64,000 bases of DNA from Heterodontus francisci (GCF_036365525.1 NC_090381.1:85553257-85617256); one strand, 5' to 3'. Positions 1 to 64,000 are shown, numbered from the stretch's first letter. Notes: generated by a model not told the origin, from the letters alone. Translations and numbers: made by a program.

Positions 1-32
1 AACAATAGGGATCAGTTCCACAACAACAGGAG
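1..32 (+). CDS. PTS exon, partial (3' end only)
   Basis: ...acaacaggag|GTACTGAG donor at 33, followed by a type-a intron. Confidence 0.75.
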
Positions 33-3000
33 GTACTGAGCGAGAAAAATTGTCTTTGTGTGGCATTTTAAACTTCATGTCCTGGGTAGAAACCTATTGA
101 CAAATGACTTTGATCAGAAATGTAAATAGTATATAGATTTTTGTTCTATACTCATGCTCATATTTTATGAGTATGAAATCAACAACATAAATGTGTGAGG
201 ACATTAATGTAATTTACAAAGAAGAAGTAAGATTGAGTCTCATCTTAAATTCTAAGGCTGAATTTCCATTTTGTCGACACAGCTCCATCAACTGCGGGAT
301 AGCACGTTTCAGGAGGTAGTCAACTGGATGCCTAAGTGAGCGCAGTCAGAGAGAGACTGGATAGCTGCCAGATGGACAAGAAAGTCAGGGCAGGTAGTGC
401 AGGAGTCCACGGAGTGTATCCCACTTTGTAACCGGTATTCAGTTCTGAGTACCAATGGGAAGGAGGGTTCCTCTGTAGAGTGCAGTGAGGGTCATGACCG
501 GAACATCGTGGGTCACTCAGCTGTGCAGGGAGGGAGGAAAAAGGACAAGACAGCAAAAGTGATAGGGGATTCTATGGTTAGAGGAACAGGTAGGTGTTTT
601 TGTGGTCGCAGACATGATTCCAGGATGGTTGTCTCCCTGGTGCAAAGATCATAGATATCACTGAGCGGCTACAGAGGATTCTGGAGGGCAAGGGTGCACA
701 GCCGGACGTCGTGGTCCACATTGGTACCAACGATATAGCAAGAAAGAGGGATAGGGTCCTGCAAGCTGAGTTTAGGGAGTTGGAAAAGAGATTAGCAAGC
801 AGGAAACCAAGGGTAATAATCTCCGGATTACTCCCAAGGCCACGTGTTAGTGAGTTTTGTAATAGGAGAATACACCAGATGAATGCGTGGCTGGAGAGAT
901 GGTGCAGGAGGGAGGACTTCAGATTTCTGGGACATCGGGAGCAGTTCTGGGGTAGGTGGGACCTGTATAAGCTGGATGGTCTGCACCTGAACAGGACTGA
1001 GACAAATATCCTTGCAGGAAGGTTTGCTCGTGCTGTGGGGGATGGTTTAACCTAGATTGGCGGGGGGATGGGAACCTGAGCGTGTCTTAGATTGGACAAT
1101 TTCAGTGCAGGGAACAGGATGCAGAAAATTAGTGAAATTGGCGAGTGACTCTAAAAGACAGAAGAAGAAAAGTTTAAAAAGTGTGCAACACAGGAATTTG
1201 GCAAAGTTAGAGGGTAGTTATTTAAATGCAAGGAGTATGGTAAATAAAGCAGATGAGTTGCGATCACAGACAGACACATGGCAACACGATCTCGTTGCGA
1301 AAATGGAAACTTGGCTTAAGGAGGGGCAAGAATGGCAGCTCAACACCCCTGGATTTAGTGTATTCAGGCGTGATAGAGAAGAAGATAAAAAAGGGGGAGG
1401 GGTGTAGCATTATTAGTTAAGGAATCAATAACAGCTTTGAGGAGGGATGATATGCTAAATGAATCATCAAACGAAGCCATGTGGGTGGAGCTCAGAAATA
1501 AAAAAGGGGGCAGCCACATTACTGGGAGTGTACTATAGACCCCCAAATAGTGAGAGGGAGATAGAGGAACAAATATGTAGGCAAATTTCTGAGTACAATA
1601 ACTTTACGGCGATGATGGTTGGGGAATTCAGCTACCCCAATATCGACTGAGATACGAACAGTGTGAAGGGCACATGGGGACAAAATTCTTGAACTGCATT
1701 CAAGAGAACCTTTTTAGCCAGCATGTAACAAGCCCAAGGAAAGGGGGTGCAATTCTAGTTTTAGTCTTCAGTAATGAAGCTGGGCAAGTGGATGAAGTAA
1801 CAGTGGGTGACCATAATACAGTTAGTTTTAGCATAATCATGGAAAAAGACAAAAATAAAACAGGAGCAAAGTTTCTAAATTGGGGGAAGGCAAATTTTAA
1901 GAAACTGAGAGGTGACTTGGTGAATGTGGACTGGATACAGCTACTTGAAGGAAAATCAGTGGCAAACCAGTGGGAGGTATTCAAGAGCAAGATACTACAG
2001 GCACAGTGTAGGCATATCCCCACAAAGATAAAGGGTACTGCCAAATTTAGAGCTCCCTGGTTATCTAGAAGCTTACACGGTAAGGTAAAGCAAAAAAAGA
2101 AAGCTTATGATGATCACAAATATTTTAATACTTTAAAAAGCCTAGAGGAGCATAGAAAGTGCAGGGGTGAAGTAAAAAAGGAAATTAGAAAAGCAAAGAG
2201 AGGACATGAAAAATTATTGGCCAGTAAAATCGAGGAAAGCCTGAAGTTGTTTTATCAGTACATTAAGAGTAAGAAGATAACTAAGGAAAGGGTAGGGTCT
2301 ATCAGAGATGCACAGAGGAACTTATGCATGGATGCAGAAGATGTGGGCAGGGTTCTTAATGAGTTTTTTGTCTCTGTCTTCACAAAGGAGAGAGTTGATG
2401 CAGACATTGTAGTTAAAGAGGAGGAGTGTGAAATATTAGATAAGATAAACATAATGAGAGAGGAAGTGCTTGAGGGTCTGACATCCCTGAAAGTGGATAA
2501 ATTTCCCAGACCGGATGTGTTGCATCCCAGGCTGTTAAAGGAAGCCAGGGAGGAAATAGTGGGTGCTCTGAGGATCATCTTCAAATCCTCATCAGAAACA
2601 GGCAAGGTACGAGATGATTGGAGTCTGCAAACATTGTACCATTGTTAAAAAAGGGTGCGAGGGATAAGCCAGGTAATTATAGGCCAGCCATTCTGACTTC
2701 GGTGATGGGTAAGTTGTTAAAATCTATTCTGATGGACAGGATAAACTGTATTTAGAAAGGCACGGATTAATCAGGGATCGTTAGCATGGATTTGTTAAGG
2801 GAAGGTTATAAGGTCTTACTAACTTGATTGAGTTTTTTGAGGAAGTAACAAGGAGGATTGATGAGGGTAGTGCAGTGGATATGCGTTACATGGATTTTAG
2901 TAGGGCATTTGACAAGGTCCCGCATGGCAGATTGGTCAATAAAATGAAAGCCCATGGGATACAGGGGAATGTGACAGATTGGATCCAGAATTGTCTCAGT

Positions 3001-6000
3001 GACGGGAAACAAAGGGTAGTAGTCGACGGATGTTTTTGTGAATGGAAAGCGGTTTCCAGTGGTGTTCCACAGGGATCAGTGTTGGGTCCCTTGCTGTTTG
3101 TGGTATATATTAATGATTTGAACTTAACTGTGGGAGGCATGATTGGGAAATTTGCTGGTGACACAATAATTGGTCGTGTAGTCGATAGTGAGGAGGGGAG
3201 TCGTGGACTCCAGAATGATATCAATGGTTTGGTTGGGTGGGCGGAAAAGTGGCAAATGGAATTCAGTCCTGAGAAGCGTGAGGTGATGTATTTCGAGAGG
3301 GCAAATAAAGTGAGGGAATATACAATAAATGGCAGGATATTGAGAGGTGTAGAAGAAGTGATAGATCTTAGAGAGCATGTCCACAGGTCCCTGAAGGTGG
3401 TAGGACAGGTAGATAAAGTGGTAAAGAAGGCATATGGATTTCTTTCCTTGATTGGCTGAGGTTTGGAGTACAAAAGCAGAGATGTGATGCTGGAGCTGTA
3501 TAGAGCGCTGGTTAGGCCACAGCTGGAGTATTGCGTGCAGTTCTGGTCACCACATTACAGAAAGGACATAATTGCTCTGAAGACAGTGCAGAGGATATTT
3601 GCAAGAATGTTGCCAGGGCTTGAGGGTTGCAGCTATGAGGAAAGATTGGATAAGTTGGGGTTGTTTTCCCAGGAATTGAGAAGGCTGAGGGGTGACTTGA
3701 TTGAGGTGTACGAAATTATGAGGGGCCCAGATGGAGTGGACAAAAAGACCTGTTTCCTCTGGCAGGGAAGTCGATTACAAGGGGACACAGATTTAAGGTG
3801 ATTGGCTGAAAGATTAAAGGGCACATGAGGAGAAACTCTTTCACCCAGAGGGTGGTGGGTGTCTGGAATTCAATGCCAGGATCGGGGATGGAGGCAGAGA
3901 TCCTCAAGTGGTTTAAAAGGTACCTGCACCTAAGATGCTGTAAGCTGCAGGGCTATGGACCAGGTGCTGGAAGGCGGGATTAGTTTGGGTAGATAGCTAT
4001 TCAGCCGGCGCGGACACGATGGGCTGAATGGCCTCCTTCTGTGATGTATTTTGTTCTATGTTCCAATTGCTCCCTCTATGACTTCTCCTGCTGTGAAATC
4101 TTCTGCAGCTGTACCATCAACAACTACAACATCAATCTTTACATCCACTTCAGCACCAACAATCACACCAGAACCAACAACTACAGAGAGATCCACTCAG
4201 CCATCAACAAGTGAATCCATAACAACAAGTTCAACAACGGGGATCAGTTCATCAACTACAGGAGGTACTGAGCAAGAGAAATGGTCTTGGTCAGGCATTT
4301 AACACGTCAGGCTCTGGAAGGAAATCTATTGCAGGATGACTTTTATCAGAGACATAGTAAGAACATGTATTGTTAGTCTATTCCCATGCACGAATCTTGT
4401 GAGCAGAGAATCAACAATATTAATATGTGCAGACAATAATGTAGTTTAAATAGAACAAGTACAATTCAGTCTCATCTTACATTCTAATGCGGAATATGGT
4501 TTTGTTTACACAGCTACATCAGCTGCTCCTACGACAACTACTCCTGCTGTGACATCTTCTACACCTGGACCATCGACAACTACAACACCAATTCTTACAT
4601 CCACTTCAGCACCAACAAGCACACCAGAACCAACAACTGTAGAGACATCCACTCAGCCATCAACAAGTGTATTCACAACAACAAGCTCAACAACAGGGAT
4701 TAGTTCCACAACAGGAATTAGTAAGGATTAGACAATTTATATCAACTATACCACACTGTCGGCAGTGTAAATAATTCAACTCGTCAGAGTTTCTGTTTGA
4801 GTTAAAAACTAGTTATATTTTGTTGCTTTATACTCACAGCTGGAATATGAATGCTTAACAATGAAAGTATACAAAGGCATCCAGATAGGAAATTGTAATA
4901 TTGTATTTGTCATATTTAACATCATGGTATTTATTTAGGACAAGTAAGATGAAGCCTGAAGTCATATTCTACAGCTAAATTTTGATTTTGTTTGAACAGC
5001 AACATCAGCTGCTCCTGTGACAACCAGTCCTGCCTTGTCATCTTCTACACCTGGACCATCAACAACTACAACACCAATCTTTACATCCACTTCAGTACCA
5101 ACAAGCACATCAGAACCAACAACTACAGAGAGATCCACTCAGCCATCAACAAGTGAATCCACAACAACAAGCTCAACAATGGGGACCAGTTCATCAACAA
5201 CAGGAATTAGTAAGGAATTGACCTTTTCTTTAAAAGCTATATCAGACTAATAGTGCTGAAAATAATTTTCAAGTCATGTCTTACTTTATGATAAGCTTAA
5301 AAACCAGTTATTTTTGCTTTGTAATCGCAACAGGAATAAGAACACTTAAAAAAAAAATATACAAAGTCATCCCGATTGAAAATTGCAATATTATATGTGC
5401 CAGATTTAACATCATGCAATTTATGTAGGACATGTAAGATTAAGTCTCAAGTCATATTCTAAGGCTAAATTTTGATTTTGTTTACACTGCTACATCAGCT
5501 GCTCCTACGGCAACTACTCCTGCTGGGACATCTTCTCTACCTATACCATCAACAACTACAACACCAATCCTTACATCCACTTCAGCACCAACAAGCACAC
5601 CAGAACAACCAACTACAGAGAGATCCACTCAGCCATCAACAATTGTATCCACAACAACAAGCTCAACAACGGGGATCAGTTCATCAACAACAGGAGGTAC
5701 TGAGCAAAAGAAGTTGTCTTTTTCAGGCATTTAACATTTCATGTTCTGGAAGGAAATCCATTACAGGATGACTTCTATCAGAGATGTAGACAGAACATTT
5801 ATTGTTAGTCTATACCCAGGCACAAATCTTGTGAGCATAGAATCAACAATATTAATGTGTGAGGACAATAATTTTGTTTAAATAGAACCAGTACATTTGA
5901 GTCTCACTTACATGTTAATGCTGAATATGATTTTGTTTACACAGCTACATCAGCTGCTCCTCCGACAACTACTCCTGCTGAGACATCTTTTCCACCTGTA

Positions 6001-9000
6001 CCATCAACAAATACAACACCAATCCTTCCAGCCACTTCAGCACCAGCAAGCACACCAGAACCAACAACTGTAGAGACATCGACTCAGCCATCAACAAGTG
6101 TATCCACAACAACAAGTTCAACAGGGATTAGTTCCACGACAGGAATTAGTAAGGATTAGACACTTTATATCAACTATACCACACTGTTGGCAGTGTAACT
6201 AATTCATCTCATTTCAGAGTTTCTGTTTGAATTAAAAACTGGTTATATTTTGTTGCTTTATACTCACCGTTGGAGTAAGAATGCTTAACAATGAAAGTAT
6301 ACAAAGGCATCCAGATAGGAAATTGTAATATTGTATTTGTCAGAGTTAACATCATGGGATTTATTTAGGACAAGTAAGATGAAGCCTGAAGTCATATTCT
6401 ACAGCTGAATTTTGATTTTGTTTACACAGCTACATCAACTGCTCCTGTGACAACCAGTCCTGCCTTGTCATCTTCTACACCTGGACCATCAACAACTACA
6501 ACACCAATCCTTACATCCACTTCAGCACCAACAATCACACCAGAACCAACAACTACAGAGAGAACCACTCAGCCATTAACAAGCGAATCCACAACATTGA
6601 CCTTAACAACAGGGATCAGTTCATCAACAATAGGAGGTACTGAGCAAGAGAAATTGTCTTGGTCAGGCATTTAACCCTTCAGGCTCTGGAAGGAAATCTG
6701 TTGCAGGATGAGTTTTATCAGAGATGTAGATAGAACATGTATTGTTTGTCTATACCCATGCACAAATCTTGTGAGCACAGAATCAACAATTTTAATGTGT
6801 GAGGACAATCATGTAGTTTAAATAGAACAAGTACAATTGAGTCTCATCATACATTCTAATGGTTAATATGGTTTTGTTTACACAGTTCCATCTGCTGCTC
6901 CTACGACAACTACTCCTGCTGGGACATCTTCTACACCTGTACCATCAACAAATACAACACCAATCCTTCCATCCACTTCAGCACCAACAAGCACACCAGA
7001 ACCAACAACTGTAGAGACATCCACTCAGCCATCAACAAGTGTATCCACAACAACAAGCTCAACAATAGAGATCAGTTCATCAACAGTAAGAATTAGTAAG
7101 GAATAGACCTTTTCTTTAAAAGCTATATCAGACTAATAGTGCTGAAATTAATTTTCAAGTCATGTCTTACTTTATGATAAGCTTAAAAACCAGTTATTTT
7201 TGCTTTGTAATCGCAACAGGAATAAGAACACTTCAAAACAAAAGTATACAAAGCCATCCCGATTGAAAATTGCAATATTATATGTGCCAGATTTAACATC
7301 ATGCCATTTATGTAGGACATGTAAGATTAAGTCTGAAGTCATATTCTACAGCTGAATTTTGATTTTGTTTACACAGCTACATCAGCTGCTCCTGTGACAA
7401 CCAGTCCTGCCTTGTCATCTTCTACACCTGGACCATCAACAACTACAACACCAATCCTTACATCCACTTCAGCACCAACAATCACACCAGAACCAACAAC
7501 TACAGAGAGAACCACTCAGCCATTAACAAGTGAATCCACAACATTGACCTTAACAACAGGGATCAGTTCATCAACAATAGAAGGTACTGAGCAAGAGAAA
7601 TTGTCTTGGTCAGGCATTTAACCCTTCAGGCTCTGGAAGGAAATCTGTTGCAGGATAAGTTTTGTCAGAGATGCAGATAGAACATGTATTGTTTGTCTAT
7701 CCCCATGCACAAATCTTGTGAGCATAGAATCAACAATATTAATGTGTGAGGACAATCATGTATTTTAAATAGAACAAGTACAATTGAGTCTCATCATACA
7801 TTCTAATGCTGAATATGATTTTGTTTACACAGCTACATCAGCTGCTCCTACGACAACTACTCCTGCTGGGACATCTTCTACACCTGTACCATCAACAACT
7901 ACAACACCAATCTCTACATCCACTTCAGCACCAACAATCACACCAGAACCAACAACTACAGAGAGATCCACTCAGCCATCAACAAGTGAATCCATAACAA
8001 CAAGTTCAACAACGGGGATCAGTTCATCAACAACAGGAGGTACTGAGCAAGAGAAATGGTCTTGGTCAGGCATTTAACACGTCAGGCTCTGGAAGGAAAT
8101 CTATTGCAGGATGACTTTTATCAGAGACATAGTAAGAACATGTATTGTTAGTCTATTCCCATGCACGAATCTTGTGAGCAGAGAATCAACAATATTAATA
8201 TGTGCAGACAATAATGTAGTTTAAATAGAACAAGTACAATTCAGTCTCATCTTACATTCTAATGCGGAATATGGTTTTGTTTACACAGCTACATCAGCTG
8301 CTCCTACGACAACTACTCCTGCTGTGACATCTTCTACACCTGGACCATCGACAACTACAACACCAATTCTTACATCCACTTCAGCACCAACAAGCACACC
8401 AGAACCAACAACTGTAGAGACATCCACTCAGCCATCAACAAGTGTATTCACAACAACAAGCTCAACAACAGGGATTAGTTCCACAACAGGAATTAGTAAG
8501 GATTAGACAATTTATATCAACTATACCACACTGTCGGCAGTGTAAATAATTCAACTCGTCAGAGTTTCTGTTTGAGTTAAAAACTAGTTATATTTTGTTG
8601 CTTTATACTCACAGCTGGAATATGAATGCTTAACAATGAAAGTATACAAAGGCATCCAGATAGGAAATTGTAATATTGTATTTGTCATATTTAACATCAT
8701 GGTATTTATTTAGGACAAGTAAGATGAAGCCTGAAGTCATATTCTACAGCTAAATTTTGATTTTGTTTGAACAGCAACATCAGCTGCTCCTGTGACAACC
8801 AGTCCTGCCTTGTCATCTTCTACACCTGGACCATCAACAACTACAACACCAATCTTTACATCCACTTCAGTACCAACAAGCACATCAGAACCAACAACTA
8901 CAGAGAGATCCACTCAGCCATCAACAAGTGAATCCACAACAACAAGCTCAACAATGGGGACCAGTTCATCAACAACAGGAATTAGTAAGGAATTGACCTT

Positions 9001-12000
9001 TTCTTTAAAAGCTATATCAGACTAATAGTGCTGAAAATAATTTTCAAGTCATGTCTTACTTTATGATAAGCTTAAAAACCAGTTATTTTTGCTTTGTAAT
9101 CGCAACAGGAATAAGAACACTTAAAAAAAAAATATACAAAGTCATCCCGATTGAAAATTGCAATATTATATGTGCCAGATTTAACATCATGCAATTTATG
9201 TAGGACATGTAAGATTAAGTCTCAAGTCATATTCTAAGGCTAAATTTTGATTTTGTTTACACTGCTACATCAGCTGCTCCTACGGCAACTACTCCTGCTG
9301 GGACATCTTCTCTACCTATACCATCAACAACTACAACACCAATCCTTACATCCACTTCAGCACCAACAAGCACACCAGAACAACCAACTACAGAGAGATC
9401 CACTCAGCCATCAACAATTGTATCCACAACAACAAGCTCAACAACGGGGATCAGTTCATCAACAACAGGAGGTACTGAGCAAAAGAAGTTGTCTTTTTCA
9501 GGCATTTAACATTTCATGTTCTGGAAGGAAATCCATTACAGGATGACTTCTATCAGAGATGTAGACAGAACATTTATTGTTAGTCTATACCCAGGCACAA
9601 ATCTTGTGAGCATAGAATCAACAATATTAATGTGTGAGGACAATAATTTTGTTTAAATAGAACCAGTACATTTGAGTCTCACTTACATGTTAATGCTGAA
9701 TATGATTTTGTTTACACAGCTACATCAGCTGCTCCTCCGACAACTACTCCTGCTGAGACATCTTTTCCACCTGTACCATCAACAAATACAACACCAATCC
9801 TTCCAGCCACTTCAGCACCAGCAAGCACACCAGAACCAACAACTGTAGAGACATCGACTCAGCCATCAACAAGTGTATCCACAACAACAAGTTCAACAGG
9901 GATTAGTTCCACGACAGGAATTAGTAAGGATTAGACACTTTATATCAACTATACCACACTGTTGGCAGTGTAACTAATTCATCTCATTTCAGAGTTTCTG
10001 TTTGAATTAAAAACTGGTTATATTTTGTTGCTTTATACTCACCGTTGGAGTAAGAATGCTTAACAATGAAAGTATACAAAGGTATCCAGATAGGAAATTG
10101 TAATATTGTATTTGTCAGAGTTAACATCATGGGATTTATTTAGGACAAGTAAGATGAAGCCTGAAGTCATATTCTACAGCTGAATTTTGATTTTGTTTAC
10201 ACAGCTACATCAACTGCTCCTGTGACAACCAGTCCTGCCTTGTCATCTTCTACACCTGGACCATCAACAACTACAACACCAATCCTTACATCCACTTCAG
10301 CACCAACAATCACACCAGAACCAACAACTACAGAGAGAACCACTCAGCCATTAACAAGCGAATCCACAACATTGACCTTAACAACAGGGATCAGTTCATC
10401 AACAATAGGAGGTACTGAGCAAGAGAAATTGTCTTGGTCAGGCATTTAACCCTTCAGGCTCTGGAAGGAAATCTGTTGCAGGATGAGTTTTATCAGAGAT
10501 GTAGATAGAACATGTATTGTTTGTCTATACCCATGCACAAATCTTGTGAGCACAGAATCAACAATTTTAATGTGTGAGGACAATCATGTAGTTTAAATAG
10601 AACAAGTACAATTGAGTCTCATCATACATTCTAATGGTTAATATGGTTTTGTTTACACAGTTCCATCTGCTGCTCCTACGACAACTACTCCTGCTGGGAC
10701 ATCTTCTACACCTGTACCATCAACAAATACAACACCAATCCTTCCATCCACTTCAGCACCAACAAGCACACCAGAACCAACAACTGTAGAGACATCCACT
10801 CAGCCATCAACAAGTGTATCCACAACAACAAGCTCAACAATAGAGATCAGTTCATCAACAGTAAGAATTAGTAAGGAATAGACCTTTTCTTTAAAAGCTA
10901 TATCAGACTAATAGTGCTGAAATTAATTTTCAAGTCATGTCTTACTTTATGATAAGCTTAAAAACCAGTTATTTTTGCTTTGTAATCGCAACAGGAATAA
11001 GAACACTTCAAAACAAAAGTATACAAAGCCATCCCGATTGAAAATTGCAATATTATATGTGCCAGATTTAACATCATGCCATTTATGTAGGACATGTAAG
11101 ATTAAGTCTGAAGTCATATTCTACAGCTGAATTTTGATTTTGTTTACACAGCTACATCAGCTGCTCCTGTGACAACCAGTCCTGCCTTGTCATCTTCTAC
11201 ACCTGGACCATCAACAACTACAACACCAATCCTTACATCCACTTCAGCACCAACAATCACACCAGAACCAACAACTACAGAGAGAACCACTCAGCCATTA
11301 ACAAGTGAATCCACAACATTGACCTTAACAACAGGGATCAGTTCATCAACAATAGGAGGTACTGAGCAAGAGAAATTGTCTTGGTCAGGCATTTAACCCT
11401 TCAGGCTCTGGAAGGAAATCTGTTGCAGGATGAGTTTTATCAGAGATGTAGATAGAACATGTATTGTTTGTCTATACCCATGCACAAATCTTGTGAGCAC
11501 AGAATCAACAATTGTAATGTGTGAGGACAATCATGTAGTTTAAATAGAACAAGTACAATTGAGTCTCATCATACATTCTAATGCTGAATATGGTTTTGTT
11601 TACACAGCTACATCTGCTGCTCCTACGACAACTACTCCTGCTGGGACATCTTCTACACCTGTACCATCAACAAATACAACACCAATCCTTCCATCCACTT
11701 CAGCACCAACAAGCACACCAGAACCAACAACTGTAGAGACATCCACTCAGCCATCAACAAGTGTATCCACAACAACAAGCTCAACAGGGATTAGTTCCAC
11801 AACAGGAATTTGTAAGGATTAGACACTTTATATCAACTATACCACACTGTTGGCAGTGTAAATAATTCAACTCATGTCAGAGTTTCTGTTTGAGTTAAAA
11901 ACTGGTTATATTTTGTTGCTTTATACTCACAGCTGGAATATGAATGCTTAACAATGAAAGTATACAAAGGCATCCAGATAGGAAATTGTAATATTGTATT

Positions 12001-15000
12001 TGTCAGATTTAACATTATGCCATTTATTTAGGACAAGTAAGAGGAAGTCTCAAGTCATATTCTACAGCTAAATTTTGATTTTGTTTGAACAGCTACATCA
12101 GCTGCTCCTCCGACAACTACTCCTGCTGGGACATCTTCTACACCTGGACCATCAACAACTACAACACCAATCTTTACATCCACTTCAGCACAAACACGCA
12201 CACCAGAACCAACAACTACAGAGATATCCACTCAGCCATCAACAAGTGTATCCACAACAACAAGCTCAACAATAGAGATCAGTTCATCAACAGTAAGAAT
12301 TAGTAAGGAATAGACCTTTTCTTTAAAAGCTATATCAGACCAATAGTGCTGAAATTAATTTTCAAGTCATGTCTTACTTTATGATAAGCTTAAAAACCAG
12401 TTATTTTTGCTTTGTAATCGCAACAGGAATAAGAACACTTCAAAACAAAAGTATACAAAGCCATCCCGATTGAAAATTGCAATATCATATGTGCCAGATT
12501 TAACATCATGCCATTTATGTAGGACATGTAAGATTAAGTCTGAAGTCATATTCTGCAGCTAAATTTTGATTTTGTTTACACAGCTACACCAGCTGCTCCT
12601 ACGACAACTACTCCTGCTGGGACATCTTCTACACCTGGACCATCAACAACTACAACACCAATCTCTACATCCACTTCAGCACCAACAAGCACGCCAGAAC
12701 CAACAACTGTAGAGAGATCCACTCAGCCATCAACAAGTGTATCCACAACAACAAGCTCAACAACAGGGATTAGTTCCACAACAGGAATTAGTAAGGATTA
12801 GACACTTTATATCAACTATACCACACTTTTGCAGTGTAACTAATTCAATTCATGTCAGAGTTTCTGTTTGAGTTAAAAACTGGTTATATTTTGTTACATT
12901 ATACTCACCGTTGGAATAAGAATGCTTAACAATGAAGATATACAAAGGCATCCAGATGGGAAATTGTAATATTGTATTTGTCAGATTAACATCTTGGTAT
13001 TTATTTAGGACAAGTAAGGTGAAGCCTGAAGTCATATTCTACAGCTGAATTTTGATTTTGTTTACACAGCTACATCAGCTGCTCCTGTGACAACCAGTCC
13101 TGCCTTGTCATCTTCTACACCTGGACCATCAACAACTCCAACACCAATCCTTACATCCACTTCAGCACCAACAATCACACCAGAACCAACAACTACAGAG
13201 AGAACCACTCAGCCATTAACAAGTGAATCCACAACATTGACCTTAACAACAGGGATCAGTTCATCAACAATAGAAGGTACTGAGCAAGAGAAATTGTCTT
13301 GGTCAGGCATTTAACCCTTCAGGCTCTGGAAGGAAATCTGTTGCAGGATAAGTTTTGTCAGAGATGCAGATAGAACATGTATTGTTTGTCTATCCCCATG
13401 CACAAATCTTGTGAGCATAGAATCAACAATATTAATGTGTGAGGACAATCATGTATTTTAAATAGAACAAGTACAATTGAGTCTCATCATACATTCTAAT
13501 GCTGAATATGATTTTGTTTACACAGCTACATCAGCTGCTCCTACGACAACTACTCCTGCTGGGACATCTTCTACACCTGTACCATCAACAACTACAACAC
13601 CAATCCTTACAACCACTTCAGCACCAACAAGCACGCCAGAACCACCAACTACAGAGACATCCACTCAGCCATCAACAATTGTATCCACAACAACAAGCTC
13701 AACAACGGGGATCAGTTCATCAACAACAGGAGGTACTGAGCAAAAGAAGTTGTCTTTTTCAGGCATTTAGCACTTCATGTTCTGGAAGGAAATCCATTGC
13801 AGGATGAGTTTTATCAGAGATGTAGATAGAACATGTATTGTTAGTCTATGCCCAGGCACGAATATTTTGAGCACAGAATCAACAATTTTAATGTGTGAGG
13901 ACAATCATGTAGTTTAAATAGAACCAGTACATTTGAGTCTCATCTTACATTCTAATGCTGAATATGATTTTGTTTACACAGCTACACCTGCTGCTCCTAC
14001 GACAACTACTCCTGCTGGGACATCTTCTACACCTGGACCATCAACAACTACAACACCAATCTCTACATCCACTTCAGCACCAACAAGCACACCAGAACCA
14101 ACAACTGTAGAGAGATCCACTCAGCCATCAACAAGTGTATCCGCAACAACGAGCTCAACAGGGATTAGTTCCACAACAGGAATTAGTAAGGATTAGACAC
14201 TTTATATCAACTATATCACACTGTTGGCAGTGTAAATAATTCAACTCATGTCAGAGTTTCTGTTTGAGTTAAAAACTGGTTATATTTTGTTGCTTTATAC
14301 TCACAGCTGGAATATGAATGCTTAACAATGAAAGTATACAAAGGCATCCAGATAGGAAATTGTAATATTGTATTTGTCAGATTTAACATTATGCCATTTA
14401 TTTAGGATAAGTAAGAGGAAGTCTCAAGTCATATTCTACAGCTAAATTTTGATTTTGTTTGAACAGCTGCATCAGCTGCTCCTACGACAATTACTCCTGC
14501 TGGGACATCTTCTACACCTGCACCATCAACAACTACAACACCAATCCTGACAGCCACTTCAGCACCAACAAGCACACCAGAACCAACAACTGTAGAGACA
14601 TCCACTCAGCCATCAACAAGTGTATCCACAACAACAAGCTCAACAACAGGGATTAGTTCCACAACAGGAATTTGTAAGGATTAGACACTTTATATCAACT
14701 ATACCACACTTTTGCAGTGTAACTAATTCAATTCATGTCAGAGTTTCTGTTTGAGTTAAAAACTGGTTATATTTTGTTACATTATACTCACCGTTGGAAT
14801 AAGAATGCTTAACAATGAAGATATACAAAGGCATCCAGATGGGAAATTGTAATATTGTATTTGTCAGAGTTAACATCTTGGTATTTATTTAGGACAAGTA
14901 AGGTAAAGCCTGAAGTCATATTCTACAGCTGAATTTTGATTTTGTTTACACAGCTACATCAGCTGCTCCTGTGACAACCAGTCCTGCCTTGTCATCTTCT

Positions 15001-18000
15001 ACACCTGGACCATCAACAACTCCAACACCAATCCTTACATCCACTTCAGCACCAACAATCACACCAGAACCAACAACTACAGAGAGAACCACTCAGCCAT
15101 TAACAAGTGAATCCACAACATTGACCTTAACAACAGGGATCAGTTCATCAACAATAGAAGGTACTGAGCAAGAGAAATTGTCTTGGTCAGGCATTTAACC
15201 CTTCAGGCTCTGGAAGGAAATCTGTTGCAGGATAAGTTTTGTCAGAGATGCAGATAGAACATGTATTGTTTGTCTATCTCCATGCACAAATCTTGTGAGC
15301 ATAGAATCAACAATATTAATGTGTGAGGACAATCATGTATTTTAAATAGAACAAGTACAATTGAGTCTCATCATACATTCTAATGCTGAATATGATTTTG
15401 TTTACACAGCTACATCAGCTGCTCCTACGACAACTACTCCTGCTGGGACATCTTCTACACCTGTACCATCAACAACTACAACACCAATCCTTACAACCAC
15501 TTCAGCACCAACAAGCACGCCAGAACCACCAACTACAGAGACATCCACTCAGCCATCAACAATTGTATCCACAACAACAAGCTCAACAACGGGGATCAGT
15601 TCATCAACAACAGGAGGTACTGAGCAAAAGAAGTTGTCTTTTTCAGGCATTTAGCACTTCATGTTCTGGAAGGAAATCCATTGCAGGATGAGTTTTATCA
15701 GAGATGTAGATAGAACATGTATTGTTAGTCTATGCCCAGGCACGAATATTTTGAGCACAGAATCAACAATTTTAATGTGTGAGGACAATCATGTAGTTTA
15801 AATAGAACCAGTACATTTGAGTCTCATCTTACATTCTAATGCTGAATATGATTTTGTTTACACAGCTACACCTGCTGCTCCTACGACAACTACTCCTGCT
15901 GGGACATCTTCTACACCTGGACCATCAACAACTACAACACCAATCTCTACATCCACTTCAGCACCAACAAGCACACCAGAACCAACAACTGTAGAGAGAT
16001 CCACTCAGCCATCAACAAGTGTATCCGCAACAACAAGCTCAACAGGGATTAGTTCCACAACAGGAATTAGTAAGGATTAGACACTTTATATCAACTATAT
16101 CACACTGTTGGCAGTGTAAATAATTCAACTCATGTCAGAGTTTCTGTTTGAGTTAAAAACTGGTTATATTTTGTTGCTTTATACTGCTTAACAATGAAAG
16201 TATACAAAGGCATCCAGATAGGAAATTGTAATATTGTATTTGTCAGATTTAACATTATGCCATTTATTTAGGATAAGTAAGAGGAAGTCTCAAGTCATAT
16301 TCTACAGCTAAATTTTGATTTTGTTGCCACAGCTGCACCTGCTGCTCCTCCGACAATTACTCCTGCTGGGACATCTTCTACACCTGTACCATCAACAACT
16401 ACAACACCAATCCTGACAGCCACTTCAGCACCAACAAGCACACCAGAACCAACAACTGTAGAGAGATCCACTCAGCCATCAACAAGTGTATCCACAACAA
16501 CAAGCTCAACAACAGGGATTAGTTCCACAACAGGAATTTGTAAGGATTAGACACTTTATATCAACTATACCACACTTTTGCAGTGTAACTAATTCATCTC
16601 ATGTCAGAGTTTCTGTTTGAGTTAAAAACTGGTTATATTTTGTTACATTATACTCACCGTTGGAATAAGAATGCTTAACAATGAAAATATACAAAGGCAT
16701 CCAGATGGGAAATTGTAATATTGTATTTGTCAGAGTTAACACCATGGTATTTATTTAGAACAAGTAAGATGAAGCCTGAAGTCATATTCTACAGCTGAAT
16801 TTTGATTTTGTTTACACAGTTACATCAACTGCTCCTGTGACAACCAGTCCTGCCTTGTCATCTTCTACACCTGGACCATCAACAACTCCAACACCAATCC
16901 TTACATCCACTTCAGCACCAACAAGCACGCCAGAACCACCAACTACAGAGAGATCCACTCAGCCATTAACAAGTGAATCCACAACAATAAGCTCAACAAC
17001 AGGGATCAGTTCATCAACAACAGGAATTAGTAAGGAATTGACCTTTTCTTTAAAAGCTATATCAGACTAATAGTGCTGAGAAAGATTTTCAAGTCATGTC
17101 TTCCTTTATGATAAGCTTAAAAACCAGTTATTTTTGCTTTGTAATCACAACAGGAATAACAACGCTTAAAAACAAAAGTATACAAAGGCATCCTGATTGG
17201 AAATTGCAATAATATATTTCCCATATTTTACATCATACAATTTATTTAGGATAGCTAAGATTAAGTCTCATGTCATAATCTACAGGTGAATTTTGATTTT
17301 GTTTGCACAGCTACATCAACTACTCCCCTGACAACTACTCCTGCCGTGTCATCTTCTCCACCTGGACCATCAACAACTACAACACCAATCCTTTCATCCA
17401 CTTCAGCGCCAATAATCACACCAGAACCAACAACGACAGAGAGATCCACTCAGCCATCAACAAGTTTATCCACAACATCAAGCTCTACAATAGAGATCCG
17501 TTCATCAACAATAGGAATTAGTAAGGAATTGACCTTTTCTTCTATCGCTGTGTCAGACTAATAGTGCTGAAAATAATTCTACTCATGTCTGACTTTATGA
17601 CTCGCTTGAAAAACATTTTTTTTTGCTTTTTAATCCTTTTGGCCTCCTTGTCTTGAGAGACAATGGGTAAGTGCCTAGAGTTGGTCAGTGGTTTGTGGAG
17701 CAGCACCTGGGGTGGCTATAAAGGTCAATTTCTAGAGTGACAGACTCTTCCACACGCGCTGGAGATAAAATTGGTTGTCGGGGCTGTTACACAGTTGGCT
17801 CTCTGCTTACACTGCTGTCTCTTTTCATGCCAACTGCTGAGTCTCTTCGACTTGCCTTCCTTCAGCCCGGCCTTTATAGCTGTCGGCCAGCTCTGGTGAT
17901 CGCTGGCAACTGTCTCCTACAACTTGTGGCCAATGTCGCAAGACTTGATGTTGCGTTTGAAGCGGAGACATAGACGGCAGGTGGGTCTGATACCAGTGAC

Positions 18001-21000
18001 AAGCTCACTGTACAATTCGTCCTTGGGGATCCTGCCATCTTCCATGCGGTTCACATGGCCAAGCCATCTCAAGGGCTGACATACGCTGTCAAGGCCTCGC
18101 TGCCGTAGAGCAAGGTTTTGAGGACACAGGCTTGAAACACTCGGATTTTTGTGTTCTGTGACAGTGTGCCATTTTCCCACACCTTCTTGGCCAGTCTGGA
18201 CATAGCAGCAGACACCTTTCCCATGCGCTTGTTGATTTATAATCGAGAGACTGGTTACTGGTGATGGTTGCGCCCAGGTAGGTGAAATTTTGAACCACTT
18301 CCAGAGTGTGGTCACCGATACTGATAGATGGAACATTTCTGACGTCCTGTCCCATGACGTTTGTTTTCTTGGTTAGGCCAAATTCGTTGCAGGCAGCCGC
18401 AAGCCTGTCGATGAGTCTCTGCAGACACTCTTCTGTGTGGGATGTTAATGCAGCATCGTTAGCAAAGAGGAGTTCCCTGGTGAGGACTTTCCATGCTTTG
18501 GTCTTTGCTCTAAGACGGGCAAGGTTGAACAATGTGCCACTTGATCTTGTGTGGAGGTAAATTCCTTCTTGTGAAGACTTGAACGCGTGAGAGAACAGCA
18601 GTGAAAAGAAGATCCCAAACAGTGTAGGTGCGAGAACACAGCTCTGTTTCACACCACTCAGGATAGGAAAGGAGTCTGATGATGCACCGCTATGCTGAAT
18701 TGTGCCTTTCATATTGTCATGGAATGAGGTGATGATACTTAGTAGCTTTGGTGGACATCTAATCTTTGCTAGTAGTCTGAAGAGACCACATCTGCTGACG
18801 AGGTCAAAGGCTTTGGTGAGATATGTGAAGGCAACGTAGAGGGGCATCTGTTGTTCGCGCCATTTATCCTGTAGCTGGCGAAGGGAGAACAGCATGTCAA
18901 TAGAGGATCTCTGCTCGAAAGCCACACTGTGCCTCAGGGTAGACACGCACAGCCAGCTTCTGGAGTCTGTTTAAAATGAATCGAGCGAAGGCTGTCCCCA
19001 CTGTGCTGATCAGGGAGATTCCATGATAGTTGTTACAGTCACCTTGTTCTTATAGAGGGTGATGATATTGGCACCGCGCATATCCTGTGGTAATGCTCCC
19101 TCATCCCAGCATAGGCAAAGCAGTTCATGGAGTACTGAGGGTATAGCAGGCTTGGCACTCATGATTTTTTCAGGGGTAATGCCATCCTTTCCAGGGGCTT
19201 TTCCTCTGGCTAGACAATTATTGGCGTTACTGAGCTCCGAATTTGTTGGCTGTTCGTCCAGCTCATCCATGACTGGCAGAGACTGGGCTGCTTTGAGGGC
19301 GATATCAGTGACATCATTTTCCCTGGAGTACAGTTCTAGGTAGTGCTGCACCCAGCAGTCCATTTGTTTGCGTTGGTCAGTTTTTCCCTAATTTAGACTT
19401 GAGGGGGGCGATCTTCTTGATGGTTGGCCCAAAAGCTCTCTTAATGCCATCATACATTCCTCTGATTTTTCCCGTGTCGGAGGCCAGCTGAATACGACTG
19501 CATAGGTGTTGCCAGTAGTCATTTGCACAGCACCTGGCTGTTCTTTGTGCAGTGTTTTTGGCGGCTTTAAGTGCTATGGATGTTAACTTGCTGGGGGCTT
19601 TCTTGTAGTTCAGCAGTGCAGTGCGCTTAGCGGCTATGGCAGGTTCCAGCTCTTGAGATTGAAATCAGTCCACATTCTGCTTCTCACATTTGCCAAAGGT
19701 GGTCACTGCTCAGTCATAGATGGCGTCTCTGATGTGGGCCCACTTGGTCTCTGCATCCCCTGCAGCAGTGTTTTGAAGGGCTTTTTCAAGCGAATTGAGA
19801 AACTTTTGTGACAGCTGTGGATAAGAAATTCTGGTAGTGTTGATGCGTGCGCGGCCGTTCTCCTTGGAGTTATGTAACTTCTTTGGTTTGAGTCTAACTT
19901 TGCCGCACACCAGGGAGTGGTCAGTGTGGCAGTCCACACTGTGGAAGCTGCGTGTGATTAGAGCACTGTTTATGGACGCTCGCCTTGTGATGATGAGGTC
20001 CACTGGTGCCAACGACATGATCTGAAGAAGGGTCACTGACCTGAAACGTTAACTCTGCTTATCTCTCCACAGATGCTGCCAGACCTGCTGAGTATTTCCA
20101 GCTTATCTTGTTTTTATTTCAGATTTCCAGAATCTGCAGTTTTTTGCTTTTATGCCAATGCCATGATGTTGGGTGTCTCCATGAAACCTGGTGACAGGAT
20201 TTAGTTTGAAAGAACGAGTTGGTGATGCAGAGGTTGTGGTAGATACACAACTCCAGCAGTCTCTGTCTATTATCATTCATCCTTCCAATGCCAGAGCACC
20301 TGAGGCAGGAGTGCCATGTCTCATGGTCGGCCCCTAACCTGGCGTTAAAGTCCCCCAGCAGGAACAAATGTTCAGTATTAGGAATGCTACTAATGATATT
20401 TTGGAGTTCCGTGTAGAACTGGTCTTTAACTTCAGGTGGGGAGCAGAGTGTTGGAGCATAGATGCGGAGTAGGTGTACTGGACCAGAGGTGGTGAGCAGT
20501 CGGATGGACAGTATGCGTTCCGAGCCATTTGTAGGTGGCTCTATCATGCTGAGCAAAGAGTTTCTGATGGCGAAACCCACTCCATGCTGTCTTGGTTCTT
20601 CTGGATCCCTACCCTGCCAGTAGAAGGTGTAGTCTTGCTCCCTTAGTGATCCACTCGCAGGGAGGCGTGTCTCCTGAAGTGCTGCAATGTCCACATTGAG
20701 TCTACTAAGCTCGTTGTTAATGCTGGCGGTCTTCCAAGAGTCGTCGATTTGTGTAAGATCTTCTGACAGACCAGGGCACATAGTTCTGACGCTCCAGCTT
20801 GCAAAACGAAGGGCTGGTACCTTCTTTCCTTTTTTTGTCGTGCTGTTTGGTGCGGTATTACAGTCCACTTGTCAGGCAATGACCCTGAGTCCAAGCACCC
20901 ATTGAAGCAGGTGGACTGTGGCGGGACAGAACCTTTCCGAACGGGAGCTGCCCAGTTTGAGGCAGGCGGTAGCCGTCCAATGAGATGTGACGACCTCTCC

Positions 21001-23643
21001 CACCGACAAATGCAACCTGTGATGTCCAATCTCTACGCCAATTGAGCTGGACTTAAAACCCGTAACTGCTGCCTGGCATGTTGTTTTGGTTGCTGTGACG
21101 CGACTATGGAGTGACCTCTCCATGGCGCATGCCAGGGTGGAATATATGGAGGTTGTGAGTTGACCAAGCCTCAAAGTTCCCCTCTCGGTCTTCCTTGTGG
21201 GATCCAAAGGAGTGCAGAGCACGATGTTTGGCACAAGTTTGCCTGCAGGAACTGCAAGAAACATGCCAAAGGTGGCACATGACGGCCTTAAGGGCTCTGC
21301 TCCGGATTTTCTGTTAGGGTTTAATCCCTTAGCCTTAGTCTCTCCCAAGATGCCCACAAGGCAGTGGGGTTGTTAGCTCATATTCCTGAGCAGGGGCCCT
21401 AACAAGTAGAGTACACACTCTATGCTGAAATACCCTCCACCATCCACAATCTTTGGCCTCCTTGTCTCGAGAGACAATGGGTAAGCGCCTGGAGGTGCTC
21501 AGTGGATTGTGAAGCAGCGCCTAGAGTGGCTATAAAGGCCAATTCTAGAGTGACAGACTCTTCCACAGGTGCTACAGGTAAAATTGGTTGTCGAGGCTGT
21601 TACACAGTTGGCTCTCCCCATGCGCTTCTGTCTTTTTTCCTGCCAACTGCTAAGTCTCTTCGACTCGCCACACTTTAGCCCCACCTTTATGGCTGCCCGC
21701 CAGCTCTGGCGATCGCTGGCATCTGACTCCCATGACTTGTGATCAATGTCACAGGACTTCATGTCGCGTTTGCATATGTCTTTAAAGCAGAGACATGGAC
21801 GGCCGGTGGGTCTGATACCAATGACGAGCTCGCTGTACAAAGTGTCCTTGGGGATCCTGCCATCTTCCATGCGACTCACATGGCCAAGCCATCTCAAGTG
21901 CCGCTGGCTCAGTAGGGTGTATATGCTGGGGATGTTGGCCGCCTAGAGGACTTCTGTATTGGAGATACGGTTATGCCACCTGATGCCAAAGATTCTCCAG
22001 AGGCAGCGAAGATGGAATGAATTGAGACGACGCTCTTGGCTGACATACGTTATTCAGGCCTCGCTGCTGTAGAGCGAGGTACTGAGGACACAGGCTTGAT
22101 ATACTCGGACTTTTGTATTCTGTATCAGTGCGCCATTTTCCCACACTCTCTTGGCCTGTCTGGACATAGCAGTGGAAGCCTTTCCCATGCGCTTGTTGAT
22201 TTCTGCATCGAGAGACAGGTTACTGGTGACAATAGTCCTAGCAAAAGCCCCGAATATCCACGGCCACTTGGCCCATCGAGTCTTTGCTATCCCCGGACAT
22301 AATTTGAGTCAAATGAGCGCTGAATGAAGAGAATCTGCCTTCACCCGGAGACATTTCCCCAGCAAAGCCGCCCCCTGCATCCCGGCTCACCGAGCCCTCG
22401 AAATACGACTCCCAGACCCGGCCCCGGAATCACGGTCGCACTGGAAGCTGCCGAGACCCCAGACGAAGTTGGTACAGTGCTGGGAGAAGGTGGGCTTGGT
22501 CAATGTCACTTTCCTCAGGTGGTGCCCTGCTGGCGGTGGCCGCTACACATACAACGTATGTAAACAAAGGCATCCCGATTGGAAATTGCAATATTATATG
22601 TGCCAGATTTATTATCATGCCATTTATGTATGATCTGTAAGATTAAGTCTCATGTTATATTCTACAGCTGAAATTTGATTTTGTTTACACAGCTACATCA
22701 GCTGCTCCTATGACAACTACTCCTGCTGGGACATCTTCTACACCTGGATCATCAACAACTACAACACCAATCCTTACATCCACTTCAGCACCAACAATCA
22801 CACCAGAACCAACAACGACAGAGAGATCCACTCAGCCATTAACAAGTCACTCCACAATAAGACCAACAACAGGAGGTAATAAGCGAGTGAAATTGCCTTT
22901 GTCAGGCATTTTAAACTTCATGTTCTGTGTCAAAATTTATTGCAGGTTGAGTTGAACCTGCCAATATGAAAATATATAACCTTCTTCTCCTGTGCTAAGA
23001 CTTTACTGAATCAGAAAAGACAATGGGCTGAATTTTACCGGCCCCTCAATGCCGCGGGTCGTGACGTGGGGGCCGGTTAAATCCTGTGGGGAGAAGCCCG
23101 CCTCCACCCGTGATGTCGTGAAGGGCCCGTCGCATATTACCGGCAGTGGGGGGACCTTAGTGCGGCCCCCCGCATCGCCTGGCTGCGGGCTCTTCATCTT
23201 AATATTCAAATTGACATTAAAGAGATGCAAATGAATTTACCTGCTGCCAGTGGCCGTCCCACGCCGATATTACGGCCGCTGTTTATACTCTGCGCGCCTT
23301 CAGAACTCCGTACAGGGACGCAGCAGCCACTCCCTCTATGTCATCAGGGGTGGCCGCTCTGCTCCCTCTATTAAAAAAGCCCCCATGCACTCGTAAAATT
23401 CAGCCCAACATGTACATAATGCATTAGTTAGTATTCCACTCTGATTTTTCTGTTTTGTTCAATCAGCCACATCCATCACTGCAACTATAGATACCTCTTG
23501 TTCCTCTCTCCCATCAGCAACTGCATCACTGTTCTCGACAGTACCTTTAGTCAAACCAGTACTAACAACTACAGTGAGCAGCACTCAACCATTGACAGCA
23601 CAGTATACGACAAGCCCAACGACTGCTCAGTTTGGCAACAACA
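1..23643 (+). CDS. Multi-exon mucin-like PTS (Pro/Thr/Ser) region: tandem array of about 31 phase-1/phase-1 exons (gene begins upstream of the window)
   Basis: Repeated acceptor ttttgtttacacAG|CT and donors AG|GTACTG or TA|GTAAGG bound T/S/P-rich frames whose lengths are multiples of 3. The 28 regular exons between 4514 and 17520 sum to 5802 nt (about 1934 aa). Confidence 0.85.
283..295 (+). pseudogene. 5' stub of a PTS exon split by a CR1 insertion
   Basis: ttttgtcgacacAG|ctccatcaactgc, then LINE sequence starts at 296; the rest of the exon resumes at 4071. Confidence 0.75.
296..4063 (+). mobile_element. CR1-clade (HER1-like) LINE, 5'-truncated and decayed: ORF1 SGNH esterase part plus ORF2 endonuclease and RT
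   Basis: ORF1 motifs GDSMVRG, VHIGTND, DGLHLN; ORF2 YLNARS, GVYYRPP, YMDFSRAFDKVPHG, GVPQGSVLGP, RPQLEYCVQFWSP; CR1-type 3' UTR ending ttgttctatgttc; TSD caactgc/caattgc. Confidence 0.95.
4071..4264 (+). CDS. 3' remainder of the CR1-interrupted PTS exon (possible internal acceptor at 4108|4109)
   Basis: Open PTS frame to ggag|GTACTG at 4265; in-phase ttctgcAG|ct at 4108. Confidence 0.55.
4514..4720 (+). CDS. PTS mucin exon (207 nt)
   Basis: acacAG|ct ... atta|GTAAGG, phase 1-1. Confidence 0.8.
5000..5209 (+). CDS. PTS mucin exon (210 nt)
   Basis: gaacAG|ca ... atta|GTAAGG. Confidence 0.8.
5499..5696 (+). CDS. PTS exon with mutated canonical acceptor (TG at 5488-5489); in-frame AG 9 nt downstream
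   Basis: tttacacTGctacatcAG|ct ... ggag|GTACTG. Confidence 0.55.
5945..6148 (+). CDS. PTS mucin exon (204 nt)
   Basis: acacAG|ct ... atta|GTAAGG. Confidence 0.8.
6430..6636 (+). CDS. PTS mucin exon (207 nt)
   Basis: acacAG|ct ... ggag|GTACTG. Confidence 0.8.
6886..7095 (+). CDS. PTS mucin exon (210 nt; competing donor at 7086)
   Basis: acacAG|tt ... aca(GTAAGA)atta|GTAAGG. Confidence 0.75.
7377..7583 (+). CDS. PTS mucin exon (207 nt)
   Basis: acacAG|ct ... gaag|GTACTG. Confidence 0.8.
7833..8039 (+). CDS. PTS mucin exon (207 nt)
   Basis: acacAG|ct ... ggag|GTACTG. Confidence 0.8.
8289..8495 (+). CDS. PTS mucin exon (207 nt)
   Basis: Copy of 4514-4720 at +3775. Confidence 0.8.
8775..8984 (+). 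CDS. PTS mucin exon (210 nt)
   Basis: Copy of 5000-5209 at +3775. Confidence 0.8.
9274..9471 (+). CDS. PTS exon with mutated canonical acceptor (TG at 9263-9264); in-frame AG 9 nt downstream
   Basis: Copy of 5490/5499-5696 at +3775. Confidence 0.55.
9720..9923 (+). CDS. PTS mucin exon (204 nt)
   Basis: AG/GT bounded, phase 1-1. Confidence 0.8.
10205..10411 (+). CDS. PTS mucin exon (207 nt)
   Basis: AG/GT bounded, phase 1-1. Confidence 0.8.
10661..10870 (+). CDS. PTS mucin exon (210 nt; competing donor at 10861)
   Basis: AG/GT bounded, phase 1-1. Confidence 0.75.
11152..11358 (+). CDS. PTS mucin exon (207 nt)
   Basis: AG/GT bounded, phase 1-1. Confidence 0.8.
11608..11811 (+). CDS. PTS mucin exon (204 nt)
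   Basis: acacAG|ct ... attt|GTAAGG. Confidence 0.8.
12093..12302 (+). CDS. PTS mucin exon (210 nt; competing donor at 12293)
   Basis: gaacAG|ct ... atta|GTAAGG. Confidence 0.75.
12584..12790 (+). CDS. PTS mucin exon (207 nt)
   Basis: AG/GT bounded, phase 1-1. Confidence 0.8.
13070..13276 (+). CDS. PTS mucin exon (207 nt)
   Basis: AG/GT bounded, phase 1-1. Confidence 0.8.
13526..13732 (+). CDS. PTS mucin exon (207 nt)
   Basis: AG/GT bounded, phase 1-1. Confidence 0.8.
13982..14185 (+). CDS. PTS mucin exon (204 nt)
   Basis: AG/GT bounded, phase 1-1. Confidence 0.8.
14467..14673 (+). CDS. PTS mucin exon (207 nt)
   Basis: gaacAG|ct ... attt|GTAAGG. Confidence 0.8.
14954..15160 (+). CDS. PTS mucin exon (207 nt)
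   Basis: Copy of 13070-13276 at +1884. Confidence 0.8.
15410..15616 (+). CDS. PTS mucin exon (207 nt)
   Basis: Copy of 13526-13732 at +1884. Confidence 0.8.
15866..16069 (+). CDS. PTS mucin exon (204 nt)
   Basis: Copy of 13982-14185 at +1884. Confidence 0.8.
16333..16539 (+). CDS. PTS mucin exon (207 nt)
   Basis: gccacAG|ct ... attt|GTAAGG. Confidence 0.8.
16820..17029 (+). CDS. PTS mucin exon (210 nt)
   Basis: acacAG|tt ... atta|GTAAGG. Confidence 0.8.
17311..17520 (+). CDS. PTS mucin exon (210 nt, more diverged)
   Basis: gcacAG|ct ... atta|GTAAGG. Confidence 0.8.
17636..21399 (-). mobile_element. RTE-clade LINE, near full length and decayed
   Basis: Endonuclease (FASWSVRTM, IAALQETRL, IYAPT, LLGDFNA) and RT (AFTYLTKAFDLVSR, GVKQSCVLAPTLF, RELLFANDAAL, LRWLGHVNRMEDGRIPK) typical of RTE elements; 5' boundary approximate. 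Confidence 0.9.
20022..20152 (+). mobile_element. Short Penelope-like terminal fragment with hammerhead core, inserted in the RTE
   Basis: Begins CTGAAGAagggtcactgacctGAAACGTTaact; flanked by near-duplicate tgccaacgacatgat (20007-20021) / tgccaatgccatgat (20153-20167); homologous to 44215-44319. Confidence 0.75.
21451..22230 (-). mobile_element. Second RTE LINE copy, 5'-truncated
   Basis: Same 3' end as the 17636 copy (ctttggcctccttgtctcgagagacaatggg); C-terminal RWLGHVSRMEDGRIPK...CSTCGRVCHSRIGLYSHSRRC. Confidence 0.9.
22231..22545 (-). pseudogene. DGKQ: Captured fragment of a diacylglycerol kinase theta-like gene: C1-domain coding segment (22434-22542) plus adjacent GC-rich, probably intronic sequence
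   Basis: Minus strand reads GHHLRKVTLTKPTFSQHCTNFVWGLGSFQCD, closely matching the DGK-theta first C1 domain as I recall it (GHSFRKVTLTKPTFCHLCSDFIWGLAGFLCD); similarity stops at a GTGA donor-like site. Confidence 0.75.
22693..22875 (+). CDS. PTS mucin exon (183 nt)
   Basis: acacAG|ct ... ggag|GTAATA; array-type intron end resumes at about 22555. Confidence 0.75.
23025..23406. mobile_element. PIF/Harbinger-type MITE
   Basis: Perfect 14-bp TIR gggctgaattttac ... gtaaaattcagccc; 3-bp flanks aat/aac. Confidence 0.75.
23467..23643 (+). CDS. Divergent terminal S/T-rich exon (177 nt)
   Basis: ttttgttcaatcAG|cc ... aca|GTTAGT; phase 1-1; ATSITATIDTSCSSLPSATASLFSTVPLVKPVLTTTVSSTQPLTAQYTTSPTTAQFGNN. 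Confidence 0.6.
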
Positions 23644-23723
23644 GTTAGTTATGAGCATCAAATCCTATCTATAACAGCTATTTCTTGCTGATGGTGCTGA
23701 AAATAATTGGACTCATGCAAGAT

Positions 23724-26642
23724 TTTTTTTTTATTTCCAAAATATACTTTATTCATAAAAATCTGTAAAAAATACATTGCCAAACAGTTTCAAACAGCAC
23801 CAAAAAATACAAACATTGCAAGGGAGATCAGTTTCCTTCCATACAATCATGAGTTGCTTCACAACCCTTCCATTTCACCTTTATCATGCCAATTACATTT
23901 TTACATTTACAGCAAATGAAGATTTTCCCGATACAGTTCGAGGGGTTTCCCATGGGTCCAGCCCCTCAGTTCAGCTTGGTGGGTGACCTTACACTGTGGT
24001 CTTTCCCCATTGAGCCTTTGCTGCAGCTGCCTGAAGCTTTAGTGCGTCCCTCAGCACGTAGTCCTGGACCTTGGAATGTGCCAGTCTGCAACAGTCGGTC
24101 GTGGACAACTCTTTGCGCTGGAAGACCAGCAAGTTTCAGGCAGACCAAAGGGCGTCTTTCACCGAATTGATAGTCCTCCAGCAGCAGTTGATGTTTGTCT
24201 CGGTGTGCGTCCCTGGGAACAGCCCGTAGAGCACAGACTCCTGTGTTACAGAGCTGCTTGGGATGAACCTCGACAAAAACCACTGCATCTCTTTCCACAC
24301 CTGCTTTGCAAAGACACGTTCCAGGAGGAGGTGGGCAACCGTCTCTTCCCCACCACAGCCACCGGGGGGCATTGCGCGGAGGGGGCGAGACTTCGGGTGT
24401 GCAGGAAGGATCTGACGGGGAGGGCCCTTCTCACCACCAGCCAAGCTACTTCTTGGTGCTTGTTTGAAAGTTCTGGTGATGAGGCATTCCGCCAAATGAC
24501 TTTGGCGGTCTGCTCGGGGAACCATCTGACAGGATCCCTCGTCTCCTTTTCCCGTAGGGCCTTGAGGACATTCCGTGCAGACCACTGCCTGATGGATCGG
24601 TGGTCAAAGGTGTTTTCCCGCAGAAATTGCTCCACGAAGGATAGGTGGTACGGCACGGTCCAACTGCATGGAGCGTTCCGCGGCAATGTGACCAGGCCCA
24701 TCCTTTGCAACACCGGGGACAGATAGAACCTCAGCACGTAGTGACACTTGGAGTTTGCGTACTGGAGGTCTACACACAGCTTGATGCAGCTGCACACGAA
24801 GGTGGTCATCAGGATGAGGGCCACGTTGGGTACATTTTTCCTGCCCTTATCCAGAGCTTTGCCCTCCGGACCCGGTCCATTTTAGTGGCAGAGCAAAGTG
24901 TGCAGATGACTGTGAAACTTTGCAGAGGAACATAGATACATTGAGTGAGTGGGCAAAGGTCTGACAGATGGAATACAATGTTAATAAATGTGAAGTCATT
25001 CATTTCGGTAGGAGTAACAGTAAAAAGGATTATTACTTGAATGGTAAAAAGTTGCAGCATGCTGCTATGCAGAGGGACCTGGGTGTCCTTGTGCATGAAT
25101 TGCAGAAGGTTGGTCTGCAGGTACAGCAAGTAATTAGGAAGGCAAATGGAATTTTGTCCTTCATTGCTAAAGGGATTGAGTTTAAAAGCAGAGAGGTTAT
25201 GTTGCAGCTGTATAAGGTACTGGTGAGGCCGCACCTGGAGTACTGTGTGCAGTTTTGGTCTCCTTATTTGAGAAAGGATGTACGGGCACTGGAGGGGGTG
25301 CAGAGGAGGTTCACTAGGTTGATTCCGGAGTTGAGGGGGTTGGCTTATGAGGAGAGACTGAGTAGATTGGGATTATATTCATTGGAGTTCAGAAGAATCA
25401 GGGGGGATCTTATAGAAACATATAAAATCATGAAGGGAATAGATAAGATACAAGTAGAGAGGATGTTTCCACTGGCAGGTGAAGCTAGGACAAGAGGGCA
25501 TAGCCTCAAGATTAGAGGGAGCAGATTTAGGACTGAATTAAGAATGAACTTCTTCACCCAGAGGGTTGTTAATCTATGGAATTCCTTGCCCAGTGAAGTA
25601 GTTGACGCTACTTCAGTAAACGTTTATAAAGCTAAGGTAGATATCTTTTTGAACAATAAAGGAATTAAGGGATACGGTGGGAGCGCGGGTAAGTGGATCT
25701 GAGTCCACGAAAAGATCAGCCATGATCTTATTGAATGGCGGAGCAGGCTCGAGGGGCCGGACGGCCTACTCCTGCTCCTAGTTCTTATGATCTTATGATC
25801 TTATAATCCCTAGATGAAGCAGAAAATGGCTCGGGTGACTGCCACAGCACAGGAGTGGGGTATGGGCCAGACCTGTGCCACGTACAGCAACAACGTGAGC
25901 GCCTCGCACCTGATGACCAGGTTCTTACCCACAATGGTGAGAGATCGCTGTCCCCACATGCTCAACTTTTGTTGTACCTTGGCTACTCGCTCCTCTCAGG
26001 TTTTGGTGCATGCCCCGGCCCTTCCGAACCATATCCCCAGCACCTTCAGGTAGTCAGACCTGACGGTGAAGGGGACAAAGGATCGGTCAGCCCAGTTCCC
26101 AAAGAACATGGCCTCGCCCTTGCCCTGGTTAACTTTGGCTCCCGAGGCCAGTTCGACTGGTCGCAGATGCTCATCAGTCTGCGCACAGACAGCGGATCCG
26201 AGCAGAAGACGGCAACGTCATCCATGTACAGGGAGGTTTTGACCAGAGTGCCTCCACTGCCTGGGATTGTCACCCCTCTTATGCTCGCATCCTTCCTAAT
26301 AGACTCAGCAAAGGGTTCAATACAGCAAACAAACAAGACCGGGGAGAGAGGACAGCCCTGTCTGACTCCAGATTGGATTGGGAAACTTTCCGATTCCCAC
26401 CCATTGATTGAGACTGCGCTAGTGATGTTTGTGTAGAGCAGTTTGATCCAATTGCAGATTCCCTCCCCAAACCCCATTTTGGAAAGCACGTCCATCATAT
26501 AGGTGTGCAATATCCTGTCAAAAGCCTTTTCCTGGTCCAGGCTGATGAGGCAGGTGTCCACCCTCCTGTCCCGCACATAGGCGATCGTATCCCTGAGTAG
26601 CGCGAGACTATCAGAGATCTTCCTGCCGGGTACAGTACAGGT
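23724..26642 (-). mobile_element. Tx1-like (L1 clade) non-LTR retrotransposon, 5'-truncated and interrupted by a CR1 fragment
   Basis: RT motifs SLDQEKAFDRI, SGVRQGCPLSP, YMDDV; C-terminal CGGEETVAHLLLE zinc-knuckle region; poly(A) seen as a T-run at 23724; 12-bp TSD ctcatgcaagat (23712-23723 / 26643-26654). Confidence 0.9.
24883..25807 (+). mobile_element. CR1 LINE 3' fragment nested in the Tx1-like element
   Basis: RT C-terminus KCEVIHFG...RPHLEYCVQFWSP...RTRGH; (tcttatga)n tail. Confidence 0.9.
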
Positions 26643-27299
26643 CTCATGCAAGATATATGAGCAATTTTAAAATCTGTCAACTTGGTGTTCCATAAGATGT
26701 TAAAGGTTAGGGCAGTCAAAGCAATAGCCCTGGAACCCCTTTAAGGTAAATACAATTCCTGTTGAAGATGTTGTGACAGGATGTAAGTCATGATTTTGAA
26801 CTTTGAGGGCTGGTAAATTCTGACAGGACCAAGTCTCACCAAGGTTCTACTGTAGAAGCACCCTGACAAATTCAGTTTCTCTTTCAGGACAGGCTGAAGA
26901 AACATCCATCTGTACAAGTGGCACCTACATGCAAATGTAAAAGTTAGGATGTGATGACATCAGTCATCCTAAATTTCACGACTTCCAACTTCCCATGTGC
27001 TCCGGAGAATGTGCTTCACTGATTAAAAGGTGAAGTTTTCCAGGTCCTTTTCATTATGGCGGAAGATTTGGTTAAAGGGGCACTGCTGAACTGCAATTGC
27101 ATCTTGGGAGTTTTGGCCATTTCTTAGAACTCACCAGTTGAATTGAAAAAAACAATTTCTCATCAGCTGAGGGTATTCTCTTTCAAAGGAATTACTGAGT
27201 TCAGAACTGAAGCTGACCAATGGGAATGCCACTTTACATGACCAAGTATTGGGGAGGGAAGGAGCTGCAGGAGGCTCAGTCCAGAGAGCTATGAAGAAC

Positions 27300-29290
27300 T
27301 TTTGCCTGATCAGCCAATTTACGGTGCACTGCTCCATAATGCAAATCACTAACGCTCTTTTTGCCAAGGCAGTTTATTTTTTACAATTTGTCAATGCTGC
27401 CACATAGATGCTCTGGAGAACCATCAAATTTGTCAGAATTACTAAATTCCCCAGGGTTGTCAGAGTTATTGATTGCACTCATGCGGTACTGCGTTCCCCA
27501 ACTGGTCCTAACATATTTATCTGAACTGCAAAGGCTTTGGTTCCCTAAATGTGCAGCTCATTTGTGATAGCAGGCACAGCTTCTTATATGTGAGTTCTCA
27601 ACACCCTGGAGCTGTCATGGTGCTTTTAAACTTAGCAATCCTGTGTCTCAGGTCTATTTGAACTAGTTGACAAGGGATACTTTGTACTCTGGCTCATAAC
27701 AACTCTTCATAGACCACCAGTGCTGCAGAGCAGTACTACAATGCAGCACACATAAAGGCAAGGATGAAAATTTAGTAAGCGGGGATTGTAGCATGCTAGT
27801 AGACTAGTAATCCAAAAGACTGGATTAATATTTCAGAGACTTGAGGTCAAATCACACCAAGGCAGCTGAGGAAATTTAAATTCAATAAATCAATAAATTT
27901 GGAATAAAATGCTAGTCTCAGTAATGTTGATTGTAAAATGACTGGGTTGTCGTAAAAACCCATTTGGTTCACTAATGCCCTTCAGGAGAGGAAATCTGCT
28001 GTCCATACCTGGTCTGGCCAGCATGTGACTCCAGACCAACAGCAATGCGGTTGACGCTTAATGGCACTCTGAAATGGCCTAACAAGCCATTCAGTTGTAT
28101 CAAACTGCTACAGAAAAGTTGAAAAAGAATAAAACCGGACAAACCACCCAGTATTGACCTTGGTACTGGAAACGATAAAGGCACACCTTGGTCAGTTGAC
28201 CCTGCAAAGTCCTCCTCACTAACATTTGGAGACTTGTGCCAAAACTGGGAGAGCTGTCTCACAGTCTAATCAAGCAACAGTTTGACATAGTGATACTCAC
28301 CAAATCATACCTTACAGTCAATGTGCCAGACTCTTCCATCACCATCCCTGATTGTGACACAGTGGTATACAGTCAGCAGGAAGTGGCCCTGGGAATTCTC
28401 AACATTGATTCCATGAAGTCGCATTGCATCCGGTCAAACACAGGAAACCTCCTGCTGATTACTACCTACCGCCCTCCCTCAGCTGATGAATCAGTACTCA
28501 TCCATGTTGAAGACCACTTGGAAGAAGCACTGAGGGTAGCAACAGCACAGAATGCCTACCATCTACAAGCACAAGTCAGGTGTGTTTTGGAATATTCTTC
28601 ATTTGCCTGGATGAGTGCAGCTCCAACAACACTGATGAAGCTCGACAACATTCAAGACAAAGCAGCCTGCTTGATCAGCACCCCGTCTACCACCTTAAAA
28701 TTTCATTCAAGCCACCAGTGGTGCACAGTCGCAGCAGTGTGTATAATCTACATGATGCGCTGTAGCAACTTGTCATGGCTCCTTCGACAGCACCTTTCAA
28801 ACCCGTGACCTCTACCATCCAGATGAACAAGGGCAGCAGATGCATGGGAAATCACCTGCAAGTTCTCCTCCAAGCTACACACCATCTTAAGTTGGAACTA
28901 TATCACTGTTCCTTCATTGTCGCTGGATCAAAATCCTGAAAATCGTTCCCTAATAGCACTGTGAGTGTACCGACAGCGCAAGGACTGCAGCGGTTCAAGA
29001 AGGTGGCTCACCACCACCTTCTCAAGGGATGCTCAAAGGAAGTGTCTGGTGTCTGGATAAGTTTAGGGAAGCTTTGCAGGATGCTGTCAGCAATGTCCTG
29101 CAAATTGTAATAGCATGTTATGTGTTTCACAAGTTTTCAATTAAGAAAGGACTGTCCCAGAGAATGCCTCAGAGCTGATGATCATGCTGCTGATGCTGTA
29201 GAACCTGACCTATGAAGAAAATAAAGCAGGTACATGGCAGCAGCTGTTAAACACCTGAAAGACAGACTCACTCAGCACATCTTCACAGAT
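27300..29290 (+). mobile_element. Decayed PIF/Harbinger (HARBI1-like) DDE transposase, split by a LINE insertion
   Basis: Frameshifted motifs ISQFTVHCS..ITNALF, KFPRVVRVIDCTH (27444-27482), HPG.., DKGY, AEQYYNAAHIKAR; resumes near 29029 as MLKGSVWCLDK..ALQ..IVIACYVFHK. Confidence 0.7.
27787..29028 (+). mobile_element. Internally deleted copy of the second CR1/L2-group LINE family (5' UTR and endonuclease start joined to the post-RT 3' end)
   Basis: Homologous to 34087-34400 (NLLLITTYRPPSADESVL..LRVA) joined near 28555 directly to the 36310-36770 region (QVRCVLEYSSFAWMSAAPTT). Confidence 0.75.
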
Positions 29291-29430
29291 GAATAGAGCA
29301 CTATTATCAGCCCATCAAAGATCTGTCTCCTTTCAACGAAGACTCCATGATCTATGTAAAATCCTTGAATCTCATATTTAGCCATCATATTCTAATCCTG
29401 AGCATCGATATCAACATATTACCTGTTCCC

Positions 29431-29603
29431 AAATAAAAACAGAAAATACTGGAAATACTCAGCAGGTTTGACCTGAAGGGTCATCGACCTGAAACGTTAG
29501 CTCTGTTTCTCCCGCCATAGCTGCTGCCAGGCCTGCTGAGCATTTCCAGCATTTTCTGTTTTTATTTGAGATTTCCAGCATCTGCAGTATTTTGCTTTTG
29601 CAC
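29431..29603. mobile_element. Penelope-like terminal fragment with inverted arm
   Basis: aaataaaaacagaaaatactggaaatactcagcagg is the reverse complement of the downstream cctgctgagcatttccagcattttctgtttttattt; contains agggtcatcgacctGAAACGTT; 11-bp TSD tacctgttccc. Confidence 0.75.
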
Positions 29604-30662
29604 TACCTGTTCCCCATTTCCATAATAATGAATCAAACACCAAGTAATCCCGACATCAAATATGACAATGATTTATCATAACTACTTTCAAAAATATGAT
29701 TTGGTTCTGTTATGATGCACCTAACCACCACCCCCCACCTTGTGATCACAGGCCACCTTATGACCTGGCTTCTAAGATGTAGATGACTGCTGCAAAATAG
29801 CAAGAATCTCTTATCATGGAGGTAGCTCTTCTTTGATGTCCCCCAAGTTCTGGGATGAACATAGGAAAGTTTGGTCCTGGTCCTGCTCCTGCTCCTGCAA
29901 AGATGTGTGCAGATGCATAATTCAAAGATCTGCAGCAAGGAACTGCTTTGAGGCGAAGCAGCCTCTGAGGCACACATGCAAGCTTCTGAACTGTTACTGG
30001 GAATAAGTTTCTGGTTACCAATGATCTGTGGGAAAATGGACCTCACAGAATCAAATTGGTATGAAAAGTTTGTTTTTCATGTTAAGTTCTGATGAATGAG
30101 ATTTAAAGGGAAATGTGCATATTTCCTCAAGGTTTCTGACATTTTCACATTGCCTTAAATTCCCACAAATACAGCTGGCATAAAAGCATCAAAGGAAGCC
30201 AGCAGAGTTCAAGAGGGGAAAGGATGAGTAGATAGCCTACAGAAATCCGGAGTAGTAATAGCAATGTAGGCTGTATGCCGTTAAAAGATCAGTTGCTCCT
30301 TATTGAACAAAGCTTAACTTTTCATGGTCTTTACAGTGAGAATAGTAGGTAATTAGTTGAAGTTCATGACAAATCAGGTGATTTCTGTTTTGGTTCTATC
30401 TGCAAAGACTAAAATAGCGCACCCTGTGGAGGAGCAGGTTATATCTGACAGCAACTTCCAGATTTCCGCATTTAACGGTGCATGTGCAGATTCCAGCTGT
30501 TGCTGTCAGTTTTACTCAGTAACAACAACGAACACTGACAGTCTCACCGTTATTACTAGCAGCAATTCCGGTGAAAACAGAATGCAAGCGGCTATTGCTG
30601 CCTATACATTAAATTCTTCATAAACAGCTTAAAATGAGACACATTTGTGAAGCAGACGCATT

Positions 30663-31389
30663 GGGCTGGATTTTAAAGCCCCTCCGCCATTGGGAACATT
30701 GGTGTGGGGGGGGGAGGGCAATGAAGATTGGACCCCCATTTAAATATGTAAACTAATTTACATAGCTAATTTAATCACCTCCTTAATCGTCGCACCGATT
30801 TTCATTCAGGCGGCCGACAGTGCTGCGCCTTCGAATCCCCGTTCAGGGAAATGTGGCGCGACACCTGTAGGGAGGGGGAAGAGGATTTTTCCTCTGTGCG
30901 GGTGGGGAGGAACAGGGTTAAAATGCAGCGGATTGTTCAGGCGGGGTGGTGGAAGTGGGTAAAGGGCAAAAGTGCCGAAATTTTGGGGGGGGGTGGGGAA
31001 ACGGTCAAATATTTTATATCTGTATTCTGGGAGGGAAAAGGGTGGGAATGTTGTGATTTACCATTGAGGGGTGGGAGAGTGCATGGTACATTTATTTTAT
31101 TTAGTTTTAGGAAACTTAAACTTACCTGTCCCTTTAAATTTTAAATATGAATTGAGGGCTGTAAGCCCTTTAAAAATGGCACCAATTCCTGCGCATTGGC
31201 GCCGGACGTCATTGCCTATGGCGGCTTGCCCATCCCTCCACATCATTGCAGGGAGTGGGTGCCACGGCCATGCAAATGAGCCACCGTGTTTGAATTCACG
31301 GCGGCTCTGTGACGCGGCGCCGGTGCGGGCGGGATGAACGTTTTTACGTCTGTCGCCTACTTTGGCGGCGGGCTGTAAAAGTGCAGCGC
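30663..31389. mobile_element. Harbinger-type MITE with degenerate TIRs
   Basis: gggctggattttaaagcccctccgcca ... tggcggcgggctgtaaaagtgcagcgc; ATT 3-bp TSD on both sides. Confidence 0.6.
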
Positions 31390-31911
31390 ATTATCTATAG
31401 GCCCTTAAATCAATGACTCTAAAGAGTGCAATAATTCACGGGTAACTTATAGAATGATCCAGAATAAATTGGTTGAATAATTATAGTTGTGTAATTCTGA
31501 AAAATATTTGAGCTGAAAGAGGTGTATGCTTTCTTGCTGAAGTGGAATACCAATGAGCCAATCCCAAGAACAAGATGAGGCAAACACAGACCCATTGTAG
31601 CAATATGCACACTGGCTGAATTGACAGTACGAAGAGCACTCGTTAAAGCTTTTTCCCCAAGGAACCTGCATGGGACTCTCTCGGCAATCTCGCAACATGA
31701 TAACACTGACCATATTTTAATAAGTTCTTCATTGACTGAGAAGCATTTGGATATCTATTAGATGTAAAAGGTACTATATAAATACAAGTTCTTTCCTTTC
31801 TTCTGGACTAACATCAGAAGCTTGCAATTATAACTTACCACAAGAGATCTTGAGATTTCTGTTATATAGTTTTGTTTTATCACAATCTTAAGTTTTATAT
31901 TTTCAAATTAG

Positions 31912-31989
31912 GCAAAAAGTAATGCCTACAATATTGATACCATTGAACGCTTAACAACTTCCGATCCATCCTTCATCTGGATCTACAAT
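31912..31989 (+). CDS. Candidate unique 78-nt exon (AKSNAYNIDTIERLTTSDPSFIWIYN)
   Basis: tttttcaaattAG|gc ... aat|GTTAGT; open only in phase 0, so it does not join the phase-1 arrays directly. Confidence 0.3.
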
Positions 31990-32171
31990 GTTAGTCAGTG
32001 TATATTTTAAATTATTATTAAAAATAGAAATGAATTGAGAAATTCCGCAGTATTTGCCACTTTTCTACAACTGGAATTTCATTTACAATCAGAACGTATG
32101 CAATTGGAGACATCATTTAAATATGATTATAAATTGGTAACTTTTATAATTCATTTTAACATCTTAAAGAA

Positions 32172-34086
32172 AGTAGGAAGGAACTTAAGCAAGGAGTCAG
32201 GAGGGCTAAAAGGGGTCATGAAAAGTCATTGGCAAACGGGATTAAGGAGAATCCCAAGGCTTTTTATACGTATATAAAGAGCAAGAGGGTAACCAGGGAA
32301 AGGGTTGGCCCACTCAAGGACAGAGGAGGGAATCTATGTGTGGAGCCAGAGGAAATGGGCGAGGTACTAAATGAGTACTTTGCATCAGTATTCACCAAGG
32401 AGAAGGACTTGGTGGATGATGAGCCTAGGGAAGGGAGTGCAGAAAGTCTGGGTCATCTCATTATCAAAAAGGAGGAGGTGTTGGGTGTCTTGCAAAGCAT
32501 TAAGGTAGATAAGTCCCCAGGGCCTGATGGGATCTATCCTGGAATACTGAGGGAGGCAAGGGAGGAAATTGCTGGGGCTTTGACAGAAATCTTTGTATCC
32601 TCATTGGCTACAGGTGAGGTCCCAGAGGACTGGAGAATAGCCAATGTTGTTCCTTTGTTTAAGAAGGGAGGCAAGGATAATCCAGGAAATTATAGGCCGG
32701 TAAGCCTTAGGTCAGTGGTAGGGAAACTATTAGAGAGGATTATTCGGGATAGGATTTACTCCCGTTTGGAAACAAACGAACTTATTAGCGAGAGACAGCA
32801 TGGTTTTGTGAAGGGGAGGTTGTGTCTTACTAATTTGATTGAGTTTTTTGAGGAAGTGACGAAGATGATTGATGAAGGAAGGGCAGTGGACATTTTCTAT
32901 ATGGACTTTAGTAAAGCCTTTGACAAGGTCCCGCCTGGCAGACTGGTACAAAAGGTGAAGTCACACGGGATCAGAGGTGAGCTGGCAAGATGGATACAGA
33001 ACTGACTCTGTCATAGAAGACAGAGGGTATCAGTGGATGGGTGTTTTTCTGAATGGAGGGATGTGACTAGTGGTGTTCCGCAGGGATCGGTGCTGGGACC
33101 TTTGCTGTTTGTCGTATATATAAATGATTTGGAGGAAAATGTAGCTGGTCTGATTAGTAAGTTTGCGGACGACACAAATGTTGGTGGAGTTGCGGATAAT
33201 GATGAGGATTGTCAGAGGATACAGCAGGATATAGATCGGTTGGAGACTTGGGCGGAGAAATGGTAGATGGAGTTTAATCCGGACAAATGTGAGGTAATGC
33301 ATTTTGGAAGGTCTAATGCAGGTCGGAGGTAGACAGTAAATGGCAGAACCCTTAGGAGTATTGACAGGCAGAGAGATCTGGGCGTAGAGGTCCGCAGGTC
33401 ACCGAAAGTGGCAACGCAGGTGGGTAAGGTAGTCAAGAAGGCATACGGCATGCTTGCCTTCATCGGTCGGGGCATAGAGTATAAAAATTGGCAAGTCATG
33501 TTGCAGCTGTACAGAAACTTAGTTAGGCCACACTTAGAATATTGCGTGCAATTCTGGTCGCCACACTACCAGAAGGACGTGGAGGCTTTAGAGAGGGTAC
33601 AAAGGAGGTTTACCAGGATGTTGCCTGGTCTGGAGGGCATGAGCTATGAGGAGAGGTTGGAAAAACTCAGATTGTTTTCACGGAACGACAGAGGTGGAGG
33701 GGCGACATGATAGAGGTTTACAAAGTTATGAGCGGCATGGACAGAGTGGATAGTCAGAAGCTTTTTCCCAGGGTGGAAGAGTCAGTTACTAGGGGACATA
33801 GGTTGAAGGTGTGAGGGGCAAAGTTTAGAGGGGATGTGCGAGGCAAGTTTTTTATACAGAGGGTGGTGAGTGCCTGGAACTTGCTGCCAGGGGAGGTGGT
33901 GGAAGCAGATACCATAGCGACGTTTAAGAGTCATCTTGACAAATACATGAATAGAAAGGGAATAGAGGGATATGAGCCCCGGAAGTGCAGAAGGTGTTAG
34001 TTTAGGCAGGCATCAAGATCGGCACAGGCTTGGAGGGCTGAATGGCCTGTTCCTGTGCTGTACTGTTCTTTGTTCTTTGTTCTTTG
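32172..34086 (+). mobile_element. CR1 (HER1-like) LINE, 5'-truncated
   Basis: KSPGPDGIYP, NYRPVSL, YMDFSKAFDKVP, KFADDT; (gttcttt)n tail. Confidence 0.95.
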
Positions 34087-36846
34087 TACTCACAGAATCA
34101 TACCTTACAGACAATGTCCCAGGCATTGCCATCACCATCCCCGGGTGTGTCCTGACCCACCAGCAGGACAGACCCACCAGACGTGGTGGCACAATGGTAT
34201 ACAGTAGGGAGGGAGTTGCCCTGGGAGTCCTCAACATCAACTCCGGACCCCATGAAGTCTCATGGCATCAGGTCAAACATGGGCAAGGTAACCTCCTACT
34301 GATTACCACCTACTGCCCTCCATCAGCTGATGACTCAGTACTCCTCCATGTTGAACACCATTTGGAGGATGCACTGAGGGTGGCAAGGGCACAAAATATA
34401 CTCTGGGTGGGGGACTTCAATGTCCATCACCAAGAGTGGCTCGGTAGCACCACTACTGACCGAGCTGGCCGAGTCCTAAAGGACTGGGACTGCGGCAGGT
34501 GGTGGGGGAACCAACACAAGGGAAAAACATACTTGACCTCGTCCTCACCAATCTGCCTGCCGCAGATGCTTCTGTCCATGACAGTATTGGTAGGAGTGAC
34601 CACCGCACAGTACTTGTGGTGATGTAGTCCCGCCTTCACATTGAGGATACCGTCCATCGTGTTGTGTGGCACTAACACCGTGCTAGATGGGATAGATTTC
34701 GAACAGATCTAGCAATGCAAAACTGGGCATCCATGAGGTGCTGTGGGCCATCAGCAGCAGCAGAATTGTACTCATGCACAATCTGTAACCTCATGGCCCG
34801 GCATATCCCCCACTCTACCATTACCATCAAGCCAGGAGACCAACCCTGGTTCAATGAAGAGTGCAGGAGGGCATGCCAGGAGCAGCACCAGGCATACCTC
34901 AAAATGAGGTGTCAACCTGGTGAAGCTACAACACAGGACTATCTGCGTGCCAAACTGCATAAGCAGCATGCGATAGAGCTAAGCGATCCCATAACCAATG
35001 GTTCAGATCTAAGCTCTGCAGTCCTGCCACATCCAGCCGTGAATGGTGGTGGACAATCAAACAACTAACTGGAGGAGGTGGCTCCACAAATATCCACATC
35101 CTCAATGATGGGGGAGCCCTGCGCATCAGTGCAAAAGATAAGGCTGAAGCATTTACAACAATCTTCAGCCAGAAGTGCCGAGTTGATGATCCATTTCGAC
35201 CTCCTCCTGAAGTCCCGATCATCACAGATGCCAGACTTCAGGCAATTCGATTCACTCCGCGTGATATCAAGAAACGACTGAAGGCACTGGATACTGCAAA
35301 AGCTATGGGCCCTGACAATATTCCGGCAATAGTACTGAAGACCTGTGCTCCAGAACTTGCCGCGCCCCTAGCCAAGCTGTTCCAGTACAGCTACAACACT
35401 GGCATCTACCCTGCAATGTGGAAAATTGCCCGGGTATGTCCTGTACACAAAAAGCAGGACAAGTCCAACCCGGCCAATATACCGCCCCATCAGTCTACTC
35501 TCAATCATCAGTAAAGTGACGGAAGGTGTCATCAACAGTGCCATCAAGCGGCACTTGCTTAGCAATAACCTGCTCAGTGACGCTCAGTTTGGGATCCGCC
35601 AGGGCCACTCAGCTCCTGACCTCATTACAGCCTTGGTTCAAACATGGACAAAAGAGCTGAACTCAAGAGGTGAGGTGAGAGTGACTGCCCTTGACATCAA
35701 GGCAGCATTTGACCGAGTATGGCATCAAGGAGCCCTAGCAAAACTGAGGTCAATGGGAATCAGGGGGAAAACCCTCCGCTGGCTGGAGTCATACCTAGCG
35801 CAAAGGAAGATGGTTGTGGTTGTTGGAGGTCAATCATCTGAACTCCAGGACATCACTGCAGGAGTTCCTCAGGGTAGTGTCCTCGGCCCAATCATCTTCA
35901 GCTGCTTCATCAATGACCTTCCTTCAATCATAAGGTCAGAAGTGGGGATGTTCGCTGATGATTGCACAATGTTCAGCACCATTCATGACTCCTCAGATAC
36001 TGAAGCAGTCCATGTAGAAATGCAGCAAGACCTGGACAATATCCAGGCTTGGGCTGATAAGTTGGAAGTAACATTCGCGTCACACAAGTGCCAGGCAATG
36101 ACCATCTCCAACAAGAGAGAATCTAACCATCTCCCCTTGACATTCAACGGCATTACCATCGCTGAATCCCCCACTATCAACATCCTCGGGGCTACCATTG
36201 ACCAGAAACTGAACTGGAGTAGCTATATAAATACCGTGGCGACAAGAGCAGGTCGTAGGCTAGGAATCCTGAGGCGAGTAACTCACCTCCTGTCTCCCCA
36301 AAGCCTGTCCACCATCTACAAGGGACAAGTCAGGAGTGTGATGGAATACTCTCCACTTGCCTGGATGGTTGCAGCTCCAACAACACTCAAGAAGCTCGAC
36401 ATCATCCAGGACAAAGCAGCCCGCTTGATTGGCACACCATCTACAAACATTCACTCCCCCCACCACTGACGCACAGTAGCAGCTGTGTGTACCATCTACA
36501 AGATGCACGACAGCAATGCACCAAGGCTCCTTAGACAGCACCTTCCAAATGCGCGACCTCTACCAACTAGAAGGACAGGGCAGCAAATACATGGCAACAC
36601 CACCACCTACACGTTCCCCTCCAAGTCACACACCATCCTGACTTGGAACTATATCGCCGTTCGTTCACTGGGTAAAAGTCCTGGAACTCCCTTCCTAACA
36701 TCACTGTGGATCTACCTGCCCCAAATAGACTGCAGTGGTTCAAGAAGGCAGCTCACCCCCACCTTCTCAAGGGCAATTAAGGATGGGCAATAAATGCTGG
36801 CATAGCCAGTGATGCCCACATCCCATGAATGAATATAAAATAAAAA
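34087..36846 (+). mobile_element. Second CR1/L2-group LINE family, 5'-truncated (endonuclease plus RT)
   Basis: WVGDFNVHH, GPDNIPA, ALDIKAAFDRVWH, GVPQGSVLGP, MFADD; 3' end cccacatcccatgaatgaatataaaataaaaa. Confidence 0.9.
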
Positions 36847-38215
36847 GTAAGGATAATCCAGGAAATTATAGGCCGGTGAGCCTTACGTCAGTGGTAGGGA
36901 AATTATTAGAGAGGATTCTTCGCGACACGATTTACTCCCATTTGGAAACAAATGAACCTATTAGCGAGAGGCAGCATGGTTTTGTGAAGGGAAGGTCGTG
37001 TCTTATTAACTTGATTGAGTTTTTTGAGGAAGTGACGAAGATGATTGATGAAGGAAGGGCAGTGGACGTTGTCTATATGGACTTCAGTAAAGCCTTTGAC
37101 AAGGTCCCTCATGGCAGACTGTTGCAAAAGGTGAAGTCACACAGGATCAGAGGTGAGCCGGCAAGATGGATACAGAACTGGCTCGATCATAGAAGACAGA
37201 GGGTTGCAGTGGAAGGGTGTTTTTCTGAATGGAGGGCTGTGACTAGTGGTGTTCCGCAGGGATTAGTCCTGGGACCTTTGCTGTTTGTATTATATATAAA
37301 TGATTTGGAGGAAAATGTAGCTGATCTGATTAGTAAGTTTGCGGACGACACAAAGGTTGGTGGAGTTACGGATAGTGATGAGGATTGTCAGAGGATACAG
37401 CAGGATATAGATCGGTTGGAGACTTGGGCGGAGAAATGGCAGATGGAGTTTAATCCGGACAAATGTGAGGTCATGCACTTTGGAAGGTCTAATGCAGGTG
37501 GGAAGTATACAGTAAATGGCAGAACCCTTAGGAGTATTGACAGGCAGAGAGATCTGGGCGTAGAGGTCCACAGGTGGCAACGCAGGTGGATAAGGTAGTC
37601 AAGAAGGCATAGGGCATGCTTGCCTTCATCGGTCGGGGCATAGAGTATAAAAGTTGGCAACTCATGCTGCAGCTGTACAGAACCTTAGTTAGGCCACACT
37701 TACAATATTGTGTGCAATTCTGGTCGCCACACTACCAGAAGGATGTGGAGGCTTTGGAGAGGGTACAGTAGAGGTTTACCTGGATGTTTGCCTGGTCTGG
37801 AGGGCATTAGATATGAGGAGAGGTTGGATGAACTCTAATTGTTTTCACTGGAACGACGGAGGTGGAGGGGCGACATGATAGAGGTTTACAAAGTTATGAG
37901 TGGCATGGACAGAGTGGATAGGCAGAAGCTTTTTCCAGGGTGCGAGGGGAAAAGTTTAGAGGTGATGTGCGAGGAAAGCTCTTTACACAGAGGGTGGTGA
38001 GTGCCTGGAACTTGCTGCCAGGGGAGGTGGTGGAAGCAGGTACGATAGCGACATTTCAGAGGCATCTTGACAAATACATGAATAGGATGGGAATAGAGGG
38101 TACGGTCCCCGGAAGTGCAGAAGGTTTTAGTTTAGACAGGCATCAAGATCGGCGCAGGCTTGCAGGGCCAAATGGCCTGTTGCTGTGCTGTACTGTTCTT
38201 TGTTCTTTGTTCTTT
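36847..38215 (+). mobile_element. CR1 (HER1-like) LINE, 5'-truncated, same subfamily as 32172-34086
   Basis: Near-identical to about 32674-34086; (gttcttt)n tail. Confidence 0.95.
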
Positions 38216-38435
38216 ATTATTGGTAATTTCAAGTAAAGTTAATTGTTTTCAATCTTGTGAGCTGAAAATTGAACATTTTTTTCAGTGCTAGTCCTGTACA
38301 TACAAATTTAAATTAATAGCTGAATAGGAAATAGCCCACTGGACAAAATATCATTTGCTTTGGTCAGAATAAATCATATCAGTTGGATTCACAAAACCTT
38401 CTGTCACAATTGATTGAGGAATCATTTAATTTCAT

Positions 38436-38716
38436 ATATTGTCGAATGTTTGGCAAACACATTGGGTGTAATTTTCAACAATAGCAGGGGCAATAGCGAA
38501 CATTTCTGCACCCGACTTGAGATTCTTTACCAATGAATCCAATGGAGAGAAAACTAATCGGATGCATAACAGGAGTCTGATCTGCTGCAGAATGTTTGAA
38601 CCCTTTCCAAGTTCATATTTACCCCATCATCCTATCAGCTGATCTGCAACACTATAACAGGAAGCTTTAACTGCTGGTATCACAGTGGCTGCAGGATCAG
38701 ACTTCCATTTGTGATG
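38436..38716 (+). pseudogene. Old degenerate EGF pseudo-exon interrupted by a MITE-like insert of about 160 bp (38464-38625)
   Basis: With the insert removed it reads IVECLANTSSYQLICNTITGSFNCWYHSG...tttgtgatg; acceptor is CAT and donor is GC; insert ends gggtgtaattttcaac ... gttcatatttacccc, flanked att/atc. Confidence 0.6.
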
Positions 38717-38991
38717 GCAAAATGCTTCACCCTTAGATTCATGGACGATTTATTTAATGCCATATTTGCCTATCAAACAAAATGCAAAATCTGAAGCCTA
38801 TGGTTGAAATGAAAATAGTGAACTTGATAATACTTCATTGGAGTAGGTCCAATTATAGAGATCAGTTTAGGTTTACAACATGCCCTGCAACTCCTGGAAA
38901 AAAATTGATCAATGATGTTATTTGTGTATCCAGATTTCAGCGAATGTGCAATCAATATATTGACCTCATCAAAAAACTCCAGCAAGATAGT

Positions 38992-40383
38992 TTAACACGA
39001 TTTGCCCTTAACAAATCCATGCTGCCCTTCCTTAATTAACCCACATTTGTCCAAGTGACTATTAATTTTGTCCTGAATTATCATTTCTGGAAGCTTGCCC
39101 ACCACTGAGGTTAAACTGACTGGCCTATAGTTGCAGGCCTTATCTTTACAGCTTTTTTTGAACAAGGATGTAGCATTTGCAATTCTCCTAATCAGCCCCA
39201 CTCCTCCTTTTACCACCTTTTTACGATTGATATGTCCATAGAAGACTTTTGAATTCCTTTTTATGTTAGCTGCCAGTCTCTTTTCAGACTCTGTCTTTGC
39301 TTCTCTTATTTGCTTTTTCACTTCCCCTCTGAACCTCCGATTTTCAGCCTGGTTCTCAGTTGCATTATCCACCTGACATCTGTCATAAGCATACTGGAGG
39401 ATGGTAGACAGTGAGGTTCCCCAAGGTTCAGGGCTGGGACCACTGCTTTTTTTGATATACATATAAATGACTTGGATATTGGAATACAGAGTAGAATTTC
39501 AAAATTTGCTGCTGATATGAAACTTGGAGGTGTGGTAAACAGTGAGGATGCTAACAATTGACTGCAACAGGACATAGATATGCTAGCAGAATGGGCAGAC
39601 AAGGGGCAGATAGAATTTAATACAGAGAATTGTGAGGTGATGCATTTTGGCAAAAGGGAGAGGGAGAGACAAGAAAGACTAAATGCTGCAGTTCTAACGA
39701 GTGTACAGGGATAGAGGAACTAAGGTTCATGTGCATAGCTCCTTGAAGGTGGAAGGACATATTGAGAGAGTAATTAGCAAAGCTTATGGGTTCTTGGGCT
39801 TCATGAATTAAGGTATTGACTCCAAAAGCAGGGATGTTATGCTGAACCTTTATAATGCTCTGGTTAGGCCACAACTGGAGTATTGCATCCAGTTATGGTC
39901 ACACTTTAAGAATGATGTGAGGGTCCATGAGTGGATGCAGAGGAGATTTACCAGAATGGTCCCAGAGATGGGGGATATTTGTTAAAAGGTTAGGTTGGAG
40001 AAGCTAGGGTTGTTCTCTTGGGAGCAAAGGAAATTAAGGAGAGATTTGATAGAGGTGTACAAGACTATGATAGGTTTGGATAGGTTAGACAAAGATAAGC
40101 TGTTCCAATAGCTGATGGCACAAGAACTAGGGGACACTGATTGGAGGTTTTGGGCAAGAGATGCTAGAGGGATGTGAGGAAGAACTTTGCAACGCAGTGA
40201 GTGGTAATGACCTGGAACCCGCTGCCTATGAGTGTGGTGGAAGCATAGACGATGAATAATTTCAAAAGGAGGTTGGATGGGCACTTGAGTCAAGAGTGGA
40301 GGAGTGGGACAGATTGGATTGCCCTGTGGAGAGTCGGCATGGACTCAATGGCCTCCTTTTGTGCCAATATGACTCTATGACTC
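38992..40383. mobile_element. Decayed CR1 copy with an inverted 5' part (minus about 38992-39390, plus about 39391-40383)
   Basis: Minus-strand NYRPVSLTSVVGK/QHGFVKGKSC; plus-strand RT C-terminus and (atgactct) tail. Confidence 0.8.
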
Positions 40384-40599
40384 CTCAGCCTGGTGCCTCA
40401 TCATCTCTGTCATCGTGAAGGACATATGGGAGATGAAAGACAAGAGTTCGCACTGACAGTGACAAGGGGTACAAACTCAGCATGATGCATATCATGACAT
40501 TTTAATTAATGATGCCATCAATTCAACATAAGTGACAGTTAAGTGCCAAGTGGCAGTGCATCATTAAATATTGTCACCAGGTCTCTGGGTCAACCACTC

Positions 40600-40770
40600 C
40601 AACCCCCCTTCCCGCACCTTGTATCATTAACACCCAGTACTTGTGCCACCCTGCCGAACTCCAGGGCATCCTCCTCCATCAGGTTCAGGGTGGCTACGAC
40701 TGTAGGTTCGCCCCTTGTTCTCTGCATCTTGCTGGAGTTGTATGCTCTCTTCTCCTGTAATGAGAGAAAG
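40600..40770 (-). mobile_element. Possible Harbinger Myb/SANT-like accessory gene remnant
   Basis: tcattacAG|EKRAYNSSKMQRTRGEP..LNLMEEDALEF resembles the K-AHN-RE--TGGG..EE-ALE pattern of such proteins; weak similarity. Confidence 0.35.
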
Positions 40771-41383
40771 CAGAGCATTATGAGCTTGAGAAGTGGAGTG
40801 TGAGAAGTGTGTTGAGGATGGAAAGAGAACATTTGCTGATGGCGACTGTGATGAATGGGTACAAGAGGGCAATAGGACAATGGTGAATGCAAGTGCTATC
40901 AGTTGAGATGGAGACTTGAGGAAGAGTCTGGAGAGAAAGAAATGTGTGTAATTGCAAAGTGTGTCAGTAACTGGAGTACTGTGCAGAAGAATGTGAGGGA
41001 GGCGAGAGAGTTCTGGGATATTTTGATTATATAATATGGTATCCACTGGGGTAAATCAATAAGTTACTTGGAAATTGCAAGTAAGTTTCACAATCCCTGC
41101 TCAAAGGCTGTGCAATGCATCTCTGGCCATGCCATTACTCAATGCTGCTGTCATTTAATATAAGTGGGGGCAGAAGAATGTTATGGCCAATCGCATCCTT
41201 AAATATGCAAGGTTACATAATGCCAATTTTATATTTTAATGAAAAAGAACCCCAATGATATTGCTGTTGTATGTTCAGAAGAATTTAACTTTATATAGTC
41301 CAATAGGATGAAAATAGGTGAAGTAGGTTGATACTGTACAGTCCACTGTCAATCAAAATGAGCGCTAAGAAATTGGAGGTTTT

Positions 41384-41467
41384 TCTGCACCAATACAAAA
41401 GGAAGCTTCGCATGCAGTTGCTATCCTGGTTTCAGCATCAACATGATGATCATTTCTCTTTGTGATG
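41384..41467 (+). pseudogene. Truncated EGF pseudo-exon (acceptor and 5' part deleted)
   Basis: ttttctgca joins directly to ccaatacaaaaggaagc; about 49 nt deleted between two tctgca microhomologies; donor GTAGGA intact. Confidence 0.8.
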
Positions 41468-41523
41468 GTAGGAAATCTTCAAACACACAGATTTAGTGCA
41501 ACTGATGATTTCAAATTACACAA

Positions 41524-42615
41524 TGTTACAGACTGGGGAAATGGTGTGTGACTTTCACTTCTCACCTCTTAACTGAATTCAGATAACTTTTGAAAAAATA
41601 TAGTGTATTAGTCGCTGAGTGTTTTAAGCATCAAATAAACAAACCAAGGGCAGATTTTCTTGTCAGTTGAAAAGTAATGATAACTATTTATTAAAACAAT
41701 ACTGTAAAATGTTTGCCAGCTCACTCACTCAATCAATCATTCATGCACATGCACATGCACACACAAAAGAAAAGGTAGAGAGTAGAGGGTAGCATGCAAC
41801 TAGAGTTCGATTGTTTTAAAGAGAATTCACTTTGAAACCTTCTTCGATTTCTGCGAGTGATTTTTAACAGTGTTGCATGCCTGAATGTTCCTTGTCTTGG
41901 AAATGAAGCAGTGTCGTTGACTCCTTTGGTTCAATGTCAGTCTGAAGTTGGTGGCGGAAGTCAGGTTCAGTATCTTAGACGGGGGGGTTTTCACCGTCAC
42001 CTTTCAATTTCTCTACCTCAGTAGTTTCAAGATAGTGCTTGCAGGGCTCCTTGCTCAGCTGGATTGATCTTACAGCTTCTCTTGCTGAATAATTTTCTGT
42101 CTCCCCCTCTCTCTCTGTGAAGTTACTTCTTTAAAGGTAAAAACTCACCGGGTTGTGGTTTCAGTCAGGCGATTCAAGACACTCTTCCCTGTGGTATTCG
42201 TACAATGTCCCAGGATGTGGGGACCATGGTTACAAAATGGCATCTGAATGTGATCCATTTTGATAAATAGGTGTTAATTTGCACCTATTACCTTGACCTT
42301 GGCTTTGGAGTAATTCTGCCTGCAAAAGCCTTTGCGAGCCCGATCTTTGATGATAGGAGTCATTAACATGGAATGGGCTGTTTTACATGTCAATGTGCCT
42401 TCTCAAGGCAATTCCAGATGTTAATAATGGACATGTCTTTAACAGACAAACATGTTGACTGGTAGAGCAGGACTAGATCACCTGACCTCACCCTCCCTGT
42501 TGCTGGGTAACAAAGTGTGAATTTTCTTTTAGCTTTGTTCAACGGCTACGCTTTCTCATAATTCCTCCAGCTCATTTCATGTTTCAACACTGTTCTCTCT
42601 ATGAGCCTGGTAACT
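41524..42615. repeat. LTR-like insertion of about 1-1.1 kb in the long EGF intron, repeated in every 2.58-kb unit
   Basis: Starts TGTTAC and has an inverted GTAACA at 42507-42512; absent from the paralogous short intron; no clear TSD. Confidence 0.4.
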
Positions 42616-43227
42616 CCATCTAAAAGCTCTCAATGCCCTGCAGAATCGCGATGACTTTAAGCAAAGTCGTTCGTGCACCTGAATAATTGAACAATCAGTG
42701 TCTCCCTGCTATATTCTGTGCCGCAGTGCAATAGGGATGTTCCGATTGCAGAATATTTGAATCATAGGATGGCTACAGCACAGAAGGAGGCCATTTGGCC
42801 CATCATGCCAGTGCCAGCTGTCTGCAGGAGCAACTCAGCAATACGATATCAGTTGAGGTAAATCAAACAGTTCCTCTGAAATTGCAAGTAGGGTTCACAA
42901 TATCTGCTCAGAGCCTTATGATATGCATCTCCAGACATGCATTTCTTCAATGCTCCTGTCATTTAACATAAATTGGGGCAGGAAGATTGTGGTTGCTGAC
43001 GGCAAGAGAGGAAAGTCATTTGTCAATAGCTTCCATACATTAATAAGTTTATATGCCAGTTTTATATTGGAAAACAAAACACCAGTAATGATATTGCTGT
43101 TGACTGTAAAGAGGAATCAAAAATTGTAAAGTGCATCATGATGTCTTGAAAACACATGATGTGGTAGACAATGTATCGTTTAATGCGCATCTAACTGAGC
43201 GAGGGATAACTGGACATTTCTCTGCAG

Positions 43228-43353
43228 ATATCGATGAATGTGCAACAAACACATCAACTTGTCAACAAATTTGCACCAATACAAATGGAAGCTTTACATG
43301 CAGTTGCTCTCCTGGCTTCAGCATCAACATGATGAACATTTCCCTTTGTGATG
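43228..43353 (+). pseudogene. cbEGF exon 1 with mutated donor (GG instead of GT)
   Basis: tgtgatg|GGAGGA versus GTAGGA in all other copies. Confidence 0.65.
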
Positions 43354-46300
43354 GGAGGAAATCTTCAAACACACAAGTTCCCTGCAATTGATGATTTGAA
43401 GTTACAGACCATCCTATAAGTCTGAATGCCCTGCAAATTCTAGATGAATTGAAGCACCTCAATGTGCTCCTTCATAATTAAAGATTCAGAGGCTGAATAC
43501 AACAATCTGTACCTGTATGCAACAGAGTTATTTTGACTGCAGAATATGATATACTTTGTGGCAAATTAATAATTGTCGCAGAAACTGAAAGTAAGAATCA
43601 CAGTTTCCGATCAAAGGCTTGTGCTTTGCAATTAAACAACCTTCCTGTTGTTTAGCCGAAATGAGAGCAGGACCCTGAGCCTCCGGTTGCTTGACATTTC
43701 AACACTCCCCCCTGCTCTCATGCTCACATCTCTGTCCTGGGATTGCTGCAGTGTTCCAGTGAACATCAACGCAAGCTCGAGGAACAGCATCTCATCTACC
43801 GATTAGGCACACTACAGCCTGCCGGACTGAACATTGAGTTCAATAATTTCAGAGCATGACAGCCCCCCATTTTACTTTCATTTTTAGGTATTTTTTCTTC
43901 CTTTTTTCTACATTCTTTTTTACATTTTTTACAATCTTTTTTTGCATTTATTTCATTTCATCTTAGTTTGTTCAGTTTGCTTACCCAGTGTTTTTTTCAG
44001 GTTTGCACTTGCTGCTGTTCACTATTCAGTGTATTTACACCTAATCTGTACTAATGCTTTGTCTTTCAACACACCATTAACATATTGTTTGCCTTTGCTC
44101 CGTGACCTTTTGGTCAGCTAAGTGGCCTGGTCCAATCTACACCTTCTCCTTTGTTATCTCTTGCCCCACCCCCACCTCACTTGCTTATAATCTGTGACTT
44201 TTCTTATATTTGTCAGTTCCGAAGAAGGGTCACTGACCCGAAACGTTAACTCTGCTTCTGTTTCCACAGATGCTGCCAGACCTGCTGAGTGATTCCAGCA
44301 TTTCTTGTTTTTATTTCAGTAACATTATAGTTTGGCGATGGCTGGAGAGGAATGTCATGGCCAGTAATAGCCATACATTTGTAATTTTATGTAATGCTCA
44401 TTATATGCTTGTAAAAATAACAACACCCATGTTATTTCTGTTGAATGTAAAGAGGAATCGAAGAGTGTCGTAGTGCATCATGATGTTTTGAAGACATGTG
44501 CTATCGATTGACAATGTACGGTAGAATGTTAATCAGATTGAGTGGAGAATAATTGGACGTTTTTCTGCAGATATTGATGAATGTGCAACCAACACATCAA
44601 CCTGCCAGCAAATCTGCACCAATACAAATGGAAGCTTTACATGCAGTTGCTATCCTGGCTTCAACATCAACATGACAACCACTTCTCTTTGTGATGGTAG
44701 GAAATCTTCAAACACACAGATTCATTGCAACTGATGATTTCAAATTACACTCTGTTACAGACCGGGGAAATGGTGTGTGTGACTTTCACTTCTCACCTTT
44801 AGAGATACAGCACTGAAACAGGCCCTTCAGCCCACCGAGTCTGTGCCGACCATCAGCACCCTTTTATACAAATCATACACTAATCCCATATTCCTACCTA
44901 TACTAGTGACAATTTATAATGGCCAATTTACCTACTAACCTGCAAGAGTTTTGGCTTGTGGGAGGAAACCGGAGCGCCCGGAGAAAACCCACGCAGACAC
45001 AGAGAGAACTTGCAAACTCCACACAGGCAGTACCCAGAATCGAACCTGGGTCCCTGGAGCTGTGAGGCTGCAGTGCTAACCACTGCGCCACTGTGCCGCC
45101 CTCTTGACTGAATTCAGATAGCTTTTGAAAAAATATAGTGTCTTAGTCCTTGAGTGTTTTAAGCATCAAATAAACAAACCAAGGGCAGATTTTCTTGTCA
45201 GTTGAAAAGTAATGATAACTATTTATTAAAACAACACTGTAAAATGTTTGCCAGCTCACTCACTCAATCAATCATACATGCACATGCACATGCACACACA
45301 AAAGAAAAGGTAGAGAGTAGAGGGTAGCTTGCAATTAGAGTTCGATTGTTTTAAAGAGAATTCACTTTGAAACCTTCTTCGATTTCTGCGAGTGATTTTT
45401 AACAGTGTTGCATGCCTGAATGTTCCTTGTCTTGGAAATGAAGCAGTGTCGTTGACTCCTTTGGTTCAATGTCAGTCTGAAGTTGGTGGCGGAAGTCAGG
45501 TTCAGTATCTTAGACGGGGGGGTTTTCACCGTCACCTTTCAATTTCTCTACCTCAGTAGTTTCAAGATAGTGCTTGCAGGGCTCCTTGCTCAGCTGGATT
45601 GATCTTGCAGCTTCTCTTGCTGAATAATTTTCTGTCTCCCCCTCTCTCTCTGTGAAGTTACTTCTTTAAAGGTAAAAACTCACCGGGTTGTGGTTTCAGT
45701 CAGGTGATTCAAGACACACTTCCCTGTGGTATTCGTACAATGTCCCAGGATGTGGGGACCATGGTTACAAAATGGCATCTGAATGTGATCCATTTTGATA
45801 AATAGGTGTTAATTTGCACCTATTACCTTGACCTTGGCTTTGGAGTAATTCTGCCTGCAAAAGCCTTTGCGAGCCCGATCTTTGATGATAGGAGTCATTA
45901 ACATGGAATGGGCTGTTTTACATGTCAATGTGCCCTCTGAAGGCAATTCCAGATGTTAATAATGGACATGTCTTTAACAGACAAACATGTTGACTGGGAG
46001 AGCAGGACTAGATCACCTGACCTCACCCTCCCTGTTGCTGGGTAACAAAGTGTGAATTTTCTTTTAGCTTTGTTCAACGGCTACGCTTTCTCATAATTCC
46101 TCCAGCTCATTTCATGTTTCAACACTGTTCTCTCTGTGAGCCTGGTAACTCCATCTAAAATTCTCAATGCCCTGCAGAATCGCGATGACTTTAAGCAAAG
46201 TCGTTCGTGCACCTGAATAATTGAACAATCAGTGTCTCCCTGCAATATTCTGTGCCGCAGTGCAATAGGGATGTTCCGATTGCAGAATATTTGAATCATA

Positions 46301-49300
46301 GGATGGCTACAGCACAGAAGGAGGCCATTTGGCCCATCATGCCTGTGCCAGCTGTCTGCAGGAGCAACTCAGCAATACGATATCAGTTGAGGTAAATCAA
46401 ACAGTTCCTCTGAAATTGCAAGCAGGGTTCACAATATCTGCTCAGAGCCTTATGATATGCATCTCCAGACATGCATTTCTTCAATGCTCCTGTCATTTCA
46501 CATAAGTTGGGGCAGGAAGATTGTGGTTGCTGACGGCAAGAGAGGAAAGTCATTTGTCAATAGCTTCCATACGTTTAGTAAGTTTATATGCCAGTTTTAT
46601 ATTGGAAAACAAAACACCAGTAATGATATTGCTGTTGACTGTAAAGAGGAATCAAAAATTGTATAGTGCATCATGATGTCTTGAAAACACATGATGTGGT
46701 AGACAATGTATAGTTTAATGCGCATCTAACTGAGCAAGGGATAACTGGACATTTCTCTGCAGATATCGATGAATGTGCAACAAACACATCAACTTGTCAA
46801 CAAATTTGCACCAATACAAATGGAAGCTTTACATGCAGTTGCTATCCTGGCTTCAGCATCAACATGATGAACATTTCCCTTTGTGATGGTAGGAAATCTT
46901 CAAACACACAGGTTCTCTGCAATTTTTGATTTGAACTTACAGACCATCCTATAACTCTCAATGCCCTACACATTCTAGATGAATTGAAGCACCTCAATGT
47001 GCTCCTTCATAATTAAAGATTCAGAGGCTGAATACAACAATCTGTACCTGTATGCAACAGAGTTATTTTGACTGCAGAATATGATATCCTTTGTGGCAAA
47101 TTAATAATTGTCTCGGAAACTGAAAGTAAGAATCATAGTTTCTGATCAAAGGATTGTGCTTTGCAATTAAACAACCTTCCTGTCGTTTAGCCAAAATGAA
47201 AGCAGTAACATTATAGTTTGGCGAAGGCTGGAGAGGAATGTCATGGCCGGTAATAGCCTTACATTTGTAATTTTATGTAATGCTCATTATATGCTTGTAA
47301 AAATAACAACACCCATGTTATTTCTGTTGAATGTAAAGAGGAATCGAACAGTGCCGTAGTGCATCATGATGTTTTGAAGACATGTGCTATCGATTGACAA
47401 TGTCCGGTAGAATGTTAATCAGATTGAGTGGAGAATAATTGGACGTTTTTCTGCAGATATTGATGAATGTGCAACCAACACATCAACCTGCCAGCAAATC
47501 TGCACCAATACAAATGGAAGCTTTAAATGCAGTTGCTATCCTGGCTTCAACATCAACATGACAAACACTTCTCTATGTGATGGTAGGAAATCTTCAAACA
47601 CACAGATTCATTGCAACTGATGATTTCAAATTACACTCTGTTACAGACAGGGAAAATGGTGTGTGTGACTTTCACTTCTCACCTCTTAACTGAATTCAGA
47701 TAGCTTTTGAAAAAATATGGTGTCTTATTCCCTGAGTGTTTTAAGCATCAAATAAACAAATCAAAGGCAGATTTTCTTGTCAGTTGAAAAGTAATGATAA
47801 CTATTTATTATAACAACACTGTAAAATGTTTGCCAGCTCACTCACTCAATCAATCATTCATGCACATGCACATGCACACACAAAAGAAAAGGTAGAGAGT
47901 AGAGGGTAGCATGCAATTAGAGTTCGATTGTTTTAAAGAGAATTCACTTTGAAACCTTCTTCGATTTCTGCGAGTGATTTTTAACAGTGTTGCATGCCTG
48001 AATGTTCCTTGTCTTGGAAATGAAGCAGTGTCGTTGACTCCTTTGGTTCAATGTCAGTCTGAAGTTGGTGGCGGAAGTCAGGTTCAGTATCTTAGACGGG
48101 GGGGTTTTCACCGTCACCTTTCAATTTCTCTACCTCAGTAGTTTAAAGATAGTGCTTGCAGGGCTCCTTGCTCAGCTGGATTGTTCTTACAGCTTCTCTT
48201 GCTGAATAATTTTCTGTCTCCCCCTCTCTCTCTGTGAAGTTACTTCTTTAAAGGTAAAAACTCACCAGGTTGTGGTTTCAGTCAGGCGATTCAAGACACT
48301 CTTCCCTGTGGTATTCGTACAATGTCCCAGGATGTGGGGACCGTGGTTACAAAATGGCATCTGAATGTGATCCATTTTGATAAATAGGTGTTAATTTGCA
48401 CCTATTATCTTGACCTTGGCTTTGGAGTAATTCTGCCTGCAAAAGCCTTTGCGAGCCCGATCTTTGATGATAGGAGTCATTAACATGGAATGGGCTGTTT
48501 TACATGTCAATGTGCCTTCTGAAGGCAATTCCAGATGTTAATAATGGACATGTCGTCAACAGACAAACATGTTGACTGGTCGAGCAGGACTAGATCACCT
48601 GACCTCACCCTCCCTGTTGCTGTGTAACAAAGTGTGAATTTTCTTTTAGCTTTGTTCAACGTCTACACTTTCTCATATTTCCACCAGCTCATTTCATGTT
48701 TCAACACTGTTCTCTCTGTGAGCCTAGTAACTCCATCTAAAAGCTCTCAATGCCCTGCAGAATCGCGATGACTTTAAGCAAAGTCGTTCATGGATCTGAA
48801 TAATTGAACAATCAGTGTCTCCCTGCTATATTCTGTGCCGCAGTGCAATAGGGATGTTCCGATTGCAGAATATTTGAATCATAGGATGGCTACAGCACAG
48901 AAGGAGGCCATTTGGCCCATCATGCCTGTGCCAGCTGTCTGCAGGAGCAACTCAGCAATACGATATCAGTTGAGGTAAATCAAACAGTTCCTCTGAAATT
49001 GCAAGTAGGGTTCACAATATCTGCTCAGAGCCTGATGATATGCATCTCCAGCCATGCATTTATTCAATGCTCCTGTCATTTAACATAAATTGGGGCAGGA
49101 ACAATGTGGTTGCTGACGGCAAGAGAGGAAAGTCATTTGTCAATAGCTTCCATACGTTTAGTAAATTTATATGCCAGTTTTATATTGGAAAACAAAACAC
49201 CAGTAATGATATTACTGTTGACTGTAAAGAGGAATCAAAAATTGTATAGTGCATCATGATGTCTTGAAAACACATGATGTGCTAGACAATGTATAGTTTA

Positions 49301-52300
49301 ATGCGCATCTAACTGAGCGAGGGATAACTGGACTTTTCTCTGCAGACATCGATGAATGTGCAACCAACACATCAACTTGTCAACAAATTTGCACCAATAC
49401 AAATGGAAGCTTTACATGCAGTTGCTATCCTGGCTTCGACATCAACATGATGAACAGTTCCCTTTGTGATGGTAGGAAATCTTCAAACACACAGATTCAT
49501 TGCAACTGATGATTTCAAATTACACTCTGTTACAGACCGGGGAAATGGTGTGTGTGACTTTCACTTCTCACCTCTTAACTGAATTCAGATAGCTTTTGAA
49601 AAAATATAGTGTCTTATTCCCTGAGTGTTTTAAGCATCAAATAAACAAACCAAGGGCAGGTTTTCTTGTCAGTTGAAAAGTAATGATAACTATTTATTAA
49701 AACAACACTGTAAAATGTTTGCCAGCTCACTCACTCAATCAATCATACATGCACATGCACATGCACACACAAAAGAAAAGGTAGAGAGTAGAGGGTAGCA
49801 TGCAATTAGAATTCGATTGTTTTAAAGAGAATTCACTTTGAAACCTTCTTCGATTTCTGCGAGTGATTTTTAACAGTGTTGCATGCCTGAATGTTCCTTG
49901 TCTTGGAAATGAAGCAGTGTCGTTGACTCCTTTGGTTCAATATCTGTCTGAAGTTGGTGGTGGAAGTCAGGTTCAGTATCTTAGATGGGGGGGGGTTTCA
50001 CCGTCACCTTTCACCTTCTCTACCTCAGTAGTTTAAAGATAGTGCTTGCAGGGCTCCTTGCTCAGCTGGATTGATCTTACAGCTTCTCTTGCTGAATAAT
50101 TTTCTGTCTCCCCCTCTCTCTCTGTGAAGTTACTTCTTTAAAGGTAAAAACTCACCAGGTTGTGGTTTCAGTCAGGTGATTCAAGACACTCTTCCCTGTG
50201 GTATTCGTACAATGTCCCAGGATGTGGGGACCATGGTTACAAAATGGCATCTGAATGTGATCCATTTTGATAAATAGGTGTTAATTTGCACCTATTATCT
50301 TGACCTTGGCTTTGGAGTAATTCTGCCTGCAAAAGCCTTTGCGAGCCCGATCTTTGATGATAGGAGTCATTAACATGGAATGGGCTGTTTTACATGTCAA
50401 TGTGCCTTTTCAAGGCAATGCCAGATGTTAATAATGGACATGTCTTCAACAGACAAACATGTTGACTGGTCGAGCAGGACGAGATCACCTGACCTCACCC
50501 TCCCTGTTGCTGGGTAACAAAGTGTGAATTTTCTTTTAGCTTTGTTCAACAGCTACGCTTTCTCATAATTCCTGTAGCTCATTTCATGTTTCAACACTGT
50601 TCTCTCTGTGAGCCTGGTAACTCCATCTAAAAGCTCTCAATGCCCTGCAGAATCGCGATGACTTTAAGCAAAGTCGTTCGTGCTCCTGAATAATTGAACA
50701 ATCAGTGTCTCCCTGCAATATTCTGTGCCGCAGTGCAATAGGGATGTTCCGATTGCAGAATATTTGAATCATAGGATGGCTACAGCACAGAAGGAGGCCA
50801 TTTGGCCCATCATGCCTGTGCCAGCTGTCTGCAGGAGCAACTCAGCAATACGATATCAGTTGAGGTAAATCAAACAGTTCCTCTGAAATTGGAAGTAGGT
50901 TTCACAACATCTGCTCAGAGCCTTATGATATGCAACTCCAGCCATGCATTTATTCAATGCTCCTGTCATTTAACATAAATTGGGGCAGGAAGATTGTGGT
51001 TGCTGACGGCAAGAGAGGAAAGTCTTTTGTCAATCGCTTCCATACATTAATAAGTTTATATGCCAGTTTTAGATTGGAAAACAAAACACCAGTAATGATA
51101 TTGCTGTTGACTGTAAAGAGGAATCAAAAATTGTATAGTGCATCATGATGTCTTGAAAACACATGATGTGCTAGACAATGTATCGTTTAATGCGCATCTA
51201 ACTGAGCGAGGGATAACTGGACTTTTCTGGGCAGATATCGATGAATGTGCAAGCAACACATCAACTTGTCAACAAATTTGCACCAATACAAATGGAAGCT
51301 TTACATGCAGTTGCTATCCTGGCTTCAGCATCAACATGATGAACAGTTCCCTTTGTGATGGTAGGAAATCTTCAAACACACAGGTTCTCTGCAATTTTTG
51401 ATTTGAACTTACAGACCATCCTATAACTCTCAATGCCCTACAAATTCTAGATGAATTGAAGCACCTTAATGTGCTCCTTCGTAATTAAAGAATCAGAGGC
51501 TGAATACAACAATCTGTACCTGTATGCAACAGAGTCATTTTGACTGCAGGAAATGATATCCTTTGTGGCAAATTAATAATTGTCTCAGAAACTGAAAGTA
51601 AGAATCACAGTTTCCGATCAAAGGTTTGTGCTTTGCAATTAAACAACCTTCCTGTTGTTTAGCCGAAAAGGGAACAGTAACATTATAGTTTGGCGATGGC
51701 TGGAGAGGAATGTCATGGCCAATAATAGCCATACATTTGTAATTTTATGTAATGCTAATGATATGCTTGTAAAAATATCTACACCCATGTTATTTCTGTT
51801 GAATGTAAAGAGGAATCGAAGAATGTCGTAGTGCATCATGATGTTTTGAAGACATGTGCTATCGATTGACAATGTATGGTCGAATATTAATCAGATTGAA
51901 CGGAGAATAATTGGACTTTTTTCTGCAGATATTAATGAATGTACAACCAACACATCAACCTGCCAGCAAATCTGCACCAATACAAATGGAAGCTTTAAAT
52001 GCAGTTGCTATCCTGGCTTCAACATCAACATGACAAACACTTCTCTTTGTGATGGTAGGAAATCTTCAAACACACAGATTCATTGCAACCGATGATTTCA
52101 AATTACACTCTGTTACAGACCGGGGAAATGGTGTGTGTGACTTTCACTTCTCACCTCTTAACTGAATTCAGATAGCTTTTGAAAAAATATAGTGTCTTAT
52201 TCCCTGAGTGTTTTAAGCATCAAATAAACAAACCAAGGGCAGATTTTCTTGTCAGTTGAAAAGTAATGATAACTATTTATTGAAACAACAATGTAAAATG

Positions 52301-55300
52301 TTTGCCAGCTCACTCACTCAATCAATCATACATGCACATGCACATGCACACACAAAAGAAAAGGTAGAGAGTAGAGGGTAGCATGCAATTGGAGTTCGAT
52401 TGTTTTAAAGAGAATTCACTTTGAAACCTTCTTCGATTTCTGCGAGCGATTTTTAATTGCTTTGCAGGCCTGAATGTTCCTTGTCTTGGAAATGAAGCAG
52501 AGTCATTGACTCCTTTGGTTAAATGTCAGTCTGAAGTTGGTGGCGGAAGTCAGGTTCAGTATCTTAGACGGGGGGGTTTTCACCGTCACCTTTCACCTTC
52601 TCTACCTCAGTAGTTTAAAGATAGTGCTTGCAGGGCTCCTTGCTCAGCTGGATTGATCTTACAGCTTCTCTTGCTGAATAATTTTCTGTCTCCCCCTCTC
52701 TCTCTGTGAAGTTACTTCTTTAAAGGTAAAAACTCACCAGGTTGTGGTTTCAGTCAGGTGATTCAAGACACTCTTCCCTGTGGTATTCGTACAATGTCCC
52801 AGGATGTGGGGACCATGGTTACAAAATGGCATCTGAATGTGATCCATTTTGATAAATAGGTGTTAATTTGCACCTATTATCTTGACCTTGGCTTTGGAGT
52901 AATTCTGCCTGCAAAAGCCTTTGCGAGCCCGATCTTTGATGATAGGAGTCATTAACATGGAATGGGCTGTTTTACATGTCAATGTGCCTTTTCAAGGCAA
53001 TTCCAGATGTTAATAATGGACATGTCGTCAACAGACAAACATGTTGACTGGTAGAGCAGGACTAGATCACCTGACCTCACCCTCCCTGTTGCTGGGTAAC
53101 AAAGTGTGAATTTTCTTTTAGCTTTGTTCAACGGCTACGTTTTCTCATATTCCTCCAGCTCATTTCATGTTTCAACACTGTTCTCTCTGTGAGCCTGGTA
53201 ACTCCATCTAAAAGCTCTCAATGCCCTGCAGAATCGCGATGACTTTAAGCAAAGTCGTTCGTGCACCTGAATAATTGAACAATCAGTGTCTCCCTGCTAT
53301 ATTCTGTGCCGCAGTGCAATAGGGATGTTCCGATTGCAGAATATTTGAATCATAGGATGGCTACAGCACAGAAGGAGGCCATTTGGCCCATCATGCCAGT
53401 GCCAGCTGTCTGCAGGAGCAACTCAGCAATACGATATCAGTTGAGGTAAATCAAACAGTTCCTCTGAAATTGCAGGCAGGGTTCACAATATCTGCTCAGA
53501 GCCTTATGATGTGCATCTCCAGCCATGCACTTATTCAATGCTCCTGTCATTTAACATAAATTGGGGCAGGAAGATTGTGGTTGCTGACGGCAAGAGAGGA
53601 AAGTCATTTGTCAATAGCTTCCATACATTAATAAGTTTATATGCCAGTTTTATGTTGGAAAACAAAACACCAGTAATGATATTGCTGTTGACTGTAAAGA
53701 GGAATCAAAAATTGTATAGTGCATCATGATGTCTTGAAAACACATGATGTGGTAGACAATGTCTAGTTTAATGCGCATCTAACTGAGCGAGGGATAACTG
53801 GACTTTTCTCTTCAGACATTGATGAATGTGCAACCAACACATCAACTTGTCAACAAATCTGCACCAATACAAATGGAAGCTTTACATGCAGTTGCTATCC
53901 TGGCTTCAGCATCAACATGATGAACAGTTCCCTTTGTGATGGTAGGAAATCTTCAAACACACAGGTTCTCTGCAATTTTTGATTTGAACTTACAGACCAT
54001 CCTATAACTCTCAATGCCCTACAAATTCTAGATGAATTGAAGCACCTCAATGTGCTCCTTCATATTTAAAGAATCAGAGGCTGAATACAACAATCTGTAC
54101 CTGTATGCAGCAGAGTCATTTTGACTGCAGAAAATGATATCCTTTGTGGCAAATTAATAATTGTCTCAGAAACTGAAAGTAAGAATCACAGTTTCCGATC
54201 AAAGGTTTGTGCTTTGTAATTAAACAACCTTCCTGTTGTTTAGCCGAAAAGGGAACAGTAACATTATAGTTTGGCGATGGCTGGAGAGGAATGTCATGGC
54301 CAATAATAGCCATACATTTGTAATTTTATGTAATGCTAATGATATGCTTGTAAAAATATCTACACCCATGTTATTTCTGTTGAATGTAAAGAGGAATCGA
54401 AGAATGTCGTAGTGCATCATGATGTTTTGAAGACATGTGCTATCGATTGACAATGTATGGTCGAATATTAATCAGATTGAACGGAGAATAATTGGACTTT
54501 TTTCTGCAGATATTAATGAATGTACAACCAACACATCAACCTGCCAGCAAATCTGCACCAATACAAATGGAAGCTTTAAATGCAGTTGCTATCCTGGCTT
54601 CAACATCAACATGACAAACACTTCTCTTTGTGATGGTAGGAAATCTTCAAACACACAGATTCATTGCAACTGATGATTTCAAATTACACTCTGTTACAGA
54701 CCGGGGAAATGGTGTGTGTGACTTTCACTTCTCACCTCTTAATTGAATTCAGATAGCTTTTGAAAAAATATAGTGTCTTATTCCCTGAGTGTTTTAAGCA
54801 TCAAATAAACAAACCAAGGGCAGATTTTCTTGTCAGTTGAAAAGTAATGATAACTATTTATTGAAACAACAATGTAAAATGTTTGCCAGCTCACTCACTC
54901 AATCAATCATACATGCACATGCACATGCACACACAAAAGAAAAGGTAGAGAGTAGAGGGTAGCATGCAATTGGAGTTCGATTGTTTTAAAGAGAATTCAC
55001 TTTGAAACCTTCTTCGATTTCTGCGAGCGATTTTTAATTGCGTTGCAGGCCTGAATGTTCCTTGTCTTGGAAATGAAGCAGAGTCATTGACTCCTTTGGT
55101 TAAATGTCAGTCTGAAGTTGGTGGCGGAAGTCAGGTTCAGTATCTTAGACGGGGGGGTTTTCACCGTCACCTTTCACCTTCTCTACCTCAGTAGTTTCAA
55201 GATAGTGCTTGCAGGGCTCCTTGCTCAGCTGGATTGATCTTACAGCTTCTCTTGCTGAATAATTTTCTGTCTCCCCCTCTCTCTCTGTGAAGTTACTTCT

Positions 55301-58300
55301 TTAAAGGTAAAAACTCACCAGGTTGTGGTTTCAGTCAGGTGATTCAAGACACTCTTCCCTGTGGTATTCGTACAATGTCCCAGGATGTGGGGACCATGGT
55401 TACAAAATGGCATCTGAATGTGATCCATTTTGATAAATAGGTGTTAATTTGCACCTATTATCTTGACCTTGGCTTTGGAGTAATTCTGCCTGCAAAAGCC
55501 TTTGCGAGCCCAATCTTTGATGATAGGAGTCATTAACATGGAATGGGCTGTTTTACATGTCAATGTGCCTTTTCAAGGCAATTCCAGATGTTAATAATGG
55601 ACATGTCGTCAACAGACAAACATGTTGACTGGTAGAGCAGGACTAGATCACCTGACCTCACCCTCCCTGTTGCTGGGTAACAAAGTGTGAATTTTCTTTT
55701 AGCTTTGTTCAACGGCTACGTTTTCTCATATTCCTCCAGCTCATTTCATGTTTCAACACTGTTCTCTCTGTGAGCCTGGTAACTCCATCTAAAAGCTCTC
55801 AATGCCCTGCAGAATCGCGATGACTTTAAGCAAAGTCGTTCGTGCACCTGAATAATTGAACAATCAGTGTCTCCCTGCTATATTCTGTGCCGCAGTGCAA
55901 TAGGGATGTTCCGATTGCAGAATATTTGAATCATAGGATGGCTACAGCACAGAAGGAGGCCATTTGGCCCATCATGCCTGTGCCAGCTGTCTGCAGGAGC
56001 AACTCAGCAATACGATATCAGTTGAGGTAAATCAAACAGTTCCTCTGAAATTGCAAGTAGGGTTCACAATATCTGCTCAGAGCCTTATGATGTGCATCTC
56101 CAGCCATGCACTTATTCAATGCTCCTGTCATTTAACATAAATTGGGGCAGGAACATTGTGGTTGCTGACGGCAAGAGAGGAAAGTCATTTGTCAATAGCT
56201 TCCATACATTAATAAGTTTATATGCCAGTTTTATGTTGGAAAACAAAACACCAGTAATGATATTGCTGTTGACTGTAAAGAGGAATCAAAAATTGTATAG
56301 TGCATCATGATGTCTTGAAAACACATGATGTGGTAGACAATGTATCGTTTAATGCGCATCTAACTGAGCGAGGGATAACTGGACTTTTCTCTTCAGACAT
56401 TGATGAATGTGCAACCAACACATCAACTTGTCAACAAATCTGCACCAATACAAATGGAAGCTTTACATGCAGTTGCTATCCTGGCTTCAGCATCAACATG
56501 ATGAACAGTTCCCTTTGTGATGGTAGGAAATCTTCAAACACACAGGTTCTCTGCAATTTTTGATTTGAACTTACAGACCATCCTATAACTCTCAATGCCC
56601 TACACATTCTAGATGAATTGAAGCACCTCAATGTGCTCCTTCATATTTAAAGAATCAGAGGCTGAATACAACAATCTGTACCTGTATGCAACAGAGTCAT
56701 TTTGACTGCAGAAAATGATATCCTTTGTGGCAAATTAATAATTGTCTCAGAAACTGAAAGTAAGAATCACAGTTTCCGATCAAAGGTTTGTGCTTTGCAA
56801 TTAAACAACCTTCCTGTTGTTTAGCCGAAAAGGGAACAGTAACATTATAGTTTGGCGATGGCTGGAGAGGAATGTCATGGCCAATAATAGCCATACATTT
56901 GTAATTTTATGTAATGCTAATAATATGCTTGTAAAAATATCTACACCCATGTTATTTCTGTTGAATGTAAAGAGGAATCGAAGAATGTCGTAGTGCATCA
57001 TGATGTTTTGAAGACATGTGCTATCGATTGACAATGTATGGTCGAATATTAATCAGATTGAACGGAGAATAATTGGACTTTTTTCTGCAGATATTAATGA
57101 ATGTACAACCAACACATCAACCTGCCAGCAAATCTGCACCAATACAAATGGAAGCTTTAAATGCAGTTGCTATCCTGGCTTCAACATCAACATGACAAAC
57201 ACTTCTCTTTGTGATGGTAGGAAATCTTCAAACACACAGATTCATTGCAACTGATGATTTCAAATTACACTCTGTTACAGACCGGGGAAATGGTGTGTGT
57301 GACTTTCACTTCTCACCTCTTAACTGAATTCAGATAGCTTTTGAAAAAATATAGTGTCTTATTCCCTGAGTGTTTTAAGCATCAAATAAACAAACCAAGG
57401 GCAGATTTTCTTGTCAGTTGAAAAGTAATGATAACTATTTATTGAAACAACAATGTAAAATGTTTGCCAGCTCACTCACTCAATCAATCATACATGCACA
57501 TGCACATGCACACACAAAAGAAAAGGTAGAGAGTAGAGGGTAGCATGCAATTGGAGTTCGATTGTTTTAAAGAGAATTCACTTTGAAACCTTCTTCGATT
57601 TCTGCGAGCGATTTTTAATTGCGTTGCAGGCCTGAATGTTCCTTGTCTTGGAAATGAAGCAGAGTCATTGACTCCTTTGGTTAAATGTCAGTCTGAAGTT
57701 GGTGGCGGAAGTCAGGTTCAGTATCTTAGACGGGGGGGTTTTCACCGTCACCTTTCACCTTCTCTACCTCAGTAGTTTAAAGATAGTGCTTGCAGGGCTT
57801 CTTGCTCAGCTGGATTGATCTTACAGCTTCTCTTGCTGAATAATTTTCTGTCTCCCCCTCTCTCTCTGTGAAGTTACTTCTTTAAAGGTAAAAACTCACC
57901 AGGTTGTGGTTTCAGTCAGGTGATTCAAGACACTCTTCCCTGTGGTATTCGTACAATGTCCCAGGATGTGGGGACCATGGTTACAAAATGGCATCTGAAT
58001 GTGATCCATTTTGATAAATAGGTGTTAATTTGCACCTATTATCTTGCCCTTGGCTTTGGAGTAATTCTGCCTGCAAAAGCCTTTGCGAGCCCGATCTTTG
58101 ATGATAGGAGTCATTAACATGGAATGGGCTGTTTTACATGTCAATGTGCCTTTTCAAGGCAATTCCAGATGTTAATAATGGACATGTCGTCAACAGACAA
58201 ACATGTTGACTGGTAGAGCAGGACTAGATCACCTGACCTCACCCTCCCTGTTGCTGGGTAACAAAGTGTGAATTTTCTTTTAGCTTTGTTCAACGGCTAC

Positions 58301-61300
58301 GTTTTCTCATATTCCTCCAGCTCATTTCATGTTTCAACACTGTTCTCTCTGTGAGCCTGGTAACTCCATCTAAAAGCTCTCAATGCCCTGCAGAATCGCG
58401 ATGACTTTAAGCAAAGTCGTTCGTGCACCTGAATAATTGAACAATCAGTGTCTCCCTGCTATATTCTGTGCCGCAGTGCAATAGGGATGTTCCGATTGCA
58501 GAATATTTGAATCATAGGATGGCTACAGCACAGAAGGAGGCCATTTGGCCCATCATGCCAGTGCCAGCTGTCTGCAGGAGCAACTCAGCAATACGATATC
58601 AGTTGAGGTAAATCAAACAGTTCCTCTGAAATTGCAGGCAGGGTTCACAATATCTGCTCAGAGCCTTATGATGTGCATCTCCAGCCATGCACTTATTCAA
58701 TGCTCCTGTCATTTAACATAAATTGGGGCAGGAAGATTGTGGTTGCTGACGGCAAGAGAGGAAAGTCATTTGTCAATAGCTTCCATACATTAATAAGTTT
58801 ATATGCCAGTTTTATGTTGGAAAACAAAACACCAGTAATGATATTGCTGTTGACTGTACAGAGGAATCAAAAATTGTATAGTGCATCATGATGTCTTGAA
58901 AACACATGATGTGGTAGACAATGTCTAGTTTAATGCGCATCTAACTGAGCGAGGGATAACTGGACTTTTCTCTTCAGACATTGATGAATGTGCAACCAAC
59001 ACATCAACTTGTCAACAAATCTGCACCAATACAAATGGAAGCTTTACATGCAGTTGCTATCCTGGCTTCAGCATCAACATGATGAACAGTTCCCTTTGTG
59101 ATGGTAGGAAATCTTCAAACACACAGGTTCTCTGCAATTTTTGATTTGAACTTACAGACCATCCTATAACTCTCAATGCCCTACAAATTCTAGATGAATT
59201 GAAGCACCTCAATGTGCTCCTTCATATTTAAAGAATCAGAGGCTGAATACAACAATCTGTACCTGTATGCAGCAGAGTCATTTTGACTGCAGAAAATGAT
59301 ATCCTTTGTGGCAAATTAATAATTGTCTCAGAAACTGAAAGTAAGAATCACAGTTTCCGATCAAAGGTTTGTGCTTTGTAATTAAACAACCTTCCTGTTG
59401 TTTAGCCGAAAAGGGAACAGTAACATTATAGTTTGGCGATGGCTGGAGAGGAATGTCATGGCCAATAATAGCCATACATTTGTAATTTTATGTAATGCTA
59501 ATGATATGCTTGTAAAAATATCTACACCCATGTTATTTCTGTTGAATGTAAAGAGGAATGGAAGAATGTCGTAGTGCATCATGATGTTTTGAAGACATGT
59601 GCTATCGATTGACAATGTATGGTCGAATATTAATCAGATTGAACGGAGAATAATTGGACTTTTTTCTGCAGATATTAATGAATGTACAACCAACACATCA
59701 ACCTGCCAGCAAATCTGCACCAATACAAATGGAAGCTTTAAATGCAGTTGCTATCCTGGCTTCAACATCAACATGACAAACACTTCTCTTTGTGATGGTA
59801 GGAAATCTTCAAACACACAGATTCATTGCAACTGATGATTTCAAATTACACTCTGTTACAGACCGGGGAAATGGTGTGTGTGACTTTCACTTCTCACCTC
59901 TTAACTGAATTCAGATAGCTTTTGAAAAAATATAGTGTCTTATTCCCTGAGTGTTTTAAGCATCAAATAAACAAACCAAGGGCAGATTTTCTTGTCAGTT
60001 GAAAAGTAATGATAACTATTTATTGAAACAACAATGTAAAATGTTTGCCAGCTCACTCACTCAATCAATCATACATGCACATGCACATGCACACACAAAA
60101 GAAAAGGTAGAGAGTAGAGGGTAGCATGCAATTGGAGTTCGATTGTTTTAAAGAGAATTCACTTTGAAACCTTCTTCGATTTCTGCGAGCGATTTTTAAT
60201 TGCGTTGCAGGCCTGAATGTTCCTTGTCTTGGAAATGAAGCAGAGTCATTGACTCCTTTGGTTAAATGTCAGTCTGAAGTTGGTGGCGGAAGTCAGGTTC
60301 AGTATCTTAGACGGGGGGGTTTTCACCGTCACCTTTCACCTTCTCTACCTCAGTAGTTTCAAGATAGTGCTTGCAGGGCTCCTTGCTCAGCTGGATTGAT
60401 CTTACAGCTTCTCTTGCTGAATAATTTTCTGTCTCCCCCTCTCTCTCTGTGAAGTTACTTCTTTAAAGGTAAAAACTCACCAGGTTGTGGTTTCAGTCAG
60501 GTGATTCAAGACACTCTTCCCTGTGGTATTCGTACAATGTCCCAGGATGTGGGGACCATGGTTACAAAATGGCATCTGAATGTGATCCATTTTGATAAAT
60601 AGGTGTTAATTTGCACCTATTATCTTGACCTTGGCTTTGGAGTAATTCTGCCTGCAAAAGCCTTTGCGAGCCCGATCTTTGATGATAGGAGTCATTAACA
60701 TGGAATGGGCTGTTTTACATGTCAATGTGCCTTTTCAAGGCAATTCCAGATGTTAATAATGGACATGTCGTCAACAGACAAACATGTTGACTGGTAGAGC
60801 AGGACTAGATCACCTGACCTCACCCTCCCTGTTGCTGGGTAACAAAGTGTGAATTTTCTTTTAGCTTTGTTCAACGGCTACGTTTTCTCATATTCCTCCA
60901 GCTCATTTCATGTTTCAACACTGTTCTCTCTGTGAGCCTGGTAACTCCATCTAAAAGCTCTCAATGCCCTGCAGAATCGCGATGACTTTAAGCAAAGTCG
61001 TTCGTGCACCTGAATAATTGAACAATCAGTGTCTCCCTGCTATATTCTGTGCCGCAGTGCAATAGGGATGTTCCGATTGCAGAATATTTGAATCATAGGA
61101 TGGCTACAGCACAGAAGGAGGCCATTTGGCCCATCATGCCAGTGCCAGCTGTCTGCAGGAGCAACTCAGCAATACGATATCAGTTGAGGTAAATCAAACA
61201 GTTCCTCTGAAATTGCAAGTAGGGTTCACAATATCTGCTCAGAGCCTTATGATGTGCATCTCCAGCCATGCACTTATTCAATGCTCCTGTCATTTAACAT

Positions 61301-62378
61301 AAATTGGGGCAGGAACATTGTGGTTGCTGACGGCAAGAGAGGAAAGTCATTTGTCAATAGCTTCCATACATTAATAAGTTTATATGCCAGTTTTATGTTG
61401 GAAAACAAAACACCAGTAATGATATTGCTGTTGACTGTAAAGAGGAATCAAAAATTGTATAGTGCATCATGATGTCTTGAAAACACATGATGTGGTAGAC
61501 AATGTATCGTTTAATGCGCATCTAACTGAGCGAGGGATAACTGGACTTTTCTCTTCAGACATTGATGAATGTGCAACCAACACATCAACTTGTCAACAAA
61601 TCTGCACCAATACAAATGGAAGCTTTACATGCAGTTGCTATCCTGGCTTCAGCATCAACATGATGAACAGTTCCCTTTGTGATGGTAGGAAATCTTCAAA
61701 CACACAGGTTCTCCGCAATTTTTGATTTGAACTTACAGACCATCCTATAACTCTCAATGCCCTACACATTCTAGATGAATTGAAGCACCTCAATGTGCTC
61801 CTTCATATTTAAAGAATCAGAGGCTGAATACAACAATCTGTACCTGTATGCAACAGAGTCATTTTGACTGCAGAAAATGATATCCTTTGTGGCAAATTAA
61901 TAATTGTCTCAGAAACTGAAAGTAAGAATCACAGTTTCCGATCAAAGGTTTGTGCTTTGCAATTAAACAACCTTCCTGTTGTTTAGCCGAAAAGGGAACA
62001 GTAACATTATAGTTTGGCGATGGCTGGAGAGGAATGTCATGGCCAATAATAGCCATACATTTGTAATTTTATGTAATGCTAATGATATGCTTGTAAAAAT
62101 ATCTACACCCATGTTATTTCTGTTGAATGTAAAGAGGAATCGAAGAATGTCGTAGTGCATCATGATGTTTTGAAGACATGTGCTATCGATTGACAATGTA
62201 TGGTCGAATATTAATCAGATTGAACGGAGAATAATTGGACTTTTTTCTGCAGATATTAATGAATGTACAACCAACACATCAACCTGCCAGCAAATCTGCA
62301 CCAATACAAATGGAAGCTTTAAATGCAGTTGCTATCCTGGCTTCAACATCAACATGACAAACACTTCTCTTTGTGATG
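43228..62378 (+). CDS. Tandem array of at least 15 calcium-binding EGF-domain exons (126 nt, phase 1-1); continues beyond the window
   Basis: DI[D/N][25 protein letters not shown].....SLCD matches the cbEGF consensus D-x-D/N-E-C and C-x-N-x4-F-x-C-x-C; ctgcAG|at or ttcAG|ac acceptors, gatg|GTAGGA donors. Confidence 0.9.
43671..44319 (+). mobile_element. Penelope-like element 3' fragment (GIY-YIG C-terminus plus terminal repeat with hammerhead motif)
   Basis: Encodes [51 protein letters not shown]; 649-bp insertion relative to other units (exon spacing 1343 vs 694); cag at both junctions. Confidence 0.85.
44215..44252 (+). ncRNA. Minimal type I hammerhead ribozyme-like motif (Penelope-associated; core variant CCGAAGA)
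   Basis: agtt-CCGAAGA-a-gggtc-act-gaccc-GAAACGTT-aact: stem I agtt/aact, stem II gggtc/gaccc, palindromic stem III. Confidence 0.55.
44571..44696 (+). CDS. cbEGF exon (B type)
   Basis: ctgcAG|at ... gatg|GTAGGA. Confidence 0.85.
44799..45101 (-). mobile_element. tRNA-derived SINE (HE1-like)
   Basis: Minus strand gggcggcacagtggcgcagtggttagc (A box) ... ggttcgattct (B box); 3' tail resembles the CR1 3' end; about 303 bp extra versus other units. Confidence 0.9.
46763..46888 (+). CDS. cbEGF exon (A type)
   Basis: AG/GT bounded, 126 nt. Confidence 0.85.
47457..47582 (+). CDS. cbEGF exon (B type)
   Basis: AG/GT bounded, 126 nt. Confidence 0.85.
49346..49471 (+). CDS. cbEGF exon (A type followed by a long B-type intron; recombinant unit)
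   Basis: AG/GT bounded, 126 nt. Confidence 0.85.
51235..51360 (+). CDS. cbEGF exon (A type)
   Basis: ttttctgggcAG|at ... GTAGGA. Confidence 0.8.
51929..52054 (+). CDS. cbEGF exon (B type)
   Basis: AG/GT bounded, 126 nt. Confidence 0.85.
53816..53941 (+). CDS. cbEGF exon (A type)
   Basis: AG/GT bounded, 126 nt. Confidence 0.85.
54510..54635 (+). CDS. cbEGF exon (B type)
   Basis: AG/GT bounded, 126 nt. Confidence 0.85.
56397..56522 (+). CDS. cbEGF exon (A type)
   Basis: AG/GT bounded, 126 nt. Confidence 0.85.
57091..57216 (+). CDS. cbEGF exon (B type)
   Basis: AG/GT bounded, 126 nt. Confidence 0.85.
58978..59103 (+). CDS. cbEGF exon (A type)
   Basis: AG/GT bounded, 126 nt. Confidence 0.85.
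59672..59797 (+). CDS. cbEGF exon (B type)
   Basis: AG/GT bounded, 126 nt. Confidence 0.85.
61559..61684 (+). CDS. cbEGF exon (A type)
   Basis: AG/GT bounded, 126 nt. Confidence 0.85.
62253..62378 (+). CDS. cbEGF exon (B type)
   Basis: AG/GT bounded, 126 nt. Confidence 0.85.
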
Positions 62379-64000
62379 GTAGGAAATCTTCAAACACACA
62401 GATTCATTGCAACCGATGATTTCAAATTACACTCTGTTACAGACCGGGGAAATGGTGTGTGTGACTTTCACTTCTCACCTCTTAACTGAATTCAGATAGC
62501 TTTTGAAAAAATATAGTGTCTTATTCCCTGAGTGTTTTAAGCATCAAATAAACAAACCAAGGGCAGATTTTCTTGTCAGTTGAAAAGTAATGATAACTAT
62601 TTATTGAAACAACAATGTAAAATGTTTGCCAGCTCACTCACTCAATCAATCATACATGCACATGCACATGCACACACAAAAGAAAAGGTAGAGAGTAGAG
62701 GGTAGCATGCAATTGGAGTTCGATTGTTTTAAAGAGAATTCACTTTGAAACCTTCTTCGATTTCTGCGAGCGATTTTTAATTGCGTTGCAGGCCTGAATG
62801 TTCCTTGTCTTGGAAATGAAGCAGAGTCATTGACTCCTTTGGTTAAATGACAGTCTGAAGTTGGTGGCGGAAGTCAGGTTCAGTATCTTAGACGGGGGGG
62901 TTTTCACCGTCACCTTTCAATTTCTCTACCTCAGTAGTTTAAAGATAGTGCTTGCAGGGCTCCTTGCTCAGCTGGATTGATCTTACAGCTTCTCTTGCTG
63001 AATAATTTTCTGTCTCCCCCTCTCTCTCTGTGAAGTTACTTCTTTAAAGGTAAAAACTCACCAGGTTGTGGTTTCAGTCAGGTGATTCAAGACACTCTTC
63101 CCTGTGGTATTCGTACAATGTCCCAGGATGTGGGGACCATGGTTACAAAATGGCATCTGAATGTGATCCATTTTGATAAATAGGTGTTAATTTGCACCTA
63201 TTATCTTGACCTTGGCTTTGGAGTAATTCTGCCTGCAAAAGCCTTTGCGAGCCCAATCTTTGATGATAGGAGTCATTAACATGGAATGGGCTGTTTTACA
63301 TGTCAATGTGCCTTTTCAAGGCAATTCCAGATGTTAATAATGGACATGTCGTCAACAGACAAACATGTTGACTGGTAGAGCAGGACTAGATCACCTGACC
63401 TCACCCTCCCTGTTGCTGGGTAACAAAGTGTGAATTTTCTTTTAGCTTTGTTCAACGGCTACGTTTTCTCATATTCCTCCAGCTCATTTCATGTTTCAAC
63501 ACTGTTCTCTCTGTGAGCCTGGTAACTCCATCTAAAAGCTCTCAATGCCCTGCAGAATCGCGATGACTTTAAGCAAAGTCGTTCGTGCACCTGAATAATT
63601 GAACAATCAGTGTCTCCCTGCTATATTCTGTGCCGCAGTGCAATAGGGATGTTCCGATTGCAGAATATTTGAATCATAGGATGGCTACAGCACAGAAGGA
63701 GGCCATTTGGCCCATCATGCCTGTGCCAGCTGTCTGCAGGAGCAACTCAGCAATACGATATCAGTTGAGGTAAATCAAACAGTTCCTCTGAAATTGCAAG
63801 TAGGGTTCACAATATCTGCTCAGAGCCTTATGATGTGCATCTCCAGCCATGCACTTATTCAATGCTCCTGTCATTTAACATAAATTGGGGCAGGAACATT
63901 GTGGTTGCTGACGGCAAGAGAGGAAAGTCATTTGTCAATAGCTTCCATACATTAATAAGTTTATGTGCCAGTTTTAGGTTGGAAAACAAAACACCAGTAA

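Follow-up and report, generated by a model that had tools for sequence, protein, structure and literature searches.

Tracts with abundant proline, threonine and serine (PTS) are O-glycosylated mucin domains, and pairs of calcium-binding EGF modules (cbEGF) stiffen with calcium, arrays of these modules forming rigid rods. Splicing-diversified receptors of the Dscam type use divergent alternative exons that are under positive selection. In the text available for chicken Muc13, each PTS repeat is encoded by its own exon and a control of mucin length by splicing was proposed (PMC1552070). The accessible description of Xenopus MucXS/Otogl also has the mucin domain extending over many exons (PMC5789918). 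For the receptor ADGRE1, the available portion of PMC6174849 reports single in-frame cbEGF exons that were duplicated in blocks to ~14, each of them probably skippable. The bullfrog mucin-4 (XP_073482553.1) carries PTS and EGF blocks in the order PTS, EGFs, NIDO, VWD, cbEGFs, PTS, NIDO, VWD, EGFs and a TM-like segment. For cartilaginous fish the annotation of membrane mucins is poor, the close records being fragmentary “uncharacterized” models only. Shark skin mucus proteomics, in the accessible text, lists gel-forming mucins only (PMC10707392), and in the part available of PMC13558645 the mucosal cells of dogfish skin are marked by a muc4-labelled gene. The portions available of PMC4948705 and PMC9578598 hold nothing on the gene reported here, and no description of its locus was found in the literature searched (mostly open-access texts).

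The window, a stretch of 64,000 nucleotides of the Heterodontus francisci genome analysed over its whole length, carries an array of PTS exons followed on the same strand by an array of cbEGF exons. We consider it quite likely that it covers the middle part of a single elasmobranch mucin gene, which would be composed of a signal peptide (outside the window), PTS cassettes, cbEGF cassettes and a further C-terminal part. No signal peptide and no NIDO, VWD, SEA, GAIN or TM part was found within the window, and an Rfam search gave 0 matches. The design is already published for other vertebrate mucins and receptors, of which this is an unusually expanded example; what is new is how large the two arrays are together within one locus, along with the homogenised, N-glycan-rich EGF rod. 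The term “undescribed” used in the original prediction is thus true of the gene itself, within the searches made, and not of its design, for which chicken Muc13 and ADGRE1 are published precedents. The features of the window are the following:

1..32, + strand: PTS cassette truncated at the window edge, of which the 3′ end is inside; the array goes on upstream
283-295 and 4064-4264, + strand: two pieces of a LINE-split PTS cassette exon, 7 nt being nearly duplicated at the junctions
296..4063, + strand: decayed LINE inside that PTS exon, presumably of CR1 type, with Lipase_GDSL_2 at 618-1052 (esterase-like ORF1 piece) and RVT_1 at 2812-3456
4514..17520, + strand: 28 PTS cassette exons of 204-210 nt, phase 1-1, with introns of ~250-280 nt and two donor types
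22693..22875, + strand: shortened PTS unit of 183 nt, with an antisense LINE lying between it and the array
23467..23643, + strand: divergent last PTS exon of 177 nt, phase 1-1, which aligns to catshark PTS repeats
23644..43227, + strand: putative intron of 19.6 kb, at least 51% LINE-like
38544..38743, + strand: decayed old cbEGF exon copy with indels (nhmmer E 1e-11)
41384..41489, + strand: cbEGF copy without acceptor and 5′ part, with a deletion bounded on each side by the same 6-nt word
43228, 44571, 46763, 47457, 49346, 51235, 51929 and 53816, + strand: starts of the first 8 of the 15 cbEGF exons
54510, 56397, 57091, 58978, 59672, 61559 and 62253, + strand: starts of the last 7 cbEGF exons
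62379..64000, + strand: repeat-unit intron leaving the window; the EGF array continues

A blastn search with one PTS unit gave 32 matches in the window. The 29 uninterrupted units (28 at 4514-17520 and one at 22693-22875) are all on the + strand, have 183-210 nt, always a multiple of three, and none contains a stop codon. They amount to 1995 codons, or 2054 when the divergent exon is included. Their composition over 1966 residues (T 36%, S 22%, P 14%; T+S+P ~71%) makes them a long domain of tandem repeats with abundant Pro, Thr and Ser, as is expected of a mucin. The organization in one repeat per exon is that of chicken Muc13, a feature not unique to that family. The array has a higher-order structure in which 8 units recur at 3775 bp (1 mismatch in 3280 nt) and 4 units at ~1890 bp. 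In two of the 29 units (5490 and 9265) the acceptor AG is replaced by TG, with an in-frame CAG located 9 nt downstream in each case. The DNA alignment of the exons has a single internal gap block, of 3 nt, while intron gap blocks are multiples of three in 1 of 9 cases (few events). A profile of 10 PTS exons searched against proteins left none of 8000 scored candidates under E 0.001.

The 15 cbEGF exons (43228-62378, + strand) have 126 nt each, phase 1, and sum to 630 codons. All display the six cysteines together with the calcium-binding and hydroxylation patterns, and the two exons tested exceeded the Pfam EGF_CA cut-off. They are mostly organized in two-exon units of 2581 bp and encode only 8 different peptides, 85-98% identical to the reference copy. 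Every module carries 3-4 N-glycan sequons, a density (at least three) reached by only 11 of 410 comparison modules. One exon (43228) has its donor GT changed to GG, and the relic at 41384..41489 is the left edge of the homogenised array. The cbEGF consensus is shared with fibrillin and LTBP, as is the POGLUT2/3 pattern present in 15 of the 15 exons (the pattern being that given in a section heading of PMC8405936). TB domains interrupt the cbEGF runs of those proteins, whereas the window has 15 consecutive EGF exons separated by repeat-unit introns only.

The original prediction had counted about 31 PTS exons and at least 15 cbEGF exons on one strand, all in multiples of three with phase-1 ends. 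The PTS count is reached with the 29 uninterrupted units, the LINE-split one and the one at the window edge; the 15 cbEGF exons and the phases are as predicted. Any subset of exons stays open, because each of the 18 pairings of a last base with the first dinucleotide of another exon gives a sense codon. The assignment to a mucin-type extracellular protein of a cartilaginous fish also stands. The single long protein proposed is retained with a qualification: the arrays probably belong to one gene, as the catshark models suggest.

A protein search with an EGF profile gave 139 matches among 256 candidates, 120 of which were listed; 43 of these, all bearing an organism name, were used for comparison. 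No near-identical record was present among the matches listed; one of them, outside the 43 compared, was a 1119-aa protein at 66% identity. The models XP_072330233-242 of the catshark Scyliorhinus torazame feature a signal peptide (a signal-peptide-like N-terminus, as read by eye), PTS, a cbEGF module 85% identical to that of the window and then a further exon. Isoform X6 has no EGF exon and X3 no short linker. These records are RefSeq annotation models whose ends look like intron read-through; such isoform sets usually rest on RNA-seq. The skate Rhinoraja longicauda (XP_078266272.1) has a cbEGF module 76% identical, its EGFs being followed by PTS. The order PTS before EGF, models with and without the EGF exon and a homologous acceptor intron are shared with catshark. 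The divergent PTS exon compared with the whole catshark PTS has a score reached by none of 2000 shuffles (6 of 2000 against its last repeat), and the pre-EGF intron aligns with the read-through N-terminus of catshark GCB77993.1, always at offset -39 and with a score of up to 32. Seven of the 15 EGF exons score 28-32 in this intron comparison, above the best background value of 23 (126,484 positions), the remaining 8 (11-21) being within background. These two matches tie the window to the catshark gene. The repeated PTS units match catshark PTS weakly (13-297 of 2000 shuffles score at least as high), the unit amplified in the window differing from the one in the catshark models. Catshark and skate models have 1-3 EGFs and a short PTS, in contrast to at least 15 EGF and at least 32 PTS exons in the window; the locus shows that a gene of this kind can far exceed its models in size. 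Folding the catshark two-EGF protein from its single sequence gave a mean pLDDT of 40, and the model was discarded.

A pseudogene, or arrays inflated through assembly error, would account for dead cassettes, LINE insertions, the nearly perfect 3775-bp duplicate and two EGF dimer units that differ at only 4 of 2583 columns; we judge it very improbable, since frames are open in 29 of 29 PTS and 15 of 15 EGF exons, the latter under purifying selection. The four central EGF pairs are moreover 4-21 columns apart, and 96-97 from an older pair, and the four together show 27 variable sites, all substitutions without any indel, 8 of them common to alternate units. Unequal crossover with conversion fits these differences better than random sequence error, although the exact copy number of the arrays could still be off. 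Equally improbable is an immune or recognition molecule whose alternative cassettes would produce different binding surfaces; a diversifying molecule had been suggested for this locus. There are 20 distinct peptides among the 29 PTS units and the pairwise pN/pS of the PTS exons is 1.62, but the positive selection that this ratio might indicate was ruled out by an allele-count test (the synonymous share, when an allele is counted only once, is 0.224 versus 0.264 expected, p=0.46). Stops are found in none of 85 PTS alleles (P=0.04 under neutrality; within the donor classes P is 0.12 and 0.17, not significant), the alleles in all these selection tests being few and non-independent. PTS exons keep frame and composition while their sequence drifts neutrally without stops, which speaks against a diversifying receptor. 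Homogenisation and purifying selection are both seen in the EGF copies: their pN/pS is 0.25, and their alleles have 12 non-synonymous changes versus 38.8 expected and 8 synonymous versus 10.6 (expectation from the intron rate; p=0.047 for the share). The arrays give no sign of mutually exclusive divergent exons, nor of the positively selected ones of Dscam-like receptors. A new mechanism of immune diversification is not indicated by the locus; the quantity that can vary is length. Finally, the arrays could be two separate same-strand genes, one for a PTS mucin and the other for a protein with the EGF array, an unlikely arrangement to which the 19.6-kb gap, its several kb unexplained by elements and the catshark X6 model lend some credit. 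Both parts are nonetheless joined in 5 of the 6 catshark isoform classes seen, and the gap (23644..43227) has no NIDO, VWD, SEA, GAIN or TM homology. Its two signal-peptide-like starts on the + strand lie at LINE 3′ ends (one such start occurs in the minus-strand control). An exon scan whose thresholds would exclude most exons of the gene itself gave 0 candidates there; a repeat scan with lowered thresholds gave 8 on the + strand and 3 in the control, none resembling anything known. On the basis of the catshark annotation models, one gene probably encodes both arrays.

For this single mucin gene two family placements, both compatible with it, are possible. The window may represent the 5′ part of a genuine Muc4 gene, orthologous or paralogous, whose NIDO-AMOP-VWD, EGF and TM exons lie beyond the window's end, a placement we regard as tentative. 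The closest non-elasmobranch module among the matches listed is the cbEGF of amphibian Muc4 (Aquarana XP_073482553.1, Geotrypetes XP_033815553.1; 54-59% identity) with the same cysteine spacing, found in only 15 of 427 modules and, among vertebrate rows, only in the elasmobranch relatives and amphibian Muc4. The tree was built from 98 rows (8 window peptides and 90 of 416 modules) taken from the query's own matches and 41 columns, with bootstrap values that have not settled; in it the window module falls in a 17-row clade (98/88) with catshark, skate, two amphibian Muc4 and two mucin-like modules of Trichoplax, fibrillin modules being outside. The EGF modules thus group with the Muc4 lineage, on a short module and with rough support. 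Bullfrog Muc4 begins with PTS then EGFs and alternates such blocks, the skate relative has EGFs then PTS, and the muc4-labelled dogfish gene of PMC13558645 is a marker of mucosal cells in the skin. Against Muc4 proper, VWD has no match in the window, nor has NIDO in tblastn (queries: invertebrate NIDO proteins and amphibian Muc4, two of each). The amphibian EGFs are unlike one another and flank NIDO and VWD, the best-matching module following VWD and not PTS. The 32 catshark residues that come after the EGF also have no match in three proteins of Muc4-like type (114-342 of 500 shuffles score at least as high). The other placement, which we would put forward with the same caution, is an elasmobranch-specific or Muc13/HEG1-like SEA mucin with a Muc4-type cbEGF exon. 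The catshark order signal peptide-PTS-EGF-new exon is suggestive of it, and the catshark tail may resemble the start of a SEA fold. Chicken and zebrafish Muc13 have the one-repeat-per-exon PTS in the text available (PMC1552070). Yet the catshark proteins have no Pfam SEA match, the comparison of the tail with four SEA or SEA-like regions was not significant, searches with it found only catshark proteins (no usable match in Atlas searches), and Muc13 and HEG1 are absent among the matches listed (120 of 139). The mucin domains of Muc13 and MucXS are spread over many exons like that of the window, but a long homogenised cbEGF array does not figure in their available descriptions, and their SEA (Muc13) and VWD (MucXS) domains are absent from the window. 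Muc4 proper on the one hand, and a Muc4-derived or SEA-type mucin on the other, have roughly the same likelihood. Much less probable is an adhesion GPCR of ADGRE type that has a mucin N-terminus and EGF exons skipped as in ADGRE1/CD97. Duplication and skipping of single in-frame cbEGF exons are typical of ADGRE1 in the accessible part of PMC6174849, and ADGRE5 is the top solved-structure match of the catshark two-EGF protein, in a PDB ranking that sums several domains. The modules of the one ADGRE tested (Amia) are, however, outside the window clade and differ in cysteine spacing, the window has no GAIN or 7TM homology, and the EGFs of ADGRE1/CD97, as far as described there, diverge within and between species while those of the window are near-identical.

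In the mucin gene that we favour, a single PTS exon and a single cbEGF exon of Muc4 type were each amplified by unequal crossover, the units of both arrays being duplicated in blocks together with their introns. At the DNA level the copies are seen to be kept alike by concerted evolution. Since all exons are symmetric and in phase 1, the frame stays open despite gains and losses or dead and skipped copies. The product may be an extended stalk that begins with an O-glycan brush (up to ~2000 residues) and continues as a calcium-stiffened EGF rod, as motifs and established knowledge on PTS and cbEGF would predict; the rod could bear N-glycans at 3-4 sites per module. Its role would most likely be steric, as a hydrated barrier or spacer on epithelium, with stalk length as the putative variable rather than binding specificity. 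Variation in length by unequal crossover and exon skipping had been anticipated from the cassettes. The first is supported by the higher-order repeats and the second probably by the broken cassettes and the catshark model without EGF exon; protein length would then probably vary between alleles and between isoforms. A bolder and rather unlikely scenario is an elasmobranch-specific Muc4-derived family without NIDO-AMOP-VWD, in which a heavily N-glycosylated cbEGF exon and a PTS exon were amplified separately, yielding two brushes tuned independently by skipping. If true, one gene could adjust glycocalyx thickness tissue by tissue, the lengths of an O-glycan and of a calcium-stiffened N-glycan brush being set independently through regulated exon skipping.

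The locus is a good test case for splicing-controlled mucin length, an idea proposed for chicken Muc13 in 2006. Birth and death of exons are both seen in one window, with fresh duplicates, splice-site loss, a LINE in an exon and decayed relics. In a live gene the spliceosome would bypass at least the EGF relics. As for the LINE-split PTS exon, its sequence suggests that a cryptic acceptor, in frame and of phase 1, may exist at 4107-4108; its use would leave 156 nt of the exon.

The mucin-type (Pro/Thr/Ser, PTS) cassette exons of the main array (4514-17520) have two types of splice donor, positioned 3 nt apart within the unit, and these are paired with two intron classes of ~280 and ~249 nt. 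One donor type looks weaker than the other. A second in-frame CAG is found 9 nt into the exon in 19 of the 29 PTS exons. Mobile elements were identified within and between the arrays, as listed here in window positions.

296-4063, LINE with ORF1 and ORF2 remnants, interrupting a coding PTS exon
17640-22230, antisense LINE, endonuclease and reverse transcriptase (RT) pieces
23970-26670, LINE fragments in antisense orientation, with zf-RVT and RVT_1 matches
27200-27760, remnant of a decayed DNA transposase, sub-threshold match to DDE_Tnp_4
32160-38220, nested LINEs
20021-20151, 29475-29599 and 44218-44319, short dispersed repeat, three copies, 81-91% identity

The junctions of the LINE at 296-4063 with the PTS exon that it splits carry a 7-nt near-duplication, and 156 nt of this exon could be rescued by a cryptic in-frame acceptor at 4107-4108. 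The antisense LINE at 17640-22230 stands between the PTS array and the last uninterrupted PTS unit (22693-22875); its 3′ part is present in two copies (17638-18264 and 21452-22229; 84-86% identity). In the gap between the PTS and EGF arrays, the antisense fragments of 23970-26670 are broken up by a sense LINE 3′ fragment (~24900-25800). The transposase remnant, presumably Harbinger-like, matched DDE_Tnp_4 in one of the three pieces tested, with an E-value of 0.002; this match does not reach the curated cut-off. Within the nested LINEs, an RT element is broken up or trailed by a second LINE type (33970-36800), which is followed by a partial copy of the first element (~90% identity). The short dispersed repeat is probably a SINE end.

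All 15 EGF exons (43228-62378) have a POGLUT2/3 O-glucosylation motif pattern overlapped by the middle N-glycan sequon; because of this overlap, N-glycosylation and O-glucosylation may compete at the site. The segment 38924-38985, which adjoins an antisense LINE, was matched weakly by the EGF exon start (nhmmer E 0.025) and is perhaps a third EGF relic.

The bullfrog (Aquarana) mucin-4 model used for comparison (XP_073482553.1) is a single 3519-aa chain with two PTS-NIDO-VWD blocks. This doubling may be a true internal duplication or the result of an annotation fusing two genes.
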